Source: an uncultured Proteiniphilum sp. | Lineage (GTDB): Bacteria > Bacteroidota > Bacteroidia > Bacteroidales > Dysgonomonadaceae | Direction: 5' to 3' | Length of the DNA: 64,000 nt | Assembly: GCA_927407015.1 (NCBI GenBank) | Contig: CAKMJT010000006.1 | Coordinates: forward strand, 2,153 to 66,152 | Part shown: positions 1 through 64,000 of the stretch, in pieces | Numbering within the stretch: position 1 is the first letter of the stretch | Layout: each line of letters begins with the position of its first letter | Position numbers and translations under genes: made by a program | Notes under the pieces: generated by a model | What the model saw: the letters and a program-made list of their open reading frames with translations, nothing else | Databases searched by the model: none | Told to the model about the DNA's origin: nothing

Positions 1-488
1 GGGAGTTGGCAAAAATCACCTGTAGCAATAATTTGCATACCACCAAAAGGTAATTCATTTCTTCTTATTTTTCTAGCCAATTCTTCTATTTTATCAAAAA
101 GGTCAGGATCAAGCATGGAAATTTCATCAATAATCAAAGTCCTTGTTTCTACCCATCTACTCCTATAAAAATATGACTTTGTTAATTTTTTATATAGTGT
201 TTCCAATGTTTCTGTTCCTAATCCTATACCCAGAAAAGAATGCATAGTTGTACCACCTATATTAAATGCGGAAATTCCCGTTGTAGATGTTAATGCTATA
301 TTACCAAAATATTCCTTATTTTTATGTGAAAAATTGGAGGAAACAATGTCTCTATAAAATTTCTTTATTAATTCAGATTTTCCCGTACCTGAAGGACCTG
401 TTATAAATAGGCTTTTTTTATTGATCATTTCATCGTATATTTCTTGTTGCTGTTCATTCAAGATAATTTCATTATTTGTTTTATCCAT
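1..488 (-). CDS. PIF1/RecD-like SF1B DNA helicase, N-terminal part (runs off the left window edge)
   Basis: Reverse frame is open from the ATG at 486-488 to position 1. It is absent from the ORF track because it is truncated. My translation: [43 protein letters not shown]...[25 protein letters not shown]...[47 protein letters not shown]. It shows Walker A (GPSGTGKS), motif Ia, Walker B (IIDEISM) and the PFGG-Q-GDFxQLP block characteristic of PIF1-family helicases. Confidence 0.85.
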   Translation of the reverse strand, partial: [162 protein letters not shown]

Positions 489-561
489 ATTTAGGTTTTC
501 CATATTTTCTCTATTTTTTTCAATTTTTCATTTTAAAATCATTTTTAAAATTTTTGTTTTT

Positions 562-2799
562 TTAATGCACAAATACTTTGGCAGATAATGGAGGTACCAA
601 AATACTTCCATCTGAACCCACTGAAATATCATTGGTGATTAATCTTCCTATTTGGGGTGCTGTATCTTTAGGTGTATCACTTGTCGGTTTCGCCCCTATA
701 TCTCCCAATATTATTTCTGAATTATTTCTTATATTATATTTATCTATATCATCGCTGGATATATATCTATCATCTTTGTTAGGGTTGATTACTAGTACCC
801 CAGTCTCGAATTTTTTGAGAAACACATCTCCTGTCCATTGTCTATTACTTGCCGCTTTTCCAAGGGGTAAATTAAATTCCGGTTGTAAATCCGCATATGG
901 TCCTAATGTCATGTCTGTTGCTGTATGAGCCCCCATGACCATACCACCCCCATCAGGTGAATCTACCATTAACGATGAGGCAATCAGGAATAACCTATAT
1001 TTTGCTTTACTTGGATCAGTTAAAAATGGTATCATGTCATAGCCCGGATATAACAGCATAACTATTTTTCCACTAGATACTATATTATCAAATATTCTCA
1101 TACATTCTGACCATAGAGGTTCTCCATATCCTTCAGGGAAAACAGCCTCTGATAAAGCTCCATCCAAACCTTTGCATATTTTCAGGATTAATTCATTAGC
1201 TATCACTCCCTTGAAATTACAAGAGGAATAATCAGGAGAAACAATTGGCAAGGAATTACCTATTAATTTAAAGTTGGATAATTTCTTTTTCTTCCAATCC
1301 TGGAGTATAGATACCAATTTTATAGCTGCGGCAGTCCATGGATTTTTAGAGAGATCAGAGGTATCTTGAAATCCAGCTTGATCATAATATTCCATGCTTT
1401 GTGCCTCTGCGCTACCTCCCCATGGACTATGTAGAGAAACTCTATAGGGTTGAAGCATATCAAAAAATGCCCCATTGTACCCATATTTAGTAGCAGTGGT
1501 GAGATATTCCTGTATTTTCTGAATATAAATGGGATGAGTTAAATTCATGAAATATCCAAACCACAATCTTTCTTGAATTCTATTATTTATACCAGTTGTG
1601 ATAACACCCCAAGAAGGGAATGCAGAAGCATATCTATAATCAGGAGGAGTAATGCTGAGTACTGGATTATATTGGGATGGACAATAGACATGACCTATAG
1701 TGTTATTATTTAATAAATTTAATCCGGTGAGTTCACTTCTTTTCTTGGTCAATTTATAATGATAATATGTAGTATCCCCTGATTTGTCTGAAATAATGAT
1801 AGTGTCTCTGATGACGTCCGGATCCCCAGATTCCCCCGTATAAAATTTCTGCTGGTCATAACATTCTCCATTTTCACATGAGCATCCCCACTGTTTTTTA
1901 TTCATGAAACTGAAATAAAATTTGGTAGAATCATCGGCCGTATAAAAATCAGCTGTATATGAATTAATGTAAATGTCTTTATTCTCCGGAGTCGATATAC
2001 TCGGATCATGGTTCCCCGTGATACTGGCACAAATCACTCCTTGAAATGGAGTCAATGTACTGGGTATAATACAGGCCGGATTTGAATAATATAATTCCTT
2101 GCCATTTTGATCTAGAGATCTCACATAATAACATACTTGGGCATCTGTATGTATGGAATCTGTAGAGGTAAAAAATGGCTGTCCTGTGTCGGTTTTTTCC
2201 TCTATCAAAGTGGAAGATGTATATGGGGGATAATACCTGTATAATCGGTAACCAGTGATAATTATTCCGCCCTCGCTCGGGTCCCCACATCCCAATGTAC
2301 ATTTTTGAGCCTGATCCGTACAAGATGTTCTATAGTCCTTTCTCCATATAAATTTAATAGTGGTATCATTTAATTTTTTAATGACGAACAAAGAGGCGTC
2401 CGTAGAGTGTAAAAAGGCATCCTCCCAAGGATCCATTACATTACTACTTATTCCTAATCCTTGTTGATTGGGGGTTCTAGTCGTATTTAACATTAGATAT
2501 ATCAGATTCATTGAATCTTTCCGTGTAAAATCACTAATTTTTAACATTTTATCAAAGCTATTTATATTGGCTACTCCTGGCTTTGGAAGGACCCCCTCTA
2601 CAGCATCAAAATACTTGCCAATAGCTTTCATTCTTTCTACATTACCATAGCTAGGAATGAAAAATCTCTTTAGCGGATTAATCACTTTTTCAGGTTTGGG
2701 TTTAGGTTTTTTACCCTTAACAATAATAACTATTGCAATAATGATCACGATAATTATAATGGTTATCGCAATAAAAAACAATGCTGATTTTGAAACCAT
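562..2799 (-). CDS. hypothetical membrane-anchored protein, 745 aa, large extracytoplasmic region (family not recognised)
   Basis: ATG at 2797-2799. N-terminal hydrophobic anchor FFIAITIIIIVIIIAIVIIV is followed by a KGKKPKPKPEK linker. The stretch 'GGIIITGYRLYRYYPP...VCYYVRSLDQNGKELYYSNPACI' looks like a beta-sandwich/FN3 domain. The C-terminal half ('KYGYNGAFFDMLQP', 'NPWTAAAIKL', 'GLDGALSEAVFPEG') resembles GH114/GHL-type TIM barrels only loosely. About 30% G+C, unlike the rest of the window. Confidence 0.6.
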   Translation of the reverse strand: MVSKSALFFIAITIIIIVIIIAIVIIVKGKKPKPKPEKVINPLKRFFIPSYGNVERMKAIGKYFDAVEGVLPKPGVANINSFDKMLKISDFTRKDSMNLIYLMLNTTRTPNQQGLGISSNVMDPWEDAFLHSTDASLFVIKKLNDTTIKFIWRKDYRTSCTDQAQKCTLGCGDPSEGGIIITGYRLYRYYPPYTSSTLIEEKTDTGQPFFTSTDSIHTDAQVCYYVRSLDQNGKELYYSNPACIIPSTLTPFQGVICASITGNHDPSISTPENKDIYINSYTADFYTADDSTKFYFSFMNKKQWGCSCENGECYDQQKFYTGESGDPDVIRDTIIISDKSGDTTYYHYKLTKKRSELTGLNLLNNNTIGHVYCPSQYNPVLSITPPDYRYASAFPSWGVITTGINNRIQERLWFGYFMNLTHPIYIQKIQEYLTTATKYGYNGAFFDMLQPYRVSLHSPWGGSAEAQSMEYYDQAGFQDTSDLSKNPWTAAAIKLVSILQDWKKKKLSNFKLIGNSLPIVSPDYSSCNFKGVIANELILKICKGLDGALSEAVFPEGYGEPLWSECMRIFDNIVSSGKIVMLLYPGYDMIPFLTDPSKAKYRLFLIASSLMVDSPDGGGMVMGAHTATDMTLGPYADLQPEFNLPLGKAASNRQWTGDVFLKKFETGVLVINPNKDDRYISSDDIDKYNIRNNSEIILGDIGAKPTSDTPKDTAPQIGRLITNDISVGSDGSILVPPLSAKVFVH

Positions 2800-2890
2800 T
2801 TATTAGAGAAAGAAAAAGAGAAAAAGAGAAAGAAAATAAAATTGAATCAAATATTTAGAAAAAGGGAATAATAAGAAAATCAAGAGAAAA

Positions 2891-3190
2891 ATGAACAGTA
2901 TAACCGGTATTGAAATAACAGTAGAAAAGAAAGGAGATTTTGATGATTATTCTCCAGATTATAAATGTGGTACATGCGAACAAATTGTGAGCGGCTTTCA
3001 TGATTGTAAAAAAATAACAGGAACAATAGTAAAGGACTGTGGCTGTAAAATCATTACAAAACGTGGCTTCAAAGATGTATATTCTGTTTTTATTGAAGAT
3101 TTCGAGCATCTTGTTCCATGTTTTGAACATTCTAAAAAAATGTGCAAAAAGGCTTTTCAAAAGGCGAGAAAAAATCAAGTAAAAAAGTAA
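2891..3190 (+). CDS. hypothetical small Cys-rich protein, 99 aa
   Basis: ATG ORF in the low-GC segment with soluble, charged composition. Paired cysteines (CGTC...C, CGC, C..H, C) suggest a metal-binding knuckle. The fully overlapping antisense 107-aa ORF is F/I/Y-rich and looks non-coding. Confidence 0.4.
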   Translation: MNSITGIEITVEKKGDFDDYSPDYKCGTCEQIVSGFHDCKKITGTIVKDCGCKIITKRGFKDVYSVFIEDFEHLVPCFEHSKKMCKKAFQKARKNQVKK

Positions 3191-3363
3191 ACAAATATTT
3201 ATACGGATTTTTTCAATTTTCTATTACCTATTTTTTTAGGGTTTGGGATTGATCTAACTTTCGACGGCCCTATGATTACGGTGGTGCGAAAGTTCAGTAT
3301 TATACCTATAATGTGAGAGACAAGATGGTGCTGATTGATCTGTTCACCTGTGCCGGAATCTGA

Positions 3364-4800
3364 TTACCTGCTCCATTCATACCGTGCCAGTACGGCGTAC
3401 TCAGCAGCGAAGGTGAAACTAAACATCCCTTCCGTCTTGTTTTTCTCTTCCTCCGCATCCCATCCTTTCAACAGATTGGTGGGGAGTGTTCCCTTGTGGA
3501 GAAAATGGTCGTAACCGTAATCGAGATTTTGCTGAAAGGTGGCGATATACCCGGAGACAGGTTCATAGGTGGGATATAAATCGACATAGCCGCGCATCAT
3601 CACGCCGTTGAACCAGTTCCGGAAACCATCGATCTGATAACTGTAGTAACCGGGCAGCTCCGCGCCTTTTGCTGCAAAATAGGTGAAGGTGGCATCCGAC
3701 AGGGCAGCGCCCTCTTCTGCATACTTCTTATCACCGGTAGCCCTGTAGAGATCAGCCGCTCCCGACAACATGGTACCGCTGTTGTAGGTGAAAGGAGGCC
3801 CTACCCTGTCGACACAGGTAATACCCCGTCGATAAACGACACCATCGATCGTCTCCATTTCTGGTTTTCCCGGTGTGCACCCGCCCATCATATCGGCGTA
3901 GACTCCATCTTCACGCAGCAGGTTTCTTTTTTGCCAGTCGTATATCTTTTTCGCTAACGAGAGATAATAGTCACTCTTTTTCATGGCAGCGGTCCTTCTG
4001 GTTTTTCTGTCTTTCGGGTCGATAAAACGATGGGTGATTTGATCTCTTTTGCCATTGTACAGTTCATGTAGCCATACGAGGGGGCTCACCATCGGGCCAT
4101 TGCTGCAGGAGTGTTTGGAGACATATCCCGGTCCCCAGGTGATACCACCCCGTTCCTTCCCGTGCTCATCAATCGTACAGTCCCATCCATCCAGCACATA
4201 GGCGATGAGGTATTCCGCCTTTTCAAGAAAAATCTTTTCGTCCGTAAGCCTGTAGGCTTCCAGATACTCACGCACCAGCCACATCTGGTCATCATACACA
4301 TTCTCGACTCCATCTACCCGGGCTTCTCCCCTCGATCGGCCACGGTTCACCCCATACACCGTCCACTCATTCGTCCGGGTGTAGGAGGTAAGGGTAAACG
4401 TGCCGAGGTAATACGCTGCCTGATCGTACAGATCGAGCAGTTGTTGCGTGTAACGGTCGAAATGCTGCTCGTAGAGAGAGCTGTCGCCCGCCTCTTTCGC
4501 AGTTTTAAGCCCGTGAAGGATGGTATTGACCGCCTCAATGGCACTGGTGTACATCCAGACGCTTCCCTTTTCATCCGAACGAACACCGTTGAAAGGATTA
4601 TAAAAGCGGGCCATACCGTTTTCGGTGAAATGGGTCAAAAAAGCGTTGTCGGCTATCTCCATGGCACGTAAGAGGTTTCGTTCCGCGAGTGTTGGGCTGT
4701 CCCGGCGCGTTTCGGCATTCTCAGCAGATGTGGCGGCATTACAGGTCAAAGGCTTCAGTATCAGGAGCCCTCCCATCAAAAGTGTTGCGATTATTTTCAT
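3364..4800 (-). CDS. glycoside hydrolase family 76-like protein (alpha-1,6-mannanase fold), secreted
   Basis: The ORF-track start at 4812 is TTG. The ATG at 4798-4800 gives signal peptide MKIIATLLMGGLLILKPLTCNA. The block 'YDDQMWLVREYLEAYRLTDEKIFLEKAEYLIAYVLDGWD...GGITWGPGY' plus 'YNSGTMLSGAADLYRATGDKKY' matches the GH76 (alpha/alpha)6 pattern as I remember it. Confidence 0.6.
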   Translation of the reverse strand: MKIIATLLMGGLLILKPLTCNAATSAENAETRRDSPTLAERNLLRAMEIADNAFLTHFTENGMARFYNPFNGVRSDEKGSVWMYTSAIEAVNTILHGLKTAKEAGDSSLYEQHFDRYTQQLLDLYDQAAYYLGTFTLTSYTRTNEWTVYGVNRGRSRGEARVDGVENVYDDQMWLVREYLEAYRLTDEKIFLEKAEYLIAYVLDGWDCTIDEHGKERGGITWGPGYVSKHSCSNGPMVSPLVWLHELYNGKRDQITHRFIDPKDRKTRRTAAMKKSDYYLSLAKKIYDWQKRNLLREDGVYADMMGGCTPGKPEMETIDGVVYRRGITCVDRVGPPFTYNSGTMLSGAADLYRATGDKKYAEEGAALSDATFTYFAAKGAELPGYYSYQIDGFRNWFNGVMMRGYVDLYPTYEPVSGYIATFQQNLDYGYDHFLHKGTLPTNLLKGWDAEEEKNKTEGMFSFTFAAEYAVLARYEWSR

Positions 4801-4989
4801 TCTTGTTATCAATTAGCATATGGATTGTGACAGGATTCCTTCGTTCCGGCAGTATACCCGGTGAAGGAGAAAGGACCCAAAGTTACATATTTATATTGAA
4901 AATTCCTCAACCGGATGGCTCTTACGGGCAATATACTCATCCATAAAGAGGAATAAGGTTAAATTAAATTAACTTATCGATTTTTTTCT

Positions 4990-4997
4990 TACTTTTG
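4990..4997 (+). promoter_or_regulatory. candidate Bacteroidetes -7 promoter box (TACTTTTG)
   Basis: Exact match to the TAnnTTTG consensus, about 58 nt upstream of the GH2 ATG, in an AT-rich intergenic region. Confidence 0.4.
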
Positions 4998-5045
4998 CAA
5001 TACAAATAAAATAGTTCAGTAGATGGACCTACCATCAGAATATAA

Positions 5046-9204
<4,159 letters not shown>

Positions 9205-9205
9205 T

Positions 9206-9415
9206 TTACTTTTTCTTTTTCCTGGTTTCAGAGGAGGGCTCTTTTTTTTGCTTCGGCACTTTATACCCGGCTTGCTCCGCTTCTGAAATACCAATGGCTA
9301 TAGCCTGATCACGTTCCGTCACCTTATCGCCTGAGGAGGAGTGCAGTTTGCCCTCCTTGAACTCTTTCATCACTTTGGCGATTTTTTCCTGTGCTTTCTT
9401 AGAATATTTTGCCAT
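9206..9415 (-). CDS. small basic conserved protein (DUF6496-like), 69 aa
   Basis: MAKYSKKAQEKIAKVMKEFKEGKLHSSSGDKVTERDQAIAIGISEAEQAGYKVP matches my memory of the DUF6496 pattern (KVMHEFKxGxLxSGSGxKVxxRKQAIAIGLSEAR). ATG start at 9413-9415. Confidence 0.6.
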   Translation of the reverse strand: MAKYSKKAQEKIAKVMKEFKEGKLHSSSGDKVTERDQAIAIGISEAEQAGYKVPKQKKEPSSETRKKKK

Positions 9416-9600
9416 AATGATCCAATATTAAGACGACCGTTGTCTGCTTATACAACTTTCCATAACGGAAAAAGTTTCCCGAAGTGACTATTTTGTCATT
9501 TTTTAAAGGATAAGTGATGATTTCAAAAGAGATATCATCAAACTAATCTGAGCAGGGATATGTTATAAATATAACTTGTTTCACTTTTAATAAGGACCCT

Positions 9601-10272
9601 ATGAACTGGCAGGATATTTTGTTTGGTGATGAAAATCTCTCCTTTCTGGCTGAAATTGCACTCCGCTCGGTGATCATGTTTCTGCTGCTGTTTCTCGGAT
9701 TGAGAGTAGCCGGGAAGCGGGGTGTGAAACAACTGTCCATCTTTGAGCTGCTGATTATTATCGCCCTGGGATCAGCCGCCGGTGATCCCATGATCTACAA
9801 GGAAGTGGGCGTGATCTATGCGCTGGTCGTTTTTGTGGTGATCTTCCTCATCTATTGGATGCTCACCAAACTGATGGAACACTCCGAGAAGATGGAGTCG
9901 ATCCTTGAAGGCAAGCCTTTTTATATCATCCGTGACGGAAAGGCATCGAAAGAATCACTTAGCCACAAGGAACTGGCCATCGACGAATTTTATGCGTCCC
10001 TGCGGTCCCACCAGATTTTTCACCTGGGACAGGTTCGGGAAGGTGTACTGGAAACGAATGGAGAGGTAAGCCTGCTTTTGTTTCCCGAGCAGGAGGTGAA
10101 ACCCGGCTTACCCGTATGGCCCGATTACCTGAACAAAAAAACAAAACAGGTGCCTCACAGCGGCATCTATGCCTGTACAAACTGCGGAAATACACAACCA
10201 TTGTCTGCCCATGAAAGCGCCCTCTGCAGTTATTGCTCAAAAAACGACGAATGGGTGGAGGCGGTAAAATAA
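9601..10272 (+). CDS. DUF421 (YetF-like) membrane protein with C-terminal CxxC...CxxC zinc-ribbon-like tail
   Basis: The N-terminal 'FLAEIALRSVIMFLLLFLGLRVAGKRGVKQLSIFELLIIIALGSAAGDPM' is the DUF421 signature. The tail is 'CTNCGNTQPLSAHESALCSYCS'. Confidence 0.7.
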   Translation: MNWQDILFGDENLSFLAEIALRSVIMFLLLFLGLRVAGKRGVKQLSIFELLIIIALGSAAGDPMIYKEVGVIYALVVFVVIFLIYWMLTKLMEHSEKMESILEGKPFYIIRDGKASKESLSHKELAIDEFYASLRSHQIFHLGQVREGVLETNGEVSLLLFPEQEVKPGLPVWPDYLNKKTKQVPHSGIYACTNCGNTQPLSAHESALCSYCSKNDEWVEAVK

Positions 10273-10315
10273 AAAAACACGCACCGGTACTGCCGATAAG
10301 TGTTTGATTTTCATG

Positions 10316-10389
10316 TGATCCGGTTGAGATTCGAACTCAAGACCCACAGCTTAGAAGGCTGTTGCTCTATCCAGCTGAGCTACCGGACC
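10316..10389 (-). tRNA. tRNA-Arg (anticodon TCT)
   Basis: Reverse strand: GGTCCGG-TA-GCTC-AGCTGGATA-GAGC-A-ACAGC-CTTCTAA-GCTGT-GGGTC-TTGAG-TTCGAAT-CTCAA-CCGGATC-A. It folds by hand into a cloverleaf with a 7-bp acceptor stem (one G-U), GTTCGAATC T-loop and anticodon-loop centre TCT. CCA is not encoded. Confidence 0.9.
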
Positions 10390-10471
10390 CTCATACTTAA
10401 TTGAGGATGCAAAAATACGCTAATTCTCAGAATAAAAAAAATTTATGATTCCGTATTTAAACTGAATCGAT

Positions 10472-10494
10472 AAAAAAAACGGCAAGAAGCCGCT
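10472..10494 (-). terminator. candidate intrinsic terminator downstream of gdhA
   Basis: Reverse strand reads AGCGGC-TTCTT-GCCGTT followed by a T8 run, about 25 nt after the gdhA stop. The stem is short, so this is tentative. Confidence 0.45.
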
Positions 10495-10516
10495 TTCCCT
10501 GATCATTGTCTGAAAG

Positions 10517-11851
10517 TTACAGGATTCCCTGTCCCATCATGGCTTTGGCCACCTTCATAAATCCGGCGATATTGGCTCCCTTCACATAGTTGATATAGCC
10601 GTCGTTTTCGGTACCGTATTTCACGCAATTCTCATGGATGTTGGCCATAATCCATTTCAGTTTTTCGTCCACCTCCTCTGCTGGCCAGCTGTACCGTTCA
10701 GAGTTCTGTGTCATCTCCAGTCCCGATACCGATACACCGCCGGCATTGGCCGCTTTTCCCGGGGCATACAGTATTTTGTTTTTTAGAAAAATGGCAATCG
10801 CTTCGGGCGTGCTGGGCATGTTGGCACCTTCCGAAACGGCAAAGACACCATTCTGAACCAGTGCTTCCGCATCTTCCTTGTCGATCTCGTTCTGTGTGGC
10901 GGAAGGAAGGGCGATATCCCCTTTCTCAGACCAGGGACGTGCTCCCGGTACATATTTACACCCATATTCCTCTGCATATTCACGGATACGGCCTTTGTAA
11001 AGATTCTTCAAATCCATCACGAACTGCAGCTTCTCTGCGGTAATGCCTTCCGGGTCATAGATATAACCGTCGGAATCGGAGAGGGACACAGGTATGGCAC
11101 CCAGTTCCAACAGCTTCTCACAGGTATACTGTGCCACGTTTCCGGAACCGGAAACCAGACATTTTTTCCCTTTGATATCGATATTCCTTGTCTTCAGCAT
11201 CTCCAGCAGGAAATAGACATTGCCGTAACCGGTAGCCTCCGGACGTATCAGCGAACCGCCGAACTCACAGCCTTTGCCGGTGAAGGTTCCGGTGAACTCA
11301 CAGGCCAGCTTCTTGTATTTCCCAAACATGTAGCCCACTTCACGACCTCCCACACCGATATCTCCTGCCGGTACATCGGTATCGGGCCCGATGACGCGCC
11401 ACAATCCTTCCACAAAAGCCTGACAGAAGCGCATGATCTCGCCGTCGGATTTGCCGCGGGGTGAAAAATCGGATCCTCCTTTGGCTCCACCCATCGGCAA
11501 CGTGGTGAGTGCATTTTTGAATGTTTGCTCAAAAGCAAGAAATTTAAGTATCGACAGCGAAACTGAAGCATGAAAGCGAATGCCTCCCTTATAGGGTCCA
11601 ATGGCATTGTTATGCTGCACACGGTATCCCATATTGGTCTGCACCTTTCCCTTATCGTCCACCCATGTGACACGAAACGAGTGAATCTTATCGGGGATCG
11701 TCAGTCGCTCGATGAGATTTGCCTTTTCAAACTCCGGATGAGCATTATACACATCCTCAATCGATTCCAGTACCTCTTCAACGGCCTGATAATATTCGGG
11801 CTCGTTGGGAAAACGCCTCTTTAACAGATTGATAACCTCAATAGACTTCAT
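10517..11851 (-). CDS. gdhA: NADP-specific glutamate dehydrogenase
   Basis: 444 aa. Contains 'GPYKGGIRFH', 'LPMGGAKGGSDFSPRGKSDGEIMRFCQAF', and the Rossmann motif 'VSGSGNVAQY'. Confidence 0.95.
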   Translation of the reverse strand: MKSIEVINLLKRRFPNEPEYYQAVEEVLESIEDVYNAHPEFEKANLIERLTIPDKIHSFRVTWVDDKGKVQTNMGYRVQHNNAIGPYKGGIRFHASVSLSILKFLAFEQTFKNALTTLPMGGAKGGSDFSPRGKSDGEIMRFCQAFVEGLWRVIGPDTDVPAGDIGVGGREVGYMFGKYKKLACEFTGTFTGKGCEFGGSLIRPEATGYGNVYFLLEMLKTRNIDIKGKKCLVSGSGNVAQYTCEKLLELGAIPVSLSDSDGYIYDPEGITAEKLQFVMDLKNLYKGRIREYAEEYGCKYVPGARPWSEKGDIALPSATQNEIDKEDAEALVQNGVFAVSEGANMPSTPEAIAIFLKNKILYAPGKAANAGGVSVSGLEMTQNSERYSWPAEEVDEKLKWIMANIHENCVKYGTENDGYINYVKGANIAGFMKVAKAMMGQGIL

Positions 11852-11973
11852 AAAAAATTTCTCTCTTTAAATCAGATAACATGTAGAATAATCACTTTGA
11901 AACACAAAATTAGATAAAAATTTCTAAAACAAAAATATTACAAAACTATTTATCATTTTTGTTAGTAAAAAAG

Positions 11974-12144
11974 CTATTTCTTTAGATATTTGTAAATAGG
12001 AATAAAAACTATGGCGCCCGACATCAGAATGGAGAGGATGGTAAAAGTACATAGAGTGTCGTACAATAAGATGTAGACCACCAAAACAACCCAAGGGATG
12101 TTGATAAATACGATTTGCGTTTGCGAGAGATTTTTTCGTGCCAT
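11974..12144 (-). CDS. possible small membrane protein, 56 aa (below the ORF-track cutoff)
   Basis: My translation from the ATG at 12142-12144: MARKNLSQTQIVFINIPWVVLVVYILLYDTLCTFTILSILMSGAIVFIPIYKYLKK*. It has two hydrophobic helices with basic termini. It sits in the 560-bp gdhA/glmS divergent spacer. The overlapping 75-aa track ORF in another frame looks less protein-like. Confidence 0.35.
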   Translation of the reverse strand: MARKNLSQTQIVFINIPWVVLVVYILLYDTLCTFTILSILMSGAIVFIPIYKYLKK

Positions 12145-12411
12145 AGATCAATCAATATGTGATGCACAAAGATAAAAAAAGGTACAGATCTCACATCTAT
12201 ACCTCCTTAAAAACCTTAGAGAGTTAATGAAAAATTGATAACGTTATTTTTGAACCAAATGAATAACTTCGCAGCAAAGAAAAACAATTGTCATTACAGA
12301 ACGATGTCATTTATGTTAAGTTTTTGTTACATTTGGATTTCGTAAGAAAAAACAAACTACTTTTACGACGGAAAAAAAAATTCAGGATAATATTGGATAA
12401 ACAAACCATCT

Positions 12412-14253
12412 ATGTGCGGAATTGTTGGATATATTGGAAACAGGGAGGCCTATCCCATTTTGATGAAAGGGCTTCACAGGCTTGAGTATCGTGGCTATGA
12501 CAGTGCAGGGATTGCATTGATTGATCAGGACAAGCTGAAAGTATACAAAGCAAAGGGAAAAGTATCGGATCTGGAACTCTTTGCCGAACAAAAAGATATC
12601 TCCGGTACGATCGGGATAGCGCATACCCGCTGGGCAACGCATGGTGAACCTACACAAACCAATGCGCACCCTCATTTTTCACAATCGGAAGAAATTGCCA
12701 TCATTCACAACGGTATCATAGAAAATTATTCTGTTTTGAAAGAAGGGTTGATCAAAGAGGGTTTTCATTTTCAAAGTCAGACAGATACCGAAGTGCTGGT
12801 GCAATTGATCGAATATATGAAAAAGAGCAATGACACCGACCTGCCCACAGCCGTACAACTTGCGCTGAATCAGGTGGTAGGAGCCTATGCCATTGCCGTT
12901 TTAGACAGACATCATCCCGATATGATTGTGGCTGCCAGGAAAGGAAGCCCACTGGTGATCGGAATCGGAGAGGGAGAATATTTTATCGGCTCCGATGCCA
13001 CCCCGATTATAGAGTACACGAACAAAGTGATTTACGTGGGTGACGAAGAGATCGTCACGATCAGAAGGAATGAGCCGTTGAAGATCAAAACCATCGGGAA
13101 TGTAGAAAAGAGCGCTCAGATCCACAAGCTGGAGATGACACTCGGCCAGCTCGAAAAGGGAGGGTATCCTCATTTTATGCTCAAGGAGATTTTCGAACAG
13201 CCTCATACGCTGAGTGACTGTATGCGGGGCAGGGTGAATGTCGATTCCGACAACATCACCCTGGCCGGTTTTATCGACAACAAAGAGAAGTTTCTGAACG
13301 CCAAACGAATCATCATCACGGCCTGCGGTACTTCATGGCATGCAGCCCAGATCGGGATGTATGCCATTGAAGAGTATGCCCGTATACCGGTGGAGGTGGA
13401 GTATTCCTCTGAATTCCGCTACAGAAAACCGGTGATTAACGAGGATGATATTGTCATTGCCATCTCTCAATCGGGAGAAACGGCCGATACACTGGCGGCG
13501 GTAGAGCTGGCCAAACAGAAGGGCGCCTTTATTTTTGGCATCTGTAATGTGGTGGGGTCCTCCATCCCCAGGAATACCCATTCGGGATGTTATACCCATG
13601 TGGGTCCCGAGATCGGAGTAGCGTCGACCAAGGCATTTACCGCACAGGTGACGGTCCTGACCATGCTGGCGATACTGATAGGGAAAGAAAAGGGAACGAT
13701 TTCCCACGGTGAATATCTGAAACTAATCAGGGAGTTGAGTCTCATACCCGATAAGGTGGGTGAGGTCTTACAAAAAAATGAACAGATTGCCGAACTGGCC
13801 AGGAGTTTTACCTATGCAAGCAACTGTATCTACCTGGGACGGGGATACAACTTCCCTGTTGCCCTGGAGGGAGCCTTGAAATTGAAAGAGATATCCTATA
13901 TCCATGCCGAGGGGTATCCTGCCGCAGAGATGAAGCATGGACCGATAGCCCTCATCAGCAATGAGATGCCGGTCATTGTGATTGCCACGCAATCGGATAC
14001 CTACGAAAAAGTAACCAGCAATATACAGGAAATCAAAGCCCGTAAAGGCAGGATCATTTCGGTCGTTACAGAAGGTGATGAGGTGATCAGACTTCTTTCC
14101 TCCCACAGCATCGAAGTACCTGAAACCATTCCCTGTCTGGCACCTTTGCTTTCGGTCATCCCACTGCAACTGCTGGCTTATCATATCGCCGTGGTAAAAG
14201 GGTGCGATGTGGATCAGCCGCGCAACCTGGCAAAATCGGTCACGGTAGAATAA
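12412..14253 (+). CDS. glmS: glutamine--fructose-6-phosphate aminotransferase (isomerising)
   Basis: Starts MCGIVGY (N-terminal nucleophile Cys). 613 aa with two SIS domains ('ISQSGETADT'). C-terminus is 'NLAKSVTVE'. Confidence 0.97.
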   Translation: MCGIVGYIGNREAYPILMKGLHRLEYRGYDSAGIALIDQDKLKVYKAKGKVSDLELFAEQKDISGTIGIAHTRWATHGEPTQTNAHPHFSQSEEIAIIHNGIIENYSVLKEGLIKEGFHFQSQTDTEVLVQLIEYMKKSNDTDLPTAVQLALNQVVGAYAIAVLDRHHPDMIVAARKGSPLVIGIGEGEYFIGSDATPIIEYTNKVIYVGDEEIVTIRRNEPLKIKTIGNVEKSAQIHKLEMTLGQLEKGGYPHFMLKEIFEQPHTLSDCMRGRVNVDSDNITLAGFIDNKEKFLNAKRIIITACGTSWHAAQIGMYAIEEYARIPVEVEYSSEFRYRKPVINEDDIVIAISQSGETADTLAAVELAKQKGAFIFGICNVVGSSIPRNTHSGCYTHVGPEIGVASTKAFTAQVTVLTMLAILIGKEKGTISHGEYLKLIRELSLIPDKVGEVLQKNEQIAELARSFTYASNCIYLGRGYNFPVALEGALKLKEISYIHAEGYPAAEMKHGPIALISNEMPVIVIATQSDTYEKVTSNIQEIKARKGRIISVVTEGDEVIRLLSSHSIEVPETIPCLAPLLSVIPLQLLAYHIAVVKGCDVDQPRNLAKSVTVE

Positions 14254-14377
14254 TTCCAGGGATCAATAGGACCCATTGTCTTTTGCTTTTACAGATATTT
14301 TATATCTTTGGGTACACATTACCCTAAGCCGTTTAAAGTTGTTATTTCAATCAAAAACAACAATAATTAAGCTTTAC

Positions 14378-16654
14378 ATGGACTCAATTTATTTAATCAT
14401 TGTCATTATTCTGTTAGGGTTGGCAACATTGGACCTTATTGTGGGTGTTTCCAACGATGCCGTCAACTTCCTCAATTCCAGCATTGGTTCAAAGGTGGCT
14501 CCCCTTTGGGTTATATTCACAGTGGCCTCCCTGGGTGTTTTAATCGGAACCTTGTTTTCGAGTGGAATGATGGAAGTAGCCCGAAGCGGCGTTTTCTATC
14601 CGGAAAAATTTACCTTCCCGGCAATTATGACGCTTTTCCTCGCGGTGATGCTCACTGATGTGATCCTGCTGGACCTCTTCAACACCTTCGGATTACCCAC
14701 CTCCACAACAGTCTCACTGGTTTTCGAGCTGCTGGGTGCTGCGGTGGCCGTCGCCCTTTTTACGTTATGGACCAGCCATAGTGGTGAGCAGCTGGGCGAT
14801 TACATTAACAGCGGAAAAGCCCTGGCCATCATTTCCGGGATATTTATTTCCATTGCGGTTGCATTTGTCGTAGGTAGCATCGTCATGTATCTGTCCAGAC
14901 TGATCTTCTCTTTCAATTACGGCAAAACATTCAAGTTTCTGGGAGCGATCTGGAGTGGCCTGGCACTAACGGCCATTACCTATTTTGCCATTTTCAAAGG
15001 TTTAAAGGGTAGTGTACTCTTATCGACAGAGATACTCGGTTATCTGGAGAGCAACATGAATACTGCCCTGCTGTATACCTTTACGGGATGGACTATTCTG
15101 ATGGCAATTCTGCAGCATCTTTTCCGCGTTAAGATATTGAAAATCATTGTGCTGGCAGGAACGGCCGCTCTGGCCATGGCTTTTGCCGGTAACGACCTGG
15201 TGAATTTTATCGGAGTCTTCATGGCCGGATTTGACTCATTTCAAATTGCTCGTGAGGTGGCAACCGCCGGTGGCAATATCGATCTGTTATACATGGGTAA
15301 ACTGTCTGAACCGGTAGTTGCCAATATGGGATGGCTGCTGGGAGCCGGTTTGATCATGGTGCTTGCGCTCTGGTTCTCCAAAAAATCGAGGACTGTCACC
15401 GAGACAGAGGTGAATCTGGCACGCAAAGGGGAAGGGATCGAACGTTTTTCCTCATCTCCCCTCTCCCGTTCCATGGTAAGAGGCAGCCTTACGATCAGTA
15501 AATCGATCGATAAATTCACTCCCTCCCCGATAAGAAGATTTATCGAGAATCGTTTTGAGCCGGTAGCACTCGAGAACAGAGCATCGTTCGATTTAATCAG
15601 AGCGTCTGTCAATCTCACCATCGCTGCTTTGCTCATTTCACTCGGTACCTCCCTGAAGTTACCCCTCTCTACCACCTATGTGACTTTTATGGTGGCCATG
15701 GGAACCTCGCTTGCCGACCGTTCCTGGGGACGGGAAAGTGCCGTGTACAGAATAAACGGCGTGCTTACCGTTGTGGCCGGATGGCTGATGACAGCGCTGA
15801 TTGCTTTCTCCGCATCCATGCTCATCGGGCTGTTCCTGATGTGGGGAGGTAAGATTGCGATTGCCGCGATGATATTGCTGGTTGGTTTCATTCTCTTCAA
15901 ATCAGGAAGACTGCATACGAAAAGAAAAAGCAGGGAAGAAAAGCAACAACAGGTCCTTTCGAGTGAAATGCAGCTGGTAACCTCGTGCAACGAAGATGTA
16001 CGGCTAGTGCTGGATAAAACGCTGCACATCTATAAAAATATGCTGGACGGACTGAAAGATGAAAACCGCAAAACGGTGAAAAAAGCGATGAACGAGGCCT
16101 ATGACCTGTATGAGAGATTCAAGGACAAACGCACCTATGAGGTGGTACCCACCATAGAAAGGATGCAGATGAACGCTTTGGATCTGGAACAGGATTACGT
16201 ACAGCTGGTGGATTATTCCTACGAAATTACCAAATCGCTGAATGCGATCAGTGAAGCAACTTTCCGGTATATCGACAATAATCACACCGCCTTCACCAAA
16301 GAGCAGATCGATGATTTAAAGACGATTTACAAAGTGCTCTCCGAAGCATTCAACAGCTACTACCAGATGGACAAAGAGGGTGATTACACTCATTTCGCCG
16401 ATGTGACCACCATGCGTGAGACTATCTTTGAACTCTATTCAAAATTGAACAAACGTCAGATCAAACGCGTGAAAGCCAACGAATCGACCACCCGCAGCAG
16501 TATTCTGTTCCTGAACCTGGTGAATGAGTCCAAGATCATCACCCTGCAGTCGAGCAACCTGATGAAATCACACCGCAACTTCAAGGAGAACTATGCCAAG
16601 GCAGGCCCCGATGTGAATGCCAATACGCTGATAAAGGAAATAACGTTGAATTAA
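14378..16654 (+). CDS. inorganic phosphate transporter, PiT/PHO4 family, with long C-terminal cytoplasmic helical domain
   Basis: Start chosen at the ATG at 14378 (MDSIYLIIVIILLG); the track ORF extends upstream without support. Two PHO4 repeats are present: 'VGVSNDAVNFLNSSIGSKVA' and 'AGNDLVNFIGVFMAG'. Many TM segments. Confidence 0.8.
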   Translation: MDSIYLIIVIILLGLATLDLIVGVSNDAVNFLNSSIGSKVAPLWVIFTVASLGVLIGTLFSSGMMEVARSGVFYPEKFTFPAIMTLFLAVMLTDVILLDLFNTFGLPTSTTVSLVFELLGAAVAVALFTLWTSHSGEQLGDYINSGKALAIISGIFISIAVAFVVGSIVMYLSRLIFSFNYGKTFKFLGAIWSGLALTAITYFAIFKGLKGSVLLSTEILGYLESNMNTALLYTFTGWTILMAILQHLFRVKILKIIVLAGTAALAMAFAGNDLVNFIGVFMAGFDSFQIAREVATAGGNIDLLYMGKLSEPVVANMGWLLGAGLIMVLALWFSKKSRTVTETEVNLARKGEGIERFSSSPLSRSMVRGSLTISKSIDKFTPSPIRRFIENRFEPVALENRASFDLIRASVNLTIAALLISLGTSLKLPLSTTYVTFMVAMGTSLADRSWGRESAVYRINGVLTVVAGWLMTALIAFSASMLIGLFLMWGGKIAIAAMILLVGFILFKSGRLHTKRKSREEKQQQVLSSEMQLVTSCNEDVRLVLDKTLHIYKNMLDGLKDENRKTVKKAMNEAYDLYERFKDKRTYEVVPTIERMQMNALDLEQDYVQLVDYSYEITKSLNAISEATFRYIDNNHTAFTKEQIDDLKTIYKVLSEAFNSYYQMDKEGDYTHFADVTTMRETIFELYSKLNKRQIKRVKANESTTRSSILFLNLVNESKIITLQSSNLMKSHRNFKENYAKAGPDVNANTLIKEITLN

Positions 16655-16685
16655 TTGGTAAAAAAAAGAGACAGACAGAATCGGA

Positions 16686-17492
16686 TCAATCAGTTCCTGG
16701 CTTATCTCCTGTGATCGTTATTGACACGACAGCTGTATTGCTGCTCTTAAAGGATTCCATTTCTTTGCCGTGAAGATATTGGTCCAATATATCATCGGGA
16801 ATGCGTATCTCCTTTTCTTTTTGAATTTTCACGGCAACAAACCCGGCTCTTTCCACAAATCCCAGATAATCATTTTTCTGAATTGCACCGGCAATACACC
16901 CCACATATAGCTCAACCGCTTCACGGAGCGACCGGGGCAGTTCTCCTACCAATACAATATCAGAAATACAAAAGTGGCCGCCCGGTTTAAGCACCCTGTA
17001 AATCTCGGTGAAGACCTTATTCTTGGAGGGAAGCAGGTTGAGCACACAATTGCTGATGACCACATCGGCTGAGTCAGATTCAACAGGGATGTTTTCGATA
17101 TCACCCTGACGAAACTCAATGTTCGCAAAGCCGCGCCGGGAAACATTCTTTTTCGCTTTGGCAATCATTTCAGGAGAAAAATCGATCCCAATCACCTGGC
17201 CTGATTCCCCTGTTCCGGCACGCGCAACAAAACAGTCGTTTCCTGCACCTGAGCCAAGATCCACAACGAAGTCACCCTCCTTTATGGCTGCAAACTCAGT
17301 AGGTAAACCACATCCCAATCCTAAATCGGCACCCGCATCATAGCCGCTGAGCCGGCTATAATCCTCATTCATGATGGAATATACCTTGTCATCACCACAA
17401 CAACCTGAACCACAACAGGATGATTCATTTACTTGCAGCGCGATGGCACTGTATTTTCTCTTTACGATCTCTTTCATTCCCTTGTTATCCAT
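16686..17492 (-). CDS. arsM: SAM-dependent methyltransferase, arsenite methyltransferase (ArsM)-like
   Basis: Cys cluster 'SSCCGSGCCGDDK', SAM motif I 'VVDLGSGAGNDCF', 'VIGIDFSPEMI', 'VISNCVLNL', and a third Cys region 'GGHFCISD'. Confidence 0.7.
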   Translation of the reverse strand: MDNKGMKEIVKRKYSAIALQVNESSCCGSGCCGDDKVYSIMNEDYSRLSGYDAGADLGLGCGLPTEFAAIKEGDFVVDLGSGAGNDCFVARAGTGESGQVIGIDFSPEMIAKAKKNVSRRGFANIEFRQGDIENIPVESDSADVVISNCVLNLLPSKNKVFTEIYRVLKPGGHFCISDIVLVGELPRSLREAVELYVGCIAGAIQKNDYLGFVERAGFVAVKIQKEKEIRIPDDILDQYLHGKEMESFKSSNTAVVSITITGDKPGTD

Positions 17493-17751
17493 ACACTTTG
17501 ATCCAATGATTATTCAGACACGATGCCAATGTTAGTTACAGGTTCTCATGATCTTATGAACTAATGGGATAAGAATCCAAAAAACCAGTTCGCAAATTTA
17601 CGAACAATCGTTGTCAATAAAAAATTTTTTGTATTATATTTGTGCATCAATGGTTGCAGAAATCGGGAGATTTTTTTCAGACAGACAGCCGTCAAAGTGA
17701 AAAGAAACCGGTTATCTGCGATTCATACAGAACGATTATGACAAAAATAAA

Positions 17752-18546
17752 ATGAATAAAAGCATATTTCATATTGCAGGAATGGACTGCCCCGGCGAAG
17801 AGCAATTAATCAGAATGAAGCTGAAGGATGAGGCACAGGTAAAATCGCTGGAATTTGATCTTTTCGACAGAAAACTGACGGTCTATCACGATGCTAATCC
17901 CGACCTGGTATTGTCTGCACTGGATGAGCTGAACCTCAGAACCTCACTGCTCTCAACGGAGGAGAGTAATGCCACGGCTGAAACCGATACATACAGCAAC
18001 CAGCGGAAGGTGCTCTGGGCGGTGCTATTGATCAACTTTCTCTTCTTCGGGCTGGAGATGGTGTCTGGTATATTATCCAATTCAATGGGACTGGTTGCGG
18101 ACAGCCTGGATATGCTCGCCGACAGTTTTGTATATGCTCTGGCTCTTATTGCAGTTGGCGGAACCCTTGCAAGGAAAAACAATATCGCTAAAATGACCGG
18201 ATACTTCCAGTTACTGCTGGCACTGTCCGGTCTCTTCGAGGTGATCAGACGTTTCGCCGGTTTTGAAAGAATGCCCGATTTCCAGACAATGATCGTTATT
18301 TCCATCCTGGCCCTGATCGCCAACGCGGTATCTCTCTATCTTCTGCAGCGAGACAAAAGCAGGGAAGTACATATCCGGGCTATCATGATCTGTACCTCCA
18401 ACGATGTGATCATCAATGCCGGAGTGATTCTGGCAGGGGTGATGGTTCACTGGCTCCATTCAAGCTACCCCGACCTGATTATCGGGGCAATTGTGTTTGT
18501 CATTGTGGCGAGAGGAGCCTACAGAATTCTGAAACTGGCCCGGTAG
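17752..18546 (+). CDS. HMA-like domain fused to a cation diffusion facilitator (CDF) transmembrane domain
   Basis: N-terminal 'IFHIAGMDCPGEEQLIRMKLKD...LTVYHD' has the HMA fold but only one Cys. CDF TM blocks follow: 'GILSNSMGLVADSLDMLADSFVY' and 'MICTSNDVIINAGVI'. At 264 aa there is no room for the usual C-terminal cytoplasmic CDF domain. Confidence 0.7.
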   Translation: MNKSIFHIAGMDCPGEEQLIRMKLKDEAQVKSLEFDLFDRKLTVYHDANPDLVLSALDELNLRTSLLSTEESNATAETDTYSNQRKVLWAVLLINFLFFGLEMVSGILSNSMGLVADSLDMLADSFVYALALIAVGGTLARKNNIAKMTGYFQLLLALSGLFEVIRRFAGFERMPDFQTMIVISILALIANAVSLYLLQRDKSREVHIRAIMICTSNDVIINAGVILAGVMVHWLHSSYPDLIIGAIVFVIVARGAYRILKLAR

Positions 18547-18640
18547 ATACGGCATTCCCCTTTTTTACCACATCCGCCCAACATACAAAAAAAAGTTTGC
18601 CGGCCAGGGCAAACTTTCACTATGACGATATAACCGGTGT

Positions 18641-19003
18641 CTATTTCTGCAGCAAACCAATACTTATCTTCTGACTTTTGTACAAATCAACCTCCAGTAA
18701 AACAGGCTCGTAGGAGATCAATTCTACCACCAACTCATGTTTGCCTGGTTTTACATCCTTGATGATGAAATTTCCGTCGAGGTCTGAATAATATTTTTTC
18801 CCGTCTACCACAATAGCAGCACCAGCGAGAGCTTCTTTATTCTTTTCATCTATAACTGATCCGGTCAGTTGTAACGCGTTCACGTTTTCAACAAGGGCAA
18901 CCGATTTGGATTCCTTTTCCTTTTTTTCGTTATTGTTGTCAATGCCTGCGAATGCAGATACAGAGAGCAATAATGAGGCTACGAGAACTAATACTGATTT
19001 CAT
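18641..19003 (-). CDS. secreted carboxypeptidase-regulatory-like (CarboxypepD_reg) domain protein
   Basis: Start taken at the ATG at 19003, which gives signal peptide MKSVLVLVASLLLSVSAFA. 'LTGSVIDEKNKEALAGAAIVVDGKKYYSDLDGNFIIKDVKPGKHELVVELISYEP' is the CarboxypepD_reg pattern. Confidence 0.7.
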   Translation of the reverse strand: MKSVLVLVASLLLSVSAFAGIDNNNEKKEKESKSVALVENVNALQLTGSVIDEKNKEALAGAAIVVDGKKYYSDLDGNFIIKDVKPGKHELVVELISYEPVLLEVDLYKSQKISIGLLQK

Positions 19004-19115
19004 TTTTATTTCTTTTTGTATGTTTAACTGCCACAAAGGTAGGAACATATAAGAACAAAGCTGTTACGTTTTGGTGAAGTTTTTGTTAAGATTTGATGGC
19101 GATGTCGCATCGGTA

Positions 19116-19601
19116 TCAGTATCTTTTCTCGTCCACCATCTCCCCTTTCTCGTCCCACATCCGCCAGATACCGGTTTTTTTGCCTTCATAATAGTTCATT
19201 TCATAGCGCTGATTGCCCAGCTCATCCCAGATACGCCACGTACCGTGTTTTTGTCCGTTCTTGTATTCGGCTTCGGAAATTAGTTGTCCCGACACATCAT
19301 AGCTTCTCCATAAACCGTGCAGTTTTCCATCCTTGTAAGAACGTATCTCCTGGGGTTTGCGATTCTCAAAATAGACAATATAGGGGCCTTCGGGCAAACC
19401 GTCACTGATTTGCATTTCCATCTTGACGGTACCATTTTCGTAATACTCACGGTAATCGCCTGTGTAGAAACGGGTTTGCGCTTTATCTTCATAATAAAAG
19501 CCGTCACTGAAATAAATGGTAGGGTTATGCTGTTTTTGCTCCTGTGCAGTCAGTGCAATAACGAGGCATAACAGGAATGATGTCATTAGTACATTTTTCA
19601 T
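19116..19601 (-). CDS. MORN-repeat-variant / YwqK-family protein, secreted
   Basis: Signal peptide plus repeated 'Y.ENG....E..Y.DG..HG.W..Y' units (YYENGTVKME, YKDGKLHGLWRSYD, YKNGQKHGTWRIWD, YYEGKKTGIWRMWD). Confidence 0.75.
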   Translation of the reverse strand: MKNVLMTSFLLCLVIALTAQEQKQHNPTIYFSDGFYYEDKAQTRFYTGDYREYYENGTVKMEMQISDGLPEGPYIVYFENRKPQEIRSYKDGKLHGLWRSYDVSGQLISEAEYKNGQKHGTWRIWDELGNQRYEMNYYEGKKTGIWRMWDEKGEMVDEKRY

Positions 19602-19795
19602 CTGTTTTTATTTTTTTGGTTGTTCAAGTTCATTAGCAACAATACGGTGTAATAAAGAGCAAAAGAATTACTACCTCACTACAAATGTAGAAAAATAATT
19701 AATTATGCTGAACTTTTCCGGTTTACTTTAAAAAATATCCCGCAATGTTTCTATTACGGGATATTTTACATAAAATAAAACAATCGTTTATTTAC

Positions 19796-21757
19796 TTATT
19801 GAAACCAGCTCCAGGCAGAAATATCGAGTTTACCTTTCTGATAAGGACCTGTCAATGTGGCGGCAAGACCTTCGATCAATACGTTGGTGAGAGGTCCGGC
19901 ATTGGGCATATCTACCAGTATGGAGTACCCTTCCAGATAGACATTGGTCATGGTGGCACCCGACTGTTTTTTAAACTGTAATGCAATACCTGAAGGAGCA
20001 GATGCGTGAGAATTGATTGCTGTCAGATTCACTATTTTAGGATTATTATTCACGCCATCCGCTTCTACCACCGTCGAGAAATTATTGATGGTATGCTTTA
20101 CATAGGCATTCGTCACAGTACCATTCCATCCTTCTGTCCAGTCGATGGCATCATCTTCGTTGTTCTCCAGGTAGAGGTTCTCTACGGAAACTGTACCGCC
20201 AAAGAACTCCACACCATCGTCGGCTCCTTTGATCACAGCTACATTCTTAATCTCAGTACCTGATCCCACTGCATACAGGGTTAAGCCGTTGTATTCAGAT
20301 TCAGTATTGATTTTGGCGCCTGATCCTTTTATTACCAGGTAATTAATTTTTCCGGAATTGTCTACGTTGTTCGTTCCGCCATATTTGAAGTTACCCACTT
20401 CGGCAGTGGCATCCACACCGGCAGTGGTAGTCGCCCTGCCACAGATGGTCAGTCCGCCCCAGTCTTGCGGTTGCGCATTGGGAGAGGTCATGACCACAGG
20501 TTTATCGGATGTTCCCTGAATATCAATCTGCGCTCCCATCATGACAGCAAGATAAGTTTCCGTTGCCTGTCCTTCGGCAGCTACAGCCAAAATACGGGTT
20601 CCGGCAGGAATAGTCAATTTGCCGGTTTCAACGATATAGGAACCTGTCAGTCTGTAAGCTTTACCTGGATCCAATGTTACGTTGCCGTTCTGCTTTCCAT
20701 TCAGCACCACAATCTCCACGGCACTGGCTTCAGCCCATGTCCAGGAAGAGGGATTTACCGTGGGTGCTGCGTCGTAAGCATTATCGTGGCTTGCAGCCTG
20801 TCCCTCAATAATCACATTGGCTAGGGGACCGTTGTTGGGCATATCAATGATTACGTCGTAACCCAATAAGGATAATCCGGTAATGGTTGCTCCAGACTCT
20901 TTCTTGAACTGCAGTGCTTTACCACCCGTGGTTGAAACAGCTGTGAGGTTTACCAGTTTGGGATTTTTATTTATGCCGTCTGCTTCCACAACCGTAGAAA
21001 ATCCGTCAATCGTGTGTTTCACATATGCATTCGTCACAGTACCGTTCCATCCCTCTGTCCAATCAATGGCGTCGTCTTCGTTATTTTCAAGGTACATGTT
21101 TTGAACAGATACGGTACCTCCAAAGAATTCGACTCCGTCGTCCGCACCATTGATCACAGCTACATTGCTGATTTGGGTACCTGTACCCACTGCATAAAGG
21201 GTCAATCCGTTATATTCCGATTCGGTATTGATCTTTGCTCCGGAACCTTTGATCACGAGGTAGTTGATCGTTCCTGAGTTGTCAGTATCATTGGTACCTC
21301 CATACTTGAAATTACCCACCTCAGCCGTAGCATCCACACCGGCGGTAGTAGTAGCCCTGCCACAGATGGTCAGTCCGCCCCAGTCCTGCGGCTGTGCATT
21401 GGGTGACGTCATCACCACGGGATCATTCGCCGTTCCGTTGACCATGATTTTGCCATCCATCATGACTGCAATGTAGGTCTCTGTTTCCTGTCCCTGTGAT
21501 GCACTGGCAATGATCTGCGTTCCTGCAGGGATCGTTAATGTAGCACCTGCGTCAACAATAAACTGACCGGTTAAACGGTAACTTGTAGAGGCATTCAAGG
21601 TATAGTTTTCTTTCAATACCCCTTTCATTTCACCATTCTCAAGCAGCTCAATCACCGGATCTGTTTCCGGTAGAGGATCCTCTCCGTCGCAACTGACGAA
21701 TACAAAGAGTGATGTAATCATCACTAAGATTCCTGATAATAAAACATTTTTTTTCAT
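19796..21757 (-). CDS. surface lipoprotein with two tandem ~307-aa beta-helix-like repeats (family not recognised)
   Basis: The track start at 21784 is TTG. The ATG at 21755-21757 gives the lipobox MKKNVLLSGILVMITSLFVFVSC followed by the acidic DGEDP. The body consists of two near-identical halves. It ends 11 nt downstream of the TonB-dependent receptor stop. Confidence 0.8.
   Translation of the reverse strand: MKKNVLLSGILVMITSLFVFVSCDGEDPLPETDPVIELLENGEMKGVLKENYTLNASTSYRLTGQFIVDAGATLTIPAGTQIIASASQGQETETYIAVMMDGKIMVNGTANDPVVMTSPNAQPQDWGGLTICGRATTTAGVDATAEVGNFKYGGTNDTDNSGTINYLVIKGSGAKINTESEYNGLTLYAVGTGTQISNVAVINGADDGVEFFGGTVSVQNMYLENNEDDAIDWTEGWNGTVTNAYVKHTIDGFSTVVEADGINKNPKLVNLTAVSTTGGKALQFKKESGATITGLSLLGYDVIIDMPNNGPLANVIIEGQAASHDNAYDAAPTVNPSSWTWAEASAVEIVVLNGKQNGNVTLDPGKAYRLTGSYIVETGKLTIPAGTRILAVAAEGQATETYLAVMMGAQIDIQGTSDKPVVMTSPNAQPQDWGGLTICGRATTTAGVDATAEVGNFKYGGTNNVDNSGKINYLVIKGSGAKINTESEYNGLTLYAVGSGTEIKNVAVIKGADDGVEFFGGTVSVENLYLENNEDDAIDWTEGWNGTVTNAYVKHTINNFSTVVEADGVNNNPKIVNLTAINSHASAPSGIALQFKKQSGATMTNVYLEGYSILVDMPNAGPLTNVLIEGLAATLTGPYQKGKLDISAWSWFQ
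19850..21643. repeat. intragenic tandem duplication, period 921 nt (307 codons)
   Basis: For example, 'cacagatggtcagtccgccccagtc' begins at 20440 and again at 21361. The protein blocks 'VVMTSPNAQPQDWGGLTICGRATTTAGVDATAEVGNFKYGGTN', 'INYLVIKGSGAKINTESEYNGLTLYAVG', 'GADDGVEFFGGTVSV' and 'YLENNEDDAIDWTEGWNGTVTNAYVKHTI' each occur twice. Confidence 0.9.
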
Positions 21758-21795
21758 TGTTCTGATGTTTAATAATGTTGTCAATAAGTTTAGCT

Positions 21796-24540
21796 TTAAA
21801 ATGTATAATTCAGCGATAATTGCAGCTTGACTCCCTTTTTATAGGACTCCACCACATGATTTTCTTCTTCACGCGTATTCAGATCTCTCAGGTTTTGCAT
21901 CATTTTCATTTCCGGATTCAGCAGGTTGCGTGCTACCAGTTTAAGTGAGAGATGATCACTGAAATCTTTACTCAATACGGCATCCAATGAAACAAAACCT
22001 TTTTCGATGATCTCATCGTTGTAGAGATAATCTCTGTTTTCTGCATCCTTGGGACTGCCCAGCGCAAAAATTCTGTCGGAAGAGTAGTTACCGGATAGAC
22101 TTGCCATCCATCTGTTTTGCTTGTTTTCGTAACTAATGGAGAGATTAGCGATCAAATCGGAAGCACCCTGCAGACCGGAGGTTGTTTTGTTGTTGTACCG
22201 ATAGGCTTCCAGCAGATCCTGTTCAACCCACATTCTGGTGCCGTTCAGGATCATCCGTACCACATTCTCATCAGACTTGTACAAATTTAGTCGTGCCTCT
22301 GCCTCCAGTCCGAATACGCTGGCTTTCTCTCCCGTGTTCGCGTAAACCAGATAGCCCGCTCCACCGGTTAATGAGGTGATATTGATGGGGTCGTTGATAT
22401 TCTTGTAAAAGGCAGCCACAGAAAGCAATTCATCGGATGTTTTAAAGTATTCCCACTTCAGGTCGGCATTCCAGTTTTCCGATGCCTTCAGCTCGGGTGT
22501 TCCCTGTATGATGGTACTGTTGGGAGAGGTATAGGCAAACGGGGCGATCTCTTTGAACTCGGGCAGTGTAATAGTTTTACTGCCCGAGAGACGCAGACTG
22601 CTCTTGTCGTTCAATGCATATTTTAAGTTGATGCTCGGGTAAAACTGCTTGTATGTTTTCTTTATGTTAGGCTCACGCAGCGGGTCATCGTTGTTGATGT
22701 CCCATTGCACATCTATCTGGTCGTATTCATACCTGACACCCACATTCCCGTCCAGATCACCATAGTCGAACCCGACCGTTGCATATCCGCCAATGGCATT
22801 CATTGTCGCATTGTATATATCTGCAGGGATAGTTTTGATTTTTGCGCTGTCGAAGGAAGAGGAGGTGAAGATGGAGGTGATGTCATCCACATTGTCATCC
22901 TCCTTTCGTATACCCGCTAACTGTACACCCACAAACTGATTGCTGAAATCCCGCTGTTTATTGCGATAGTTCACACCATAATTCAGATGATAGGGATGGC
23001 CGCCCAGGTTCAAATCAATTTTATTTCGCAGATAACCGTTGATCTCTTTGTCATCGATCTCCTGACTCGATTTCCGGTTTTCGAAATCGGAAATACGGTA
23101 AGAGAAATACAACGTGTTATTATCGAATCCGGTGTAGGTTCTGATCCGGTTGGGTTCATCTGAGGCAACAGTGTTGTAGCCAACTCCCCACTCCACCTTA
23201 TTGGTTTCCGAAAAACGATGATCACCCAGCAGCTGATTGACAATGAGCATTGTCGTTCTTGTATTCATGTCACGGGTGAAAAAAGAGTCGGAGATCTCAT
23301 CCATATCGAACTTGTATCCGCTACCGTTCCTGCCCTGTTCATATACCTGATCTGTTAGCTTATTGATAAACAGAAGATTATAGTTTAGCTTGTGGTTTGT
23401 GTTCAACCGGTAGGCCATATTCAGCAACCCGGTCAGTGTTTCATTACTTATCCACGATTCGGTATCGGAGAAATCAGAATAGACCGTATTGGAATTGAAT
23501 CGTTTATAGACGCCGGTGGAATGCGCATGATCGCTTTTATAGGAGAGCGTATAAAAAAGTGACAACGTTTTCTCCGAGATTTTGAATTCCTTCCCACCCG
23601 TCGCAGAAACACCAAAATCCACGGGAAAACTTTTCGTGCGCGGATCCCATGATTGTTTAGTGATAGCATCCACCAGGTTGTATTCACGATGGTAGAAAGT
23701 CAAAAAAGTATTGTTCCTGTTGGGAGAGACTTTGAAATCACCGAAAACGCCATCCGATAACAGACTGCTGTTTACGCCTCCCTGCAGTTCGACCGAGAAC
23801 TGGTCCACAAATTCTTTCGAGATGATATTGACGTTTCCGGCTGACTGGTCGATATATCCTTCCGGGTTGTAGGTCTTGCTGATGCCCACATTCTGAATCA
23901 CACCGGTACTGAAAAGACCGAGGTCGATATTTTTCTTTTCGATATCGTCAGAAGGTATCGGAAGGCCATTCATGGTGGTGGACAGATACCGGTCGCCCAA
24001 TCCGCGGACAAACACTTCGCCGGAACCTTCACTCTTAACGACTCCGGTTATTTTACTTGTTGCAGTAGCAGCATCGGAAACTCCCTGCATTGACAGCTGT
24101 TGTGCGCCCACACTTTCACGAATCACTGTAGCATTCTTCTGGTCCATGAGCAGGATACGCTCCGACTCTCTGCGTGGGGTTGCCACCACGACCACCTCAT
24201 CGAGACTGACATCGTCAGTCTCCATGGCAAAGTTCAGGATCGTCTCCTTTCCTTTTTCAACAAGTACATTCTGTATGGCTACGGGACGATAAGCCACGTA
24301 AGAGGCTCTTAATGTATACGTACCATCTGCCAGATTTAGTATGACAAAGTTTCCATCCAGGTCAGCTGCAGCGCCGTTGGAGGTTCCTTCCACGAGCACC
24401 GATGCGCCGATGAGAGGTTCATTGGTTTTCGCATCCACAATGGTTCCCCTGATGGTGCCTGTCTGGGCAAAACCGGTAGCTAGGGAAAAGAAGAAGAGAG
24501 CGAGGAAAGATAACCGTAAGTAGTTGATTATTTGGTTCAT
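21796..24540 (-). CDS. TonB-dependent receptor (CarboxypepD_reg + plug + beta-barrel), non-SusC type
   Basis: 914 aa. Signal peptide, 'GTIRGTIVDAKTNEPLIGASVLVEGTSNGAAADLDGNFVILNLADGTYTLRASYVAY', plug 'VFVRGLGDRYLSTTMNGLPIPS', and a C-terminal aromatic residue '...LSLNYTF'. Confidence 0.9.
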   Translation of the reverse strand: MNQIINYLRLSFLALFFFSLATGFAQTGTIRGTIVDAKTNEPLIGASVLVEGTSNGAAADLDGNFVILNLADGTYTLRASYVAYRPVAIQNVLVEKGKETILNFAMETDDVSLDEVVVVATPRRESERILLMDQKNATVIRESVGAQQLSMQGVSDAATATSKITGVVKSEGSGEVFVRGLGDRYLSTTMNGLPIPSDDIEKKNIDLGLFSTGVIQNVGISKTYNPEGYIDQSAGNVNIISKEFVDQFSVELQGGVNSSLLSDGVFGDFKVSPNRNNTFLTFYHREYNLVDAITKQSWDPRTKSFPVDFGVSATGGKEFKISEKTLSLFYTLSYKSDHAHSTGVYKRFNSNTVYSDFSDTESWISNETLTGLLNMAYRLNTNHKLNYNLLFINKLTDQVYEQGRNGSGYKFDMDEISDSFFTRDMNTRTTMLIVNQLLGDHRFSETNKVEWGVGYNTVASDEPNRIRTYTGFDNNTLYFSYRISDFENRKSSQEIDDKEINGYLRNKIDLNLGGHPYHLNYGVNYRNKQRDFSNQFVGVQLAGIRKEDDNVDDITSIFTSSSFDSAKIKTIPADIYNATMNAIGGYATVGFDYGDLDGNVGVRYEYDQIDVQWDINNDDPLREPNIKKTYKQFYPSINLKYALNDKSSLRLSGSKTITLPEFKEIAPFAYTSPNSTIIQGTPELKASENWNADLKWEYFKTSDELLSVAAFYKNINDPINITSLTGGAGYLVYANTGEKASVFGLEAEARLNLYKSDENVVRMILNGTRMWVEQDLLEAYRYNNKTTSGLQGASDLIANLSISYENKQNRWMASLSGNYSSDRIFALGSPKDAENRDYLYNDEIIEKGFVSLDAVLSKDFSDHLSLKLVARNLLNPEMKMMQNLRDLNTREEENHVVESYKKGVKLQLSLNYTF

Positions 24541-24656
24541 TTGTCGCTTAAAGTAGATAAATATTTATTTGTTCTATCAAGTTTTCGCCACAAAGGTCTG
24601 ATATTAATGTTACAAAGGCGTTAAGATTTTATGACGTTATTGTTAAGTTTAAGGTC

Positions 24657-24682
24657 AAAAAAAAACGGGGCTTTCGGCCCCG
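24657..24682 (-). terminator. intrinsic terminator after the DEAD-box helicase gene
   Basis: Reverse strand: CGGGGC-CGAAA-GCCCCG followed by T9. It begins 11 nt after the stop at 24693. Confidence 0.75.
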
Positions 24683-24692
24683 CATTTCTGCA

Positions 24693-26432
24693 TCAGTATT
24701 TGTATTTCTTTTTCTTACCTTTCCCTCCGTTGTCGTTTTCGAAGAATTTCTTTTTGCCTCTCTCGGGTTTGTCTTCATCCTGTGCCAACTGAACAACCAG
24801 TTTTCTTTCATCCACATACATCCCTTTAAACGTGCTGACCACTTTAGATGCCATGTCTTCGGGTACTTCGAAAAAGGAGAAGCTTTTCATCAGATCTATC
24901 CTGCCCACCGGCACTTTCCCTTTTACGTTGTCGTTGATAAAACCCATCAGCGTGGCCGGATTCACGCCATCCATTTTACCTACGTTGATAAAAATACGGG
25001 CATATCCGTTCTCCGCCTTTCGTGAACCATTCTCAGGCCGGTCGCCTTTTTTATAGCGGGATTCTTCCTTATTGCGTCTCGAAGAGCCATCCTGTGGCTC
25101 GTAAATCTCTTCCGCCTGCTGGTAATACTCTATCAGACGGTTAAACTCCAGCGAAACGATTCGTTTGATGACATCTTCCTTCTCCAGCCATTCCAACTTG
25201 CGGAAAATGGAAGGGAGCAACCGTTCGATCTCTGCGTCATTCACCTTCACCTTTTCAATCTTGTCGACGAAGTTGAACAGTTGTTTCTCACAGATGACGT
25301 CTCCTTTAGGGATTTCTCTTTTCTCAAATTGCTTGTTGATCAGTTTTTCGATCTGTGCAATTTTACCCTTCTCCTTGATGTGTATGATGGAGATCGAAGT
25401 CCCGGTTTTACCGGCTCTGCCGGTTCTGCCGCTGCGGTGCGTATATATCTCTAAGTCATCCGGCAACCCGAAGTTGATGATGTGTGTCACATCATCAACA
25501 TCCAGTCCGCGGGCAGCCACATCGGTGGCGACCAGCAACTGCAGGTTGTGGTTCCTGTACTTACTCATCACGTAATCGCGCTGCGCCTGTGAGAGGTCGC
25601 CATGCAGCGAGTCTGCATCATAACCGTCCTGCATCAGCTTGTCGGCGATCTCCTGTGTCTCTTTCCGGGTACGACAGAAGATAATACCATATATGTTGGG
25701 ATAATAATCCACAATGCGCTTCAGTGCGAGGTACTTGTCCTTGGCGTGCACCATGAAATAGAGATGCCTTACATTCAGGGCTCCCTCGTTCTTGCGGCCA
25801 ATGGTGATCTCTACCGGGTTGTTCATATACTTCCGGGTGATTTTCTCGATTTCCCGGGGCATGGTGGCTGAGAACAGTAACATGCTTCGCTCCTCCGGCA
25901 GATGAGAAAGGATCTCATCGATGTCCTCAGAGAAACCCATATTCAGCATCTCATCGGCCTCATCAAGCACCATGGTATGTACGTTGCTGAGCGAAACTGT
26001 CTTGCGGTTGATCAGGTCGATCAGTCTGCCGGGAGTGGCCACGATGATATGTACACCTCTTTTCAGCGTGCGTATCTGACTGTCGATACTCGATCCGCCG
26101 TAGACAGGTAGAATCTTGATATCTTCCACATAGGTGGAATAATCGGTCAGGTCACCGGCAATCTGCAGACAGAGCTCTCTGGTGGGGCAAAGGATCAGCG
26201 TTTGCGGCGAAAGAAGTTTTACGTTGATTTTCTGGATGATGGGAATGCCAAATGCGGCTGTCTTCCCGGTTCCGGTCTGTGCGAGTGCGATAATGTCGCG
26301 TGTGTTGGCCAGCAGCTGGGGGATGACCTCCGTCTGTACCGGCATGGGTTGTTCAAATCCCAATTCAGCAATCGCTTTCTGAATTTCGGGGATGACACCC
26401 AGTTCTTCGAATGTTCTCATTTCTTTTTCCAT
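24693..26432 (-). CDS. DEAD-box ATP-dependent RNA helicase (DeaD/CsdA-like, with C-terminal DbpA-type RNA-binding domain and basic tail)
   Basis: Q-motif 'FEELGV...GFEQPMPVQ', 'AQTGTGKT', 'PTRELC', 'VLDEADEM', 'SAT', 'HRSGRTGRAG'. The C-terminus has 'ARIFINVGKMDGVNPATLMGFI'. Confidence 0.95.
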   Translation of the reverse strand: MEKEMRTFEELGVIPEIQKAIAELGFEQPMPVQTEVIPQLLANTRDIIALAQTGTGKTAAFGIPIIQKINVKLLSPQTLILCPTRELCLQIAGDLTDYSTYVEDIKILPVYGGSSIDSQIRTLKRGVHIIVATPGRLIDLINRKTVSLSNVHTMVLDEADEMLNMGFSEDIDEILSHLPEERSMLLFSATMPREIEKITRKYMNNPVEITIGRKNEGALNVRHLYFMVHAKDKYLALKRIVDYYPNIYGIIFCRTRKETQEIADKLMQDGYDADSLHGDLSQAQRDYVMSKYRNHNLQLLVATDVAARGLDVDDVTHIINFGLPDDLEIYTHRSGRTGRAGKTGTSISIIHIKEKGKIAQIEKLINKQFEKREIPKGDVICEKQLFNFVDKIEKVKVNDAEIERLLPSIFRKLEWLEKEDVIKRIVSLEFNRLIEYYQQAEEIYEPQDGSSRRNKEESRYKKGDRPENGSRKAENGYARIFINVGKMDGVNPATLMGFINDNVKGKVPVGRIDLMKSFSFFEVPEDMASKVVSTFKGMYVDERKLVVQLAQDEDKPERGKKKFFENDNGGKGKKKKYKY

Positions 26433-26865
26433 TGTTTAATGTGTGTATTGATCTTTCTCCGTACTCCACACACCCATTTTTGTAAGGTCCGTTATTTGCC
26501 CGCACTGCCATGATTCGAATAAATCCGGCGGTATAACCCGTTTCAGCAAAGCCAGAACAGGTGTTACCCCCACGCCCGCTGAACGGTACCTTTGCAGGTA
26601 GATCCGGCATATGCGTAGATTGCGTAAAGCAAATATCCATAAAGATGAGAGAAAATTCAATGATAATCTGTGATTTTTATTGTTGATGACGATAACCCGC
26701 GTTCCCTGAGAGGATAAAAAATCACCTTTTTTTAAATCGGGTGCAAAGTTACGAAAATAAAATGAACTATTTGGTTAAGCAAGAGCAGAATAAATTTATT
26801 TATTTTGACGAGTGTAGAAATAGTGCATTAGTTGGAACAGTCTTCCTTTTGGTGAATGATAATGA

Positions 26866-27936
26866 TCAAAACTGATAAAGAAGGTATTTTCTGAGTAAAT
26901 TTCTTTTACCACTGGTAACGCGCAACTCTTTTTCCAGATAATTATCCACAGAACCATATTTAAGTTTAATATGGTCCACGGCATAATTAAGATAAGCCCT
27001 GTTGACCGATAACATAGCGGTGACAGCTTCCTGCATCGATTCGGAAAGATTACTGGCATCTATCTCCGCTTTTGCCGGATCGATATGTTCATTGGAAAGC
27101 ATATAATCCTGTTCCAGTATACTTTGCGGTATTCCGATGGCATACAGGATGAAATAAGTGGCCAGCCCCTCACCGTCTTTACCCAGTGAACCTGACAAGA
27201 GAACAGGATAATTGCTGTCATTGGTGAGCAGATCGAACATTTCTCCGAACTGTGTTTTATGATTTTCCACAATATTAACGTACTCCTCCTGCACATACCG
27301 GATCGCATCACTTCTGTCGAAATGTTCATCTTCCATCTGCTCATCTAACTTCTCAGCATCCATGGGCATCAGAGGAAGTGCTACTTTTCGTATCGAAGGG
27401 TGAAGGAGAATGGGGTATTTTCTGGAGGTCCTCTCTGACCGGAAATCAATCACTGTTTTAATACCCAGTCTGCGTATTCTCTCCTGATCATAAAGCGTGG
27501 CATTACTTAAATTGGCTGAACGATAGATTTGACCCCACTTCATCTGACGGTTATCACTCGTAAAATAGCCGCCTATATCCCGGAAATTCTTTATATTATT
27601 CATGTCTATTACCCTGTTGGCAACGACACCTGAATAAACGCCAGCTGTACGAAGGATAAAATATTCTCTCAGGCCTGAGCCGGTAGGATTCACCCGCAAC
27701 ACCTGATCCGTAATCTTAGTGGAAGTAACCGGAGTGAAACTCGTCAGGGAACTATCGGTGAGAGAAGAGTAAATATCAATATCTCCTTCCTGGTCGGGAC
27801 TGACTTCCCATTTCAACAGAAAATCTCCCTCCCTGTCTTTCTCAACGACAGATGTTATCTTCACTGTTGACATACAAGCGTTTGCCAAAATAATCAGTAA
27901 TACAAGAAGGAGTATATAAGATAGTTTCTGCACCAT
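26866..27936 (-). CDS. tyrosine-phosphatase-fold (Y_phosphatase3-like) lipoprotein with degenerate catalytic loop
   Basis: Lipobox LIILANAC. 'NFRDIGGY...WGQIYRSANLS', 'KTVIDFRSE' and 'EQDYMLSNE' match the family. The P-loop position reads PVLLSGSLGKDGEG instead of the expected HCxAGKDRTG. Confidence 0.7.
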   Translation of the reverse strand: MVQKLSYILLLVLLIILANACMSTVKITSVVEKDREGDFLLKWEVSPDQEGDIDIYSSLTDSSLTSFTPVTSTKITDQVLRVNPTGSGLREYFILRTAGVYSGVVANRVIDMNNIKNFRDIGGYFTSDNRQMKWGQIYRSANLSNATLYDQERIRRLGIKTVIDFRSERTSRKYPILLHPSIRKVALPLMPMDAEKLDEQMEDEHFDRSDAIRYVQEEYVNIVENHKTQFGEMFDLLTNDSNYPVLLSGSLGKDGEGLATYFILYAIGIPQSILEQDYMLSNEHIDPAKAEIDASNLSESMQEAVTAMLSVNRAYLNYAVDHIKLKYGSVDNYLEKELRVTSGKRNLLRKYLLYQF

Positions 27937-28486
27937 TTACTTAAATAACAAACATAACAAACAAATGTACAAAAAACTTTGTTCTAAAATAAAAGGAATC
28001 AATGGGTATTAACAATATATAGTTATTCACTTTTCTTTTTAATACTTTAGCTTATAGATATTTAATGTTTATTTGATACAAATAGCGTTATTGTTGATAA
28101 CTTGTGAAACAGTTGTGAAAAGAAATTGATAAAATCATTGGTAAAATTGAAAAAGATCATGTCTGTAAAAAATCCGGATGACACCAATTATTTTACTGTT
28201 TTTTTGCATTTATTTTTCATCCGCTTTTCAACAGACAAATTGGGGGTCGAGAGAAATTAATTATTAACTTTGCTTTTTATAAACAATAGATGAAAGTAAC
28301 TGTAATCATCTTTCATTCAGTGTAAAAAGAAAATTCATGCTGTTGATAAATTTTGACAACTTCTTTTCTCAAGATGATAACTTACGGTGCAAATGTTTTC
28401 TCAAGATTTAATTGACAGTTTCAACAGGCTATCATAACCATCAGTTTTCTTTTTCATTTTTTTAAAAATTATATAATAATAAATAT

Positions 28487-29431
28487 ATGATTAAAGAAGA
28501 AATCATTCAAAACATAGTATTACTCCGAAAAGAAAAAAATGCCATTATCCTGGCGCATTACTACCAGGAAGCGGAAATTCAGGATATAGCCGATTTTGTG
28601 GGTGACAGTCTTGCACTGGCACAATGGGCAGCCAAAACCACAGCCGATATCATCGTACTTTGCGGGGTTCATTTTATGGGAGAGACTGCGAAAATATTGA
28701 GTCCGGAAAAGCGTGTGTTAATACCGGATCTCATGGCCGGTTGTTCTTTGGCTGAGAGCTGCCCGGTCGATGAGTTTGCACAGTTTGTACATGCGCATCC
28801 CGATCATACGGTTATCTCTTATGTGAATACAACAGCTGCTGTAAAGGCATTGACTGATATTGTCGTGACTTCTACCAACGCGAAACAGATCGTGGAATCA
28901 CTTCCTGAAGATGAAAAAATAATCTTTGGACCTGATAAGAATTTGGGTGATTATATCAATAAGCTGACAGGGAGAAACATGCTTTTGTGGGACGGTGTTT
29001 GCCATGTGCATGCACAATTTTCCCTGGAAAGAATTCTTGCATTGCAGCAAGAATACCCTGATGCTTTGCTGCTCGCACATCCCGAATGTCCGAAATACCT
29101 GTTGGAGATAGCGGATCATGTGGGTTCCACCTCTTCAATTTTGAAGTTTGCTACCAATTCTGATAAAAAACAGTTTATTGTAGCTACGGAAGCCGGTATA
29201 TTACACCAGATGCAGAAAGAAAATCCGGACAAGCTGTTTATTCCGGCGCCGCCGGAAGATTCCACCTGTGCGTGCAATGAGTGTTTTTATATGAAAATGA
29301 ATACATTGGAGAAACTATATCTCTGTTTAAAAAATGAAAAGCCGGAGATATTGGTTGATGAAGAGACAAGAATCAAGGCAGTGAAACCGATTGAACGAAT
29401 GCTGGAAATTTCAGCCAGATATGGATTATAA
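28487..29431 (+). CDS. nadA: quinolinate synthase
   Basis: 314 aa. Contains 'ILAHYYQ', 'DFVGDSL', 'VHFMGETAKIL', 'ISYVNT', 'CHVH', 'LAHPEC' and 'CACNECFYMK'. Confidence 0.95.
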   Translation: MIKEEIIQNIVLLRKEKNAIILAHYYQEAEIQDIADFVGDSLALAQWAAKTTADIIVLCGVHFMGETAKILSPEKRVLIPDLMAGCSLAESCPVDEFAQFVHAHPDHTVISYVNTTAAVKALTDIVVTSTNAKQIVESLPEDEKIIFGPDKNLGDYINKLTGRNMLLWDGVCHVHAQFSLERILALQQEYPDALLLAHPECPKYLLEIADHVGSTSSILKFATNSDKKQFIVATEAGILHQMQKENPDKLFIPAPPEDSTCACNECFYMKMNTLEKLYLCLKNEKPEILVDEETRIKAVKPIERMLEISARYGL

Positions 29432-29590
29432 AATTTTTTTTCTTTGAGAAAAGGTTATGAAAAGGGACTCTATCCCATAGAGAGAAATGAAAAGTGGCTT
29501 CTTTTCCGTACCTTTGACTCAACAATTTTATCAATTTCTGTTTTGTCTGAAGTGAAAACACTTCAGTACAAACGATGTAAATCTCTATAA

Positions 29591-30694
29591 ATGGCTCTAC
29601 AATGTGGTATCGTGGGACTACCCAACGTGGGTAAATCCACTCTTTTTAATTGCTTATCGAACGCCAAAGCACAGGCGGCCAATTTTCCCTTCTGCACCAT
29701 TGAACCCAATGTGGGTGTGATTACCGTTCCCGACAAAAGATTGAATAAACTGGCCGAGTTGGTGCATCCCCAGAAAATTGTACCAACCACAGTTGAAATT
29801 GTGGATATTGCCGGACTGGTGAAAGGTGCCAGCAAAGGTGAAGGATTGGGTAATAAATTTCTGGCAAATATTCGGGAGACCGATGCTATTTTGCATGTAT
29901 TGCGCTGTTTCGATGATGAGAACGTAACACATGTTGATGGAAAAATAGATCCGGTAAGGGATAAAGAGATTATTGATGCGGAACTGCAGCTGAAAGACCT
30001 GGAAACCATCGAGGCACGCATCAATAAAGTGGAAAAGCAGTCGAAGACCGGGGGCGACAAGGATGCCAGGTTTGCGTTCGAAGTCTATTCCAAAATCCGT
30101 GAAGCTTTGTTGCGGGGTGAATCGGCCCATACTGTTCTTTTTGATTCAAAAGACGAAGCCAGGGTGGCCCGTGATCTTTATTTGTTGACCGCCAAACCGG
30201 TGATGTATGTGTGCAATGTGGATGAAGCAAGCGCCGTAACCGGTAATCATTATGTGGATGCAGTGCGTGAGGCCGTGAAAAATGAAGATGCTCAGATTTT
30301 GGTGGTGGCTGCCAAAATTGAATCTGAGATCGCTGAGTTCGATACCTATGAAGAACGGGAAATGTTCCTGAATGAAATAGGATTGGAAGAATCCGGCGTG
30401 AACCGGCTCATCAAATCGGCATACAAGCTGCTAAACCTGCAAACATTTCTTACTGCAGGACCGCAGGAAGTGCGTGCATGGACGTTTCACAAAGGGTGGA
30501 AAGCTCCGCAATGCGCTGGAGTTATTCATACCGATTTTGAAAAAGGATTTATTCGCGCCGAGGTGATTAAGTATGAGGATTATATTCATTACGGTTCGGA
30601 AAGTGCAGTCAAAGAGGCCGGTAAAATGAATGTGGAAGGCAAGGAATATGTGGTGCAGGATGGTGACATCATGCATTTCCGGTTTAATGTGTAA
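29591..30694 (+). CDS. ychF: redox-regulated ribosome-binding ATPase YchF
   Basis: 'CGIVGLPNVGKSTLFN', 'ANFPFCTIEPNVG', 'DIAGLVKGASKGEGLGNKFL' and the TGS-domain C-terminus 'VVQDGDIMHFRFNV'. Confidence 0.97.
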   Translation: MALQCGIVGLPNVGKSTLFNCLSNAKAQAANFPFCTIEPNVGVITVPDKRLNKLAELVHPQKIVPTTVEIVDIAGLVKGASKGEGLGNKFLANIRETDAILHVLRCFDDENVTHVDGKIDPVRDKEIIDAELQLKDLETIEARINKVEKQSKTGGDKDARFAFEVYSKIREALLRGESAHTVLFDSKDEARVARDLYLLTAKPVMYVCNVDEASAVTGNHYVDAVREAVKNEDAQILVVAAKIESEIAEFDTYEEREMFLNEIGLEESGVNRLIKSAYKLLNLQTFLTAGPQEVRAWTFHKGWKAPQCAGVIHTDFEKGFIRAEVIKYEDYIHYGSESAVKEAGKMNVEGKEYVVQDGDIMHFRFNV

Positions 30695-30835
30695 TCGTTC
30701 GTTTTTTCCTCATATCATTTCGAAAATGATTTTTTCTTTTCATTAAATTGTTTTCAAGTGTTGTCCTCTTAGAATCATTTTAAATAAGCCTTTTTTATAT
30801 AAAATATGTTGTAGAACATATCAAAATTTTTTTGA

Positions 30836-30848
30836 TTAAACGATTAAT
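30836..30848. promoter_or_regulatory. candidate LacI-family operator core TTAAACGATTAAT (site 1, upstream of the regulator gene)
   Basis: Embedded in the imperfect palindrome GATTAAACGATTAATC with a central CG. It is immediately upstream of the -7 box at 30853 and 29 nt before the lacI-family ATG. The identical 13-mer recurs at 31890 and 31925. Confidence 0.65.
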
Positions 30849-30852
30849 CTTT

Positions 30853-30860
30853 TACTTTTG
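30853..30860 (+). promoter_or_regulatory. candidate -7 promoter box (TACTTTTG)
   Basis: Exact TAnnTTTG match, 17 nt upstream of the ATG at 30877. Confidence 0.5.
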
Positions 30861-30876
30861 CGTTAATTAAAGTTAC

Positions 30877-31872
30877 ATGGAAAGAGTATCTTTGAAAGTG
30901 ATAGCCCGTGAGCTGGGTGTTTCAACAGCAACAGTTTCGCTCGTGCTGAACGGTAAGAATCAGAACGGCCGGGTGAGTATGGATGTGTCAGAAAAAATTC
31001 TGGCAAAAGCTGCTGAGCTGAATTATGTACCCAACAGTTTGGCCAAGGGATTGAAAATGGGTCATTCCAAATCGATTGGTTTGATTATAGCGGATATCTC
31101 AAACGTTTTTTTTGGTACCCTGGCTTTGCATATTCAGAATTATGCAGAACAACAGGGATACACAGTCATTATCGGTAATACCAACGAGGATCCCGAAGAG
31201 ATGTTGAAGATGATTACCTTTCTGAATTCCCGGCAGGTTGACGGTCTGATCATCACCCCCACAGAAGGAGGTGAGTTTATGGTGAAAGCACTTCTGGAAA
31301 AAGAGAAACCTTTGGTGCTGGTCGACCGGATCTATCCCGATATCCATACTGCATCGGTGATGATTAATAATTTTGAGATCAGTTACCGTTCAACCCGGCA
31401 GCTATTGAACAGGGGATGCAACAATCCGGCATTTATATCCTACAAACAGGATCAGGTTCATACCAACGAAAGGAAACGGGGGTACCTGGAAGCGATGCAG
31501 GATGCAGGTCATCATGTCACGGATAAGATAAAGGAAGTAAGTTACCAAAATCTTCAGGAAGATATGGATGGTGCTATTGAAGAGTTGTTGCAAATGAGTC
31601 CGAAAGTAGATGCTATCTTCTTTGCCACCAACTCTATTTCCATTAGTGGGATCCGTTCCCTGCTTAAAAAGGGGTTGCTGGTGCAGAAAGATATTCAGGT
31701 GATGTGTTTCGATGAGAGTGAAGCCATTTTATTGTTTCCTTTTCGGGTTCCCTATGTAAAACAACCGATCGAAGCGATGGGCAAGCGTGCCCTCGAACTG
31801 CTGATCGGTCAAATTGAAAGAAAAGAAAAATCGGGTCAACAAATTGTGTTGGAAGCCGAACTCGTTGTGTGA
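30877..31872 (+). CDS. LacI-family transcriptional regulator
   Basis: HTH 'LKVIARELGVSTATVSLVLNG' followed by a periplasmic-binding-protein-like sugar-binding core. 331 aa. Confidence 0.92.
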   Translation: MERVSLKVIARELGVSTATVSLVLNGKNQNGRVSMDVSEKILAKAAELNYVPNSLAKGLKMGHSKSIGLIIADISNVFFGTLALHIQNYAEQQGYTVIIGNTNEDPEEMLKMITFLNSRQVDGLIITPTEGGEFMVKALLEKEKPLVLVDRIYPDIHTASVMINNFEISYRSTRQLLNRGCNNPAFISYKQDQVHTNERKRGYLEAMQDAGHHVTDKIKEVSYQNLQEDMDGAIEELLQMSPKVDAIFFATNSISISGIRSLLKKGLLVQKDIQVMCFDESEAILLFPFRVPYVKQPIEAMGKRALELLIGQIERKEKSGQQIVLEAELVV

Positions 31873-31889
31873 TTTTTTTGTGGATTAAG

Positions 31890-31902
31890 TTAAACGATTA
31901 AT
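31890..31902. promoter_or_regulatory. candidate LacI-family operator core TTAAACGATTAAT (site 2)
   Basis: 13/13 identical to sites 1 and 3. Lies 68 nt upstream of the fucI ATG. Confidence 0.65.
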
Positions 31903-31924
31903 ATTATTTATTTGTCCTTTTTAG

Positions 31925-31937
31925 TTAAACGATTAAT
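31925..31937. promoter_or_regulatory. candidate LacI-family operator core TTAAACGATTAAT (site 3)
   Basis: 13/13 identical. Lies 33 nt upstream of the fucI ATG and 35 bp (start to start) from site 2. Confidence 0.65.
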
Positions 31938-31969
31938 TTAATAATGGACGAAACAATTAAACAGAAAGT

Positions 31970-33745
31970 ATGAAACAAGTTTATCCCAAAATTGGTATTC
32001 GCCCCATCATTGATGGCAGGCGCGGAGGCATCAGGGAATCCCTCGAAGAGACCACCATGAGTCTGGCAAAAAGTGCAGCAAAATTGTATTCCGAAACGTT
32101 GAAGTATCCCGATGGGTCTCCTGTGGAGTGCGTCATTGCGGATACAACGATCGGCGGTGTAAAAGAAGCGGCTCTGTGTGCAGAAAAATTTGAAAAAGAA
32201 GGAGTGGGCTTGACCTTATCCGTAACACCTTGCTGGTGTTACGGGTCTGAGACGATCGACATGAATCCCCTCATTCCGAAAGCAATCTGGGGTTTCAATG
32301 GGACGGAACGCCCGGGAGCTGTCTATCTTTCGGCCGCATTGGCGGTACATAACCAAAAGGGTTTGCCCGCCTTCGGCATTTACGGCAAAGATGTACAGGA
32401 CGTGGGAGACACGTCCATTCCGGGGGATGTACGCGAGAAGCTCTTGAGGTTTGCCAAAGCAGGACTGGCTGTGGCGATCATGCGGGGAAAATCTTATCTG
32501 GCCATCGGATCGGTATCGATGGGAATAGGCGGATCGATGGTAAATCCCGATTTTTTGCAGGAGTATTTGGGTATGCGTACCGAACAGGTGGATGCCAGTG
32601 AAGTTCTTCGTCGTATTCAGCTTGGTATTTACGATAAAGAGGAATTTGAAAAAGCGATGGCTTGGACAAAAGAAAACTGTATGTCGCGTGAAGGCGAAGA
32701 TTTCAATCCGGAACACCTGAAACACAGCAGGGAGCAGAAATACAAAGACTGGGAATTTGTGGTGAAGATGACATTGATCATGCGTGATTTAATGATTGGA
32801 AATTCCAAGCTCGATGAAATGGGATTCGGGGAAGAAGCACTCGGTCATAATGCCATTGCAGGAGGTTTCCAGGGACAACGGCAGTGGACTGATTTCCTGC
32901 CAGATGGCGACTTCTCGGAAACCATTCTCAATTCCTCGTTCGACTGGAATGGAAAGCGCGAACCATTCATTTTCGCCACCGAAGACGATCATTTGAACGG
33001 AATAAGTATGCTTTTCAATCATCTGCTCACCAACACCTCGCAAATGTTTGCCGATGTCCGTACTTATTGGAGTCCCGAAGCTATTGAGCGGGTCAGTGGA
33101 TGGAAGCCGGAAGGTTTGCTGGCGCATGGGGCTATTTTTCTCAAAAACTCCGGTTCCTGCACCCTTGATGGCACCGGTCAGCAGTCCGATGCCATCGGCA
33201 ATCCGGTAATGAAGCCTTTCTGGGAAATCACCGATGAGGAGGTGGAAAGAATGTTGGAAGCCACAACCTGGTATCCCGCATCTCTGGAGTACATGCGAGG
33301 CGGAGGCTACTCATCCCAATTTCTGACCAGGGAAGGTATGCCGGTCACCATGAGCCGCATCAACCTGATCAAGGGTTTGGGACCGGTATTGCAGATTGCT
33401 GAGGGGTGGACGGCTACGTTTCCTGATCATGTTTTCCAGCTGATCGACGGGCGGACCGACAAAACCTGGCCATCTACATTTTTCGTGCCCCGTATTACCG
33501 GCAAAGGGCATTTTACCGATGTCTATGAGGTGATGAACCACTGGGGAGCTAACCATGCGGCTATCAGCTACGGACATATTGGAGCCGATTTGATTACGTT
33601 GGCTTCGGCAATTTCTATTCCCGTGAATATGCATAATGTGGATGAAGGGAAAATCTTCCGTCCCGGTGCTTGGTCGGCTTTCGGATCTGACAACGAAGGT
33701 GCGGACTACCGCGCATGTGCCGCATACGGACCACTATACAGGTAG
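31970..33745 (+). CDS. fucI: L-fucose isomerase family enzyme (FucI; also the classical D-arabinose isomerase)
   Basis: 591 aa. N-terminus '[22 protein letters not shown]'. Also '[16 protein letters not shown]', '[10 protein letters not shown]' and '[23 protein letters not shown]'. Confidence 0.92.
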
Positions 33746-33798
33746 CGTGTAGATTGTGAGAAATAATCTGAATCTTATAAACCAAATATATTGATAGA

Positions 33799-34998
33799 AT
33801 GAGGAAAATTGATTTTAAAATGCTGAATTTATGCACCTTTATTCTGGGGATTATGCTTTCGTTTCCTCTCTTTTCACAGACGGAGCCGATGGGGGATATG
33901 TTTGAGCTGGCAAAAATGAAATCTGGCGTGAAGAACAGAAGGATCTCCAGTACCGACCCCACGGGAGGCAACAGGGATCATCTGGAACCTTTTGCCCCCG
34001 GTGAAAAAAGAACCATCGCGGAGATAAAGGGAACCGGTGTGATCAATCATATCTGGATTACCATTGCCCCTCCGCCGGGTGAACTGAGCAGGAACGATAT
34101 CATTATCCGGATGTACTGGGACGGGAACGACTATCCCTCCGTGGAATCTCCCATTGGCCCATTTTTCGGGCAGGGGTGGGACGAACAGTATAACTACGCC
34201 TCGCTTCCCTTGTCGGCAGGACCTGTGAACGGAACAGGATTGAGCAGTTACTTTGCAATGCCTTTTGAGAAAGGTGCCCGCATCGAAATAGAGAACCAAA
34301 ACGACAAACCCATCAATGCTTTCTATTTTTATGTGGATTATCTTGAAATGGAACAGCTTCCCGAAGGCATGGGCCGCTTTCATGCTTGGTACAACCATAC
34401 CCTTTCGGAAGCATTGCCCGAAGGTGAAACAGAATGGGGGCTGACCGCTGCTCAGAAACCGAACCTCGAAGGGAAAAGGAACTACCGGTTCATAGATACG
34501 AAAGGAAAAGGTCATTTCGTGGGTATCAACTACTATGTCCACTCTCCCACCCCGATGTGGTACGGTGAGGGAGATGATATGTGGTTTATCGATGGGGAGG
34601 AAAAACCGCGACTGATTGGTACCGGTACCGAAGATTTCTTCAACACCTCTTGGTGCCCGAAGGAGCCCTTCTCCCACCCTCATTTCGGATATCCGCGTAT
34701 AAACAATGATATAGGCTGGCTTGGACGAACACATATCTACCGTTTTTTCATCAATGATCCTATTTTCTTTGAAACAAGCGTGAAGGGCACCATCGAGACC
34801 GGTCACAACAACAACCTGACGCTCGATCTCTCCACCGTCGCCTACTGGTATCAGGACCGTGTTGTGATGCTGCCGCCGGCACCCACCAAAGAGCAGCGTC
34901 AGCCGAAGCCTTTTATCAATCATATGGATATACACCGCTGGAGAGATGCATGGCGGAAAGCAAAGGGGAATGATCCGAAATTGTGGGGAAATGAATGA
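33799..34998 (+). CDS. DUF2961 / glycoside hydrolase family 172 protein (paralog a), secreted
   Basis: 'GTGVINHIWITIAPP', 'IIIRMYWDGNDYPSVESPIGPFFGQGW', 'YFAMPFEKGARIEIEN' and 'GTGTEDFFNTSWC'. Has a signal peptide. Its stop overlaps the SusC ATG (ATGA). Confidence 0.85.
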   Translation: MRKIDFKMLNLCTFILGIMLSFPLFSQTEPMGDMFELAKMKSGVKNRRISSTDPTGGNRDHLEPFAPGEKRTIAEIKGTGVINHIWITIAPPPGELSRNDIIIRMYWDGNDYPSVESPIGPFFGQGWDEQYNYASLPLSAGPVNGTGLSSYFAMPFEKGARIEIENQNDKPINAFYFYVDYLEMEQLPEGMGRFHAWYNHTLSEALPEGETEWGLTAAQKPNLEGKRNYRFIDTKGKGHFVGINYYVHSPTPMWYGEGDDMWFIDGEEKPRLIGTGTEDFFNTSWCPKEPFSHPHFGYPRINNDIGWLGRTHIYRFFINDPIFFETSVKGTIETGHNNNLTLDLSTVAYWYQDRVVMLPPAPTKEQRQPKPFINHMDIHRWRDAWRKAKGNDPKLWGNE

Positions 34999-37900
34999 AA
35001 ATCTATAAAACAAATTTTTTTATGAAAGATATAATCCAAATTACAGGCAAATTATTGTTTACTTATTTGCTTTTATCTCTGGCTTTTTATGCCAATGCCG
35101 TGAATCATTCCGTAGGGGTGGATCAGGGTAAAACGATACGCGGGGTTGTTTCTGAACAAAGTACCAACGAGCCGCTGACAGGAGTAAGTGTGTATGTAAA
35201 GGGTACCACTATTGGTACCACTACCAATATTAACGGAGAATATCAACTGATCGTCCCGTCCGAAGATGCCGTGCTTGTCTTTTCTTTTATTGGTAAAAGA
35301 ACAGTAGAACGGCCGGTAAGGGGTATCAGTGTCATTAACGTTGTGATGATTGATGATGCTACTATGCTGGATGAATTCGTTTACACAGGATATATGACAC
35401 AAAAGAAAGTTGATCTTACCGGATCTGTTTCCATTGCTACGAGCAGTGATATTATTAAAAATCCTTCAGCCAATGCCATGAAAGCATTACAGGGTAAGCT
35501 TTCGGGTGTGTATATCACTACGAATGGAGGAAATCCGGCGGAAGGAGTGAACATTCAAATCCGGGGACTCTCCTCTCTTTCCGGTGCCGTCCGGCCCTTG
35601 ATTGTACTGGATGGAATGCCAACGGAAAACCTGAACCTCAGAGATATCAACGCTGGAGATATTGAATCTATACAGGTACTGAAAGATGCGGCATCAGCCA
35701 GCATTTACGGAGCTCGTGCTTCGGGTGGGGTCATATTGATTCAAACAAAAAAAGGGAAAGAGGGCAAGATTACGGTTGAATATAGCGGAAATGTCTCATT
35801 TAGTTCTGTACTGAATAAGCCTACCCTGATGAATGCGGAACAGTATGGTATTGCAGCCTTCAGGGCGGCGGCATACGACGAGAAAGTGTATGGGGTACCC
35901 ATGGCACTTCCGGGAACGTACGACTTTACCTGGCAAAGAGGAACTGACGGATTACCCATACTTGAAGAGGTTATGGCGAAAGAATGGCTTAACGCTGAGC
36001 AGACTGTCCGAGGTGCGGATACAAACTGGATGGATGAGATTTTCCAGACTGCTCTTATGACCAATCATCAGGTTACTGTGTCAAATGGAACCGAACGGTC
36101 AAAAAGTCTGTTTTCACTCGGCTATTTTAACAACGAAGGAACACAGATTCACACCTTTTTCAAACAATATTCGGTACGTGCAAATACAGAATACGGATTA
36201 TTGGATAACAGGTTGAAAATCGGTGAAAACATCGCACTGAGCTATCTGCAGTACAGAGATGCTAATGAAACCAGATGGGCAATGATTAATCCTCCTGCAG
36301 CTCCAGTTTATGATATCAATGGCAACTGGGCAGGTACACCCGGTTTCGATGACTTTACCAATCCTGTGCGTGTACTGACCATGAATAAGGATAACGTGAA
36401 TAATTATGTGAAGATCATCGGGAATATTTTCGCGGATCTGAGAATATGGAACAATATTTCTGCTCGTACTCAGTTTGGTGTAGACTATGGCAATGCATAC
36501 AGCAGAATAATCGAAGGAGAATGGTCGGAGACCGGTGGCAGGAACAGCGACGGTGAGAATTATGTGGCTAACTATCAATCTCATCCTCTCAGCTATGTGT
36601 GGACAAACACTCTTTCCTATAACCTGAGTTCAGACCGACATACGCTCGACGCCGTGTTAGGTACTGAGTTCACCAGATATGTCCAGGAGGGATTTTCGGC
36701 ACGAAGAGAGGGAATTTATTTGGAAGACAGAGACTTTGCTCACCTGGGCGTAACAACGGGAACCAAGTATTCGCTGGGGAGCTCGGCCGATGAATATACC
36801 TACTTGTCTCTTTTCGGAAAAGTGAACTACGCGCTGGACTCAAAATACCTCTTTTCATTCACATTGCGAAGAGACGGATCGTCTCTCTTTGGGGCCAATA
36901 ACCGGTACGGTACTTTTCCTGCCGTTTCCGCAGGATGGAGAATCATCAATGAACCCTTTATGAGCGAAGTTGACGGAGTGTCAGACCTCAAATTGCGTGC
37001 AAGCTGGGGAGCCAACGGAAGTGTACAGGGTCTGCCACGCGGATACACCTCTACTCCCTTTACGACTGATTATTTTAGCACGTCATACCCGATTGAAGGA
37101 AATGAAAGCGGTCCCCTCTACTCCGGTTATAGAAGAACCTGGCTGGGTAACCCTGATTTGAAATGGGAGACCACCACGCAGACTGACCTGGCAATTGATT
37201 ATGGATTTTTTAACCAGAGAATTTACGGTACTCTGGGATACTATTTTAAGAGGACAAATGACGTATTGGTGCAGGTACCCTATATTGCTGCCATGGGAGA
37301 AGGAGGTGAACCATGGATTAACGGGGCTAATATGAATAACCAGGGAATTGAATTCGAATTCACTTATAGAAACGATCCTGTTGATGTCTTCCAGTATGCC
37401 ATAACTGCCAATATCGGCTCCTATAGGACGAAATTGATAGACCTACCTGAAAATGTAATTAACAGATATCCGGGCGACGGAATGCGTGATTTTGTGATTG
37501 GCAGAACGCCCAATATTCTATACGGGTTGGTAGCCGATGGCATTTTCAAGACTCAAGAAGAGGTGGATAATCATGCTGAACAAACCGGTAAAGCAGTAGG
37601 GCGTATCCGCTATAAAGATCTGGACGGAAATGGCGTGGTGGATGAACTGTACGACAGGACGTTTATTGGCATCACTGACCCCGATTTCTTTGGTGGTATT
37701 ACCTTTGATATAGGATACAGGAATTTCGATTTAAATCTCTTCTTCCAGGGTGTTTATGGCAATAAAGTGAATAACATATGGAAACAGGAGAGTGATTTAT
37801 GGAATATTTCTGTACCCGCCGGTAAAAACCATGAAGTAAGAATGCTCGACGCATGGTATTTTGATAATACCGATTCTGATATACCTGCTGTTTCCAATTC

Positions 37901-38174
37901 GAACCCGAACAGTGAACAAAGATTCTCTTCCTATTTTGTGGAAGACGGTTCTTATCTGAAACTCCGAAATATCGAATTGGGTTATACTTTTCCGAAACAA
38001 CTTACAAAGGCTATGATGATGCAGAACCTGCGAATATATGCATCTGCGAGGAATGTGTTAACCCTAAAAAAAGGATGGGGCGATGACAAATACACCAGTT
38101 TCGATCCCGAAATGCCGGGTTATGGTTATATGACGCCGTTTACAATGGCTTTTGGAATTAATGTAACTTTTTAA
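34995..38174 (+). CDS. SusC/RagA-family TonB-linked outer membrane protein
   Basis: CarboxypepD_reg 'IRGVVSEQSTNEPLTGVSVYVKGTTIGTTTNINGEYQL', plug 'IQIRGLSSLSG...PLIVLDGMP' and 'SIQVLKDAASASIYGARASGGVILIQTKKG'. The C-terminus is '...AFGINVTF'. No STN/anti-sigma domain. Confidence 0.95.
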   Translation: MKIYKTNFFMKDIIQITGKLLFTYLLLSLAFYANAVNHSVGVDQGKTIRGVVSEQSTNEPLTGVSVYVKGTTIGTTTNINGEYQLIVPSEDAVLVFSFIGKRTVERPVRGISVINVVMIDDATMLDEFVYTGYMTQKKVDLTGSVSIATSSDIIKNPSANAMKALQGKLSGVYITTNGGNPAEGVNIQIRGLSSLSGAVRPLIVLDGMPTENLNLRDINAGDIESIQVLKDAASASIYGARASGGVILIQTKKGKEGKITVEYSGNVSFSSVLNKPTLMNAEQYGIAAFRAAAYDEKVYGVPMALPGTYDFTWQRGTDGLPILEEVMAKEWLNAEQTVRGADTNWMDEIFQTALMTNHQVTVSNGTERSKSLFSLGYFNNEGTQIHTFFKQYSVRANTEYGLLDNRLKIGENIALSYLQYRDANETRWAMINPPAAPVYDINGNWAGTPGFDDFTNPVRVLTMNKDNVNNYVKIIGNIFADLRIWNNISARTQFGVDYGNAYSRIIEGEWSETGGRNSDGENYVANYQSHPLSYVWTNTLSYNLSSDRHTLDAVLGTEFTRYVQEGFSARREGIYLEDRDFAHLGVTTGTKYSLGSSADEYTYLSLFGKVNYALDSKYLFSFTLRRDGSSLFGANNRYGTFPAVSAGWRIINEPFMSEVDGVSDLKLRASWGANGSVQGLPRGYTSTPFTTDYFSTSYPIEGNESGPLYSGYRRTWLGNPDLKWETTTQTDLAIDYGFFNQRIYGTLGYYFKRTNDVLVQVPYIAAMGEGGEPWINGANMNNQGIEFEFTYRNDPVDVFQYAITANIGSYRTKLIDLPENVINRYPGDGMRDFVIGRTPNILYGLVADGIFKTQEEVDNHAEQTGKAVGRIRYKDLDGNGVVDELYDRTFIGITDPDFFGGITFDIGYRNFDLNLFFQGVYGNKVNNIWKQESDLWNISVPAGKNHEVRMLDAWYFDNTDSDIPAVSNSNPNSEQRFSSYFVEDGSYLKLRNIELGYTFPKQLTKAMMMQNLRIYASARNVLTLKKGWGDDKYTSFDPEMPGYGYMTPFTMAFGINVTF

Positions 38175-38187
38175 TGATACCCATGTT

Positions 38188-39996
38188 ATGAAAAAAATTA
38201 AATTTACCATATTTCTCATCTCTTTCCTGTTTGTATCCAGTAATTGTTCCGATCTGCTGGAAGTGAATCCTAAACAGGTGCTTGACGAAGCATTACTTAC
38301 CTCTCCCGAAGATATGGAAGGTTTCGTGACAGCGGCTTATGCAAGAATCACGGATATTCCCTCCTGGGACTCTCCTTTTTCACCCTGGTGGTCCGGCTCT
38401 ATGCGCTCTGACGATTCTTACAAAGGAGGCGGAGGAACCTGGGATGGCGGTGACGGTTGGGGTTTTATGGAGACATTCGTCAATCTGACACCCAACGGAT
38501 GGCCTCTCGATTACCCATGGTACGTTTCCTATCAGATAATACAGCGATGCAACACAGCTATACAAAAGCTGGAAAAGATATCCGAAGAGGATTTCCCTTT
38601 GAAGAGTGTACGCATCGGAGAGATGAAGTTCATCAGGGCATTTGTTCATTTCAGGCTAAAAGAGTTCTTTAAGTACATCCCTTATATCGATGAAACGGTA
38701 GTGGGAAGCAGTGCAGCTTTTGAAGCAATTCCCAATAGGGATGAAAATTTTCCGAATGACCAATACCTATGGGAGAGGATTCTGGCTGATTTTAAGGATG
38801 CAGAAGCAGCATTACCCGCCACACAACCCGATAAAGGAAGGGTAGACAAGAATGCTGCCACAGCCATGGTTGCCAGGACACTCATGTTTATGGCTTATGA
38901 GATGAACGACAGACATCAGGTGGTTAATATCAACAAAGATAGGCTTTCGGAAGCGTTGGTTTACCTGAACAAGCTGACCGATCAGGAAGGAGGTAAGGTG
39001 GACCTTTGTCAGGATTTCGGGGAAAACTTTATTCATACTTCTGATAACAATACCAAAGAGTCGATCTGGGAAATTCAATATTCTATTAATGATGGCAGCT
39101 CTACCGGAGGAAAGATCAATCGAGGTGAAGGATTGAATCACCCCTGGAAATGGGCTGGTTTTCAGTGCTGCGGCTTTCATCATATCAGTTATAATATGGG
39201 TAATGCTTTTAAGACAGGCCCTGATGGTCTGCCCCTGTTCGATGATTACAACAATGACAGTTACGGAGAGTATATCAAGAATGCGGATGGAAGTGATAAT
39301 ATTGCAATTGTTGAAGCAGGAAATCCGGACTATTTTAATAAGTACAGTTGGGATCCCCGTTTCAGCCATACAGCTGCAGTTCCCGGTCATCCGTGGAAAT
39401 ATGATCCGAATTTGATCTTTGAAAGCAGAGGGATAAGGAACGGGACAGAATATGGTTGGTTGAAATCAGTGAAAGAATTACCGCATCCCGATTGTGATTG
39501 TCTTTTGTATGACGGATGGCAATTCAATTCGATGAACAAGCGGATGATTCGTTACGATGAGGTTCTGCTCTGGAAAGCGGAAGTATTGATTCAACTGGAC
39601 AGATGGAATGAGGCATTAATTCCTATCAATGAAGTTCGTGAACGGGCTGCCAATAGCACCGGTTGGTTGGTCAAGGCGGATGGAACACCAGTGATGAACT
39701 ATCATGTGGAAATCTATAAGCCCGGCGAGAACTGTATCTGGGACAAGGATTTTGCCTGGAAAGCAATGCAATGGGAAAACCGGCTTGAGATGGCTGGAGA
39801 AGGGCGCCGTTTCTTCGATCTGCAGCGTTGGGGCATACTTGATGAAGTCATGAACAGCTACTTTACCGTAGAGAAGACCAGGTTCTCCTGGATGTCAAAT
39901 GCCAGGTTTACGGAAGGACGTGATGAATTCTTCCCCATCCCGCAAAATCAGATGAAATGGGCAAAAGGTAATTATACACAGAACCCAGAGTATTAG
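38188..39996 (+). CDS. RagB/SusD-family nutrient-binding outer membrane lipoprotein
   Basis: Immediately follows SusC. Lipobox 'FVSSNCSD'. TPR-like helical pattern with 'RFFDLQRWG' near the C-terminus. Confidence 0.92.
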   Translation: MKKIKFTIFLISFLFVSSNCSDLLEVNPKQVLDEALLTSPEDMEGFVTAAYARITDIPSWDSPFSPWWSGSMRSDDSYKGGGGTWDGGDGWGFMETFVNLTPNGWPLDYPWYVSYQIIQRCNTAIQKLEKISEEDFPLKSVRIGEMKFIRAFVHFRLKEFFKYIPYIDETVVGSSAAFEAIPNRDENFPNDQYLWERILADFKDAEAALPATQPDKGRVDKNAATAMVARTLMFMAYEMNDRHQVVNINKDRLSEALVYLNKLTDQEGGKVDLCQDFGENFIHTSDNNTKESIWEIQYSINDGSSTGGKINRGEGLNHPWKWAGFQCCGFHHISYNMGNAFKTGPDGLPLFDDYNNDSYGEYIKNADGSDNIAIVEAGNPDYFNKYSWDPRFSHTAAVPGHPWKYDPNLIFESRGIRNGTEYGWLKSVKELPHPDCDCLLYDGWQFNSMNKRMIRYDEVLLWKAEVLIQLDRWNEALIPINEVRERAANSTGWLVKADGTPVMNYHVEIYKPGENCIWDKDFAWKAMQWENRLEMAGEGRRFFDLQRWGILDEVMNSYFTVEKTRFSWMSNARFTEGRDEFFPIPQNQMKWAKGNYTQNPEY

Positions 39997-40020
39997 TTTT
40001 TATTCTTAAAATATTTGATT

Positions 40021-40431
40021 ATGAGAAAGATAAGCAAAATAATTCTTGTTATACTCACCATCATGCTCTTTACGGGTTGTTACGATCGGGATATTATTGA
40101 CAGGAAAGATTTTCATCACACTTTGCCAAAGGTGGAGAATTTATCTTATTCCTTACAGGGGAATGTAGTGACACTCACCTGGCAGATACCGGATAATATA
40201 TCCGATGCTTTCACCAGGCCCCTGCAGGCAAGAGTTCAGGTAGTTGAAAATGATATCTACAGACAGGTAGTGACTGTCTATGATGAGCAGAACACGGCGG
40301 AGATTACCATCGATCCGGATAAGGATTACCGGTTCATCGTCAAGTTGCTGGGTTTCCTGACTCCTGACGCAAGGGAAGAGGGTTTTACCGACAGGGTCTT
40401 TTCAGAAGGAGAGATTATCGTAACAGAGTAA
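40021..40431 (+). CDS. small lipoprotein, 136 aa, single beta-sandwich-like domain (SusE/F position)
   Basis: The track start at 40015 is TTG. The ATG at 40021 gives MRKISKIILVILTIMLFTGC followed by YDRD. 'LSYSLQGNVVTLTWQIPDN' resembles an FN3/Ig strand pattern. Confidence 0.6.
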   Translation: MRKISKIILVILTIMLFTGCYDRDIIDRKDFHHTLPKVENLSYSLQGNVVTLTWQIPDNISDAFTRPLQARVQVVENDIYRQVVTVYDEQNTAEITIDPDKDYRFIVKLLGFLTPDAREEGFTDRVFSEGEIIVTE

Positions 40432-40579
40432 TTTTTATGAGCAGATAATATATTCATAAAGAATTTGGGAGGTATGTTAAAGTGATCTGAAATGAGCCAT
40501 GTGGGACATACCTTCCCTTCTTTTTTCATATTCTATTGTCATTTGTCTGGTAGAACCGATCATGCAATAAGGAAATCAA

Positions 40580-41986
40580 ATGAAACATATCTTACTGATT
40601 ATTCTTGCTTCTGTGTTTATGCTCTTCTCTTGCAGTAAAGAAGAGGGTGACACCCCGTATGTACCTGTGGAGGAAATTTCGTCAGTGCAAACCGATCTTT
40701 TTCCGGACAAAGAAACCAAAAAGGTTTCAACATTACTGAATTTTAAAAATCTGGAAAAAATTGATTACTTGCTTGTTTCAATGAGTGGGGGACCAAGCTA
40801 TTCGGAAAAGATTGATCAAAGCAAATTGTCAAACCCCTATTTATATAGCTATACCATCCGGCAATCGGATCCGGAATTCTTCAGACTCATCTTAAAGGCA
40901 GTTTACAAGGACGGCAACGTATCCAGGGATTTTTCTCTGAATATCGACAACAGGTGGGGGTTCTTTGTCAGAAAAGTAGAGCGGATAGCACGTGTAACCG
41001 GAGCACCTATGGCTGGAGAACAATTTCCCAGTCCGAACAATACACCACTGAATTGGAACGTAGGTGGCACAGATCTGGGTATCATTTGGGAGATGCAACC
41101 CGGAAAATATGGTATCTTTTTTGGGGATACTTTCGGGCGCGATTTTAAACCCGATCCTTCCAATCCGGGACCGAACGGAAGTAACTGGAGGAGCAATGTA
41201 CTGGCATTCTCGAGTGATCAGATCCTGGAGGACGGGTTGTCCTTCAGCAGCATGGCGACGGATGAAGGGGGGGATGCCCGTGAAATCATTTACGGAGGGA
41301 AAGACACTTCGGGTAACGGCGACTGGACCTCCATTCCAACGGCAGCTGTCAGAGCCAATGGTTTCGACTACGTACACTATTTCAACATCAGAAACTGGAC
41401 TGGTTGGGTCACCAATTATTCAGGATTCTACAAGTCGGCTGACAACGGCCAAAGCTGGACTCCTTGTGAAAATATCTCCTTCTCATCTACAAGTCACTTT
41501 GGTCAGGCCGGATTTTTCAAAAAGGACTCGTTTGTATACATGATAGGCACAGAGACTGGTAGAGACAGTAAAGCTTATCTGGCACGGTTTAAAGAAATGG
41601 ATATCGAAAAGAGGGAAAATTATGAATACTGGAATAGTCATGCCGGTGAATGGATGCGAGGTAATGAGCAGCTGGCAACAGTGCTGATTGATGACAAGGT
41701 AGGAGAGTTATCCTTTCTCTACAATGAAACGCTGCAAAAGTGGATTGTGGCTTATTTCAACGGTGACCGGTATAACATCACCATGCGCACAGCCGAACAG
41801 GTCACTGGTCCCTGGAGTGAACCATATGAACTGGCTTCCGGTAAAGATTATCCCCAGCTTTATGGTTCCTATTTTCATCCTTTGTCAGTCAAGGGTGAGA
41901 CACTTTATTTCACGATGTCGATGTGGATGCCCTACAACGTTTTCCTGATGAAAGTTCAAATGGCCGATATGGGTACATTTGAATAA
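40580..41986 (+). CDS. DUF4185 / glycoside hydrolase family 183-like lipoprotein (candidate endo-D-arabinofuranase) with N-terminal ~120-aa extra domain
   Basis: Lipobox 'FMLFSC' followed by SKEEG. The body has 'NWNVGGTDLGIIWEM..GKYGIFFGDTFG', 'NWRSNVLAFS', 'WTSIPTAAV', 'YKSADNGQSWT', 'YEYWN', 'GELSFLYNETLQKWIVAYF', 'TGPWSEPYEL' and 'YPQLYGSYFHP'. This is the DUF4185 pattern as I remember it. Confidence 0.75.
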   Translation: MKHILLIILASVFMLFSCSKEEGDTPYVPVEEISSVQTDLFPDKETKKVSTLLNFKNLEKIDYLLVSMSGGPSYSEKIDQSKLSNPYLYSYTIRQSDPEFFRLILKAVYKDGNVSRDFSLNIDNRWGFFVRKVERIARVTGAPMAGEQFPSPNNTPLNWNVGGTDLGIIWEMQPGKYGIFFGDTFGRDFKPDPSNPGPNGSNWRSNVLAFSSDQILEDGLSFSSMATDEGGDAREIIYGGKDTSGNGDWTSIPTAAVRANGFDYVHYFNIRNWTGWVTNYSGFYKSADNGQSWTPCENISFSSTSHFGQAGFFKKDSFVYMIGTETGRDSKAYLARFKEMDIEKRENYEYWNSHAGEWMRGNEQLATVLIDDKVGELSFLYNETLQKWIVAYFNGDRYNITMRTAEQVTGPWSEPYELASGKDYPQLYGSYFHPLSVKGETLYFTMSMWMPYNVFLMKVQMADMGTFE

Positions 41987-42065
41987 CAGTAATCGATGTG
42001 ACCAGTAACTGATATGCCATCACAGCATACTCTCAATAAATGTTCCACCATGAGTAAATAGGTGT

Positions 42066-43133
42066 ATGATGACAAAAATGAATTGCATACTAATCATTTC
42101 CCTGTTAATTGTGCTGTTTCCTGGTGGCAACAGTCTCTCCGCGCAGAATGATGTGCGGTTGACGCACTTCACGGAGCATGGGAAATGGATCCTGCCCTCC
42201 GACAGTTTCCCGGCACTGCCTGTCTGGGGACACAAGAATGGAATCAGGATAGGCATTGCTCCTACTCCCGGGCCCAGGGGACTGATCAGGATTTATACTC
42301 CTTATCTGGGTCACCGTGAGGATAAGATGATCAATTTCATCGCCATGGAACCGATTGCACGGGGTGAGGATCAACGGGGCTTTTCCGAGCTGGAGATGAG
42401 CGAGTTGGATGGCGTCAGGGGTAAACGGTTTTGGAGTGGCAACACGCCTGACTGCGATGCTCCCTACTCCTCCACCTCACCGTCAAGAGGCCGCATTGAA
42501 GTGATTGATGGTGTAGAGACGCTAACCCTTTATATTTTTTCAGAAACCTTCCTGAATGGTGCCAGACCCTATGTGAGGATCAGGTTCTATGAAGACCGGC
42601 CTTATGAACTGGAACTGACAACCTATGTCTGCCCAGAATCCAAAGAGCTGGAGTATCTGATCCTAACTGCCACGATGGGGAATTTTGCAAGATTGCGCAC
42701 ACTCTACCTCTCTGACGGCGTGAAACGATCAATCGAACTGTGGCCGTCTTACAATGGTATTCATTTTACAGAGCATGATCTAACACCAGTGGATGCCATG
42801 ATCAAAGACGGCAAGGGAGGTGTCTATTTTATTGCGGAACCGGATGAATCCGATCCGGTGAATGTGATCTATGCTCCCGGCACCGGAAATAACTGGATAT
42901 ACTACGGGAAGAAAGCCACACAATACTGGTATGTCCCTGAACCAGATCCCAAAATGGTGGGGCTGGCAAACGGCAGATATACTTACTGGGCAAGCAACTC
43001 TCCCATTCCGGGGGGTGTTTCGTTTGAGAATTTCGAACTGAAGTCTCCCTTCAAGCAGGGAGAGAAATTTGTATTTGGTGTGGTGCCTCTCACTGCCAAA
43101 GAATTAATCAAACAGATTGAGAAATATGAGTAA
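42066..43133 (+). CDS. hypothetical secreted protein, 355 aa (no family recognised)
   Basis: Signal peptide MMTKMNCILIISLLIVLFPGGNSLSAQ. The last 8 nt overlap the GH116 ATG (ATGAGTAA). Confidence 0.7.
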   Translation: MMTKMNCILIISLLIVLFPGGNSLSAQNDVRLTHFTEHGKWILPSDSFPALPVWGHKNGIRIGIAPTPGPRGLIRIYTPYLGHREDKMINFIAMEPIARGEDQRGFSELEMSELDGVRGKRFWSGNTPDCDAPYSSTSPSRGRIEVIDGVETLTLYIFSETFLNGARPYVRIRFYEDRPYELELTTYVCPESKELEYLILTATMGNFARLRTLYLSDGVKRSIELWPSYNGIHFTEHDLTPVDAMIKDGKGGVYFIAEPDESDPVNVIYAPGTGNNWIYYGKKATQYWYVPEPDPKMVGLANGRYTYWASNSPIPGGVSFENFELKSPFKQGEKFVFGVVPLTAKELIKQIEKYE

Positions 43134-46100
43134 CAGAAGAACCTTCCTGAAAAAAATGGGACTGGGTACCTTGGCAGCAGCAGGTTACCCGGCGGTCACC
43201 CCGGCAGAAAGCTTGCTGGGTAGAAGAGCAACGATTGATAAATTGTCTCTGCAGCTTGACAGAACTGTAAGGAACTTCAACGAGGTATATGAAAATGAAT
43301 ACCTGAGCAGGGTGGCATTCCCGATCGGTGGAATTGGCGCCGGCATGTTTTGCCTCGAAGGGAGCGGTGCGATCTCCCATCTCTCGGTAAACAACCGGCC
43401 GGAGATCTACAATGCTCCCTATGCCTTTGCAGGCATCAGCGTGAAAGGGCTGAAAAAGGGTGCCAAGGTACTGGAATCGACGGTCCCCACCTGGAAACTG
43501 TTCGGTCCCCGCGGAAGCGGGAACGGGCTGGGTAACCGCAATTACGGTCTACCCAGGTTTTCCAAAGGCTCCTTTCTGGCACGTTTCCCGTTCGGGATCA
43601 TCAAGCTGCAGGACAGCGATATTCCATTCGATGTGCAAATTGTAGGCTGGAGCCCCTTTGTTCCCATCGATGAGGATAACTCCAGCCTGCCGGTAGGCGT
43701 ACTGGAATATTCATTCAAAAACAACAGCGGAGAGAGGGTAGAAGCAGTATTCTCCTACAACGCGCGCAATTTCATCGATGAGAAGGGTGTGATCACTCCA
43801 CAGAAGAACGGGTTCCGACTGACCAAAGCAGTTGCCAACGGAGGAACTCATCCTGGTGGTTTTGCTATCTACCTCGACGACGACAACGCTGTTGCTGACC
43901 ATTGCTGGTTCAGGGGCGGCTGGTTCGATGCCCAGACTATCTTGTGGGACAATATAAGAAATGGAAAGGTGGTAAACCATCCTCCCATTGATGGGATTGC
44001 ACCCGGCGCCTCTCTCTATTTACCGTTTCAACTGCTGCCGGGTGAACAGAAAACCATACGCGTCAATTTCTGCTGGTACCTCCCGAAATCGGATCTCTCC
44101 ATCGGGCATCCCATCGTGACGGGTGAGGCGTTTAGGGGTAAAACGACCCGCGATGCAGTCAAAAATCAGCAAACGGTTACCGGTTATCAGGGAGCGGGTT
44201 TGCTAAACTCCTTTGACCCTGCCGGTGATGGCCAGGTGGGCATCCTGATCTCACCCCCGTTCCAGATCAGCAGACGCTACCTGAAGTTCCTGATCGGAGG
44301 TGGAAACAAGAATGAACTCACCTCTGTCAACCTGGTGATCGGTGACAAAATAGTGGAAACAGCCACCGGGCAGAACAGCGAATTGCTGACCGAGCGGATA
44401 TGGGATTTGAAAAATTATCAGGGAAAAGAAGCCAGGCTGAAGTTCGTGGATCTCGACACTTACGGATGGGGGCATATCCTGGCGGATCAATTTATCCTGA
44501 CCGATAATAGTCAGGAATCGATGAGAAATCCTTCCAACAATGCAATCGTGATCGCTGACTTTGAAAAGGAGAACCTTGAAGGGTGGGAAAGAATCACTCC
44601 GGAACAGCTCAATATACCGGATGCGAAGAACCCCTACTACAGGCCTTGGTATGCAGAGCGGTTCAGTAATCTTGATGAGTTGGTAGGCTACTGGAACGAC
44701 CATAAAGAAAAACTGAAAACCCATTCTGAACTCTTCCGGGATGCCTTTTATCGCTCTACCCTACCGGCAGAGGTGCTGGAGGCAGTAGCGGCCAACCTGA
44801 CCATCCTGAAGTCTCCCACCATTCTGCGTGTTGCCGACGGCAGACTTTGGGCCTGGGAAGGTTGCAGCGATGACTCCGGTTGCTGTCATGGCAGTTGTAC
44901 GCACGTGTGGAACTACGCTCAGGCGATCCCCCATCTCTTCCCAGCATTGGAGAGAACACTCCGGGAGACCGAGTTCCTGGTCAGCCAGGATGAGCAGGGT
45001 CATCAGAACTTCCGTTCCAATATCCCCATCTCACCTACCTCCCACGACTTCCATGCAGCTGCCGACGGACAACTGGGGGGCATCATGAAGGTCTACAGAG
45101 ACTGGCGGATTAGCGGTAACACGCAATGGTTGAAACGCCTTTTTCCTTATGTGCAGAAAAGCATGGAGTATTGTATCTGCACTTGGGATCCGAAAAGGAA
45201 GGGTTATCTTGAAGAGCCGCATCACAACACCTATGACATTGAGTTCTGGGGACCCGACGGAATGTGTACCAGCTTCTATCTCGGTGCGCTGACCGCGATG
45301 ATTGCCATGTGCAAAGAGGTGATTCAACCGTTCGATCAGTATGAAAATTTGCTCCGTAAAGGGAAGAATTATATGGAAAATGACCTGTTTGATGGGGAAT
45401 ATTTCATCCAGAAAATTATTTGGGAAGGATTGAATGCTCCTAATCCGGTTGAAGTGCAGTCGTTCGGCGGAAACTATTCGGAAGAGGCCCTGGCACTGCT
45501 GAAGAAAGAAGGACCCAAGTATCAGTACGGCTCCGGATGCCTTTCTGACGGGGTCCTGGGCATGTGGATGGCATCGGTCTGCGGACTGCCGGAGGTGATC
45601 GGGGATGAGAAGGTGAAAAGTCATCTAATGGCAGTGCACAAATACAATCTGAAGAGTACCCTGGAAGATCATTACAATCCGCAGCGGCCCACCTATGCCT
45701 GTGGTGAGGATGGGGGGCTCCTTCTCTGTACCTGGCCGAAAGGAGGCGCCTTGTCGCTTCCCTTTGTTTACAGCAACGAGGTATGGACCGGCATTGAATA
45801 CCAGGTAGCCAGCCACCTGATGCTGAAAGGTGAGGTGGAGAAGGGGCTGGAGATTGTCTGCACCTGCAGGAAGCGGTACGACGGGTCGGTACGCAATCCC
45901 TTCGATGAATATGAATGCGGACACTGGTATGCCCGTGCAATGGCAAGCTACGGCATGTTGCAGGGCTTGACAGGTGTGAGATATGATGCCGTTGACAAGA
46001 CACTTTATATCGATTCAAAGATCGGTGATTTCACCACTTTCCTATCTGCGGAGAAAGGGTTTGGTACGGTATCTTTGATGAATGGAAAAGTGTCTGTCGA

Positions 46101-46161
46101 CGTCGTATATGGTGAAATAGAAGTGAGTAGGATTCATGTTGGAGCAACAAAAGATGATTGA
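43126..46161 (+). CDS. glycoside hydrolase family 116 (GBA2-type) enzyme with Tat signal and an inserted ~160-aa module
   Basis: The track start at 43117 is TTG; the ATG at 43126 gives MSNRRTFLKKMGLGTLAAAG (twin-arginine). GH116-N: 'AFPIGGIGAGMFCLEGSGAISHLSV'. Catalytic region: 'WAWEGCSDDSGCCHGSCTHVWNYAQA', 'NTYDIEFWGPDGMCTSFY' and 'NEVWTGIEYQVASHL'. Confidence 0.85.
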   Translation: MSNRRTFLKKMGLGTLAAAGYPAVTPAESLLGRRATIDKLSLQLDRTVRNFNEVYENEYLSRVAFPIGGIGAGMFCLEGSGAISHLSVNNRPEIYNAPYAFAGISVKGLKKGAKVLESTVPTWKLFGPRGSGNGLGNRNYGLPRFSKGSFLARFPFGIIKLQDSDIPFDVQIVGWSPFVPIDEDNSSLPVGVLEYSFKNNSGERVEAVFSYNARNFIDEKGVITPQKNGFRLTKAVANGGTHPGGFAIYLDDDNAVADHCWFRGGWFDAQTILWDNIRNGKVVNHPPIDGIAPGASLYLPFQLLPGEQKTIRVNFCWYLPKSDLSIGHPIVTGEAFRGKTTRDAVKNQQTVTGYQGAGLLNSFDPAGDGQVGILISPPFQISRRYLKFLIGGGNKNELTSVNLVIGDKIVETATGQNSELLTERIWDLKNYQGKEARLKFVDLDTYGWGHILADQFILTDNSQESMRNPSNNAIVIADFEKENLEGWERITPEQLNIPDAKNPYYRPWYAERFSNLDELVGYWNDHKEKLKTHSELFRDAFYRSTLPAEVLEAVAANLTILKSPTILRVADGRLWAWEGCSDDSGCCHGSCTHVWNYAQAIPHLFPALERTLRETEFLVSQDEQGHQNFRSNIPISPTSHDFHAAADGQLGGIMKVYRDWRISGNTQWLKRLFPYVQKSMEYCICTWDPKRKGYLEEPHHNTYDIEFWGPDGMCTSFYLGALTAMIAMCKEVIQPFDQYENLLRKGKNYMENDLFDGEYFIQKIIWEGLNAPNPVEVQSFGGNYSEEALALLKKEGPKYQYGSGCLSDGVLGMWMASVCGLPEVIGDEKVKSHLMAVHKYNLKSTLEDHYNPQRPTYACGEDGGLLLCTWPKGGALSLPFVYSNEVWTGIEYQVASHLMLKGEVEKGLEIVCTCRKRYDGSVRNPFDEYECGHWYARAMASYGMLQGLTGVRYDAVDKTLYIDSKIGDFTTFLSAEKGFGTVSLMNGKVSVDVVYGEIEVSRIHVGATKDD

Positions 46162-46273
46162 TCCAACTGTTTCCCTGATCAAACAGATAATTTCAACAAG
46201 ATATAATGGAGTAATCCAATAATTGTATAAATTTGTTCAAATTTAACTTAACGCACTAACTGAATTATTGATT

Positions 46274-47446
46274 ATGAATCTAAAAACATTTAATCTGACT
46301 CTCGTCGCATTTGCAGTGATTTCCTCTTCACTGATAAATGCCCAGAATCGTAATTTCAACGGTCTGGATATGAACATGGGTAATCTCTACCGCTTGTCCA
46401 ATGCAGAGACACGTTCAATCAGCCCGGAGAACTTTACCGGGGAAAAAGGAAAGGGAGGGATGGCTACACCCAATCCCAATGCACCCCGAAATGCCGCCAA
46501 TGCAACCCATGCTGCCCGTGACCTCGGACAGGGGTGGAAGGTGAACCCTTTTGTCACCATACAGCCGGGAGAGACCTTCACCATGGCTGAAATTGAGGGA
46601 CCCGGTGCCATTCAGCATATCTGGATGACACCTACCGGCAACTGGCGCTTCTCTATTATCCGCATCTACTGGGATGATGAGACCGAACCCTCCGTGGAGG
46701 TGCCGGTAGGACACTTTTTCGGGATGGGATGGAACGAATATGCCCATCTCAACTCACTGCCGGTAACGGTTAATCCCGGCAGCGCCTTTAACTGTTACTG
46801 GACCATGCCGTTCCGCAAGAAGGCACGCATCACAATGACCAACGTCAACGATGAACAGCCGATGAACCTCTATTATCAGATCGACTACACGCTGACCGAT
46901 GTACCCGATGACGCCGCCTACTTCCATACACAGTTCCGCAGGACAAAGGTGAATGCCACATCCAATTACACCATCGTGGATGGCATTAAGGGTGAAGGGC
47001 AATACGTAGGGGTATATATGGCCTGGCAGGTGAACAACAACGGCTGGTGGGGAGAAGGAGAAATCAAGTTCTTCATGGACGGGGATAAACAATTCCCAAC
47101 CATCATTGGCACCGGAACAGAGGATTACTTCTGTGGCTCGTATAACTTTGACCGTAACGGGAAATACGTTACTTTTACCACTCCTTATGCGGGACTGGTG
47201 CAAGTGCTGCCTCCCGATCTGACCTACAAGGCAGGACAACGTTTCGGATTGTACAGGTGGCACATAATGGATCCCATCCGTTTCAAAAAAGATTTGCGCA
47301 TAACCATACAGGATTTGGGCTGGCGTCATGGCGGCCGTTACCTGCCCCAACAGTCGGATATCTCTTCCGCCGTATTCTGGTACCAGACCGAGCCTCATGC
47401 TGCCTTCCCCAACCTTCCCACCTGGCAGGAACTCGAAGTCAACTAA
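46274..47446 (+). CDS. DUF2961 / GH172 protein (paralog b), secreted
   Basis: The track start at 46268 is TTG; the ATG at 46274 gives MNLKTFNLTLVAFAVISSSLINAQ. Contains 'GPGAIQHIWMTP', 'IIRIYWDDETEPSVEVPVGHFFGMGW', 'YWTMPFRKKARITMTN' and 'GTGTEDYFCGSYNF'. Confidence 0.85.
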   Translation: MNLKTFNLTLVAFAVISSSLINAQNRNFNGLDMNMGNLYRLSNAETRSISPENFTGEKGKGGMATPNPNAPRNAANATHAARDLGQGWKVNPFVTIQPGETFTMAEIEGPGAIQHIWMTPTGNWRFSIIRIYWDDETEPSVEVPVGHFFGMGWNEYAHLNSLPVTVNPGSAFNCYWTMPFRKKARITMTNVNDEQPMNLYYQIDYTLTDVPDDAAYFHTQFRRTKVNATSNYTIVDGIKGEGQYVGVYMAWQVNNNGWWGEGEIKFFMDGDKQFPTIIGTGTEDYFCGSYNFDRNGKYVTFTTPYAGLVQVLPPDLTYKAGQRFGLYRWHIMDPIRFKKDLRITIQDLGWRHGGRYLPQQSDISSAVFWYQTEPHAAFPNLPTWQELEVN

Positions 47447-47468
47447 TCAAAAAAACAATTTTTTTATA

Positions 47469-49409
47469 ATGCGTACGATCAAAACAACATTGCTTTTCTC
47501 AATCCTGCTGCTGCCAGGCATCACCTCCCTGCAGGGACAAAACAATCGCTTCCGCTGGAGCAGCGAACTGGAACAGCTGAAAAGAGTGGATCAGCTTCCT
47601 CTCTACAGAGAACGGCAGCTCATTGACCAGGAATCGAGTTACGACCGTACAGGCGGCAACAACGACGGCTTCTCGGGACATTACTCCTATATCCGCAAAG
47701 AGGGGGATAACCTCGTACTGGCCGACTTCAGGGGACCGGGCGTGGTGAACAGGATCTGGACCCCTACCCCAACCAGCGACACGCTCCTCTTCTTTTTTGA
47801 CGGCGAGAATCAGCCGCGGCTGAAGATCTGCTTTATGGATCTCTTTAGCGGCAAGGTATATCCCTTCGTGAAACCGGTGGTAGGCAATGAGATCGGCGGA
47901 TACTACAGCTATATCCCCATCCCGTTCCAAAAATCACTCAAAATCGTCTTCCAGGGTAATCATCTCATGTTCCTTCAGATACAGTACCGCAAGCTACCAG
48001 GCATGAAGGTGGAGAGCTGGACGGGCGAATTCTCCCACTCCGACAGGAAGCTGTTGTCGGAGGTGGCAGAACTCTGGGCCGACATCACCCCCTCCGTGGA
48101 GAACTACACTGCAGGTCTTTCTGAAGGTGCCGTAATGGAGGAGAAAACCTTCACCCTGCTGCCCGGAGAGGAGGTTTCCTTCTTTGAAAAGGATGGTGCT
48201 GGTCGAATCGTCGGGCTTGAAGTCGATGGAGGAACCGCATTCGAGGGTATATACAAGGACGTGTTACTGGTTTCGTCGTGGGACAATGAGGCGGTAGAAG
48301 CGATCTATGCCCCCGTGGCCGATTTCTTCGGATATGCCTACGGCAAGCCGGCCATGCGCAGTATCCTGATGGGACGGCAGGCTACCACCAACTACTGCTA
48401 CCTGCCGATGCCCTTCGATCGCTCGGCATCCATGAAGCTGATTTATAAAAAGAGGAAGGGAGTGAAACAGAACCCCCTGTCGGTCACCACGAAGGTCTAC
48501 TACAACGACAACGGACGCAACCAGAAGAGCGAAGGAAAGCTTTACACCCTATGGAGACGCGAGAAGCCGGAGCTGGGTGAGTTTTTCACTTTCCTCGATA
48601 CCAAAGGCAAAGGGCACTATGTGGGCACCATCCACCAGGCACAAGGTTTGCGACCTGGCATGACCCTCTTCTTCGAAGGGGATGACACCACTTACGTGGA
48701 TGGTGGCATGCGCCTGCACGGTACCGGTTCGGAAGATTACTACAACGGCGGATGGTATGCCTTGCTCGATCGATGGGATCGTGGTATCAGCATGCCCCTG
48801 CACGGGTCGCTCGACTATTCCCTGCCGATGAACCGCACGGGAGGCTACCGCTTCTTCCTATCCGACAAAATGTCCTTTGAAAAGGAAATCTATCATGGCA
48901 TAGAGCATGGGGAGGTAAACAACAACTTCCCGGTGGATTATACCTCGGTGGCCTTCTACTACGCCAACAGGTCAATGAGCAGCAGAATGGAACCAACAGA
49001 AGCATTACGCAAGGTCTATCTGCCCGACACCCATGTCTTTTTCCCCCAGCTGATGGAGATCACTCTTGAAAAAGGAATACAGGTGATCTTTGATAGAGGA
49101 CTGGCCCTCTCTTCTTTTGGAAAAGGAGCTGTCAGGGTGATGCTGAATGACGTGCCGGAAGGAAAATACCGCGTACTACTCAATTATCACGAGGGACCCA
49201 GGGGTGCCGACTTCCAGATATGGCAGCGCCAGAACCAACTCTCAGAATGGATCTCAACATGGAAAGAGAAGGAAGGATACCGCGAACGAGTGCATGTAGG
49301 CGATATTCAGCTCACCCCTCAGACCAATTCGATAACGTTACATGTGAGAGACAACGGGAAGTCGAATTTGTTTGAACTGACCCTGATCACACTGGAACGT
49401 ATCGATTAA
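47469..49409 (+). CDS. DUF2961 / GH172 protein (paralog c) with ~150-200-aa C-terminal extension
   Basis: Start taken at the ATG at 47469 (MRTIKTTLLFSILLLPGITSLQGQ). The track ORF's upstream 47 codons overlap the previous gene. Contains 'GPGVVNRIWTPTP', 'LLFFFDGENQPRLKICFMDLF', 'YSYIPIPFQKSLKIVFQ' and 'GTGSEDYYNGGWY', then an extra C-terminal domain. Confidence 0.8.
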   Translation: MRTIKTTLLFSILLLPGITSLQGQNNRFRWSSELEQLKRVDQLPLYRERQLIDQESSYDRTGGNNDGFSGHYSYIRKEGDNLVLADFRGPGVVNRIWTPTPTSDTLLFFFDGENQPRLKICFMDLFSGKVYPFVKPVVGNEIGGYYSYIPIPFQKSLKIVFQGNHLMFLQIQYRKLPGMKVESWTGEFSHSDRKLLSEVAELWADITPSVENYTAGLSEGAVMEEKTFTLLPGEEVSFFEKDGAGRIVGLEVDGGTAFEGIYKDVLLVSSWDNEAVEAIYAPVADFFGYAYGKPAMRSILMGRQATTNYCYLPMPFDRSASMKLIYKKRKGVKQNPLSVTTKVYYNDNGRNQKSEGKLYTLWRREKPELGEFFTFLDTKGKGHYVGTIHQAQGLRPGMTLFFEGDDTTYVDGGMRLHGTGSEDYYNGGWYALLDRWDRGISMPLHGSLDYSLPMNRTGGYRFFLSDKMSFEKEIYHGIEHGEVNNNFPVDYTSVAFYYANRSMSSRMEPTEALRKVYLPDTHVFFPQLMEITLEKGIQVIFDRGLALSSFGKGAVRVMLNDVPEGKYRVLLNYHEGPRGADFQIWQRQNQLSEWISTWKEKEGYRERVHVGDIQLTPQTNSITLHVRDNGKSNLFELTLITLERID

Positions 49410-49421
49410 ACAGCAGGATCA

Positions 49422-51521
49422 ATGGAACAACTTTTTTTGATCATTTCAGCATCCCTGCTTTTGCTGCTGCCCCCTTTTAAGGGGGCGGCGGCAGGCGGGA
49501 AGGCCATGGTGGAACCTGTTGGTGCCTCATCCCTTCCTTTTGACGGTGCTGTCAGCGAAATGATATACGACGAGCTGGGCAATGAGGCTGGGGTACAGAC
49601 TGTAACGGTTATCAGCCCGGAGCTGGTGCATCTGAAACTCGCTTTCAAGCTGGATCGGCCACTTCGGCAGGACGACTGGCGAATGACGCTGATGCCCGGC
49701 TTTACGCCCTCCTTTCACTGGGCGCCGCACCTCACCCCCACCCCGCACCATATCATCGATCAACATGTCTTTCGCTCTCCTGCACTTATCGTGGCGGATG
49801 AGAGGCAGGTGCTGGCATTAATACCGGATCTCGACATCATGCGGGTGGGGACACCGGTGAGATGGTATCTTGATATGGATGCGGAGCAGAACCAATTGAT
49901 CCTGGGGATGTGCAACAGCAGCGTGGATGACCATGTGCTGTTTCGGCGTGCACCGGGCGCCTCCTATCCGGAGGGTGTGGTGGAGGTGGGTTTTTACCTG
50001 CTCTGCACTACTGCGGAGGAGGCAATTGAGAACCCGTTCCGTAAACCGCTGGAGTTTATGTGGAGCCGCTGGGGAAACCCGCTCTACAGAAACGGTAATC
50101 CGCTGGAAGGATCACTGGAACCCTATGTGAAGCATACTTATAACTGGGCGTTCAACGGTTGGTACAATGCCGTATGGCAGGAGTTCACGCTCAATGGAAG
50201 AAGGGTGGGTGCCCCAGTATTCATCGTCAACGTGACACAGAGCCCCAACTACCCCGGCAGGGTGAATGAGCGCGAATTTCGCTCCATTTGGAACCAGGCA
50301 TGGTTCAGCTCCCTGCGCTCCGCGAGTGGTCTCTACCGCTATGCCAGGCGTACCGGTAACGACCGGTTGATGGAAAAAGCCCGGATGACCAAGGATTTGG
50401 CACTCTCCTTTCCGCAGCCGGATGGCTTTTTTTACGGCCTTATCGCCACCGAGATGGAAGAGGTGGAGGAAGAGGGAAAAAAATACAACCGCAGCAAGGG
50501 GTGGGACACCTACTACTGGGGTAATTCCAACCGGAACCCCTATAGTTGGAATCCCCGGGAAGCTCCTTTCCATATTCTCGACATGAGCTGGACCGCCCTG
50601 CTGATGCTTCGCTGGTACGATGAGCTGGAACAGGATCAACGCTTGTTCCGCTATGCGGAGACTTATGCCGCAGCATTAATGAAAAAACAGCTGCCGAATG
50701 GCTTCTTCCCCGGCTGGCTGGATCTGAACACACTCCAACCGATTCACCACCTGAATGACTCTCCCGAGACATCTTTGTCAGTCACCTTCCTGCTGAAGCT
50801 GTATGAACTGACAGGGAAGCAAGACTACCGCACTGCATCACTGAAAGCACTGGATGCCGTGATCCGTGAAGTGATTCCTGCCGGCAGGTGGGAGGATTTC
50901 GAAACCTATTGGTCCTGCTCTCGCTACGGAGCAGATCATCTGGTGGGAAAGAAGGTTATCCGAAACAACATGCATAAACAAAACAACTTCTCCATTTTCT
51001 GGACAGCAGAAGCACTGCTTGAAGCCTACCGGATTACTGGCGTCAAATATTACCTTTCACTGGGAGAGCGCACGCTCGATGAGTTACTGATGACCCAGGC
51101 ATCCTGGCAGCCCCCATATATGTATGTGAATGTACTGGGTGGCTTCGGGGTGATGAACGGCGATGGTGAGTGGAACGACTCGCGGCAGAGCCTTTTTGCC
51201 GAACTGATCCTGCGCTACGGCGCTCTACTTGAGAGAGAGGAGTACCGGGAGCGGGGTATTGCAGCTCTGAAAGCCTCCTTCGTGATGATGTACGCTCCCG
51301 AGAACCCGGTAACGAGCCGTCAGTGGGAGAAGGTTTATCCCTTCTTTGGAGAAGCAGATTACGGCTTTACGATGGAGAACTACGGTCACGGGGGACGAAC
51401 CAGTCCCGAAGGGGAAGGAATGGGTGAATTTACCATCTACGACTGGGGGAACGGTGCTGCTGCGGAGGCATATAACCGCATCCTAGATCATTTTCCAGAG
51501 ATTGGGAAAATAATAAGATAA
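49422..51521 (+). CDS. hypothetical secreted protein, 699 aa, C-terminal half looks like an (alpha/alpha)6-barrel
   Basis: Hydrophobic N-terminus MEQLFLIISASLLLLLPPF. Repeated helix-pair blocks: 'TALLMLRWYDELEQDQRLFRYAETYAAAL', 'SVTFLLKLYELTGKQDYRTASLKALDAV', 'FWTAEALLEAYRITGVKYYLSLGERTLDEL' and 'LFAELILRYGALLEREEYRERGIAALKA'. No family recognised. Confidence 0.7.
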   Translation: MEQLFLIISASLLLLLPPFKGAAAGGKAMVEPVGASSLPFDGAVSEMIYDELGNEAGVQTVTVISPELVHLKLAFKLDRPLRQDDWRMTLMPGFTPSFHWAPHLTPTPHHIIDQHVFRSPALIVADERQVLALIPDLDIMRVGTPVRWYLDMDAEQNQLILGMCNSSVDDHVLFRRAPGASYPEGVVEVGFYLLCTTAEEAIENPFRKPLEFMWSRWGNPLYRNGNPLEGSLEPYVKHTYNWAFNGWYNAVWQEFTLNGRRVGAPVFIVNVTQSPNYPGRVNEREFRSIWNQAWFSSLRSASGLYRYARRTGNDRLMEKARMTKDLALSFPQPDGFFYGLIATEMEEVEEEGKKYNRSKGWDTYYWGNSNRNPYSWNPREAPFHILDMSWTALLMLRWYDELEQDQRLFRYAETYAAALMKKQLPNGFFPGWLDLNTLQPIHHLNDSPETSLSVTFLLKLYELTGKQDYRTASLKALDAVIREVIPAGRWEDFETYWSCSRYGADHLVGKKVIRNNMHKQNNFSIFWTAEALLEAYRITGVKYYLSLGERTLDELLMTQASWQPPYMYVNVLGGFGVMNGDGEWNDSRQSLFAELILRYGALLEREEYRERGIAALKASFVMMYAPENPVTSRQWEKVYPFFGEADYGFTMENYGHGGRTSPEGEGMGEFTIYDWGNGAAAEAYNRILDHFPEIGKIIR

Positions 51522-51608
51522 ACAGAAGAGATCCGTTAGGCAGGCCATGCTGGTTACCCGATGGGAGTACAAGAAGATGAACAGAATGAAAAAACAATAT
51601 GAAACAAT

Positions 51609-52874
51609 ATGAAGAAACGAAATCAATTGAGTGGAGTCGTTGCCGCAGTGCTGATCGGGGGGGTGTTTACCCTCTCCTGCACAGGTAACAGGAAAAAAAC
51701 GGAATCTATGGAAATGAACTATGAAAAAGGAACGTTTGGGTATGACCTGAACTACCTCTCGGAAAAAGACAGCCTGATCCTCCTGAAATCGGAAGATGAA
51801 AAGGCACAGGTGATTCTTTCTGCAAAGTACCAGGCAAAGGTTTTCACTTCTACGGCTAACGGCCTGGAGGGAAACAGCCACGGCTTTGTCAACTACAAAT
51901 TCTTCGATGCCGGTATCGTGGATGAGCACATGAACGGCTTTGGCGGTGAAAACCGCTTCTGGCTCGGCCCGGAGGGGGGACAATACTCGGTCTTCTTTGC
52001 ACCGGGAACGGAACAGGTGTATGACAACTGGCACACTCCCAAGCCGATCGATATCGAGGCATGGGAGCTGGACGCTGCTTCTGCCACGGAGGCTGCTTTC
52101 TCCAAAGAGATGGAGGTGAGAAACTATCGGGGTACAGAGCTGAAGATCGGAGCTGAACGGAAAGTCATGTTGCTCTCCAAGGAGGAGAGCAGCAGGGAGC
52201 TGGGATTAAATCTTCCCGGGGAGATGGAGATGGTGGCTTACAGTACCGAGAACAGGATCATCAATCGCAACGATTTTGCCTGGAACGAGGAGACCGGTAC
52301 CGTCTGTATCTGGATGCTCGATATGTTTATCCCGTCCGACTCTGCAGTGACGGTAATCCCCTATCAAACAGGGAGTGAAAAAGAGTTAGGCCGTGTTGTT
52401 ACATCAGATTATTTCGGAGAAATCCATCCCGATCGACTGATCGATGAAAATGGGGTTCTTTTTTTTAAAACGGATGGAAAATCGAGGGGAAAGCTGGGGA
52501 TGAACGCGCACAGGACCAAAGGGATCGCGGCCAACTACGACCCGATCGGGGGGCGGCTTACCGTGATGACCTTCACCACACAACCTGACGCCACCTACCT
52601 CAACCAGGAGTGGAACCCGGAGAAAGATCCCCTGAAAGGTGACGCTCTCAACGCCTACAACGACGGCCCGCTGGAAGATGGTAGCATCATGGGCCCCTTC
52701 CTGGAGCTTGAGAGCTGCTCACCGGCCGCTTTTTTAAAACCGGGCGAATCACGCTCTCACAAGCACAATGTGTACCATTTCGAGGGTAATGAGGTCTCCC
52801 TCTCCCCTATTTCAGAAAAATTACTGGGTGTGAGCCTGGAGAAAGTAAAGAATATTTTTAATAGCAATCGGTAA
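51609..52874 (+). CDS. hypothetical lipoprotein, 421 aa (possibly mutarotase-like beta-sandwich; family not recognised)
   Basis: Lipobox 'GGVFTLSC' followed by the basic TGNRKK, which suggests periplasm-facing. 'NGFGGENRFWLGPEGGQYSVFF' is reminiscent of aldose-epimerase-like folds, but only weakly. Confidence 0.65.
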   Translation: MKKRNQLSGVVAAVLIGGVFTLSCTGNRKKTESMEMNYEKGTFGYDLNYLSEKDSLILLKSEDEKAQVILSAKYQAKVFTSTANGLEGNSHGFVNYKFFDAGIVDEHMNGFGGENRFWLGPEGGQYSVFFAPGTEQVYDNWHTPKPIDIEAWELDAASATEAAFSKEMEVRNYRGTELKIGAERKVMLLSKEESSRELGLNLPGEMEMVAYSTENRIINRNDFAWNEETGTVCIWMLDMFIPSDSAVTVIPYQTGSEKELGRVVTSDYFGEIHPDRLIDENGVLFFKTDGKSRGKLGMNAHRTKGIAANYDPIGGRLTVMTFTTQPDATYLNQEWNPEKDPLKGDALNAYNDGPLEDGSIMGPFLELESCSPAAFLKPGESRSHKHNVYHFEGNEVSLSPISEKLLGVSLEKVKNIFNSNR

Positions 52875-52883
52875 TCAGAATAA

Positions 52884-52938
52884 CCTGACTAAGCACTGAC
52901 GACTGAAAACTGAGCACTGAGCGCTGACAACTGAATAC
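52884..52938. repeat. degenerate short-period 'ACTGA-word' low-complexity tract
   Basis: cctgactaagcactgacgactgaaaactgagcactgagcgctgacaactgaatac: CTGA recurs 7 times at 6-9-nt spacing, in the 86-nt spacer before the permease gene. Confidence 0.7.
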
Positions 52939-52960
52939 AGAACATCGACAACTTAAAAAA

Positions 52961-54406
52961 ATGAATACAAATTCAGAAAAACACCGGCTGGTTCCGGCAG
53001 GGATCATTTTCCCCTTTATCCTTCTCACTTCTCTCTTTTTTATCTGGGCGGTTCCCAACAACATGACCGACACCATGCTGGCGGCATTCAAGCGCATCAT
53101 GAGCCTTTCCGATACGCAGACAGCCTGGATACAGGTTGTCTGCTACTTATTGGGTTATGGCTGTTTCGCATTGCCCGGTGCCATCTTCATCAAAAAGCAT
53201 ACCTATAAATCGGGTGTCCTGCTTGGTTTAGGGTTATGCATTACGGGTACCCTCCTGTTTTATCCGGCGATGCTGGCCAACAGCATCAGTTCACCACTGA
53301 GTTTTGCAACGTATCTGTTTGCAATCTTCGTTCTGTTTGCAGGTTTATCAGTTCTGGAGACTTCAACGAATGCCTATGTATACTCCCTGGGTGATCCGGT
53401 AACCGCTACACGGCGACTCAATTTCTCTCAGTCGTTTAACCCTTTTGGCGCACTCTCCGGTGTTTTGGCGAGCCAGATTTTCATACTGTCGCAGTTAAAT
53501 ACCATGACTGCTGCCAAAAGAGATGCCCTGAGCGGATCGGAACTGGTTGCCATACAGAATGGAGAGTTGAATGCCGTGACCACAGCTTATATGATCCTGG
53601 GCGTAGTGATGCTGGTGCTCTTTCTGTTGATCTACTTTACCCGGATGCCCAAAGCACAGGACGACGATAAAAGTCTGGATCTGAAAGCAACCTGGGGACG
53701 CTTGAAGCGGAACAAGAACTACGTGTGGGGTGTGATTGCACAGTTTTTCTACGTGGGTGCCCAGATTGCCGTCTGGTCGTTCATCATTCGTTACGCCATG
53801 CAGCAGCTTAATTTCGATGCCGTTATTGCAGGCCTGGGAGCTAACCCTTCACAGGATGCCATCATTGGGGCATTGCGTAGTGTAGAGCCTATTGCCGGGG
53901 GATTCTATGCATTTACCGAAGCCATTGGCCTTGACGTTCTGCTGCCCCGTACGGCTGAGCAGGCCGGTGCCACCTATTACATCATGTCGCTCATCCTTTT
54001 TGTGTTGGGACGGTTCATCTGCACGTGGCTGATGAAATATATCCGGCCGGTCAACCTCTTATCTGCACTGGCTATATTGGCTGTAATCCTTTCGCTGATT
54101 GCCATTTATGGACAAGGATTTGCGGGAGTCTATGCGCTGATGGGCATTTCCGGATGTATGTCGCTGATGTTTCCCACCATCTACGGATTGGGTATGAGGG
54201 GGCTGGGAGAAGATACCAAGATTGCCGGATCAGGGATGGTAATGGCGATTGCCGGTGCAGCACTGCTGACCCAGATACAGGGAATCCTCTCCGATCAGGC
54301 CGGAAGTATTAATTTTGCCTACTGGGTGCCGGCTATCGCGTTTTTAATAATCGCTTTTTATAGTTTGACGGTTGCCCGCAGCAAAAAGCTGGGCAATGGA
54401 AATTAA
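52961..54406 (+). CDS. fucP: MFS sugar:H+ symporter, L-fucose permease (FucP) family
   Basis: 481 aa, about 12 TM segments. 'FFIWAVPNNMTDTMLAAFKRIMSLS' resembles the FucP N-terminal block (FFLWGFANxLNDILIPxFK). Confidence 0.75.
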   Translation: MNTNSEKHRLVPAGIIFPFILLTSLFFIWAVPNNMTDTMLAAFKRIMSLSDTQTAWIQVVCYLLGYGCFALPGAIFIKKHTYKSGVLLGLGLCITGTLLFYPAMLANSISSPLSFATYLFAIFVLFAGLSVLETSTNAYVYSLGDPVTATRRLNFSQSFNPFGALSGVLASQIFILSQLNTMTAAKRDALSGSELVAIQNGELNAVTTAYMILGVVMLVLFLLIYFTRMPKAQDDDKSLDLKATWGRLKRNKNYVWGVIAQFFYVGAQIAVWSFIIRYAMQQLNFDAVIAGLGANPSQDAIIGALRSVEPIAGGFYAFTEAIGLDVLLPRTAEQAGATYYIMSLILFVLGRFICTWLMKYIRPVNLLSALAILAVILSLIAIYGQGFAGVYALMGISGCMSLMFPTIYGLGMRGLGEDTKIAGSGMVMAIAGAALLTQIQGILSDQAGSINFAYWVPAIAFLIIAFYSLTVARSKKLGNGN

Positions 54407-56041
54407 ATGATTATGAATCAATATATTGTAGGGATAGACTATGGCACGGATTCCTGCCGTGCAATCGTTGTGAATAGCACCACAGGAAAAGAAGAGGCAT
54501 CATATACTGCTTTTTATCCGTGCTGGAGAAAGGGTTTATATTGTGACCCTGCCCAAAACCGCTACCGCCAGCATCCACAGGATTATATCGATTCACTGGA
54601 AGAGGCAATTCGTGGTGTTTTGAGGCAGATGAAGCCCGCAGAGATTGACAACATCGTCGCACTGGGTATCGATACCACCGGGAGTACACCCTGTCTGACA
54701 GACCGGAATGGGATTCCCCTGGCGCTGTTGCCCGGGTACGAAGAGGATCCCGACGCCATGTTCGTGTTATGGAAAGACCATACCGCCGTCAACGAGGCGG
54801 ATGAGATCAACAGACTGGCCCATGGGTGGGAGACCGACTATACCGCACGCTCCGGAGGAATCTACTCCTCCGAATGGTTCTGGTCAAAGGCACTCCATAT
54901 CCTGCGGCAGAACGAACGCATCCGCCGCGATGCCCGGGGACTGATCGAACATTGCGACTGGATGCCGGCACTGCTGACCGGCAACCTCTTGCCTGAGAAG
55001 GTGAAGAGAAGCCGCTGCGCCGCCGGGCACAAAGGGATGTGGGCGGAGGAATGGGGCGGTTACCCTTCCGCGGCGTTCCTTTCCAGGCTCGATCCCCTGC
55101 TGGGCGAATTCAGGGCGCTTTTAAGCGACGAAACCCATACCGGCGATACTCCGGTCGGGATCCTCACCGAAGAGTGGTCTGAGCGGCTTGGATTGCCCCG
55201 CAGCGTGGTGGTCTCTGCCGGCATCCTCGATGCACATGCCGGGGCCATAGGTGCCGGCATCCGCCCGAACAGCATGGTAAAGATCATCGGCACTTCCACC
55301 TGCGACATCGTGGTCACCCCGAAACAGGATATCGGTGACAAGCTGATCCCGGGCATCAGTGGTCAGGTGGATGGCTCCGTGATCCCCGGGCTGATCGGAC
55401 TGGAAGCGGGACAATCGGCTTTCGGCGACATTTATGCCTGGTTCAGGGATCTACTTTCCTGGACTGCAAATACCCTTCCGGAGAAAGAGAGGGTCGCATT
55501 GGCCGGTAACCTTTTGCAGCAGCTTACTGTCGAGGCAGAAAAATTACCACTTACGGTGGCAGACCCGATTGCCAACGATTGGCTGAATGGTCGCCGCTCC
55601 CCTTTTGCCGATCAGACCCTGAAAGGAGGCATTATCGGGATCACCCTGGGAACTACACCGGCACAACTTTTCAAGAGCCTGGTGGAGGCTACCGCCTTCG
55701 GATCGCGAGCCATCCTGGAGCATCTCGGACAAGAGGGGGTACGGGTGGATGAGGTGATCGGCGTGGGGGGCATTTCTCTGAAGTCGCCTTACGTGATGCA
55801 GACCCTGGCCGATGTGATGGGAGTACCCATCAAAGTGGCTGCCGCACAACAGGCCGGCGCATTGGGTGCGGCCATGTGCGCGGCCGTTTCAGCAGAGGTT
55901 TTCCATACAATGGAGAATGCCCGGGAATCCTTGGGACAGGGCTATAAAACGGTGTACGTTCCGCGTGCGGAAAATCGGGAGACATACAACGCATTGTATG
56001 AAAAATATTGGCAACTAAACCGGTTTTTGGAAGCAAGATAA
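54407..56041 (+). CDS. FGGY-family ribulokinase (AraB-like)
   Basis: The ATG directly abuts the permease stop (TAAATG). Contains 'YIVGIDYGTDSCRAIVV', 'GIDTTGSTP', 'SSEWFWSKALHIL', 'IGTSTCD' and 'GGISLKSPYVMQTLADVMGVPIKV'. The 544-aa length is typical of AraB. Confidence 0.8.
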   Translation: MIMNQYIVGIDYGTDSCRAIVVNSTTGKEEASYTAFYPCWRKGLYCDPAQNRYRQHPQDYIDSLEEAIRGVLRQMKPAEIDNIVALGIDTTGSTPCLTDRNGIPLALLPGYEEDPDAMFVLWKDHTAVNEADEINRLAHGWETDYTARSGGIYSSEWFWSKALHILRQNERIRRDARGLIEHCDWMPALLTGNLLPEKVKRSRCAAGHKGMWAEEWGGYPSAAFLSRLDPLLGEFRALLSDETHTGDTPVGILTEEWSERLGLPRSVVVSAGILDAHAGAIGAGIRPNSMVKIIGTSTCDIVVTPKQDIGDKLIPGISGQVDGSVIPGLIGLEAGQSAFGDIYAWFRDLLSWTANTLPEKERVALAGNLLQQLTVEAEKLPLTVADPIANDWLNGRRSPFADQTLKGGIIGITLGTTPAQLFKSLVEATAFGSRAILEHLGQEGVRVDEVIGVGGISLKSPYVMQTLADVMGVPIKVAAAQQAGALGAAMCAAVSAEVFHTMENARESLGQGYKTVYVPRAENRETYNALYEKYWQLNRFLEAR

Positions 56042-56424
56042 ACACGCGGTTCTTAATTTGTTTCTATCCAAATAAAAAACAGGGATTGTCTGTTCAGTTT
56101 GAGCAGGTGGTCTCGGTTTCAATTTTCAATGGATTTATTGATTTTCTATAAAACATGTCTCTATCACCAAATTACAGTGTAAAAATACATCTTTTTTGTC
56201 ACAAAACCAAATATGAGTCTGCTCCGAAAACCCTTAAAGCCGATTTTAATGGATTGTAATATATTGAGAATCAGGGTTCGTTTTTGTACATTTAAGCATA
56301 AAAGACTTATCGGAGGGGACTCAAATATAAAATTAAAATATATTGTAACAAATCCAGAGATTACATTGCGTTCTGGCAGAAGAAGGCGTTAAATTGAATA
56401 AAGCTCACAAGAAGTGATACCATA

Positions 56425-57201
56425 TTATCCCGCCACATTGGTTTTAATCCCCAGCTCCCCTACCCGTGCGGAAATTTTTTGCAGGAGAGCCAGGGGGGCT
56501 TTTTCAAGCTCCCTGGCGGGTGTTTCCCGATCGATGGTGTAGATCATCACCTCGCGGGGCCGGAGCTCTCTGACGAGCGCTAACCAGGCTGAGATCTCTT
56601 TTTCCGTGGTATTATCGATTACATTCCCCTCAAATGTCCCTTTCAAGAAAAGGGTCTGGAGAATAAAATTACCTTGAAACTGTTTGTAATGATCCACCTG
56701 CATAGCTACGCTGTAACCGGGAGCGTTGGGACGATCGATCAGCCGGACGGTTTCGTCGAAGGCGGAGTCCAGTTTCAGGATGGGGTTGTCAACCTTTCTC
56801 ATGGCATCGAAGACCTCTTTCTTGTTGAGATGCAGTCCGTTGGAAAGCACGCTGATCTTTGCGCCCGGGAAATAACGATTACGAAGCACCAGGGTATCGT
56901 CGATGATGCCGTCGAACTCAGGGTGCATGGTGGGCTCACCGTTTCCGGCAAAGGTGATCACGTCGGGTGTTACTCTCTCCCTTTGAAGCTGTTGCAGCCT
57001 GTCCTCCAGGGCGGCACGCACGTTCTCCCGGTCAGGTAGTTTTGTTTTGGTGCGGAAATCCCTGTTGAACCCGCACTCGCAGTAGATACAATCGAATGAA
57101 CAAAGTTTACCGTCGTAGGGCAAAAGGTTTACACCCAATGAGGTTCCCATTCTCCTGCTGTGTACAGGGCCATATACTATTTCGTGAAAAAGAATCGTCA
57201 T
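56425..57201 (-). CDS. radical SAM protein
   Basis: The CxxxCxxC cluster 'CSFDCIYCECG' sits near the N-terminus after 'GPVHSRRMGTSLGVNL'. 258 aa. Confidence 0.8.
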   Translation of the reverse strand: MTILFHEIVYGPVHSRRMGTSLGVNLLPYDGKLCSFDCIYCECGFNRDFRTKTKLPDRENVRAALEDRLQQLQRERVTPDVITFAGNGEPTMHPEFDGIIDDTLVLRNRYFPGAKISVLSNGLHLNKKEVFDAMRKVDNPILKLDSAFDETVRLIDRPNAPGYSVAMQVDHYKQFQGNFILQTLFLKGTFEGNVIDNTTEKEISAWLALVRELRPREVMIYTIDRETPARELEKAPLALLQKISARVGELGIKTNVAG

Positions 57202-57347
57202 AAGAAATAAGAAATAAGAAGATGAAAGTTTGTTGCGGCTTACGGCTTACCACGAACTGATTACCACCTAAAGCTTATAGCTTAACGCTGCCGTTGCCAA
57301 CTTATAACCAACAACTAACAGCTTATAGCAGAAAGCTGATTGCTGAA

Positions 57348-57800
57348 TCAAAACCAGGTAAGTACTCCTCCCACGCCGAAACCGATCAGCAGGTACCGCA
57401 AAAACTTGCCGACAGTCATGGTGATCATCACCACAGGACTGTTGGCACGCATGTAGCCGAGTGCCACAAGCATCCCGTCGCCTACCACGGGCAGAAAGCC
57501 GAAGAAGCCCATCACGGCCCCTTTGCCGTGCAGCCATTGAATGGTATGCTCTATCTTCTCCGGTTTGATCCGGAACCATTTCACCAGCCACTCTGTCTTG
57601 CCCAGCCGGCCTAAATAATAGCAGGTGGCTCCTCCGACCGCATTGCCGATGGTGGCAAAAAAGATACATTGCCAGATATCCATTCCGGCGGCGATGAGTG
57701 CTGCAAAGACAACCTCCGAGCTGAAGGGCAACACGGTAGCCGCCAGAAAGGAGGCGAGCAGCAATCCCCAGTAACCATACTCTGCAAATCCGTCAAGCAT
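57348..57800 (-). CDS. YqaA/DedA-related membrane protein
   Basis: 'GYWGLLLASFLAATVLPFSSEVVFAALIAAG', 'ATIGNAVGGATCYYLGRLG' and 'FGFLPVVGDGMLVALG'. 150 aa with 4 TM segments. Starts 7 nt after the polA stop. Confidence 0.8.
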   Translation of the reverse strand: MLDGFAEYGYWGLLLASFLAATVLPFSSEVVFAALIAAGMDIWQCIFFATIGNAVGGATCYYLGRLGKTEWLVKWFRIKPEKIEHTIQWLHGKGAVMGFFGFLPVVGDGMLVALGYMRANSPVVMITMTVGKFLRYLLIGFGVGGVLTWF

Positions 57801-57806
57801 AATGGG

Positions 57807-60593
57807 TCAGTGTGCGGCGAGCCAGTTCTCCCCTGTCCCCAGATCTGTTTTCAACGGAACGCTGAGCTTGCAGGCGTTCTCCATCTCTTCTGTGACAATC
57901 TTGCTAACCCTCTCCAGCTCGCCGGGGAACACATTGAAATCTAACTCATCGTGCACCTGAAGGATCATTTTCGATTGTAGTTCCGACTGCTGCAATCTGT
58001 CGAAGATACGGATCATCGCCACCTTGATGATGTCTGCCGCACTCCCTTGGATGGGGGCGTTGATGGCATTGCGCTCCGCATAGCCGCGTACGGTGGCGTT
58101 GCGCGAATTGATATCCGGCAGGTACCGCTTACGGCCGTAGATCGTTTCCACGTAGCCCTTCACCCTGGCATTGGTGATACATTCATCCATATAGCGTTTC
58201 ACGCCGGGGAAGGTGGTGAAATATTCATCGATCAGTTCCCTGGCCTCGCCGCGGGGGATGTTGAGCCGTTCCGACAGTCCGAAGGGTGTGATACCGTAGA
58301 TAATACCGAAATTGGCGGTTTTGGCTTTTCTGCGCATATCTCCCGTCACCTCCTCAATGGGTATTTTGAAGATTTTGGCCGCTGTGGCGGCGTGGATATC
58401 CTGCCCTTTGCTGAAAGCCTCCACCATGTTGGTGTCACCGCTCAGGTGAGCCATGATACGCAGTTCTATCTGTGAATAGTCCGAGGAGACAAAGATACAC
58501 CCCGCATCGGGGATAAACACCTTTCGCATCTCCTTACCCCGTTCATCGCGGATAGGGATGTTCTGCAGGTTGGGGTTGGTGCTGCTCAGGCGGCCGGTAG
58601 AGGCCACTGTCTGATTGAAGGAAGTATGGATTTTCCCGGTTCTTTCGTTGATCAGCAGCGGAAAAGCATCGATATAGGTGCCGAGTAGTTTTTTCAGTCC
58701 CCGCTGTTCCAGTATCTTGTCGATAATGGGATGTTTGAAGCGCATCTTCTCCAGTTCCTCCTCGCTGGTCTTGTACTGCCCTGTTTTGGTTTTCTTCGCC
58801 TTGTCGGCGATCTTTAACCGGTCGAACAGTACTTCTCCAATCTGTTTGGGTGAATTCACATTGAAGGTGATGCCGGCCATTTCAGTGATCTCCTGCTCAA
58901 TCCTCAGCAGTTCCGCACTGTATTGTGTGGAGAGATCATTCAGTGCCTCCAGGTCGAGGCGGACACCCGTCCACTCCATATCTGCCAGCACACTGACAAG
59001 GGGCGACTCAATCTGGTAGAACAGCTGATCCAGGTGGTTCGCATGGATTTCCTTTTCCAGGATATGCTTCAGCTTCAGCGTGATATCGGCATCTTCAGCC
59101 GCGTAGTCGGTCACAATTGCCGGATCTATATCACGCATATTTTTCTGGTTTTTGCCCCTGGCACCGATCAGCTCATCGATATGGATGGTGCGGTAATGCA
59201 GATAGGTTTCGGCCATATAGTCCATCCTGTGGCGGATTTCGGGATTGAGCAGGTAGTGTGCAATCATGGTGTCAAAAAGTTTTCCCTTCACCCGGATACC
59301 ATAATTCCGCAGCTCCAGGATATCATATTTGATATTTTGTCCTACTTTCTCAATCTGTTCATTCTCGAAGAAAGGCCTGAAAATATCCACCTGTTTCTGA
59401 GCTTCATCCCTGTCGGCAGAGACAGGGACGTAGTATGCCTCTCCTTCCCGGAAAGCGAACGAGAGTCCCACCAGTTCGCTCACCAGCGGATCAATTCCCG
59501 TGGTCTCCGTATCAAAACAGACCGATTGCTGTGCACACAGTTTGACGCACAGTGCCTCCATCTCCTTGTCAGTCTGCACCATCCTGTAGGTATGCGGGGT
59601 AGAGCGGTAATCAGTGAAATTTGCCGGTAAGTCAGCCACATCGGGTGTTACCATTTCCCCGAACAAGGCAAAAAGATCACCCTGTACGGGCCCTTTCGGC
59701 ATCATTTTTTGCGGCTCCTGCTTCAGCACCCGTAGCAGTAACGTACGAAACTCCAGTTCCTCGAAGATTTCTTTGATGGCCTCTTCATTGATTTCCTTTC
59801 GGGTGAATTGATCTTCATCCACTTCAATGGGTACATCTGTTTTGATGGTGGCCAGAAATTTGGAGAACCGTATCTGGTCGCTGTTCTCTTCCACTTTTGT
59901 CCTCAGGGCACCTTTCAGCTGGCTGCTGTTTTCCAGCAGGTTCTCGATGGAGCCGTACTCCTGCAGCAGCCTCACAGCTGTTTTCTCCCCTACTCCCGGA
60001 CATCCCGGGATGTTGTCGGAGACATCGCCCATCAGTCCCAGCAAATCAATCATCTGTTCCGGACGGGAGAGCTGGTATTTCTCCATCACCTTTCTGTCAT
60101 CCAGCAGATCGAAATCGTTGCTGCCGTATCGGGGTTTGTAGATGAAGATATGAGGCTCCGTCAGTTGTCCATAGTCCTTGTCGGGTGTCATCATAAATAC
60201 ATCAAAACGATCCTTGTCGGCGCGTTTGGCAATGGTGCCTATCACATCGTCGGCCTCGTAACCCGCCATCTCCAGTACAGGAATATTGTAGGCCCTGATG
60301 ATATCTTGGATTACGGGGACAGATCGTTTGATATCTTCCGGTGTCGAATCACGTTGCGCCTTGTATGCCTCGAATTCAACATGCCTGAAGGTAGGACCCG
60401 GGGGATCGAAAGCGACCGCAATATGGGAGGGGTTTTCCTTGCGCAATACCTCTTCGAGCGTGTTCACAAACCCGAAAATAGCTGAGGTATTCAATCCCTT
60501 CGAATTCACCCGCGGATTTTTAATAAACGCGTAGTAGGAGCGATAAATGAGGGCATAGGCGTCAAGAAGGAAGAGTTTATTTTTGGTTGTCAT
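57807..60593 (-). CDS. polA: DNA polymerase I
   Basis: 928 aa. 5'-nuclease 'LFLLDAYALIYRSYYAF', 3'-5' exo 'CFDTETTG', and polymerase motifs 'SSDYSQIELRIMAHLS', 'RRKAKTANFGIIYG' and 'LQVHDEL'. Confidence 0.97.
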   Translation of the reverse strand: MTTKNKLFLLDAYALIYRSYYAFIKNPRVNSKGLNTSAIFGFVNTLEEVLRKENPSHIAVAFDPPGPTFRHVEFEAYKAQRDSTPEDIKRSVPVIQDIIRAYNIPVLEMAGYEADDVIGTIAKRADKDRFDVFMMTPDKDYGQLTEPHIFIYKPRYGSNDFDLLDDRKVMEKYQLSRPEQMIDLLGLMGDVSDNIPGCPGVGEKTAVRLLQEYGSIENLLENSSQLKGALRTKVEENSDQIRFSKFLATIKTDVPIEVDEDQFTRKEINEEAIKEIFEELEFRTLLLRVLKQEPQKMMPKGPVQGDLFALFGEMVTPDVADLPANFTDYRSTPHTYRMVQTDKEMEALCVKLCAQQSVCFDTETTGIDPLVSELVGLSFAFREGEAYYVPVSADRDEAQKQVDIFRPFFENEQIEKVGQNIKYDILELRNYGIRVKGKLFDTMIAHYLLNPEIRHRMDYMAETYLHYRTIHIDELIGARGKNQKNMRDIDPAIVTDYAAEDADITLKLKHILEKEIHANHLDQLFYQIESPLVSVLADMEWTGVRLDLEALNDLSTQYSAELLRIEQEITEMAGITFNVNSPKQIGEVLFDRLKIADKAKKTKTGQYKTSEEELEKMRFKHPIIDKILEQRGLKKLLGTYIDAFPLLINERTGKIHTSFNQTVASTGRLSSTNPNLQNIPIRDERGKEMRKVFIPDAGCIFVSSDYSQIELRIMAHLSGDTNMVEAFSKGQDIHAATAAKIFKIPIEEVTGDMRRKAKTANFGIIYGITPFGLSERLNIPRGEARELIDEYFTTFPGVKRYMDECITNARVKGYVETIYGRKRYLPDINSRNATVRGYAERNAINAPIQGSAADIIKVAMIRIFDRLQQSELQSKMILQVHDELDFNVFPGELERVSKIVTEEMENACKLSVPLKTDLGTGENWLAAH

Positions 60594-60659
60594 TAGCTCA
60601 ACATAAAAATTTTGAAACGTAAAGTTACGAATATTTGTTGCGAAGAGGAGAATTATTTT

Positions 60660-60667
60660 TACATTTG
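60660..60667 (+). promoter_or_regulatory. candidate -7 promoter box (TACATTTG)
   Basis: Exact TAnnTTTG match, 19 nt upstream of the ATG at 60686. Confidence 0.45.
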
Positions 60668-60685
60668 TAGGTTATAATTTAGGTT

Positions 60686-61663
60686 ATGATGGATCAAAGT
60701 CAGGTCATAAAAGATTTTCTACGCGATGAGCTTCTCCTTTTTGATGATTATCTGCGCGAATCGGTCAAAAGCAGTAATCCGCAGATTGCCGATATGGTTG
60801 CTTATGTCCTTAACACAAACGGAAAACGGCTGAGGCCTGTCCTGGTTTTGCTGACAGCCAAGGCCTGCGGAAGGATTATTCCGGAAACGTACCACGGCGC
60901 AGTGACGGTTGAGTTACTGCATACAGCTACCCTGATTCACGACGATGTGATCGATAAGTCCGATATGCGGAGAGGGAAACATTCGGTGAATGCCGTGTAT
61001 GATAACACGAAGGCAGTGCTCATTGGTGATTATCTGCTTTCGACGGCGTTGTTGGAAAGTGTGAAAACAAAAGATCTGAACATTGTCAGAATAATATCCG
61101 AGTTGGGTCAGAATCTCTCTGAGGGAGAGCTGAACCAGTATTCGCTGGCCAATGAGATCATCATTGACGAAGATGCTTACTTTCATGTTATCGAAAAAAA
61201 AACAGCCTCACTAATGCGTGCCAGCATAACCATCGGCGCGATCACGGGTGGTGGAGACGATGAGACCATTTCAAGATTCAATCAGCTGGGTGGTATTTTA
61301 GGGATCTGTTTCCAGATTAGGGATGATATATTCGATTATTACAATAGTGATGTAGGTAAACCTACCGGTAATGATATCCGGGAGGGAAAAATCACACTTC
61401 CCCTTATTTACGCCCTGAAACATGCTCCGGCTGATGTGGTTGATGAGATGATGCAGATCATTGGGTCACGGGACTATACTGAGGATCATATTGCGAAATT
61501 ACTCGGTTTTGCCAAAGCGTACGGGGGTGTGGAATATGCCTATGAAAAGATGGATGCGTATCTTGCAGAATCCGATCGTATCCTCTCGGAATTCACTTTC
61601 AACAGCGAGTTCAAGACACTGATGCATCTCTTTATTTCCTATTTGAAAGACCGGGTAAATTAA
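60686..61663 (+). CDS. polyprenyl diphosphate synthase (IspB-like, long-chain trans-prenyltransferase)
   Basis: FARM 'LIHDDVIDKSDMRRG' and SARM 'FQIRDDIFDY'. 325 aa. Confidence 0.9.
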   Translation: MMDQSQVIKDFLRDELLLFDDYLRESVKSSNPQIADMVAYVLNTNGKRLRPVLVLLTAKACGRIIPETYHGAVTVELLHTATLIHDDVIDKSDMRRGKHSVNAVYDNTKAVLIGDYLLSTALLESVKTKDLNIVRIISELGQNLSEGELNQYSLANEIIIDEDAYFHVIEKKTASLMRASITIGAITGGGDDETISRFNQLGGILGICFQIRDDIFDYYNSDVGKPTGNDIREGKITLPLIYALKHAPADVVDEMMQIIGSRDYTEDHIAKLLGFAKAYGGVEYAYEKMDAYLAESDRILSEFTFNSEFKTLMHLFISYLKDRVN

Positions 61664-61696
61664 AAAAAGAGGTGAATCACCTGATGATTTCACCCC
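61664..61696. terminator. candidate bidirectional terminator hairpin between convergent genes
   Basis: A-run, then GGTGAATC...GATTTCACC (imperfect 8-9-bp stem). Read on the minus strand, the hairpin is followed by a T-run. Confidence 0.45.
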
Positions 61697-61797
61697 TTCT
61701 GTTGTAGTGTCCGTTAGATCACCAAATGGGACCTTCCTTTATTAAAAGCCAGTCTCGGTATGAGCCAGCCTTTCCCGGAGATGAATCCCGAAAGCAC

Positions 61798-62223
61798 TTA
61801 TCGAATTTCAATCAGTCTGGAATTCGGAATCTTTTCTTCATTTACTGTGGGTATCTCAACGGTCAATACCCCGTTTTCCACCTTTGCCGAAATCTTTTCC
61901 TTATCCACATTGTCAGGCAGGAGCATCGTCCGCTGGAACTGTGTGTATGAAAATTCACGCCTCAGATAGGTTCCCTTGTTGTCCTTATCTTCCGTCTCGC
62001 TTTTCTTTTCGAAGGAGATGACCAGGTTATTCTCCTCATCCACTCTTACATTGCAGTCATCTTTTGTCATGCCGGGAGCTGCAACTTCGACCGTAAACCC
62101 ACCGTCGTTTTTTTGAATATTGATAGCCGGCAAAGATTTACTGTTGCTTTGCATCCATTCGTTACCCAGGAAATCACTGAAAACACTCGGTAACCAGTTG
62201 TTTGAACGTCTGATGATAGTCAT
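61798..62223 (-). CDS. Hsp20/alpha-crystallin family small heat-shock protein
   Basis: 141 aa. Contains 'PAINIQKNDGGFTVEVAAPGMTKDD', 'RREFSYTQFQRTMLLPDNVDKEKISAKVENGVLTVEIP'. Confidence 0.92.
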   Translation of the reverse strand: MTIIRRSNNWLPSVFSDFLGNEWMQSNSKSLPAINIQKNDGGFTVEVAAPGMTKDDCNVRVDEENNLVISFEKKSETEDKDNKGTYLRREFSYTQFQRTMLLPDNVDKEKISAKVENGVLTVEIPTVNEEKIPNSRLIEIR

Positions 62224-62337
62224 AATTTAACCCTTTCTATACTTTGATGGTTTAACATTTTTTGTTTTGATACATTCATTGTTTCAACAATTAAATGACA
62301 AAATCTGTGCCGGTGCTTTTTTTTACCCGGTTTCGGA

Positions 62338-62409
62338 GAAAAAACGACAAAATGGCGCAAAAAAACGACAATAAAGGCATAAAATGAGCGAAAAAACGAC
62401 AAAATGGCG
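62338..62409. repeat. two perfect 20-bp direct repeats GAAAAAACGACAAAATGGCG (62338-62357, 62390-62409) plus a degenerate middle copy
   Basis: Read directly from the sequence. The copies are 52 bp apart and lie 115-186 nt upstream of the hsp20 ATG. The partial copy AAAAAAACGACAATAAAGG is at 62359-62377. Confidence 0.85.
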
Positions 62410-62432
62410 GCTTTATGAGGGTAGGGGATAAC

Positions 62433-62472
62433 AAAACCGGTCGCCTGAACAACTGTTTGGGCGACCGGTTTT
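62433..62472 (-). terminator. intrinsic terminator (13-bp stem) after the metallophosphoesterase gene
   Basis: AAAACCGGTCGCC (62433-62445) pairs perfectly with GGCGACCGGTTTT (60-72 of the same line, i.e. 62460-62472). A/T runs on both flanks. It begins 19 nt after the stop at 62491. Confidence 0.8.
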
Positions 62473-62490
62473 ACGTCTGTTCAAAAAGAT

Positions 62491-64000
62491 TTATTCGAGT
62501 ATGGAATACGTTCTTTTTCCAAAATGGTTTTTTCCGTATCTGTCCGTCGCTTTTACCTCGATGGTATGCTCACCGGGAGGAAGGTCCAGTTTAAGACCTC
62601 CGCTCCAGAGATGCGTACTGTTCACTGCATTCGAGGGACGGCGTCCAGGGAGTAACTTGTCTGTCATGTCCCACTCAAACAGTTTTGTAAGATAAGAGGG
62701 ATCTGCTGTCTCCGTGTACCGCATTTTCTGCCAGGGTCCGTTATCGATCCGGTATTCCACCACATCGTTTTTGCTGCCCATAAAAAAGTTGACCACAATC
62801 TGAGAGGTGGTTCTGCCTTTGTAGGGCACTACCTTCGGAGCATAAATATTCATTTGATAATTACTGTTTTTACCGGCTACCTTATAGCCGGCATCATATC
62901 TGTTCCCGTTGATATTCAGGAAAATATATCCCTGTGGTGTACCATCGCGCATGGTCGCATCCGGCAATCCCATGGCATCCATTTTTCCGGAGTACCAGTC
63001 ACCCGAGGTGGTTCCTGCATTGTATTCATGCAGCGGTTTTTTGCCCATCCATCCCTGCTCCTGTGTATATTCAATCTGATCCTGCAGGTGTGTATGTGCC
63101 GACATGATCAGCACGTTGTCAAAATCCTTCAGCAGGTCGAAAATTCGCTGCCGGTCTTCGACACGGTACCCGGGTTCATCCTTCATCTGAATATGTTGTG
63201 ACAGGACAATCAGTTTATCCTTCGGCACATATTTCAGATTGTTCGCGAGAAAGAGGAGCTGATCGTCACGGTAACCGGCCCAGTAACTTTGACCATCCCG
63301 CGGATCGGGATAGAGGATATTATCTAGTATAATGAAGTGGGCATTGCCGTAGTTGAATGCATAGTTGGCGCTGCCGAAATTACTCTCGAATGTCTCATCC
63401 GAGAGCGCATCAGAGGAAGCATCGTAGTTCATATCATGATTACCCATCACGTTGTACCAGGGCAGTTGCAAACGGCGCATCCTTTCCTTGTAAGCAGGTT
63501 GCAGATCGAGATTGTCACCCACGATGTCACCCAGGCTGATCCCGAAAAGTGTCTTATCGGTTTTCTTTACATCGTCTACAATTTTGCGGGTGAAATAGTC
63601 GAGATCGTCCATCGAGTAGGGCTGTGGGTCACCAAATACAATCGCGGTAAAATTTTCCGGTTCGTTGTATGGGTACAGGGGAAAATCAATCGATTTCGGT
63701 AGCTTCCCTGTCGGAGAAATGCCCTTGTAATGCAGCGACTGAGGTGAGCCTTCCGGTTTGTAGTGATAGTAAAACCGAGGGATAAAATCCTCGTCGACCG
63801 CTGTTTTGTATCCACTGGGTTTGATCACGAAGAGGGTGTTGCCTTCGGCGACAGGAATGGAATAATATCCCTTTTCATCTGTAAGCACCACTTCCGTACC
63901 GTTGGAAACGGCAACCATGGCAATGCCGGCTTCACTACGCTCTTTTTTACCGTTTCTGTTCGTATCGTCGTAGACATATCCTTTGGCTGTTTGCTGGGAA
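62491..64000 (-). CDS. calcineurin-like metallophosphoesterase with C-terminal MetallophosC-type domain (N-terminus beyond the right window edge)
   Basis: 'VFGDPQPY', 'GDIVGDN', 'GNHDMNYD' and 'IMSAHTH'. The frame stays open upstream of the track's Met (…SQQTAKGYVYDDTNRNGKKERSEAGIAM…) all the way to position 64000, so the gene is truncated by the window. Confidence 0.85.
   Translation of the reverse strand, partial: SQQTAKGYVYDDTNRNGKKERSEAGIAMVAVSNGTEVVLTDEKGYYSIPVAEGNTLFVIKPSGYKTAVDEDFIPRFYYHYKPEGSPQSLHYKGISPTGKLPKSIDFPLYPYNEPENFTAIVFGDPQPYSMDDLDYFTRKIVDDVKKTDKTLFGISLGDIVGDNLDLQPAYKERMRRLQLPWYNVMGNHDMNYDASSDALSDETFESNFGSANYAFNYGNAHFIILDNILYPDPRDGQSYWAGYRDDQLLFLANNLKYVPKDKLIVLSQHIQMKDEPGYRVEDRQRIFDLLKDFDNVLIMSAHTHLQDQIEYTQEQGWMGKKPLHEYNAGTTSGDWYSGKMDAMGLPDATMRDGTPQGYIFLNINGNRYDAGYKVAGKNSNYQMNIYAPKVVPYKGRTTSQIVVNFFMGSKNDVVEYRIDNGPWQKMRYTETADPSYLTKLFEWDMTDKLLPGRRPSNAVNSTHLWSGGLKLDLPPGEHTIEVKATDRYGKNHFGKRTYSILE

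Follow-up and report, generated by a model that had tools for sequence, protein, structure and literature searches.

Digestion of mycobacterial cell-wall D-arabinan has already been demonstrated for Dysgonomonas gadei ATCC BAA-286, a gut isolate whose polysaccharide utilisation locus (PUL) PUL42 (HMPREF9455_02464/65 to _02482) is expressed on this polymer (Al-Jourani et al. 2023, PMC10115798). The published D-arabinan proteome includes FucI, which was the top protein, LacI, an abundant DUF6786 homologue (HMPREF9455_02469), the PUL42 ribulokinase (HMPREF9455_02482) and an uncharacterised protein of 1044 aa (HMPREF9455_02473) (PMC10115798); we take this last protein to be the D. gadei SusC. A follow-up of the D. 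gadei GH172 enzymes is available as a preprint (10.64898/2026.08.13.744632). A second system is known from Microbacterium arabinogalactanolyticum, where GH183 (EndoMA1/2), GH172 (ExoMA1) and GH116 (ExoMA2) enzymes are encoded in a cluster with an isomerase and a kinase that lead from D-arabinose to D-ribulose-5-phosphate, D-arabinose being the inducer (Shimokawa et al. 2023, PMC10509167). This cluster has a Gram-positive layout, in which the endo-enzymes are secreted, uptake is by an ABC importer and the exo-enzymes are cytoplasmic (PMC10509167).

The window analysed here, a 64-kb stretch of DNA from a Proteiniphilum-like environmental anaerobe, adds another example of this type of system, which was described in 2023. 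Across 30877-56041 (about 25 kb) it carries 15 ORFs on the + strand, the strand of all features given below, in the order LacI, FucI, GH172a, SusC, SusD, DUF4945, GH183, 355-aa protein, GH116, GH172b, GH172c, 699-aa protein, DUF6786, FucP and ribulokinase. The susC-like and susD-like genes adjoin and five GH genes flank the pair, as is required of a Bacteroidota PUL. An earlier note on this DNA had described a tightly spaced plus-strand cluster of 15 genes, and recomputing ORFs and spacers returned it at essentially the same coordinates, the spacers ranging from -8 to +148 nt once start codons had been corrected; its list of families was likewise matched by Pfam and NCBIfam profile assignments. 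The left edge given there, 30836, is not a start codon but the first base of an operator-like site, lacI beginning at 30877. Four proteins had been left unnamed, which holds for the 355-aa and 699-aa proteins, both without a Pfam family, but not for the other two, which match DUF4945 (E 6e-43) and DUF6786 (E 2e-153). Very probably, the locus is a PUL that targets polymers of D-arabinofuranose, namely the D-arabinan in arabinogalactan or lipoarabinomannan (LAM) from Mycobacteriales cell walls, and is the counterpart of D. gadei PUL42; what we infer about its substrate, induction and protein localisation is drawn from sequence. This substrate, first suggested in the earlier note, is supported by the retention of catalytic residues, by closest structures that are characterised D-arabinan enzymes and by the homologues in PUL42.

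For the comparison with D. gadei, the 15 proteins were searched by tblastn against the retrieved part of PUL42 and set against the proteome identifiers; SusD and DUF4945 lie outside the PUL42 stretch compared, and every compared component has a homologue in one or the other. The retrieved stretch yielded homologues of LacI, the MFS permease, Dg67, GH116, DUF6786 and the 699-aa and 355-aa proteins, at 53-73% identity for the retrieved parts, with 36% for LacI (HMPREF9455_02465) and 28% for the MFS permease. Checking synteny, as had been proposed, revealed a shared gene content that includes LacI and the 355-aa, DUF6786 and 699-aa homologues. FucI, GH172 enzymes of the Dg67, Dg71 and Dg79 types, GH183, GH116, a probable SusC, an MFS permease and a ribulokinase are also common to the two loci, as is the operator described below, of which D. 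gadei has a one-mismatch copy between its divergent lacI and 355-aa genes. In D. gadei, however, the order is rearranged: lacI and the 355-aa gene are transcribed divergently and the genes for catabolism are dispersed, whereas all 15 window genes form one co-directional array. D. gadei has two GH183 enzymes against one in the window, its GH116 has 859 aa against 1011, and its MFS protein adjoining lacI is only distantly related to the window permease, a true FucP (TIGR00885). Syntenic loci are found in Proteiniphilum acetatigenes DSM 18083, Petrimonas sulfuriphila DSM 16547 and Seramator thermalis, with an identical order from FucI to DUF6786 and protein identities of 70-91% (50-57% for the 355-aa protein). 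We know of no published study of these three loci, which are available as genome sequences only. Identity to the M. arabinogalactanolyticum proteins is far lower.

The predicted endo-α-D-arabinanase is encoded at 40580-41986, and a profile search places it in DUF4185/GH183, as the earlier note had proposed (PF13810, E 2.9e-92, the match covering positions 2-309 of a 309-position profile). Its nearest solved structures are those of Microbacterium EndoMA1/2 (8hhv/8ic1, E 7e-52), and D165, the predicted nucleophile within TDLG, and D183, the predicted acid/base within FGDTF, occupy the positions of residues 33 and 51 in the 8hhv chain, corresponding to Asp33 and Asp51 of EndoMA1. The enzyme is a lipoprotein and, since an acidic stretch follows the lipobox Cys, is probably surface-exposed. 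GH116 (43126-46161), which the earlier note had left unexplained, comprises N-terminal and catalytic domains (PF12215 and PF04685) and starts at 43126 with a twin-arginine (Tat) signal, SNRRTFLK. It is assigned to the subfamily 4 exo-β-D-arabinofuranosidases of the ExoMA2 type: the match to ExoMA2 (8ic6) reaches E 1e-99, versus 2e-8 for GBA2-type GH116, and E578, D704, H593 and R630 align with Glu431, Asp557, His446 and Arg483 of ExoMA2 once a 4-residue offset in chain numbering is allowed for. E578 and D704 are the predicted nucleophile and acid/base, respectively; the Araf-specific His446 and Arg483 correspond to Asp452 and His507 in the β-glucosidase TxGH116.

The three GH172 paralogues, whose placement in DUF2961/GH172 the earlier note had also put forward, all carry this domain (PF11175; E 1e-79, 1e-95 and 1e-53). 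When aligned with Dg67, both catalytic columns are invariant, with Glu nucleophile/acid-base pairs E278/E257 in GH172a, E283/E261 in GH172b and E422/E403 in GH172c, the reference pairs being E264/E242 in Dg67, E277/E256 in Dg79 and E406/E387 in Dg71. GH172a (33799-34998) has a signal peptide and is a predicted Dg79-type exo-α-1,5-D-arabinofuranosidase, with structure matches to 8ah3 (DG02479; E 2e-189) and 4kq7 (E 4e-228). GH172b (46274-47446) is predicted to be an exo-α-D-arabinofuranosidase of the Dg67/ExoMA1 type, matching ExoMA1 (8ic8) at E 2e-111 and being 73% identical to Dg67, which cleaves α-1,5 and α-1,3 linkages. GH172c (47469-49409) has the Dg71-type architecture with an extra jelly-roll domain, and a close relative combines GH172 domains with DUF8441; its start is most likely 47469 (MRTIKTT..., signal peptide); the first ATG of the ORF, at 47328, would overlap GH172b. 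The catalytic residues of the GH183, GH172 and GH116 enzymes are the same as in the M. arabinogalactanolyticum cluster; in the window, however, sequence features point to import by SusC/SusD and to exo-enzymes that act in the periplasm and carry Sec, Tat or lipoprotein signals.

Profile searches identified a SusC-like TonB-dependent transporter (34995-38174) and a SusD-like surface lipoprotein (38188-39996), followed by the small DUF4945 lipoprotein (40021-40431, start corrected to 40021), which follows SusD in the 14 related loci where it was found and probably has an accessory part in binding glycans at the surface. In the E. coli fuc regulon, D-arabinose is imported by FucP and isomerised to D-ribulose by FucI, L-fucose isomerase being the classical D-arabinose isomerase; FucK and FucA follow, D-ribulose-1-phosphate being made and then cleaved. 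The cytoplasmic FucI of the locus (31970-33745, 591 aa; NF008220, 1047 bits) would likewise convert D-arabinose to D-ribulose, and the FucP-type MFS permease (52961-54406; TIGR00885, 409 bits vs a cut-off of 280) is the predicted D-arabinose importer. In contrast to E. coli, FucK, FucA and FucR are absent, and the AraB-type FGGY ribulokinase (54407-56041; NF003154, 665 bits vs a cut-off of 428) is predicted to give D-ribulose-5-phosphate directly from D-ribulose. In a 94%-identical relative, L081, a GH32 gene lies directly after the ribulokinase, at the end of the locus. FucK, FucA, AraA and AraD were not found among the larger ORFs of the window (at least 150 aa to the left of the locus, at least 120 aa to the right), which fits the isomerase and kinase route to D-ribulose-5-phosphate proposed in PMC10509167. 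Across the locus and the rest of the window the fuc set is incomplete, with FucI and FucP but not FucK, FucA or FucU, and of the ara set the window has the AraB-type kinase but not AraA or AraD.

A mechanism may be proposed for which family assignments and residue conservation were computed, and for which we infer localisations and step order. The surface lipoprotein GH183 would cleave D-arabinan internally, SusD and the DUF4945 lipoprotein would bind the oligosaccharides and SusC would carry them in. In the periplasm, the Dg79-like GH172a would act on α-1,5 linkages and the Dg67-like GH172b on α-1,5 linkages and α-1,3 branches, and together with the Dg71-like GH172c and the Tat-exported GH116, acting on β-1,2 caps, they would reduce the oligosaccharides to D-arabinose; the 355-aa, 699-aa and DUF6786 proteins probably deal with decorations or linkages beyond the reach of known enzymes. 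D-arabinose would then enter via FucP and be converted by FucI to D-ribulose and by the AraB-type kinase to D-ribulose-5-phosphate, which would join the pentose phosphate pathway. LacI, bound at the TTAAACGATTAA operators of its own and the fucI promoters, would dissociate in response to D-arabinose or one of its derivatives, the choice of effector being a guess.

The same D-arabinofuranoside chemistry could serve a natural substrate other than mycobacterial-type arabinogalactan or LAM, which we regard as unlikely, though deserving of consideration. Metagenomes of enrichments or digesters, along with Proteiniphilum and Petrimonas genomes, supply the closest relatives. As a point against the preferred reading, the habitat appears to be an anaerobic enrichment or digester community and not a host with mycobacteria, so that a different D-Araf glycan may be what the locus really degrades. 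Candidates in anaerobic sludge or sediment include the α-1,5-D-Araf glycans of Pseudomonas PA7-type pili, the differently decorated arabinans of Corynebacterium, Gordonia and Nocardia, or a polymer of the environment that has yet to be described. D-Araf oligosaccharides from the pilin of P. aeruginosa PA7 are also broken down by Dg67 and Dg79, and the three conserved uncharacterised proteins suggest substrate features past plain arabinan. However, a set of endo-α, exo-α (three specificities) and exo-β enzymes matches branched, β-capped actinobacterial arabinan and exceeds what short linear pilin glycans need.

Far less probable is a locus for α-D-fructofuranosides, difructose dianhydrides or fructans. 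Counted against the D-arabinan reading are the α-D-fructofuranosidases that GH172 also includes, among them αFFase1, whose structure 7v1v is matched by all three paralogues (E 1e-53 to 2e-15), and the GH32 gene of L081. The paralogues are nevertheless much nearer to Dg79 and ExoMA1, whose E-values of 2e-189 and 2e-111 compare with 1e-53 and 5e-44 for αFFase1 (GH172a and GH172b), the D. gadei GH172 enzymes showed no activity on DFA I, and the catabolic genes are those of a D-arabinose isomerase and a ribulokinase. To our knowledge, GH183 and the ExoMA2-type GH116 have no role in fructan use. The earlier judgement that fructan or plant L-arabinan is a less likely substrate is borne out by the lack of GH32, fructokinase, GH43 and GH51 genes in the window. 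A locus for L-fucosides or plant L-arabinan, as hinted by names such as FucI, FucP and ribulokinase, is scarcely credible. In its favour, FucI and FucP exceed the cut-offs of the NCBIfam equivalogs for L-fucose isomerase and permease, and the kinase scores as AraB. Against it, fucosidases of GH29, GH95 and GH141 are absent along with the missing fuc and ara functions, the L-fuculokinase model TIGR02628 yields 39 bits where 471 are required, and FucI, the classical D-arabinose isomerase, ranks first among the proteins of D. gadei growing on D-arabinan.

Returning to the D-arabinan PUL, its predicted repressor is a LacI-family regulator of 331 aa (30877-31872; PF00356 HTH and PF00532, Peripla_BP_1) that scores under the cut-off of every named NCBIfam equivalog. 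The exact 12-mer TTAAACGATTAA occurs three times in the 64 kb, exclusively upstream of lacI and fucI: site 1 (30836-30847), a near-palindrome with a central CG, precedes lacI by 30 nt and is closely followed by a TAnnTTTG -7 box at 30853, and sites 2 (31890-31901) and 3 (31925-31936) lie 69 and 34 nt upstream of fucI. This predicted palindromic LacI-type operator is new here. Related loci in several Bacteroidota families conserve its consensus, GCTTAAACGwTTAAGC; non-coding DNA makes up 8% of the sequence of related loci and contains 53 of the 63 matches that have one mismatch or none, an enrichment for which the intergenic background is inflated because the motif is AT-rich. Such conservation makes LacI control typical of this locus family; its description as atypical applies to PULs generally and fails within the family, where LacI control is seen in 29 of the 80 related loci and in D. 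gadei (HMPREF9455_02465). Control of the distal genes by LacI is an assumption, since the operators are confined to one promoter region.

Also new is the observation that the 355-aa, 699-aa and DUF6786 proteins travel with the locus as candidate accessory enzymes. The secreted 355-aa protein (42066-43133), modelled as a galactose-mutarotase-like β-supersandwich (pLDDT 91.8), co-occurs with GH172, GH183 and GH116 in 32 of 41 long loci. The secreted 699-aa protein (49422-51521), with an N-terminal β-sandwich and a C-terminal (α/α)6-barrel (pLDDT 63.7), shares 65% identity with its D. gadei counterpart, which is encoded next to Dg71, and some homologues show weak GH88 matches; it is a candidate glycoside hydrolase. 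The DUF6786 lipoprotein (51609-52874, 421 aa) belongs to a family found in Bacteroides within a LacI-FucI-DUF6786-FucP-RibK operon. We tentatively suggest, at somewhat less than even confidence, that at least one of the three founds a new CAZyme family needed for complete breakdown of decorated D-arabinan, and that LacI with TTAAACGwTTAA defines a Bacteroidota-wide D-arabinose-responsive regulon; if so, the roles of the three proteins may include removal of galactosamine, succinyl groups or caps, or cleavage of the arabinan-galactan junction. Finally, a 15-bp stem-loop at 56082-56114, 40 nt past the ribulokinase stop codon and identified as a consensus match only, is a possible terminator at the operon end.

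D-arabinan forms the core of mycobacterial cell walls and is what ethambutol targets; until 2023, no enzymes that cleave it had been identified. In the window, an ORF scan shows 15 consecutive ORFs, all on the plus strand, across 30877-56041; with start codons picked so as to yield sensible signal peptides, the spacers run from -8 nt (355-aa gene/GH116) up to +148 nt (DUF4945/GH183). This gene list and its spacing, which the earlier note had drawn from the sequence alone, were borne out by ORFs, Pfam and NCBIfam. The LacI protein carries HTH and Peripla_BP_1 domains, FucI scores 1047 bits (Pfam/NCBIfam), a SusC/SusD pair is present, GH116 has both its N-terminal and catalytic domains, and FucP and an AraB-type ribulokinase exceed the NCBIfam cut-offs (TIGR00885 and NF003154, respectively). 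The proposed GH183 and GH172 enzymes were likewise recovered by Pfam, DUF4185 with E 3e-92 over the full profile length and DUF2961 in all three paralogues. Of the four proteins that the note could not name, the 355-aa and 699-aa proteins indeed have no family in Pfam or NCBIfam, whereas the small lipoprotein belongs to DUF4945 and the 421-aa one to DUF6786. Housekeeping genes border the locus: to its left lie nadA and ychF, to its right polA and genes for radical-SAM and VTT-domain proteins.

For each hydrolase, the top match among solved structures in the PDB is a characterized D-arabinan enzyme. GH183 matches the Microbacterium endo-alpha-D-arabinanases (8hhv/8ic1, E 7e-52), and its D165 and D183 align with the nucleophile Asp33 and the acid/base Asp51 of EndoMA1. 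GH172a matches DG02479 (Dg79) of Dysgonomonas gadei (8ah3, E 2e-189), while GH172b matches the Microbacterium enzyme ExoMA1 (8ic8, E 2e-111) and is 73% identical to D. gadei Dg67; the 646-aa GH172c contains a second, partial GH172 module, an architecture matching that described for D. gadei Dg71. Both catalytic glutamates of Dg67, Dg79 and Dg71 are kept in all three paralogues. GH116 is closest to the exo-beta-D-arabinofuranosidase ExoMA2 (8ic6, E 1e-99), the match to GBA2-type GH116 being far lower (2e-8); E578 and D704 align with Glu431 and Asp557 of ExoMA2, and H593 and R630 with His446 and Arg483, the residues that set beta-D-Araf recognition apart from beta-glucoside recognition (PMC10509167). 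A Bacteroidota-type -7 box (TAAATTTG) at 46228-46235 precedes GH172b by 39 nt, within the 112 nt that separate this gene from GH116; the box has no operator-like site and may be an internal promoter.

The family history of GH172 would also accommodate a locus devoted to fructan or difructose anhydride (DFA), and in a 94%-identical relative (L081) a GH32 gene is appended to the locus. This reading is contradicted by the presence of GH183, by a GH116 of the ExoMA2 type, by catabolic genes that are those for D-arabinose, and by a window with neither GH32 nor fructokinase; in addition, the D. gadei GH172 enzymes were reported to be inactive on DFA I. A role in L-fucose or L-arabinan use, with which FucI, FucP and an AraB-type kinase might be associated, fails because the relevant glycosidases were not found and FucK, FucA, AraA and AraD are absent from the window's larger ORFs outside the locus (at least 150 aa on the left, at least 120 aa on the right). 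GH183, the ExoMA2-type GH116 and the missing ara/fuc genes thus agree with the earlier view that fructans and plant L-arabinan are the less likely substrates.

The D-arabinan reading is further supported by comparison with PUL42, the D-arabinan PUL of D. gadei. Eighty genomic loci were fetched via the 355-aa family (2116 homologues) and compared by tblastn with all 15 window proteins. In D. gadei (L052) the 355-aa homologue is divergent from lacI, and the locus continues with an MFS permease, Dg67, GH116, and the DUF6786 and 699-aa homologues. The D. gadei ORF lengths agree with the proteome identifiers HMPREF9455_02465 (LacI, 333 aa) and HMPREF9455_02469 (416 aa), both of which were detected during growth on D-arabinan, together with FucI, the 1044-aa HMPREF9455_02473 and the ribulokinase HMPREF9455_02482 (PMC10115798); the uncharacterized HMPREF9455_02473 we take to be SusC. 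The GH116 of the D. gadei cluster had been noted before by Shimokawa et al., as had the isomerase-plus-kinase route to D-ribulose-5-phosphate (PMC10509167). On these grounds of gene content, proteome detection and published remarks, the window locus is, by sequence comparison, a rearranged counterpart of a published and experimentally supported D-arabinan PUL, the PUL42 type of 2023. Structure matches, conserved catalytic residues and PUL42 homologues therefore all favour the substrate first proposed for it.

The order of genes from FucI to DUF6786 is the same in Proteiniphilum acetatigenes DSM 18083, Petrimonas sulfuriphila DSM 16547, Seramator thermalis and a Proteiniphilum MAG; protein identity in these four loci is 70-91%, but only 50-58% for the 355-aa protein. 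The best database matches of the window proteins are 90-94% identical and labelled Proteiniphilum, which makes the host a Proteiniphilum-like member of the Dysgonomonadaceae. Simpler versions of the locus occur among the 80 loci in Bacteroides, Sphingobacterium, Niabella and others, several of them with a LacI-FucI-DUF6786-FucP-RibK operon divergent from the 355-aa gene. The relative L081, a Logan contig (SRR29076162), has locus DNA 94.5% identical to window 46343-55893, while in 56494-60113 the adjoining radical-SAM gene is 84% and the VTT/polA genes 77% identical. Since the PUL is far more conserved than the neighbouring housekeeping genes, this suggests that the locus or part of it was recently exchanged between related species at the same chromosomal site. 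The additional GH32 gene of L081 (10283-11854, 523 aa) stands between the ribulokinase and radical-SAM genes, a position occupied in the window by just 383 nt of non-coding DNA (56042-56424); beta-D-Fruf and beta-D-Araf are close analogues.

Localizations were inferred from the N-termini. GH183, SusD and DUF4945 are lipoproteins whose lipobox cysteine is followed by acidic residues, which makes a place on the cell surface likely, whereas DUF6786, a lipoprotein with a basic stretch after its cysteine, likely faces the periplasm. Sec signals are found in GH172a, b and c and in the 355-aa and 699-aa proteins. The signal of GH116 is a canonical Tat motif (SNRRTFLK), and FucI, the kinase and LacI have no signal. 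These predicted positions would give the usual PUL logic: endo-cleavage would take place outside the cell, followed by import via SusC/D, periplasmic exo-cleavage to D-arabinose, uptake of the latter by FucP, and isomerization and then phosphorylation to D-ribulose-5-phosphate.

Regulation of the locus appears to involve a near-palindromic 12-mer with a central CG, TTAAACGATTAA; a central CG is typical of LacI-family operators. Three exact copies are present in the 64-kb window, at 30836 (30 nt ahead of lacI and directly next to a -7 box of the Bacteroidota type), 31890 and 31925 (69 and 34 nt upstream of fucI), and there are no others in the window when one mismatch is allowed. In related loci of Proteiniphilum, Niabella, Sphingobacterium, Allomuricauda, Bacteroides and Dysgonomonas, the same motif, with the consensus GCTTAAACGwTTAAGC, precedes lacI, fucI, GH172, susC and the 355-aa gene. 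Of 63 motif matches in the 80 loci (at most one mismatch), 53 fall outside long ORFs, that is, in 8.3% of the sequence, an excess that AT-rich intergenic DNA explains only in part. LacI would repress its own gene and a long transcript starting at fucI, and by analogy with the Microbacterium cluster, of which D-arabinose is the inducer (PMC10509167), its effector is probably D-arabinose or a close derivative. LacI control had been described as atypical; this holds for PULs generally but not within this locus family, of which we infer it to be a conserved property rather than a peculiarity of the window. Scans for sigma-70 promoters and terminators gave the counts of shuffled sequence and were set aside, a stem-loop after the last gene being the sole item noted, and a search of the locus against Rfam was negative for riboswitches and other RNA elements.

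Within the system, only the 355-aa, 699-aa, DUF6786 and DUF4945 proteins are unexplored; they are plausible candidates for removing decorations or cleaving linkages that the known enzymes leave. The 355-aa protein is modelled with high confidence as a beta-supersandwich (pLDDT 91.8), and its family has many invariant acidic and aromatic residues. In Foldseek the model weakly resembles (TM at most 0.42) the galactose-mutarotase-like domains of GH36, GH38 and GH92 enzymes and mutarotases; because these matches are weak, no mutarotase function is claimed. A PDB sequence search with the family profile gave no match. Among the 41 loci that extend at least 8 kb to either side, 32 have a GH172, GH183 or GH116 gene within 10 kb of the 355-aa gene, including those of the Actinomycetota Leifsonia and Rugosimonospora. 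The genes around it are unrelated in Planctomycetota, Sumerlaeota and others, and these heterogeneous surroundings in distant phyla gave no consistent signal as to function. Homologues without GH172, GH183 or GH116 neighbours (L050, L058-L061, L065, L067, L071 and L078) belong to Phocaeicola, Armatimonadota, Sumerlaeota, Thermotogota, Planctomycetota and some Actinomycetota, one adjoining GH5 and an oxidoreductase and another GH13; the family thus extends beyond the use of D-arabinan.

For the 699-aa protein (1625 homologues), the AlphaFold model is of low confidence (pLDDT 63.7), so just a fold class is taken from it by Foldseek, namely a modelled beta-sandwich followed by an (alpha/alpha)6 barrel, and no family or catalytic residues. 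This combination is common in glycoside hydrolases, lyases and phosphorylases. Some homologues have weak GH88, GH127 or GH47 matches; profile-profile comparison found no relationship to GH116, the shared fold class notwithstanding, and a PDB sequence search with the family profile no match. Several independent metagenomic assemblies of one lineage encode a full-length GH183, 70% identical to that of the window, and a 699-aa-family protein in a single ORF (P0189, P0192, P0194 and others, 1121-1174 aa). The 1174-aa form was dropped as a Rosetta-stone fusion, since a signal-peptide-like stretch survives at the junction, indicating adjacency or read-through only. DUF6786 (6179 homologues) has no detectable relative of known structure in a profile search of PDB sequences and no profile-profile relationship to the 355-aa family; in Bacteroides it sits inside a monosaccharide operon, and its D. 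gadei homologue is abundant on D-arabinan (PMC10115798). A literature search on DUF6786, DUF4945, DUF5107 and later accessory-protein work returned no relevant match.

The locus brings no new principle, and its additions are modest: an operator that is conserved, a view of how broad the locus family is, and a shortlist of uncharacterized co-travelling proteins. It supplies a testable pair of regulator and operator, and it shortens the list of uncharacterized proteins that always accompany the known arabinanases. Among these proteins one may reasonably look for the activities still missing from the breakdown of arabinogalactan and LAM, and they would be useful analytical enzymes for mycobacterial glycobiology. 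The habitat suggests actinobacterial necromass or some other D-Araf glycan as the natural substrate, and not a mycobacterium living with a host; candidate sources in sludge include Mycobacterium, Gordonia, Nocardia and Corynebacterium. Systems of the PUL42 type occur widely among environmental Dysgonomonadaceae, Chitinophagaceae, Sphingobacteriaceae and Bacteroides, which suggests that anaerobic communities regularly draw carbon from the cell walls of dead actinobacteria.

Elsewhere in the window, a GH76-like protein (3364-4812, minus strand) adjoins a 1287-aa GH2 beta-galactosidase-like protein that ends in an F5/8 type C domain (5055-8918, plus strand); the two form a carbohydrate-active pair of their own, with no relation to the locus. 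A TonB-dependent receptor with a carboxypeptidase-regulatory-like domain (21796-24540, minus strand) is directly followed downstream by a 662-aa protein without a Pfam family (19796-21784, minus strand), just where one would expect a SusD-like partner. Finally, a 745-aa ORF without a Pfam family (562-2799, minus strand) lies in the lowest-GC part of the window (1-2000, 33.6% against 45-55% elsewhere).

Follow-up and report, generated by a model that had tools for sequence, protein, structure and literature searches.

Arabinogalactan and lipoarabinomannan (LAM) of Mycobacterium tuberculosis and related species have a core of D-arabinan. The enzymes that cleave this polymer became known only in 2023, and already serve as tools for dissecting cell-wall structure and building probes. 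In the closest described systems, GH183, GH172 and GH116 enzymes alone are sufficient to degrade the D-arabinan core fully in vitro (PMC10509167). GH172 enzymes are exo-alpha-D-arabinofuranosidases whose activity requires oligomerisation, and GH116 subfamily 4 contains a characterised exo-beta-D-arabinofuranosidase, ExoMA2 from Microbacterium arabinogalactanolyticum (PMC10509167). For the Dg71 type of GH172, its authors propose a junction or a succinylated site as the substrate.

The window analysed here, a 64,000-nucleotide stretch of an uncultured Proteiniphilum sp. genome, contains a PUL with all three of these families, together with genes for D-arabinose uptake and catabolism (Table 1). 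Directly after a Dg71-like GH172 gene lies a 699-residue ORF with an ATG start, the target of this study; the target and its relatives are referred to below as family X. In Dysgonomonas spp. the order GH172-GH116-DUF6786-X-GH172-FucI-SusC-SusD matches the way the genes of D. gadei PUL42, a locus validated by experiment, are numbered from 02467 to 02475, and this synteny suggests that HMPREF9455_02470 (F5IZF3) is the D. gadei orthologue of the target. A 16-sequence family X alignment was used to retrieve related loci, 80 of which make up the context table. This context, gene adjacency, the Dysgonomonas synteny and genome co-occurrence place family X among the components of D-arabinan utilisation loci.

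Table 1. Positions within the window of the PUL genes and of the domains and motifs of the target protein.
Feature	Position	Strand	Remarks
PUL start: LacI regulator, FucI-type isomerase, third GH172, SusC, SusD, small lipoprotein	30877..40431	+	
GH183 / DUF4185 endo-D-arabinanase	40580..41986	+	
GH116, probable exo-beta-D-arabinofuranosidase	43117..46161	+	Synteny indicates orthology with D. gadei HMPREF9455_02468
GH172 (DUF2961), single-domain type	46268..47446	+	
GH172 (DUF2961), two matched stretches, Dg71-like 1.5-domain type	47328..49409	+	12 nt before target
Target gene (family X)	49422..51521	+	Signal peptide, beta-sandwich and (alpha/alpha)6 barrel
Signal-peptide-like hydrophobic segment, residues 1-28	49422..49505	+	Atypical n-region without a basic residue
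N-terminal beta-sandwich, residues 44-196	49551..50009	+	HVFRSPALI / LIPDLD block conserved; D136 in at least 90% of sequences
(alpha/alpha)6 barrel, residues 297-690	50310..51491	+	Six helix hairpins, long loops on one face
Motif G-R-W-E-D-F-E-T-Y, residues 488-496	50883..50909	+	E494 invariant, D492 95%: candidate catalytic carboxylates
Motif GGFGVMNGDGEWNDSRQS, residues 573-590	51138..51191	+	D586 invariant, N579 and R588 98%: candidate catalytic/substrate-binding loop before helix 9
Motif M-E-N-Y-G-H, residues 651-656	51372..51389	+	E652 and H656 in 95%
DUF6786 protein, conserved downstream neighbour	51609..52874	+	In 41/80 loci
FucP-type permease and ribulokinase, D-arabinose uptake/catabolism	52961..56041	+	

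The original prediction, made from the DNA letters, placed the target 12 nt behind the GH172 gene and gave it a hydrophobic N-terminus, and both details hold. The GH172 stop codon, TAA at 49407-49409, is in frame with the target ORF, so that position 49422 is the earliest possible start of the target; the true start of the GH172 gene itself is probably 47469. A promoter and terminator scan of the interval between the two genes, run with a sigma-70 consensus that is unsuited to Bacteroidota, gave no meaningful signal. The N-terminal segment begins MEQLFLIISASLLLLLPPF..., and residues 14-29 have pLDDT values below 50 in the AlphaFold2 model. Homologues of the target carry canonical SPI or lipoprotein signals, with a lipobox in one of them. 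Across the family, signal peptides are present in Bacteroidota and Planctomycetota members, whereas Bacillota members have none and adjoin ABC sugar importers, which is the usual pattern of enzymes that process oligosaccharides after import. The target is probably a sugar-processing enzyme of the periplasm with a barrel shape, and its family is a strong candidate for a new glycoside hydrolase family.

An AlphaFold2 model built on a 41-sequence alignment (mean pLDDT 93.4, pTM 0.92) contains a beta-sandwich joined by a linker to the C-terminal domain. The regularly spaced helix pairs proposed for this C-terminal half form a real (alpha/alpha)6 barrel in the model, with pairs at residues 297-311/314-328, 385-401/406-420, 450-464/467-483, 522-539/542-556, 588-603/606-618 and 629-638/677-690. 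AlphaFold2 models with pLDDT of 93.4 and 90.8 both show the six hairpins, placing family X in the six-hairpin (alpha/alpha)6 superfamily at the level of fold. Foldseek returned more than 100 matches at E<=1e-3, all to six-hairpin carbohydrate enzymes; the best are to PL27, GH52/116/63/94, AGE epimerases, GH76 and GH88, at no more than 14% identity.

The target is not the orphan it was first taken to be. A homologue search identified 1625 relatives among the candidates it scored, and a separate, exhaustive HMMER search gave 705 clusters at 50% identity, from Bacteroidota, Bacillota, Planctomycetota and Acidobacteriota. The statement that signatures of known families are absent holds, as the target protein has no match in Pfam or NCBIfam at E<=10, and none among PDB sequences. 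No strong similarity to any family outside the CAZymes turned up, and related loci also contain the gene, so neither of the two outcomes named as refuting the original prediction was observed. A literature search found no characterisation of family X, DUF6786 or HMPREF9455_02470. "Candidate new glycoside hydrolase family" is thus a fair description of a secreted, two-domain (alpha/alpha)6-barrel protein that belongs to no family defined in Pfam or NCBIfam and is encoded in a D-arabinan locus. There is a low probability that family X already sits in a CAZy family that has neither a Pfam or NCBIfam model nor a structure, such as GH182 or a newer one, and would then not be new. GH182, an exo-beta-D-galactofuranosidase family with BACFIN_04787 as founder, was established in the same arabinogalactan-degradation study. 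However, its founders report several PUL42 proteins without annotation and name no GH182 member there, family X members are called "hypothetical protein" or bear spurious GH88, pectate lyase or prenyltransferase labels (NCBI, JGI, UniRef), and their neighbours are D-arabinan genes rather than galactan genes.

Residue conservation was scored on 41 family X sequences that share 25-94% identity. Four residues are invariant (E494, D586, Q559 and R611), and six more, namely D492, E652, H656, N579, R588 and N628, are each found in at least 90% of the sequences. By topology, nearly all of the conserved residues fall in long loops ahead of the odd-numbered barrel helices, and thus on the side of the barrel where (alpha/alpha)6 glycosidases usually have their active site. 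The conserved acids probably cluster in three dimensions, as judged from topology alone, and the invariant E494 and D586 and the near-invariant D492 and E652 are the putative catalytic residues.

Family X was compared with individual six-hairpin families. GH127/GH146 beta-L-arabinofuranosidases remove beta-linked arabinofuranose caps, and would be the L-series analogue of the job proposed below for family X. In GH127 enzymes the nucleophile is a Cys, which works together with a Zn site. Seven of the 41 family X members have weak matches to PF07944 (GH127), the best of which (E 0.0022) is below the cut-off, and no Cys reaches 85% conservation in the alignment; membership was rejected. Partial matches to PF07470 (GH88) occur in 11/41 members at 16-30 bits, at least one of them just over the Pfam cut-off. 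The target has no such match, and those of its relatives span only HMM positions ~203-344 of 352, leaving out the region near the N-terminus with the catalytic Asp, so GH88/GH105 membership was also rejected. Weak Pfam matches to GH47 in further members do not support placement in that family. The AGE, GH76 and GH88 barrels superpose on the family X barrel at TMt 0.60-0.72 and 8-14% identity; only the barrel matches, and unlike family X these families have no N-terminal beta-sandwich. In the case of GH76, structural likeness (TMt 0.72, 11% identity) is not accompanied by a GH76 Pfam match in any of the 41 members, and membership was not supported. GH76 is recognised by an adjacent catalytic Asp-Asp pair, of which the E491-D492 pair of the target is only a possible counterpart.

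Two alternative readings give family X a chemistry other than hydrolysis. First, it might be an AGE-superfamily-like epimerase or isomerase whose substrate is either a released sugar or the reducing end of a D-arabino-oligosaccharide. The best matches to the barrel alone are glucose 2-epimerase, the GlcNAc 2-epimerase family, cellobiose 2-epimerase and mannose isomerase (TMt 0.60-0.65), and a few members have weak matches to PF07221 (2/41) and to a C5-epimerase Pfam model. AGE enzymes depend on a conserved His pair, whereas H656 is the only highly conserved His in family X and its invariant residues include carboxylates. Identity to AGE enzymes is merely 8-14%, the beta-sandwich is absent from them, the periplasm is an unusual place for sugar isomerases, and FucI already provides isomerisation in the locus. 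These differences make an epimerase or isomerase improbable.

Second, PL27 includes an L-rhamnose-alpha-1,4-D-glucuronate lyase, BACCELL_00875 (5NO8), which like the target is a Bacteroidota PUL protein of ~670-700 residues with a six-hairpin barrel. It is the top match of family X both by sequence profile (E 1.4e-4) and by full-length Foldseek comparison (E 8e-10), and family X has the same two-domain architecture as GH94 cellobiose phosphorylase. Nevertheless, a PL27-like lyase or a GH65/GH94-like phosphorylase is the most improbable of the activities considered. The profile match extends over only ~100 residues of generic helix hairpins, and identity (10-13%) and TM-scores (0.29-0.33) are low. 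Moreover, D-arabinan contains no uronic acid, which a lyase needs for beta-elimination, and periplasmic export speaks against a phosphorylase. PL27 membership was rejected on these grounds.

The most consistent partner of family X is GH172. A GH172 gene lies within 400 bp of the family X gene in 52 of 88 loci, on the same strand in all but two of them (50/52), and the two genes overlap in Enterococcus and Paenibacillus. In one Planctomycete protein of 1097 residues, family X and a GH172 module are joined in a single chain. Proteins of 1174 residues that appear to join GH183 to family X (P0070 and others) probably arose from gene calls that read through a stop or from genes juxtaposed without one, since the family X part keeps its own signal peptide internally, and they were counted as evidence of adjacency only. 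GH172 is present in 3/3 family X genomes against a base rate of 9/251 for the class, and in 41 of the 42 Dysgonomonadaceae genomes with family X, although such co-occurrence counts ignore phylogeny and many of the sampled genomes are MAGs. Family X also occurs in other settings: in Mariniphaga it is found with sulfatases, GH2 and GH92, and some members have no CAZyme neighbours.

Such tight pairing and fusion with an enzyme whose activity needs oligomerisation might also be expected of a non-catalytic glycan-binding or scaffold partner of GH172 oligomers. This is very improbable, given that the barrel loops hold invariant buried-type carboxylates, Arg and Trp typical of active sites, that the protein is large (700 aa) and that some members have no GH172 nearby. 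It is instead probable that family X is a new six-hairpin glycosidase family that acts with GH172 on D-arabinofuranosyl oligosaccharides, with hydrolytic chemistry, exo action and substrate all as predictions.

The identity of the missing step was first argued from the supposed lack of an enzyme for beta-1,2-linked D-Araf caps in this locus. That argument is wrong as stated, because this locus has a GH116 gene of its own, and exo-beta-D-arabinofuranosidase activity is known from GH116 subfamily 4. The GH116 enzymes and family X share a beta-sandwich plus (alpha/alpha)6-barrel layout and a locus type, and may well act at the same pathway step, the exo-trimming of imported D-arabino-oligosaccharides beside GH172. 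Yet they have no detectable sequence kinship (hhalign probability 0.2% against the GH116 of the locus) and a Foldseek TM of ~0.3; the target matches neither the catalytic (PF04685) nor the N-terminal (PF12215) model of GH116 at E<=10, and GH116 membership was rejected. Given the GH116 of this locus and the sufficiency of three enzymes in vitro, a beta-D-arabinofuranosidase role of family X would be at least partly redundant here. Among 151 sampled Dysgonomonadaceae genomes, family X and GH116 occur together in 17, which argues for distinct roles, and the two are probably not simple functional duplicates. Of the 25 genomes in this sample with GH183, 22 have family X and 14 have GH116. Nine of the 151 genomes combine GH183, GH172 and family X without a GH116 orthologue, and one has GH183 and GH116 without family X. 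Those nine genomes keep a beta-D-arabinofuranosidase-type role as the leading specific guess for family X, albeit a tentative one.

The reading favoured here, with somewhat better than even confidence, is that family X is a periplasmic, co-transcribed core enzyme of D-arabinan loci that works in tandem with GH172 on a GH172-resistant unit. Surface GH183 would cut D-arabinan, and SusC/D would bring the oligosaccharides in. Periplasmic family X would then remove a residue or break a linkage that resists GH172, likeliest a beta-linked D-arabinofuranosyl cap or a similarly resistant terminal unit, with catalysis by E494, D586, D492 and E652 on the long-loop face of the barrel. Subsequently, GH172 enzymes would trim the alpha-1,5/alpha-1,3 chain to D-arabinose, to be taken up and converted by FucP, FucI and ribulokinase. 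A bolder and distinctly less secure version is that family X is a second exo-beta-D-arabinofuranosidase, non-homologous to GH116, or acts on another GH172-resistant D-Araf linkage, and is a new GH family that serves as the principal partner of GH172. Family X is found in D-arabinan loci more consistently than GH116, and its members come from at least four phyla. On this bolder version, the published GH183/GH172/GH116 scheme for mycobacterial arabinan would be incomplete for most environmental degraders.

Alternatively, family X could be a glycosidase for a decoration or junction instead of the arabinan core. It might cleave the alpha-Manp-(1->5)-Araf cap linkage of ManLAM, the junction of arabinan with galactan or mannan, branch points that carry GalN or succinyl groups, or whatever the adjacent Dg71-type GH172 acts on. 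The sufficiency of GH183, GH172 and GH116 for core D-arabinan (PMC10509167) leaves room for such a role, and Dysgonomonadaceae family X genes usually adjoin a Dg71-like GH172. GH38 or GH92 alpha-mannosidases beside distant family X members and the similarity of the barrel to GH76 alpha-mannanases point in the same direction. Conversely, GalN and Man caps are limited to some mycobacteria, while the pairing of family X with GH172 extends across soil, marine and digester taxa; the target PUL encodes no mannosidase, and the family gives no Pfam GH76 match. A decoration or junction enzyme seems rather unlikely.

If action in tandem with GH172 is confirmed, family X would complete the D-arabinan degradation scheme as a further conserved family genetically locked to GH172. 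Family X might also explain the specificity of the neighbouring Dg71-type GH172, and the enzyme would be a new reagent for structural analysis of arabinogalactan and LAM and for LAM-based diagnostics. Because the ~700 clusters at 50% identity currently carry either no label or misleading ones ("GH88", "pectate lyase", "prenyltransferase"), establishing the activity of a single member would correct the annotation of thousands of genes.

The window holds a Bacteroidota polysaccharide utilisation locus (PUL) with housekeeping genes on its flanks. The same gene set makes up the Dysgonomonas gadei D-arabinan PUL (PMC10115798), and the same enzyme set occurs in Microbacterium arabinogalactanolyticum (PMC10509167). 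The twelfth PUL gene encodes a 699-residue protein, termed family X together with its relatives. The preceding GH172 (exo-alpha-D-arabinofuranosidase) ORF closes on a TAA stop whose last base is 49409 and which is in frame with the family X ORF, so ATG 49422 is the earliest start available, and the 12-nt gap reported in the original prediction is reproduced. Co-transcription of the two genes is predicted from this spacing and from conserved gene order; a promoter and terminator scan, whose sigma-70 consensus is ill suited to Bacteroidota, gave no meaningful signal between them. The N-terminus, MEQLFLIISASLLLLLPPF..., is hydrophobic, as had been noted, and close homologues carry canonical signal peptides, e.g. 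MKKQLFLFACMAFCALFPVHG, with a lipobox in one.

Features of the D-arabinan locus and of its 699-residue family X protein
Feature	Description	Position	Source
PUL gene 1	LacI regulator
PUL gene 2	L-fucose/D-arabinose-type isomerase
PUL gene 3	GH172
PUL genes 4-6	SusC, SusD, small lipoprotein
PUL gene 7	GH183 (DUF4185)
PUL gene 8	355-aa protein, no assigned family	42066-43133 (+)
PUL gene 9	GH116
PUL genes 10-11	two further GH172	46268-47446 and 47328-49409
PUL gene 12	family X protein	49422-51521 (+)
PUL gene 13	DUF6786 protein, 421 aa	51609-52874 (+)
PUL genes 14-15	FucP-type permease, then ribulokinase
Model part	signal region, disordered		AlphaFold2
Model part	beta-sandwich	residues 44-196	AlphaFold2
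Model part	helical/beta linker	between sandwich and barrel	AlphaFold2
Model part	six helix hairpins	between residues 297 and 690	AlphaFold2
Motif	GRWEDFETY	residues 488-496	41-sequence alignment
Motif	GGFGVxNxDxEWNDxRQS	residues 573-590	41-sequence alignment
Motif	MENYGH	residues 651-656	41-sequence alignment

The tandem GH172 ORFs, as mechanically called, share 119 nt; a later ATG is the probable start of the second gene, and the original prediction placed it at 47469. The 355-aa protein, a second uncharacterised PUL component, has no match in Pfam, NCBIfam or PDB; its 3' end overlaps the GH116 start, and it adjoins GH116 in 16/80 related loci. Outside the PUL, the source genome contains a second, weak DUF4185 (GH183-like) match (G000:C47:10394-11227, E 7e-14).

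The 699-residue protein has no matches in Pfam-A and NCBIfam even at E<=10, in agreement with the earlier reading, in which no GH127, GH142 or GH88 signature motif was recognised, and none among all PDB sequences (phmmer). Its description as an orphan is contradicted. A word-indexed search yielded 1625 relatives among the candidates scored; the best 120 are 66–94% identical to it and, where named, belong mostly to Proteiniphilum, Petrimonas, Fermentimonas, Seramator and other Dysgonomonadaceae. Exhaustive HMMER searching of 1.84 billion cluster representatives returned 705 clusters with a cut-off of E<=1e-3, 259 of which also pass E<=1e-30, and matches typically cover residues ~95–690, so both protein halves are inherited together. 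At least 514 species-representative genomes contain a relative, including Bacteroides, Prevotella, Chitinophagaceae, Sphingobacterium, Flavobacteriia, Acidobacteriota, Paenibacillus and Neobacillus, and a profile of distant members extends the reach to Planctomycetota, Verrucomicrobia, Cohnella, Virgibacillus and Enterococcus. In their sources the members are labelled 'hypothetical protein' or bear conflicting names (GH88, YesR, pectate lyase, prenyltransferase), and no published characterisation of the family or of D. gadei HMPREF9455_02470 was found in the literature. Family X is undescribed in Pfam-A, NCBIfam, PDB sequences and structures, and 8.4 million papers; that it already equals a CAZy-only family such as GH182, founded in the same arabinogalactan study as the D. 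gadei PUL, is improbable.

An AlphaFold2 model built from a 41-sequence alignment (25–94% identity) has a mean pLDDT of 93.4 and a pTM of 0.92, and its six hairpins bear out the (alpha/alpha)6-barrel texture originally perceived. Every full-length Foldseek match in PDB is a two-domain six-hairpin carbohydrate enzyme (PL27 lyase 5NO8, GH52, GH116, GH63, GH94 and a GH15-like dextran dextrinase), with TM ~0.3 and ~10% identity throughout; a lyase or phosphorylase is one alternative reading of the family. Residues 200–699 modelled separately (pLDDT 90.8) match AGE-superfamily epimerases (TMt 0.60–0.65), GH76 (0.72), GH88 (~0.6) and GH9, at 8–14% identity and a best E of 3e-7, and an AGE-like epimerase is another alternative. 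With the family profile, the best PDB sequence match is again 5NO8, at no more than E 1.4e-4 over ~100 residues of hairpins. The 41 members give scattered partial six-hairpin-clan matches only in Pfam (GH88, n=11; C5-epimerase, n=7; GH127, n=7; GH47, n=4), and hhalign detects no similarity to the GH116 of the locus. The predicted structure thus places the protein in the six-hairpin superfamily, but in none of its defined families that were compared.

Among the 41 sequences, E494, D586, Q559 and R611 are invariant, and conservation reaches at least 90% for D136, D492, R588, E652, H656, N579, N628 and several Trp; together these residues make up the three motifs tabulated above. By predicted secondary structure, nearly all conserved residues lie in the long loops that run from an even-numbered helix to the next odd-numbered one; opposite-face loops are 2–4 residues long and show no conservation. 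In six-hairpin glycosidases the long-loop face builds the active-site funnel, so the natural reading of the predicted topology is one conserved pocket that holds two or more carboxylates.

Gene neighbourhoods tie family X to GH172. Scanning ±10 kb of 80 named loci by tblastn with the window's own proteins identified GH172 in 60, FucP in 42, DUF6786 in 41, ribulokinase in 37, GH183 in 21 and GH116 in 19. GH172 lies within 400 bp in 52/88 loci, on the same strand in 50 of the 52; 22 loci have no nearby GH172, several being contigs that end next to the family X gene. The pairing persists at 30–45% identity: the Enterococcus massiliensis homologue follows an ABC importer and overlaps a downstream GH172, that of Paenibacillus spongiae overlaps GH172 by 4 nt, and that of Virgibacillus oceani sits immediately after GH183 and downstream of two GH172 genes. 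A 1097-aa planctomycete protein, P0301, is a natural fusion of an N-terminal ~800-aa family X region with a C-terminal GH172 module (10001–13294 of its locus, MAG DHGK01000346.1; neighbours include GH127, GH43 and GH28, not GH183 or GH116). A non-catalytic partner is a further alternative. Signal peptides are present in Bacteroidota and Planctomycetota homologues but absent in those of Bacillota, as expected for an enzyme acting on oligosaccharides post-import. Separately, eight ORFs of 1121–1174 aa (P0070, P0073, P0075, P0076, P0081, P0082, P0085 and P0086) run from a GH183 (DUF4185) frame into family X without a stop, keeping its signal peptide internally; they reflect either gene-calling read-through or stop-less juxtaposition.

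Genome content gives the same association. Of 251 genomes sampled evenly from the class, three have family X and nine have GH172, the three among them. Of 151 Dysgonomonadaceae genomes, 42 carry family X, 75 GH172, 23 a GH116 orthologue and 25 GH183; 41/42 family X genomes contain GH172 (Fisher p ~5e-15, indicative only, as shared ancestry is ignored and many genomes are draft MAGs).

Dysgonomonas sp. UBA7710 and D. termitidis share the order GH172–GH116–DUF6786–X–GH172 (Dg71-like)–FucI–SusC–SusD–small lipoprotein, which equals, gene for gene, that of D. gadei PUL42. The published D. gadei gene table (PMC10115798, PMC10509167) gives 02467 as GH172a (386 aa), 02468 as GH116, 02469 as uncharacterised (416 aa), 02471 as Dg71, 02472 as FucI, and 02473, 02474 and 02475 as 1044, 585 and 130 aa. 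From this match we infer that HMPREF9455_02470 is the family X orthologue; several D-arabinan-abundant PUL42 proteins 'lacked annotation' according to the authors (PMC10115798). The DUF6786 gene directly downstream of family X, kept in 41/80 loci, would by synteny be the counterpart of HMPREF9455_02469, a protein present in the D-arabinan proteome; the DUF6786 product has no PDB relative.

Fold, conserved carboxylates, the localisation pattern and the tight pairing with GH172, an exo-glycosidase, predict that the protein is most likely an exo-acting or small-oligosaccharide glycoside hydrolase. The D. gadei GH172 enzymes cleave alpha-1,5 and alpha-1,3 D-Araf linkages; for Dg71, the GH172 type adjoining family X, no preferred substrate was identified. 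The remaining core linkage, the beta-1,2 cap, is removed by GH116 subfamily 4 (PMC10509167), and the locus has a GH116 gene, so the original rationale that a beta-cap enzyme was missing is wrong. A beta-D-arabinofuranosidase-type role nevertheless stays the leading specific hypothesis, a tentative one, because D-arabinan loci contain family X more regularly than GH116 (22/25 versus 14/25 GH183 genomes) and because nine genomes have GH183, GH172 and family X without GH116; one has GH183 and GH116 without family X. Family X and GH116 occur together in 17/151 genomes, suggesting that the two are distinct at least by the substrate context in which they act.

The alternative of a decoration or junction glycosidase draws on the GH38 or GH92 mannosidases that flank some distant members and hint at arabinomannan. 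In Enterococcus massiliensis and Paenibacillus spongiae an ABC importer and a GH38 alpha-mannosidase accompany the X–GH172 pair, joined in the former by a PfkB kinase, an SIS protein and a phosphoketolase and in the latter by two sulfatases; this suggests that Bacillota members act on arabinomannan-like or other substrates. Members ~65% identical to the 699-residue protein in Mariniphaga anaerophila and Draconibacterium sp. have sulfatases, an FAD oxidoreductase, GH2, a GH88-like protein and GH92 as neighbours and no GH172 within 10 kb, a different substrate context; others have no CAZyme neighbours at all. Family X is thus probably not mono-specific. As a glycoside hydrolase, a family X enzyme would clear something resistant to GH172.

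Follow-up and report, generated by a model that had tools for sequence, protein, structure and literature searches.

At the core of the cell wall of mycobacteria and corynebacteria lies D-arabinan. Its consumption by other bacteria was recently worked out at the level of the glycosidases, and the cytoplasmic steps that follow are proposals. The window analysed here, 64,000 nucleotides of the genome of an uncultured Proteiniphilum sp., carries a D-arabinan polysaccharide utilisation locus (PUL) with a fucose-type isomerase at its head and a FucP-family permease and an AraB-type ribulokinase as its final two genes, which raises the question of what sugar these three proteins handle. We conclude that this module very probably feeds D-arabinose released by the PUL into the pentose-phosphate pathway as D-ribulose-5-phosphate, the specificities of all three proteins being predicted ones. 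Such a route is not new, since Shimokawa et al. 2023 put it forward for D-arabinan loci before us (PMC10509167). The gain is incremental, as the existing proposal is refined and broadened: the locus and its 26 orthologs point to candidates for the cytoplasmic steps, namely FucP, FucI and AraB paralogs, and offer a candidate LacI switch with a genome-unique operator.

Layout and probable regulation of the D-arabinan locus

The genes for the permease, the kinase and FucI all lie inside one same-strand, probably LacI-controlled locus that occupies 30.9-56.0 kb of the window (Table 1). A SusC/SusD pair together with three GH172 proteins, a GH183 (DUF4185) and a GH116 protein, all recognized with Pfam, identifies it as a D-arabinan PUL, and the Pfam scan found no fucosidase within it. 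The glycan-capture and glycosidase block comprises GH172a, SusC, SusD, DUF4945, GH183, an unknown 355-aa protein and GH116, followed by GH172b, GH172c, an unknown 699-aa protein and DUF6786. The gene order of the locus is kept across loci L125-L150, with synteny to 25 related loci.

All genes from fucI to the kinase gene are on a single strand with intergenic gaps of 0-148 nt. As the first-pass annotation had noted, the kinase start directly abuts the permease stop, the TAA ending at 54406 and the ATG beginning at 54407. Judging from this layout, a fucI-led, cotranscribed operon probably extends over 24 kb as far as the kinase gene. The terminator-like hairpin that lies past it has a 15-pair stem and a weak T tract, and is followed by a convergent gene.

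The LacI-family regulator reached no equivalog in NCBIfam; homologs sharing 53-57% identity with it accompany FucI in the related PULs L141, L143, L145 and L147. The 12-mer core of TTAAACGATTAAT occurs three times in the whole 3.18-Mb genome, every time at the D-arabinan locus. An internal operator was sought ahead of fucP, and no copy was found there. The LacI-family protein is likely the repressor of the D-arabinan locus and would govern both the gene that encodes it and the operon headed by fucI through the three TTAAACGATTAAT sites. We regard it as a candidate monosaccharide-sensing switch.

Table 1. Features of the D-arabinan locus, in window coordinates.
Feature	Position	Strand	Remark
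Operator-like 13-mer TTAAACGATTAAT	30836..30848	+	Exact match, upstream of the LacI-family gene
LacI-family regulator gene	30877..31872	+	Pfam LacI HTH plus Peripla_BP_1/3/4
Two more 13-mer copies, 31890-31902 and 31925-31937	31890..31937	+	35 bp apart, just 5' of fucI
FucI-type aldose-ketose isomerase, PUL paralog, 591 aa	31970..33745	+	First operon gene
Glycan-capture and glycosidase block	33799..52874	+	Pfam hits
FucP-family MFS symporter, PUL paralog, 481 aa	52961..54406	+	TIGR00885 match
AraB-family FGGY ribulokinase paralog ('AraB2'), 544 aa	54407..56041	+	Last operon gene
Terminator-like hairpin	56082..56114	+	41 nt past the kinase stop; consensus match only

The isomerase, the permease and the kinase

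The isomerase, symporter and AraB-like FGGY kinase named in the first-pass annotation correspond to open reading frames at the positions of Table 1, and profile scores confirmed their families. Active-site residues are intact in all three proteins. FucI contains all three Pfam FucI domains and scored as an L-fucose isomerase equivalog (NF008220, 1047 bits vs a cut-off of 775; TIGR01089, 1025.6 vs 850), with 62% identity to E. coli FucI and 66% to a second FucI of the same genome, encoded on contig C29. It keeps the metal (Mn) ligands E337, D361 and H528 as well as Q300 and Y440; our check was limited to these residues because the substrate-recognition positions R16, W88, Y437, W496 and N524 given in PMC6894278 could not be mapped to E. 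coli numbering. The gene is not associated with fucA, fucK or fucR and instead heads the D-arabinan PUL under the LacI regulator. Across the family, PUL-linked FucI proteins scored 995-1041 bits and copies from fucR/fucA/fucK/fucP-type clusters at least 1102 bits, the gap of 1041-1102 being filled by copies outside this context comparison. A residue signature for the PUL copies was sought in a sample of 14 PUL and canonical sequences and was rejected, as a single strict difference emerged (L/I at position 83 of the window protein). FucI enzymes interconvert D-arabinose and D-ribulose (PMC6894278), and we propose that the PUL FucI acts as a D-arabinose isomerase.

The permease scored 409.5 bits against TIGR00885 (cut-off 280.4); against the enterobacterial model NF007524 it scored 279.5, short of the required 427. 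Its sequence identity is 38% with E. coli FucP, 41% with the FucP encoded on C29 and 77-89% with its counterparts in orthologous PULs. It keeps residues equivalent to D46, E135, Q159, N162 and W278 of E. coli FucP, which we take to be those that matter in the FucP structure. We propose it as a candidate D-arabinose:H+ importer.

The kinase has the FGGY_N plus FGGY_C architecture of Pfam, scored 665.3 bits against NF003154 (cut-off 428) and 570.5 against TIGR01234, slightly below the cut-off of 583.25, and found the ribulokinase 3QDK as its top PDB match (E 6e-89). It shares 48% identity with E. coli AraB and 56% with AraB1, the araBAD-linked AraB of the same genome; itself, it has no araA or araD neighbours and is placed after FucP in the PUL. 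Assignment as a fuculokinase FucK was rejected (TIGR02628, 39.4 bits vs 470.9; no match with a Bacteroidales FucK query), as was assignment as a DarK/RbtK-type (RblK) FGGY pentulose kinase (TIGR01315, 161.9 vs 408.7).

The L-ribulose contacts of Bacillus halodurans AraB in 3QDK are reportedly A96, K208, D274 and E329. The corresponding positions of the window kinase are G92, K209, D275 and E333, like those of E. coli AraB; the first of them is G in E. coli AraB and in all 71 canonical AraBs, and the four are identical between the PUL and canonical clades. Among these contacts, A96 alone is named in PMC12307932. Of the 148 alignment columns with a conservation of 97% or more among canonical AraBs, the PUL clade furthermore keeps 132. 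Ten clade-specific substitutions mark the Proteiniphilum-type core kinases; they cannot serve as a signature of D-ribulose, since the Dysgonomonas PUL kinases share none of them and the Arenibacter kinase just one (I273). By analogy with E. coli AraB, the kinase can probably do without new chemistry, and we propose it as a D-ribulose 5-kinase, both the substrate and the C5 position being predictions.

Paralogs of the three proteins occur elsewhere in the genome, outside the window: contig C16 carries the second AraB in an AraB1-GH43-AraA-AraD L-arabinan cluster, and C29 carries the second FucI and the second FucP in a fucR(GntR, FucR-like)-fucI-fucP cluster beside sulfatases. The genome also holds 6-7 GH29 fucosidase genes. 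The first-pass annotation had stated that the window lacks FucK, FucA, FucU and any lactaldehyde enzyme. We confirmed this for FucK, FucA, FucU and FucO, as tblastn searches of contig C6 with E. coli and Bacteroidales proteins matched nothing other than the kinase itself, at 25% identity. Extending the search to every contig likewise revealed no FucK or FucA ortholog, and Bacteroidales FucA and FucK orthologs are missing from all 27 kinase-carrying genomes, yet present in control genomes. However, the missing fuculokinase and aldolase, initially a key argument against an L-fucose pathway, do not discriminate and the argument was dropped, because the ordinary fucR-fucI-fucP cluster on C29 also lacks them despite the 6-7 fucosidases. 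A RhaB-like FGGY kinase (C1:3704-5251), 40% identical to Bacteroidales FucK, is encoded with RhaA and RhaT, and C1 also encodes two unusual class II aldolase proteins; the RhaB-like kinase and the aldolases are kept in every PUL-carrying relative.

Distribution and possible origin of the kinase

Of the 121 genomes of the family, 27 carry an ortholog of the kinase with 64-74% identity, each an intact open frame with a fixed place in the PUL, and FucI is present in every one of the 27 genomes. Among the 26 copies examined in relatives, 25 adjoin D-arabinan PUL genes at the 3' end of the PUL, and 23 come immediately after a FucP ortholog; canonical AraBs in the wider sample adjoin AraA/AraD. Both AraA and any second AraB are missing from 19 of the 27 genomes, in which the kinase thus cannot serve L-arabinose.

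The closest characterised system is PUL42 of Dysgonomonas gadei, whose GH172 and GH183 enzymes cleave D-arabinan (Al-Jourani et al. 2023, PMC10115798). Like the window locus, to which it is homologous, this PUL of the same bacterial family contains FucI, SusC/D, DUF4945, three GH172, GH183, GH116 and a DUF6786-like protein, and ends with an AraB-type 'ribulokinase' (HMPREF9455_02482), on which the main text of PMC10115798 is silent. The published proteome of D-arabinan-grown D. gadei contains HMPREF9455_02482 with 29 peptides, 57% coverage and an iBAQ of 1.17e7, a level similar to that of the SusC of the PUL, and the PUL42 FucI is likewise abundant; these values reflect abundance rather than induction, since a PBS blank is the sole comparator. 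Dysgonomonas-type loci differ from the window locus in gene order, the kinase gene coming after a pair of GH183 genes, and the 15-20 kb covered at L151, L154, L156 and L158 showed no FucP ortholog.

The Dysgonomonas kinase shares 67-69% identity with canonical AraB but only about 54% with the window kinase, and its closeness to AraB1 first led us to take it as a separate, recent duplication. We dropped this claim of independent recruitment, as the tree and the AU test leave a single origin unrejected. PUL-linked kinases cluster in the tree (4 label changes vs 31.5 expected; core clade support of 100%), and a single clade of all 38 PUL-linked kinases, among them the Dysgonomonas PUL42-type kinases and one from a Flavobacteriaceae member, Arenibacter (locus order FucI-AraB-LacI-FucP-DUF6786), was not rejected (p = 0.57). 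The sequences are compatible with one clade of PUL-linked kinases. It is possible, though we hold it doubtful, that these kinases form a physiological D-ribulokinase lineage of their own that arose by one AraB duplication in Bacteroidales and spread together with the D-arabinan locus, reaching Flavobacteriaceae as well. If true, D-ribulokinases would have a second origin in this lineage, independent of the DarK/RbtK family. The Proteiniphilum-type branch evolves fast and has substitutions at S318 and beside the catalytic Asp (I273), for which reason these kinases may have shifted their preference from L- to D-ribulose.

Proposed route, rival explanations and related pathways

In the proposed route, periplasmic GH183, GH172 and GH116 enzymes would free D-arabinose, which the FucP-family symporter would take up and the FucI paralog of the PUL would convert to D-ribulose. 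The AraB-family kinase would then phosphorylate D-ribulose at C5, and the resulting D-ribulose-5-phosphate would enter the pentose-phosphate pathway directly. The first-pass annotation had read the steps from D-arabinose to D-ribulose-5-phosphate in the same way, and every comparative test that we ran on the sequences supports this reading. The names 'L-fucose isomerase', 'L-fucose permease' and 'ribulokinase' most likely stand for D-arabinose use when they are found in such loci, and call for caution in annotation.

Could D-arabinose instead be degraded by a C1 route of the E. coli K-12 style, in which the RhaB-like kinase and a class II aldolase yield DHAP and glycolaldehyde and the PUL kinase acts on another pentulose or a pentitol? 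The genome and all its PUL-carrying relatives have the RhaB-like kinase and the two unusual aldolases, which could in principle take D-ribulose, and E. coli AraB reportedly also takes xylulose isomers and pentitols. However, genes for an aldolase or for the handling of glycolaldehyde are absent from the PUL, the RhaB-like kinase has RhaA and RhaT as its neighbours, D-arabinose gives no other pentulose via FucI, and in 23 of the 26 PULs the PUL kinase has its fixed place at the end of the operon, right behind the permease. We consider this route improbable.

It is more improbable still that the FucI-FucP-kinase set serves L-fucose, or another FucI substrate such as L-galactose or D-altrose, from this locus. 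The NCBIfam equivalog scores of FucI, FucP and the ribulokinase and the GH29 fucosidases of the genome speak for L-fucose, but L-fuculose lacks the distal primary hydroxyl on which an AraB-type 5-kinase would act, the kinase reaches 39 bits on the fuculokinase model, the PUL is devoid of fucosidases, and a separate fucR-fucI-fucP cluster lies on C29 beside sulfatases. Furthermore, the glycosidase families of the PUL are those shown to release D-arabinose (PMC10115798, PMC10509167). Finally, the kinase might be a redundant L-ribulokinase that the PUL carries as a passenger, with no part in D-arabinose use. It passes a ribulokinase equivalog model and keeps all L-ribulose-contact residues; the 19 of 27 genomes devoid of AraA and of another AraB, the intactness and fixed PUL position of 27 of 27 copies, and the abundance of the D. 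gadei counterpart on D-arabinan nevertheless make this explanation barely credible.

The D-arabinose route through D-ribulose-5-phosphate has counterparts in other bacteria. For the D-arabinan locus of Microbacterium arabinogalactanolyticum, an isomerase and a kinase that yield D-ribulose-5-phosphate have been proposed (Shimokawa et al. 2023, PMC10509167). That scheme, like ours, runs within a glycan-degradation locus from D-arabinose through isomerase and kinase to the pentose-phosphate pathway. It differs in that the organism is Gram-positive, its importer is an ABC system for oligosaccharides and its exo-enzymes are cytoplasmic; the isomerase and kinase are described there as putative. In E. 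coli B and Klebsiella, FucI makes D-ribulose and a dedicated FGGY kinase, the D-ribulokinase DarK/RbtK, converts it to D-ribulose-5-phosphate (Elsinghorst and Mortlock 1994, as cited in PMC12307932), as we propose here; according to the same source, the fuc locus of E. coli B carries the D-ribulokinase gene as an insertion. Unlike DarK/RbtK, which belong to the TIGR01315 family, the window kinase is of the AraB family, and thus has another evolutionary origin for the same step.

E. coli K-12 uses D-arabinose through FucI, FucK and FucA (LeBlanc and Mortlock 1971, as cited in PMC6894278). FucI as the first step, and probably FucP-type uptake, are common to both systems, whereas in K-12 the phosphate goes to C1 and FucA cleaves the product, and FucK and FucA orthologs are absent from the present genome. 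E. coli requires AraB to use D-ribulose, which this enzyme phosphorylates (PMC12307932, citing Lee et al. 2001). Since that enzyme already accepts D-ribulose, the duplication would mainly tie expression of the kinase to that of the PUL and free it from the L-arabinose regulon, and the module would illustrate the recruitment of a naturally promiscuous kinase family through duplication rather than altered chemistry. In EHEC, an AraB-type L-ribulokinase physiologically phosphorylates D-ribulose (Aau/AraB; Cottam et al. 2025, PMC12307932). EHEC, however, borrows its housekeeping araBAD kinase and needs induction by L-arabinose, whereas the window locus has its own paralog within the D-arabinan operon.

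Putative genes for pentose entry in the D-arabinan locus

The first-pass annotation had read a fucose-type isomerase, a FucP-family permease and an AraB-type kinase as a shunt leading from D-arabinose through D-ribulose to D-ribulose-5-P. We recovered the three ORFs at the same coordinates, with the kinase ATG (54407) directly following the permease TAA (ending at 54406). The kinase scored slightly below the cut-off of TIGR01234 (570.5 vs 583.25 bits) and far below those of the L-fuculokinase (39 vs 471) and DarK/RbtK-type pentulose kinase models (162 vs 409), and its best solved relative was the Bacillus halodurans ribulokinase 3QDK (E 6e-89). A hairpin lies 41 nt 3' of its stop codon, and the next gene is convergent.

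Coordinates and assignments of the features discussed
Feature	Location	Strand	Details
Operator-like 13-mer TTAAACGATTAAT	window 30836-30848, 31890-31902, 31925-31937
FucI, L-fucose-isomerase equivalog	window 31970-33745	+	NF008220, 1047 bits; TIGR01089, 1025.6 bits; 3/3 FucI Pfam domains
355-aa protein	window 42066-43133	+	no Pfam
699-aa protein	window 49422-51521	+	no Pfam
DUF6786 protein	window 51609-52874	+
FucP-family MFS symporter	window 52961-54406	+	TIGR00885, 409.5 bits (cut-off 280.4)
AraB-family FGGY kinase	window 54407-56041	+	NF003154, 665.3 bits (cut-off 428)
GntR(FucR-like)-fucI-fucP cluster	G000:C29:33332-37713 (L165:8712-13093)		window's own genome
RhaB-like kinase	G000:C1:3704-5251 (L012)		window's own genome
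Tandem class II aldolase, 432 aa	G000:C1:15839-17137 (L012)		two aldolase domains
Arenibacter sp. 6A1 locus L042	NZ_JAAXCQ010000013.1:8185-20000		FucI-AraB-LacI-FucP-DUF6786...GH116
Tandem AraB-like pair, L162	G109:C12:22856-26220
Third FucI and kinase, L152	G057:C3:310850-316267
Paludibacter permease	L039:2156-3547

Between 30877 and 56041 every gene is on the + strand with intergenic gaps of 0-148 nt, in the order LacI-family regulator, FucI, GH172, SusC, SusD, DUF4945, DUF4185 (GH183), 355-aa unknown, GH116, GH172, GH172, 699-aa unknown, DUF6786, FucP and kinase. This gene set is the same as that of PUL42, the D-arabinan utilisation locus (PUL) of Dysgonomonas gadei. GH116 enzymes of such loci are described by Shimokawa et al. 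(PMC10509167) as exo-beta-D-arabinofuranosidases. Across the family, more than 20 D-arabinan PULs encode the DUF6786, 699-aa and 355-aa unknowns in the same order. The Arenibacter locus also encodes a DUF6786 protein (42% identity), and HMPREF9455_02469 of PUL42, an uncharacterised protein of 416 aa and DUF6786-like length, is abundant on D-arabinan.

The genome (3.18 Mb, 94.7% complete) encodes a second AraB (AraB1) on contig C16 that scored higher than the window kinase (733 bits) and belongs to a cluster of classical L-arabinan type (GH43 endo-arabinanase, AraA, AraD, GH51). A second FucI (1120 bits) lies on C29 in the GntR(FucR-like)-fucI-fucP cluster, which adjoins sulfatases. The window thus supplies an additional, PUL-dedicated copy of each of the three genes, sharing 66% (FucI), 41% (FucP) and 56% (kinase) identity with the housekeeping copy. 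The 12-mer core of the operator-like 13-mer occurs three times in the whole genome, always at the PUL, indicating that the LacI regulator appears specific to this locus alone. No copy was found upstream of fucP, and the placement is consistent with a repressor that would act on its own gene and on a predicted fucI-led operon reaching the kinase.

Distribution and phylogeny of the kinase

Searching 121 genomes of the same family with the window kinase gave a bimodal result, with matches of 64-74% identity in 27 genomes and of at most 57% elsewhere. We fetched 20 kb around each of 26 high-identity copies in relatives: D-arabinan PUL genes adjoin 25 of them, a FucP ortholog immediately precedes 23, and the order GH172b-GH172c-unk699-DUF6786-FucP-kinase is conserved. 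Lower-identity AraBs adjoin AraA and/or AraD (wider sample of 80 public loci). All 27 kinase-bearing genomes encode FucI, and 19, including near-complete assemblies of one or two contigs, lack both AraA (E <= 1e-50) and a second AraB; across the 27, AraA is present exactly where an AraB1-type gene is.

In a tree of 124 sequences rooted on E. coli AraB, PUL-linked kinases were strongly clustered (4 label changes vs 31.5 with shuffled labels). A Proteiniphilum-type core on a long stem (SH-aLRT 100%) fell in a larger group of 41 rows (support 91) together with the PUL42-type kinases of Dysgonomonas and the Arenibacter kinase. The latter comes from a marine member of the Flavobacteriaceae, and its position suggests that the module moved between classes. 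Forcing all 38 PUL-linked kinases into one clade was not rejected (AU test, p = 0.57), the constrained tree being slightly better. These results are compatible with a single old duplication of a Bacteroidales AraB that would then have spread with the locus.

Three further loci were observed. L162 carries a tandem pair of AraB-like genes that have diverged strongly (48-49% identity to the window kinase, with a stem branch of 0.65), adjoin an AraD-like gene (52%) and were placed within the PUL-kinase group. In a large Dysgonomonas-type genome, L152 pairs a third FucI with a third AraB-type kinase about 2 kb away, apart from that genome's PUL42-type locus and araBAD cluster. An uncultured Paludibacter encodes the nearest relative of the PUL permease outside its orthologs (46% identity), some 4 kb from, and on the opposite strand to, an araD-araA-araB cluster; FucP-family permeases may therefore serve arabinose loci too.

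Probable substrate of the module

Residues A96, K208, D274 and E329, reported as L-ribulose contacts of 3QDK, correspond to G, K, D and E not only in the window kinase but also in E. coli AraB and 71/71 canonical AraBs. Only A96 is named as a contact in PMC12307932. Of 148 columns with 97% or higher conservation among canonical AraBs, the PUL clade keeps 132. Its Proteiniphilum-type core bears 10 specific substitutions (e.g. S318 and I273, the latter two positions N-terminal to the conserved Asp), of which Dysgonomonas PUL kinases share none and the Arenibacter kinase only I273. PUL FucI retains the Mn ligands E337, D361 and H528 and showed no PUL-specific residue signature, and FucP retains D46 and E135. 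These comparisons therefore point to intact enzymes, with nothing to indicate that their specificity has changed.

The interconversion of D-arabinose and D-ribulose by FucIs is about as efficient as that of L-fucose and L-fuculose (PMC6894278). E. coli AraB is reported to phosphorylate D-ribulose and to be needed for its use in EHEC (PMC12307932, citing Lee et al. 2001), and work cited in the same paper describes conversion of D-arabinose to D-ribulose-5-P by FucI and a D-ribulokinase in E. coli B and Klebsiella. As we see it, an AraB-type kinase would need a distal primary hydroxyl, which L-fuculose lacks. In the published proteome of D. gadei on D-arabinan, the PUL42 'Ribulokinase' HMPREF9455_02482 (29 peptides, 57% coverage) reached an iBAQ of 1.17e7, near that of the PUL SusC (1.39e7), and FucI reached 1.16e8; the sole companion sample being a PBS blank, these values show abundance, not induction. 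In that paper (PMC10115798), the kinase appears only in the supplementary proteome table. With the gene observation confirmed, and with paralogy, distribution and PUL context all supporting the proposed route, we consider the reading as a putative D-arabinose module likely. The route was already proposed for D-arabinan loci by Shimokawa et al. (PMC10509167); new here are the dedicated paralogy of all three cytoplasmic-entry genes, the kinase-bearing genomes without AraA, a possible single origin of PUL-linked kinases inside the AraB family rather than the D-ribulokinase family, and an operator unique to the PUL within its genome.

Absence of fuculose enzymes

The first-pass annotation had also argued from missing L-fucose genes. 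No relative of FucK, FucA, FucU or FucO was found in the window, and a search of the rest of the genome for FucK and FucA established that their absence is real and genome-wide. However, this absence is not diagnostic of D-arabinose, because the ordinary fucR-fucI-fucP cluster is also without both despite the 6-7 GH29 fucosidases of the genome. FucU and FucO orthologs are likewise missing from the genome although that cluster is present. With queries from a relative's fucI-fucA-fucK-fucP cluster, Bacteroidales FucA/FucK orthologs were detected in 3/3 control genomes and in 0/27 kinase-bearing genomes.

The RhaB-like kinase and the tandem aldolase are candidate FucK/FucA substitutes and may form a non-orthologous L-fuculose kinase/aldolase pair. 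Both proteins are conserved in all relatives, and in two of these (G083 and G119) they share one contig with the canonical FucI, lying within 3-22 kb of it.
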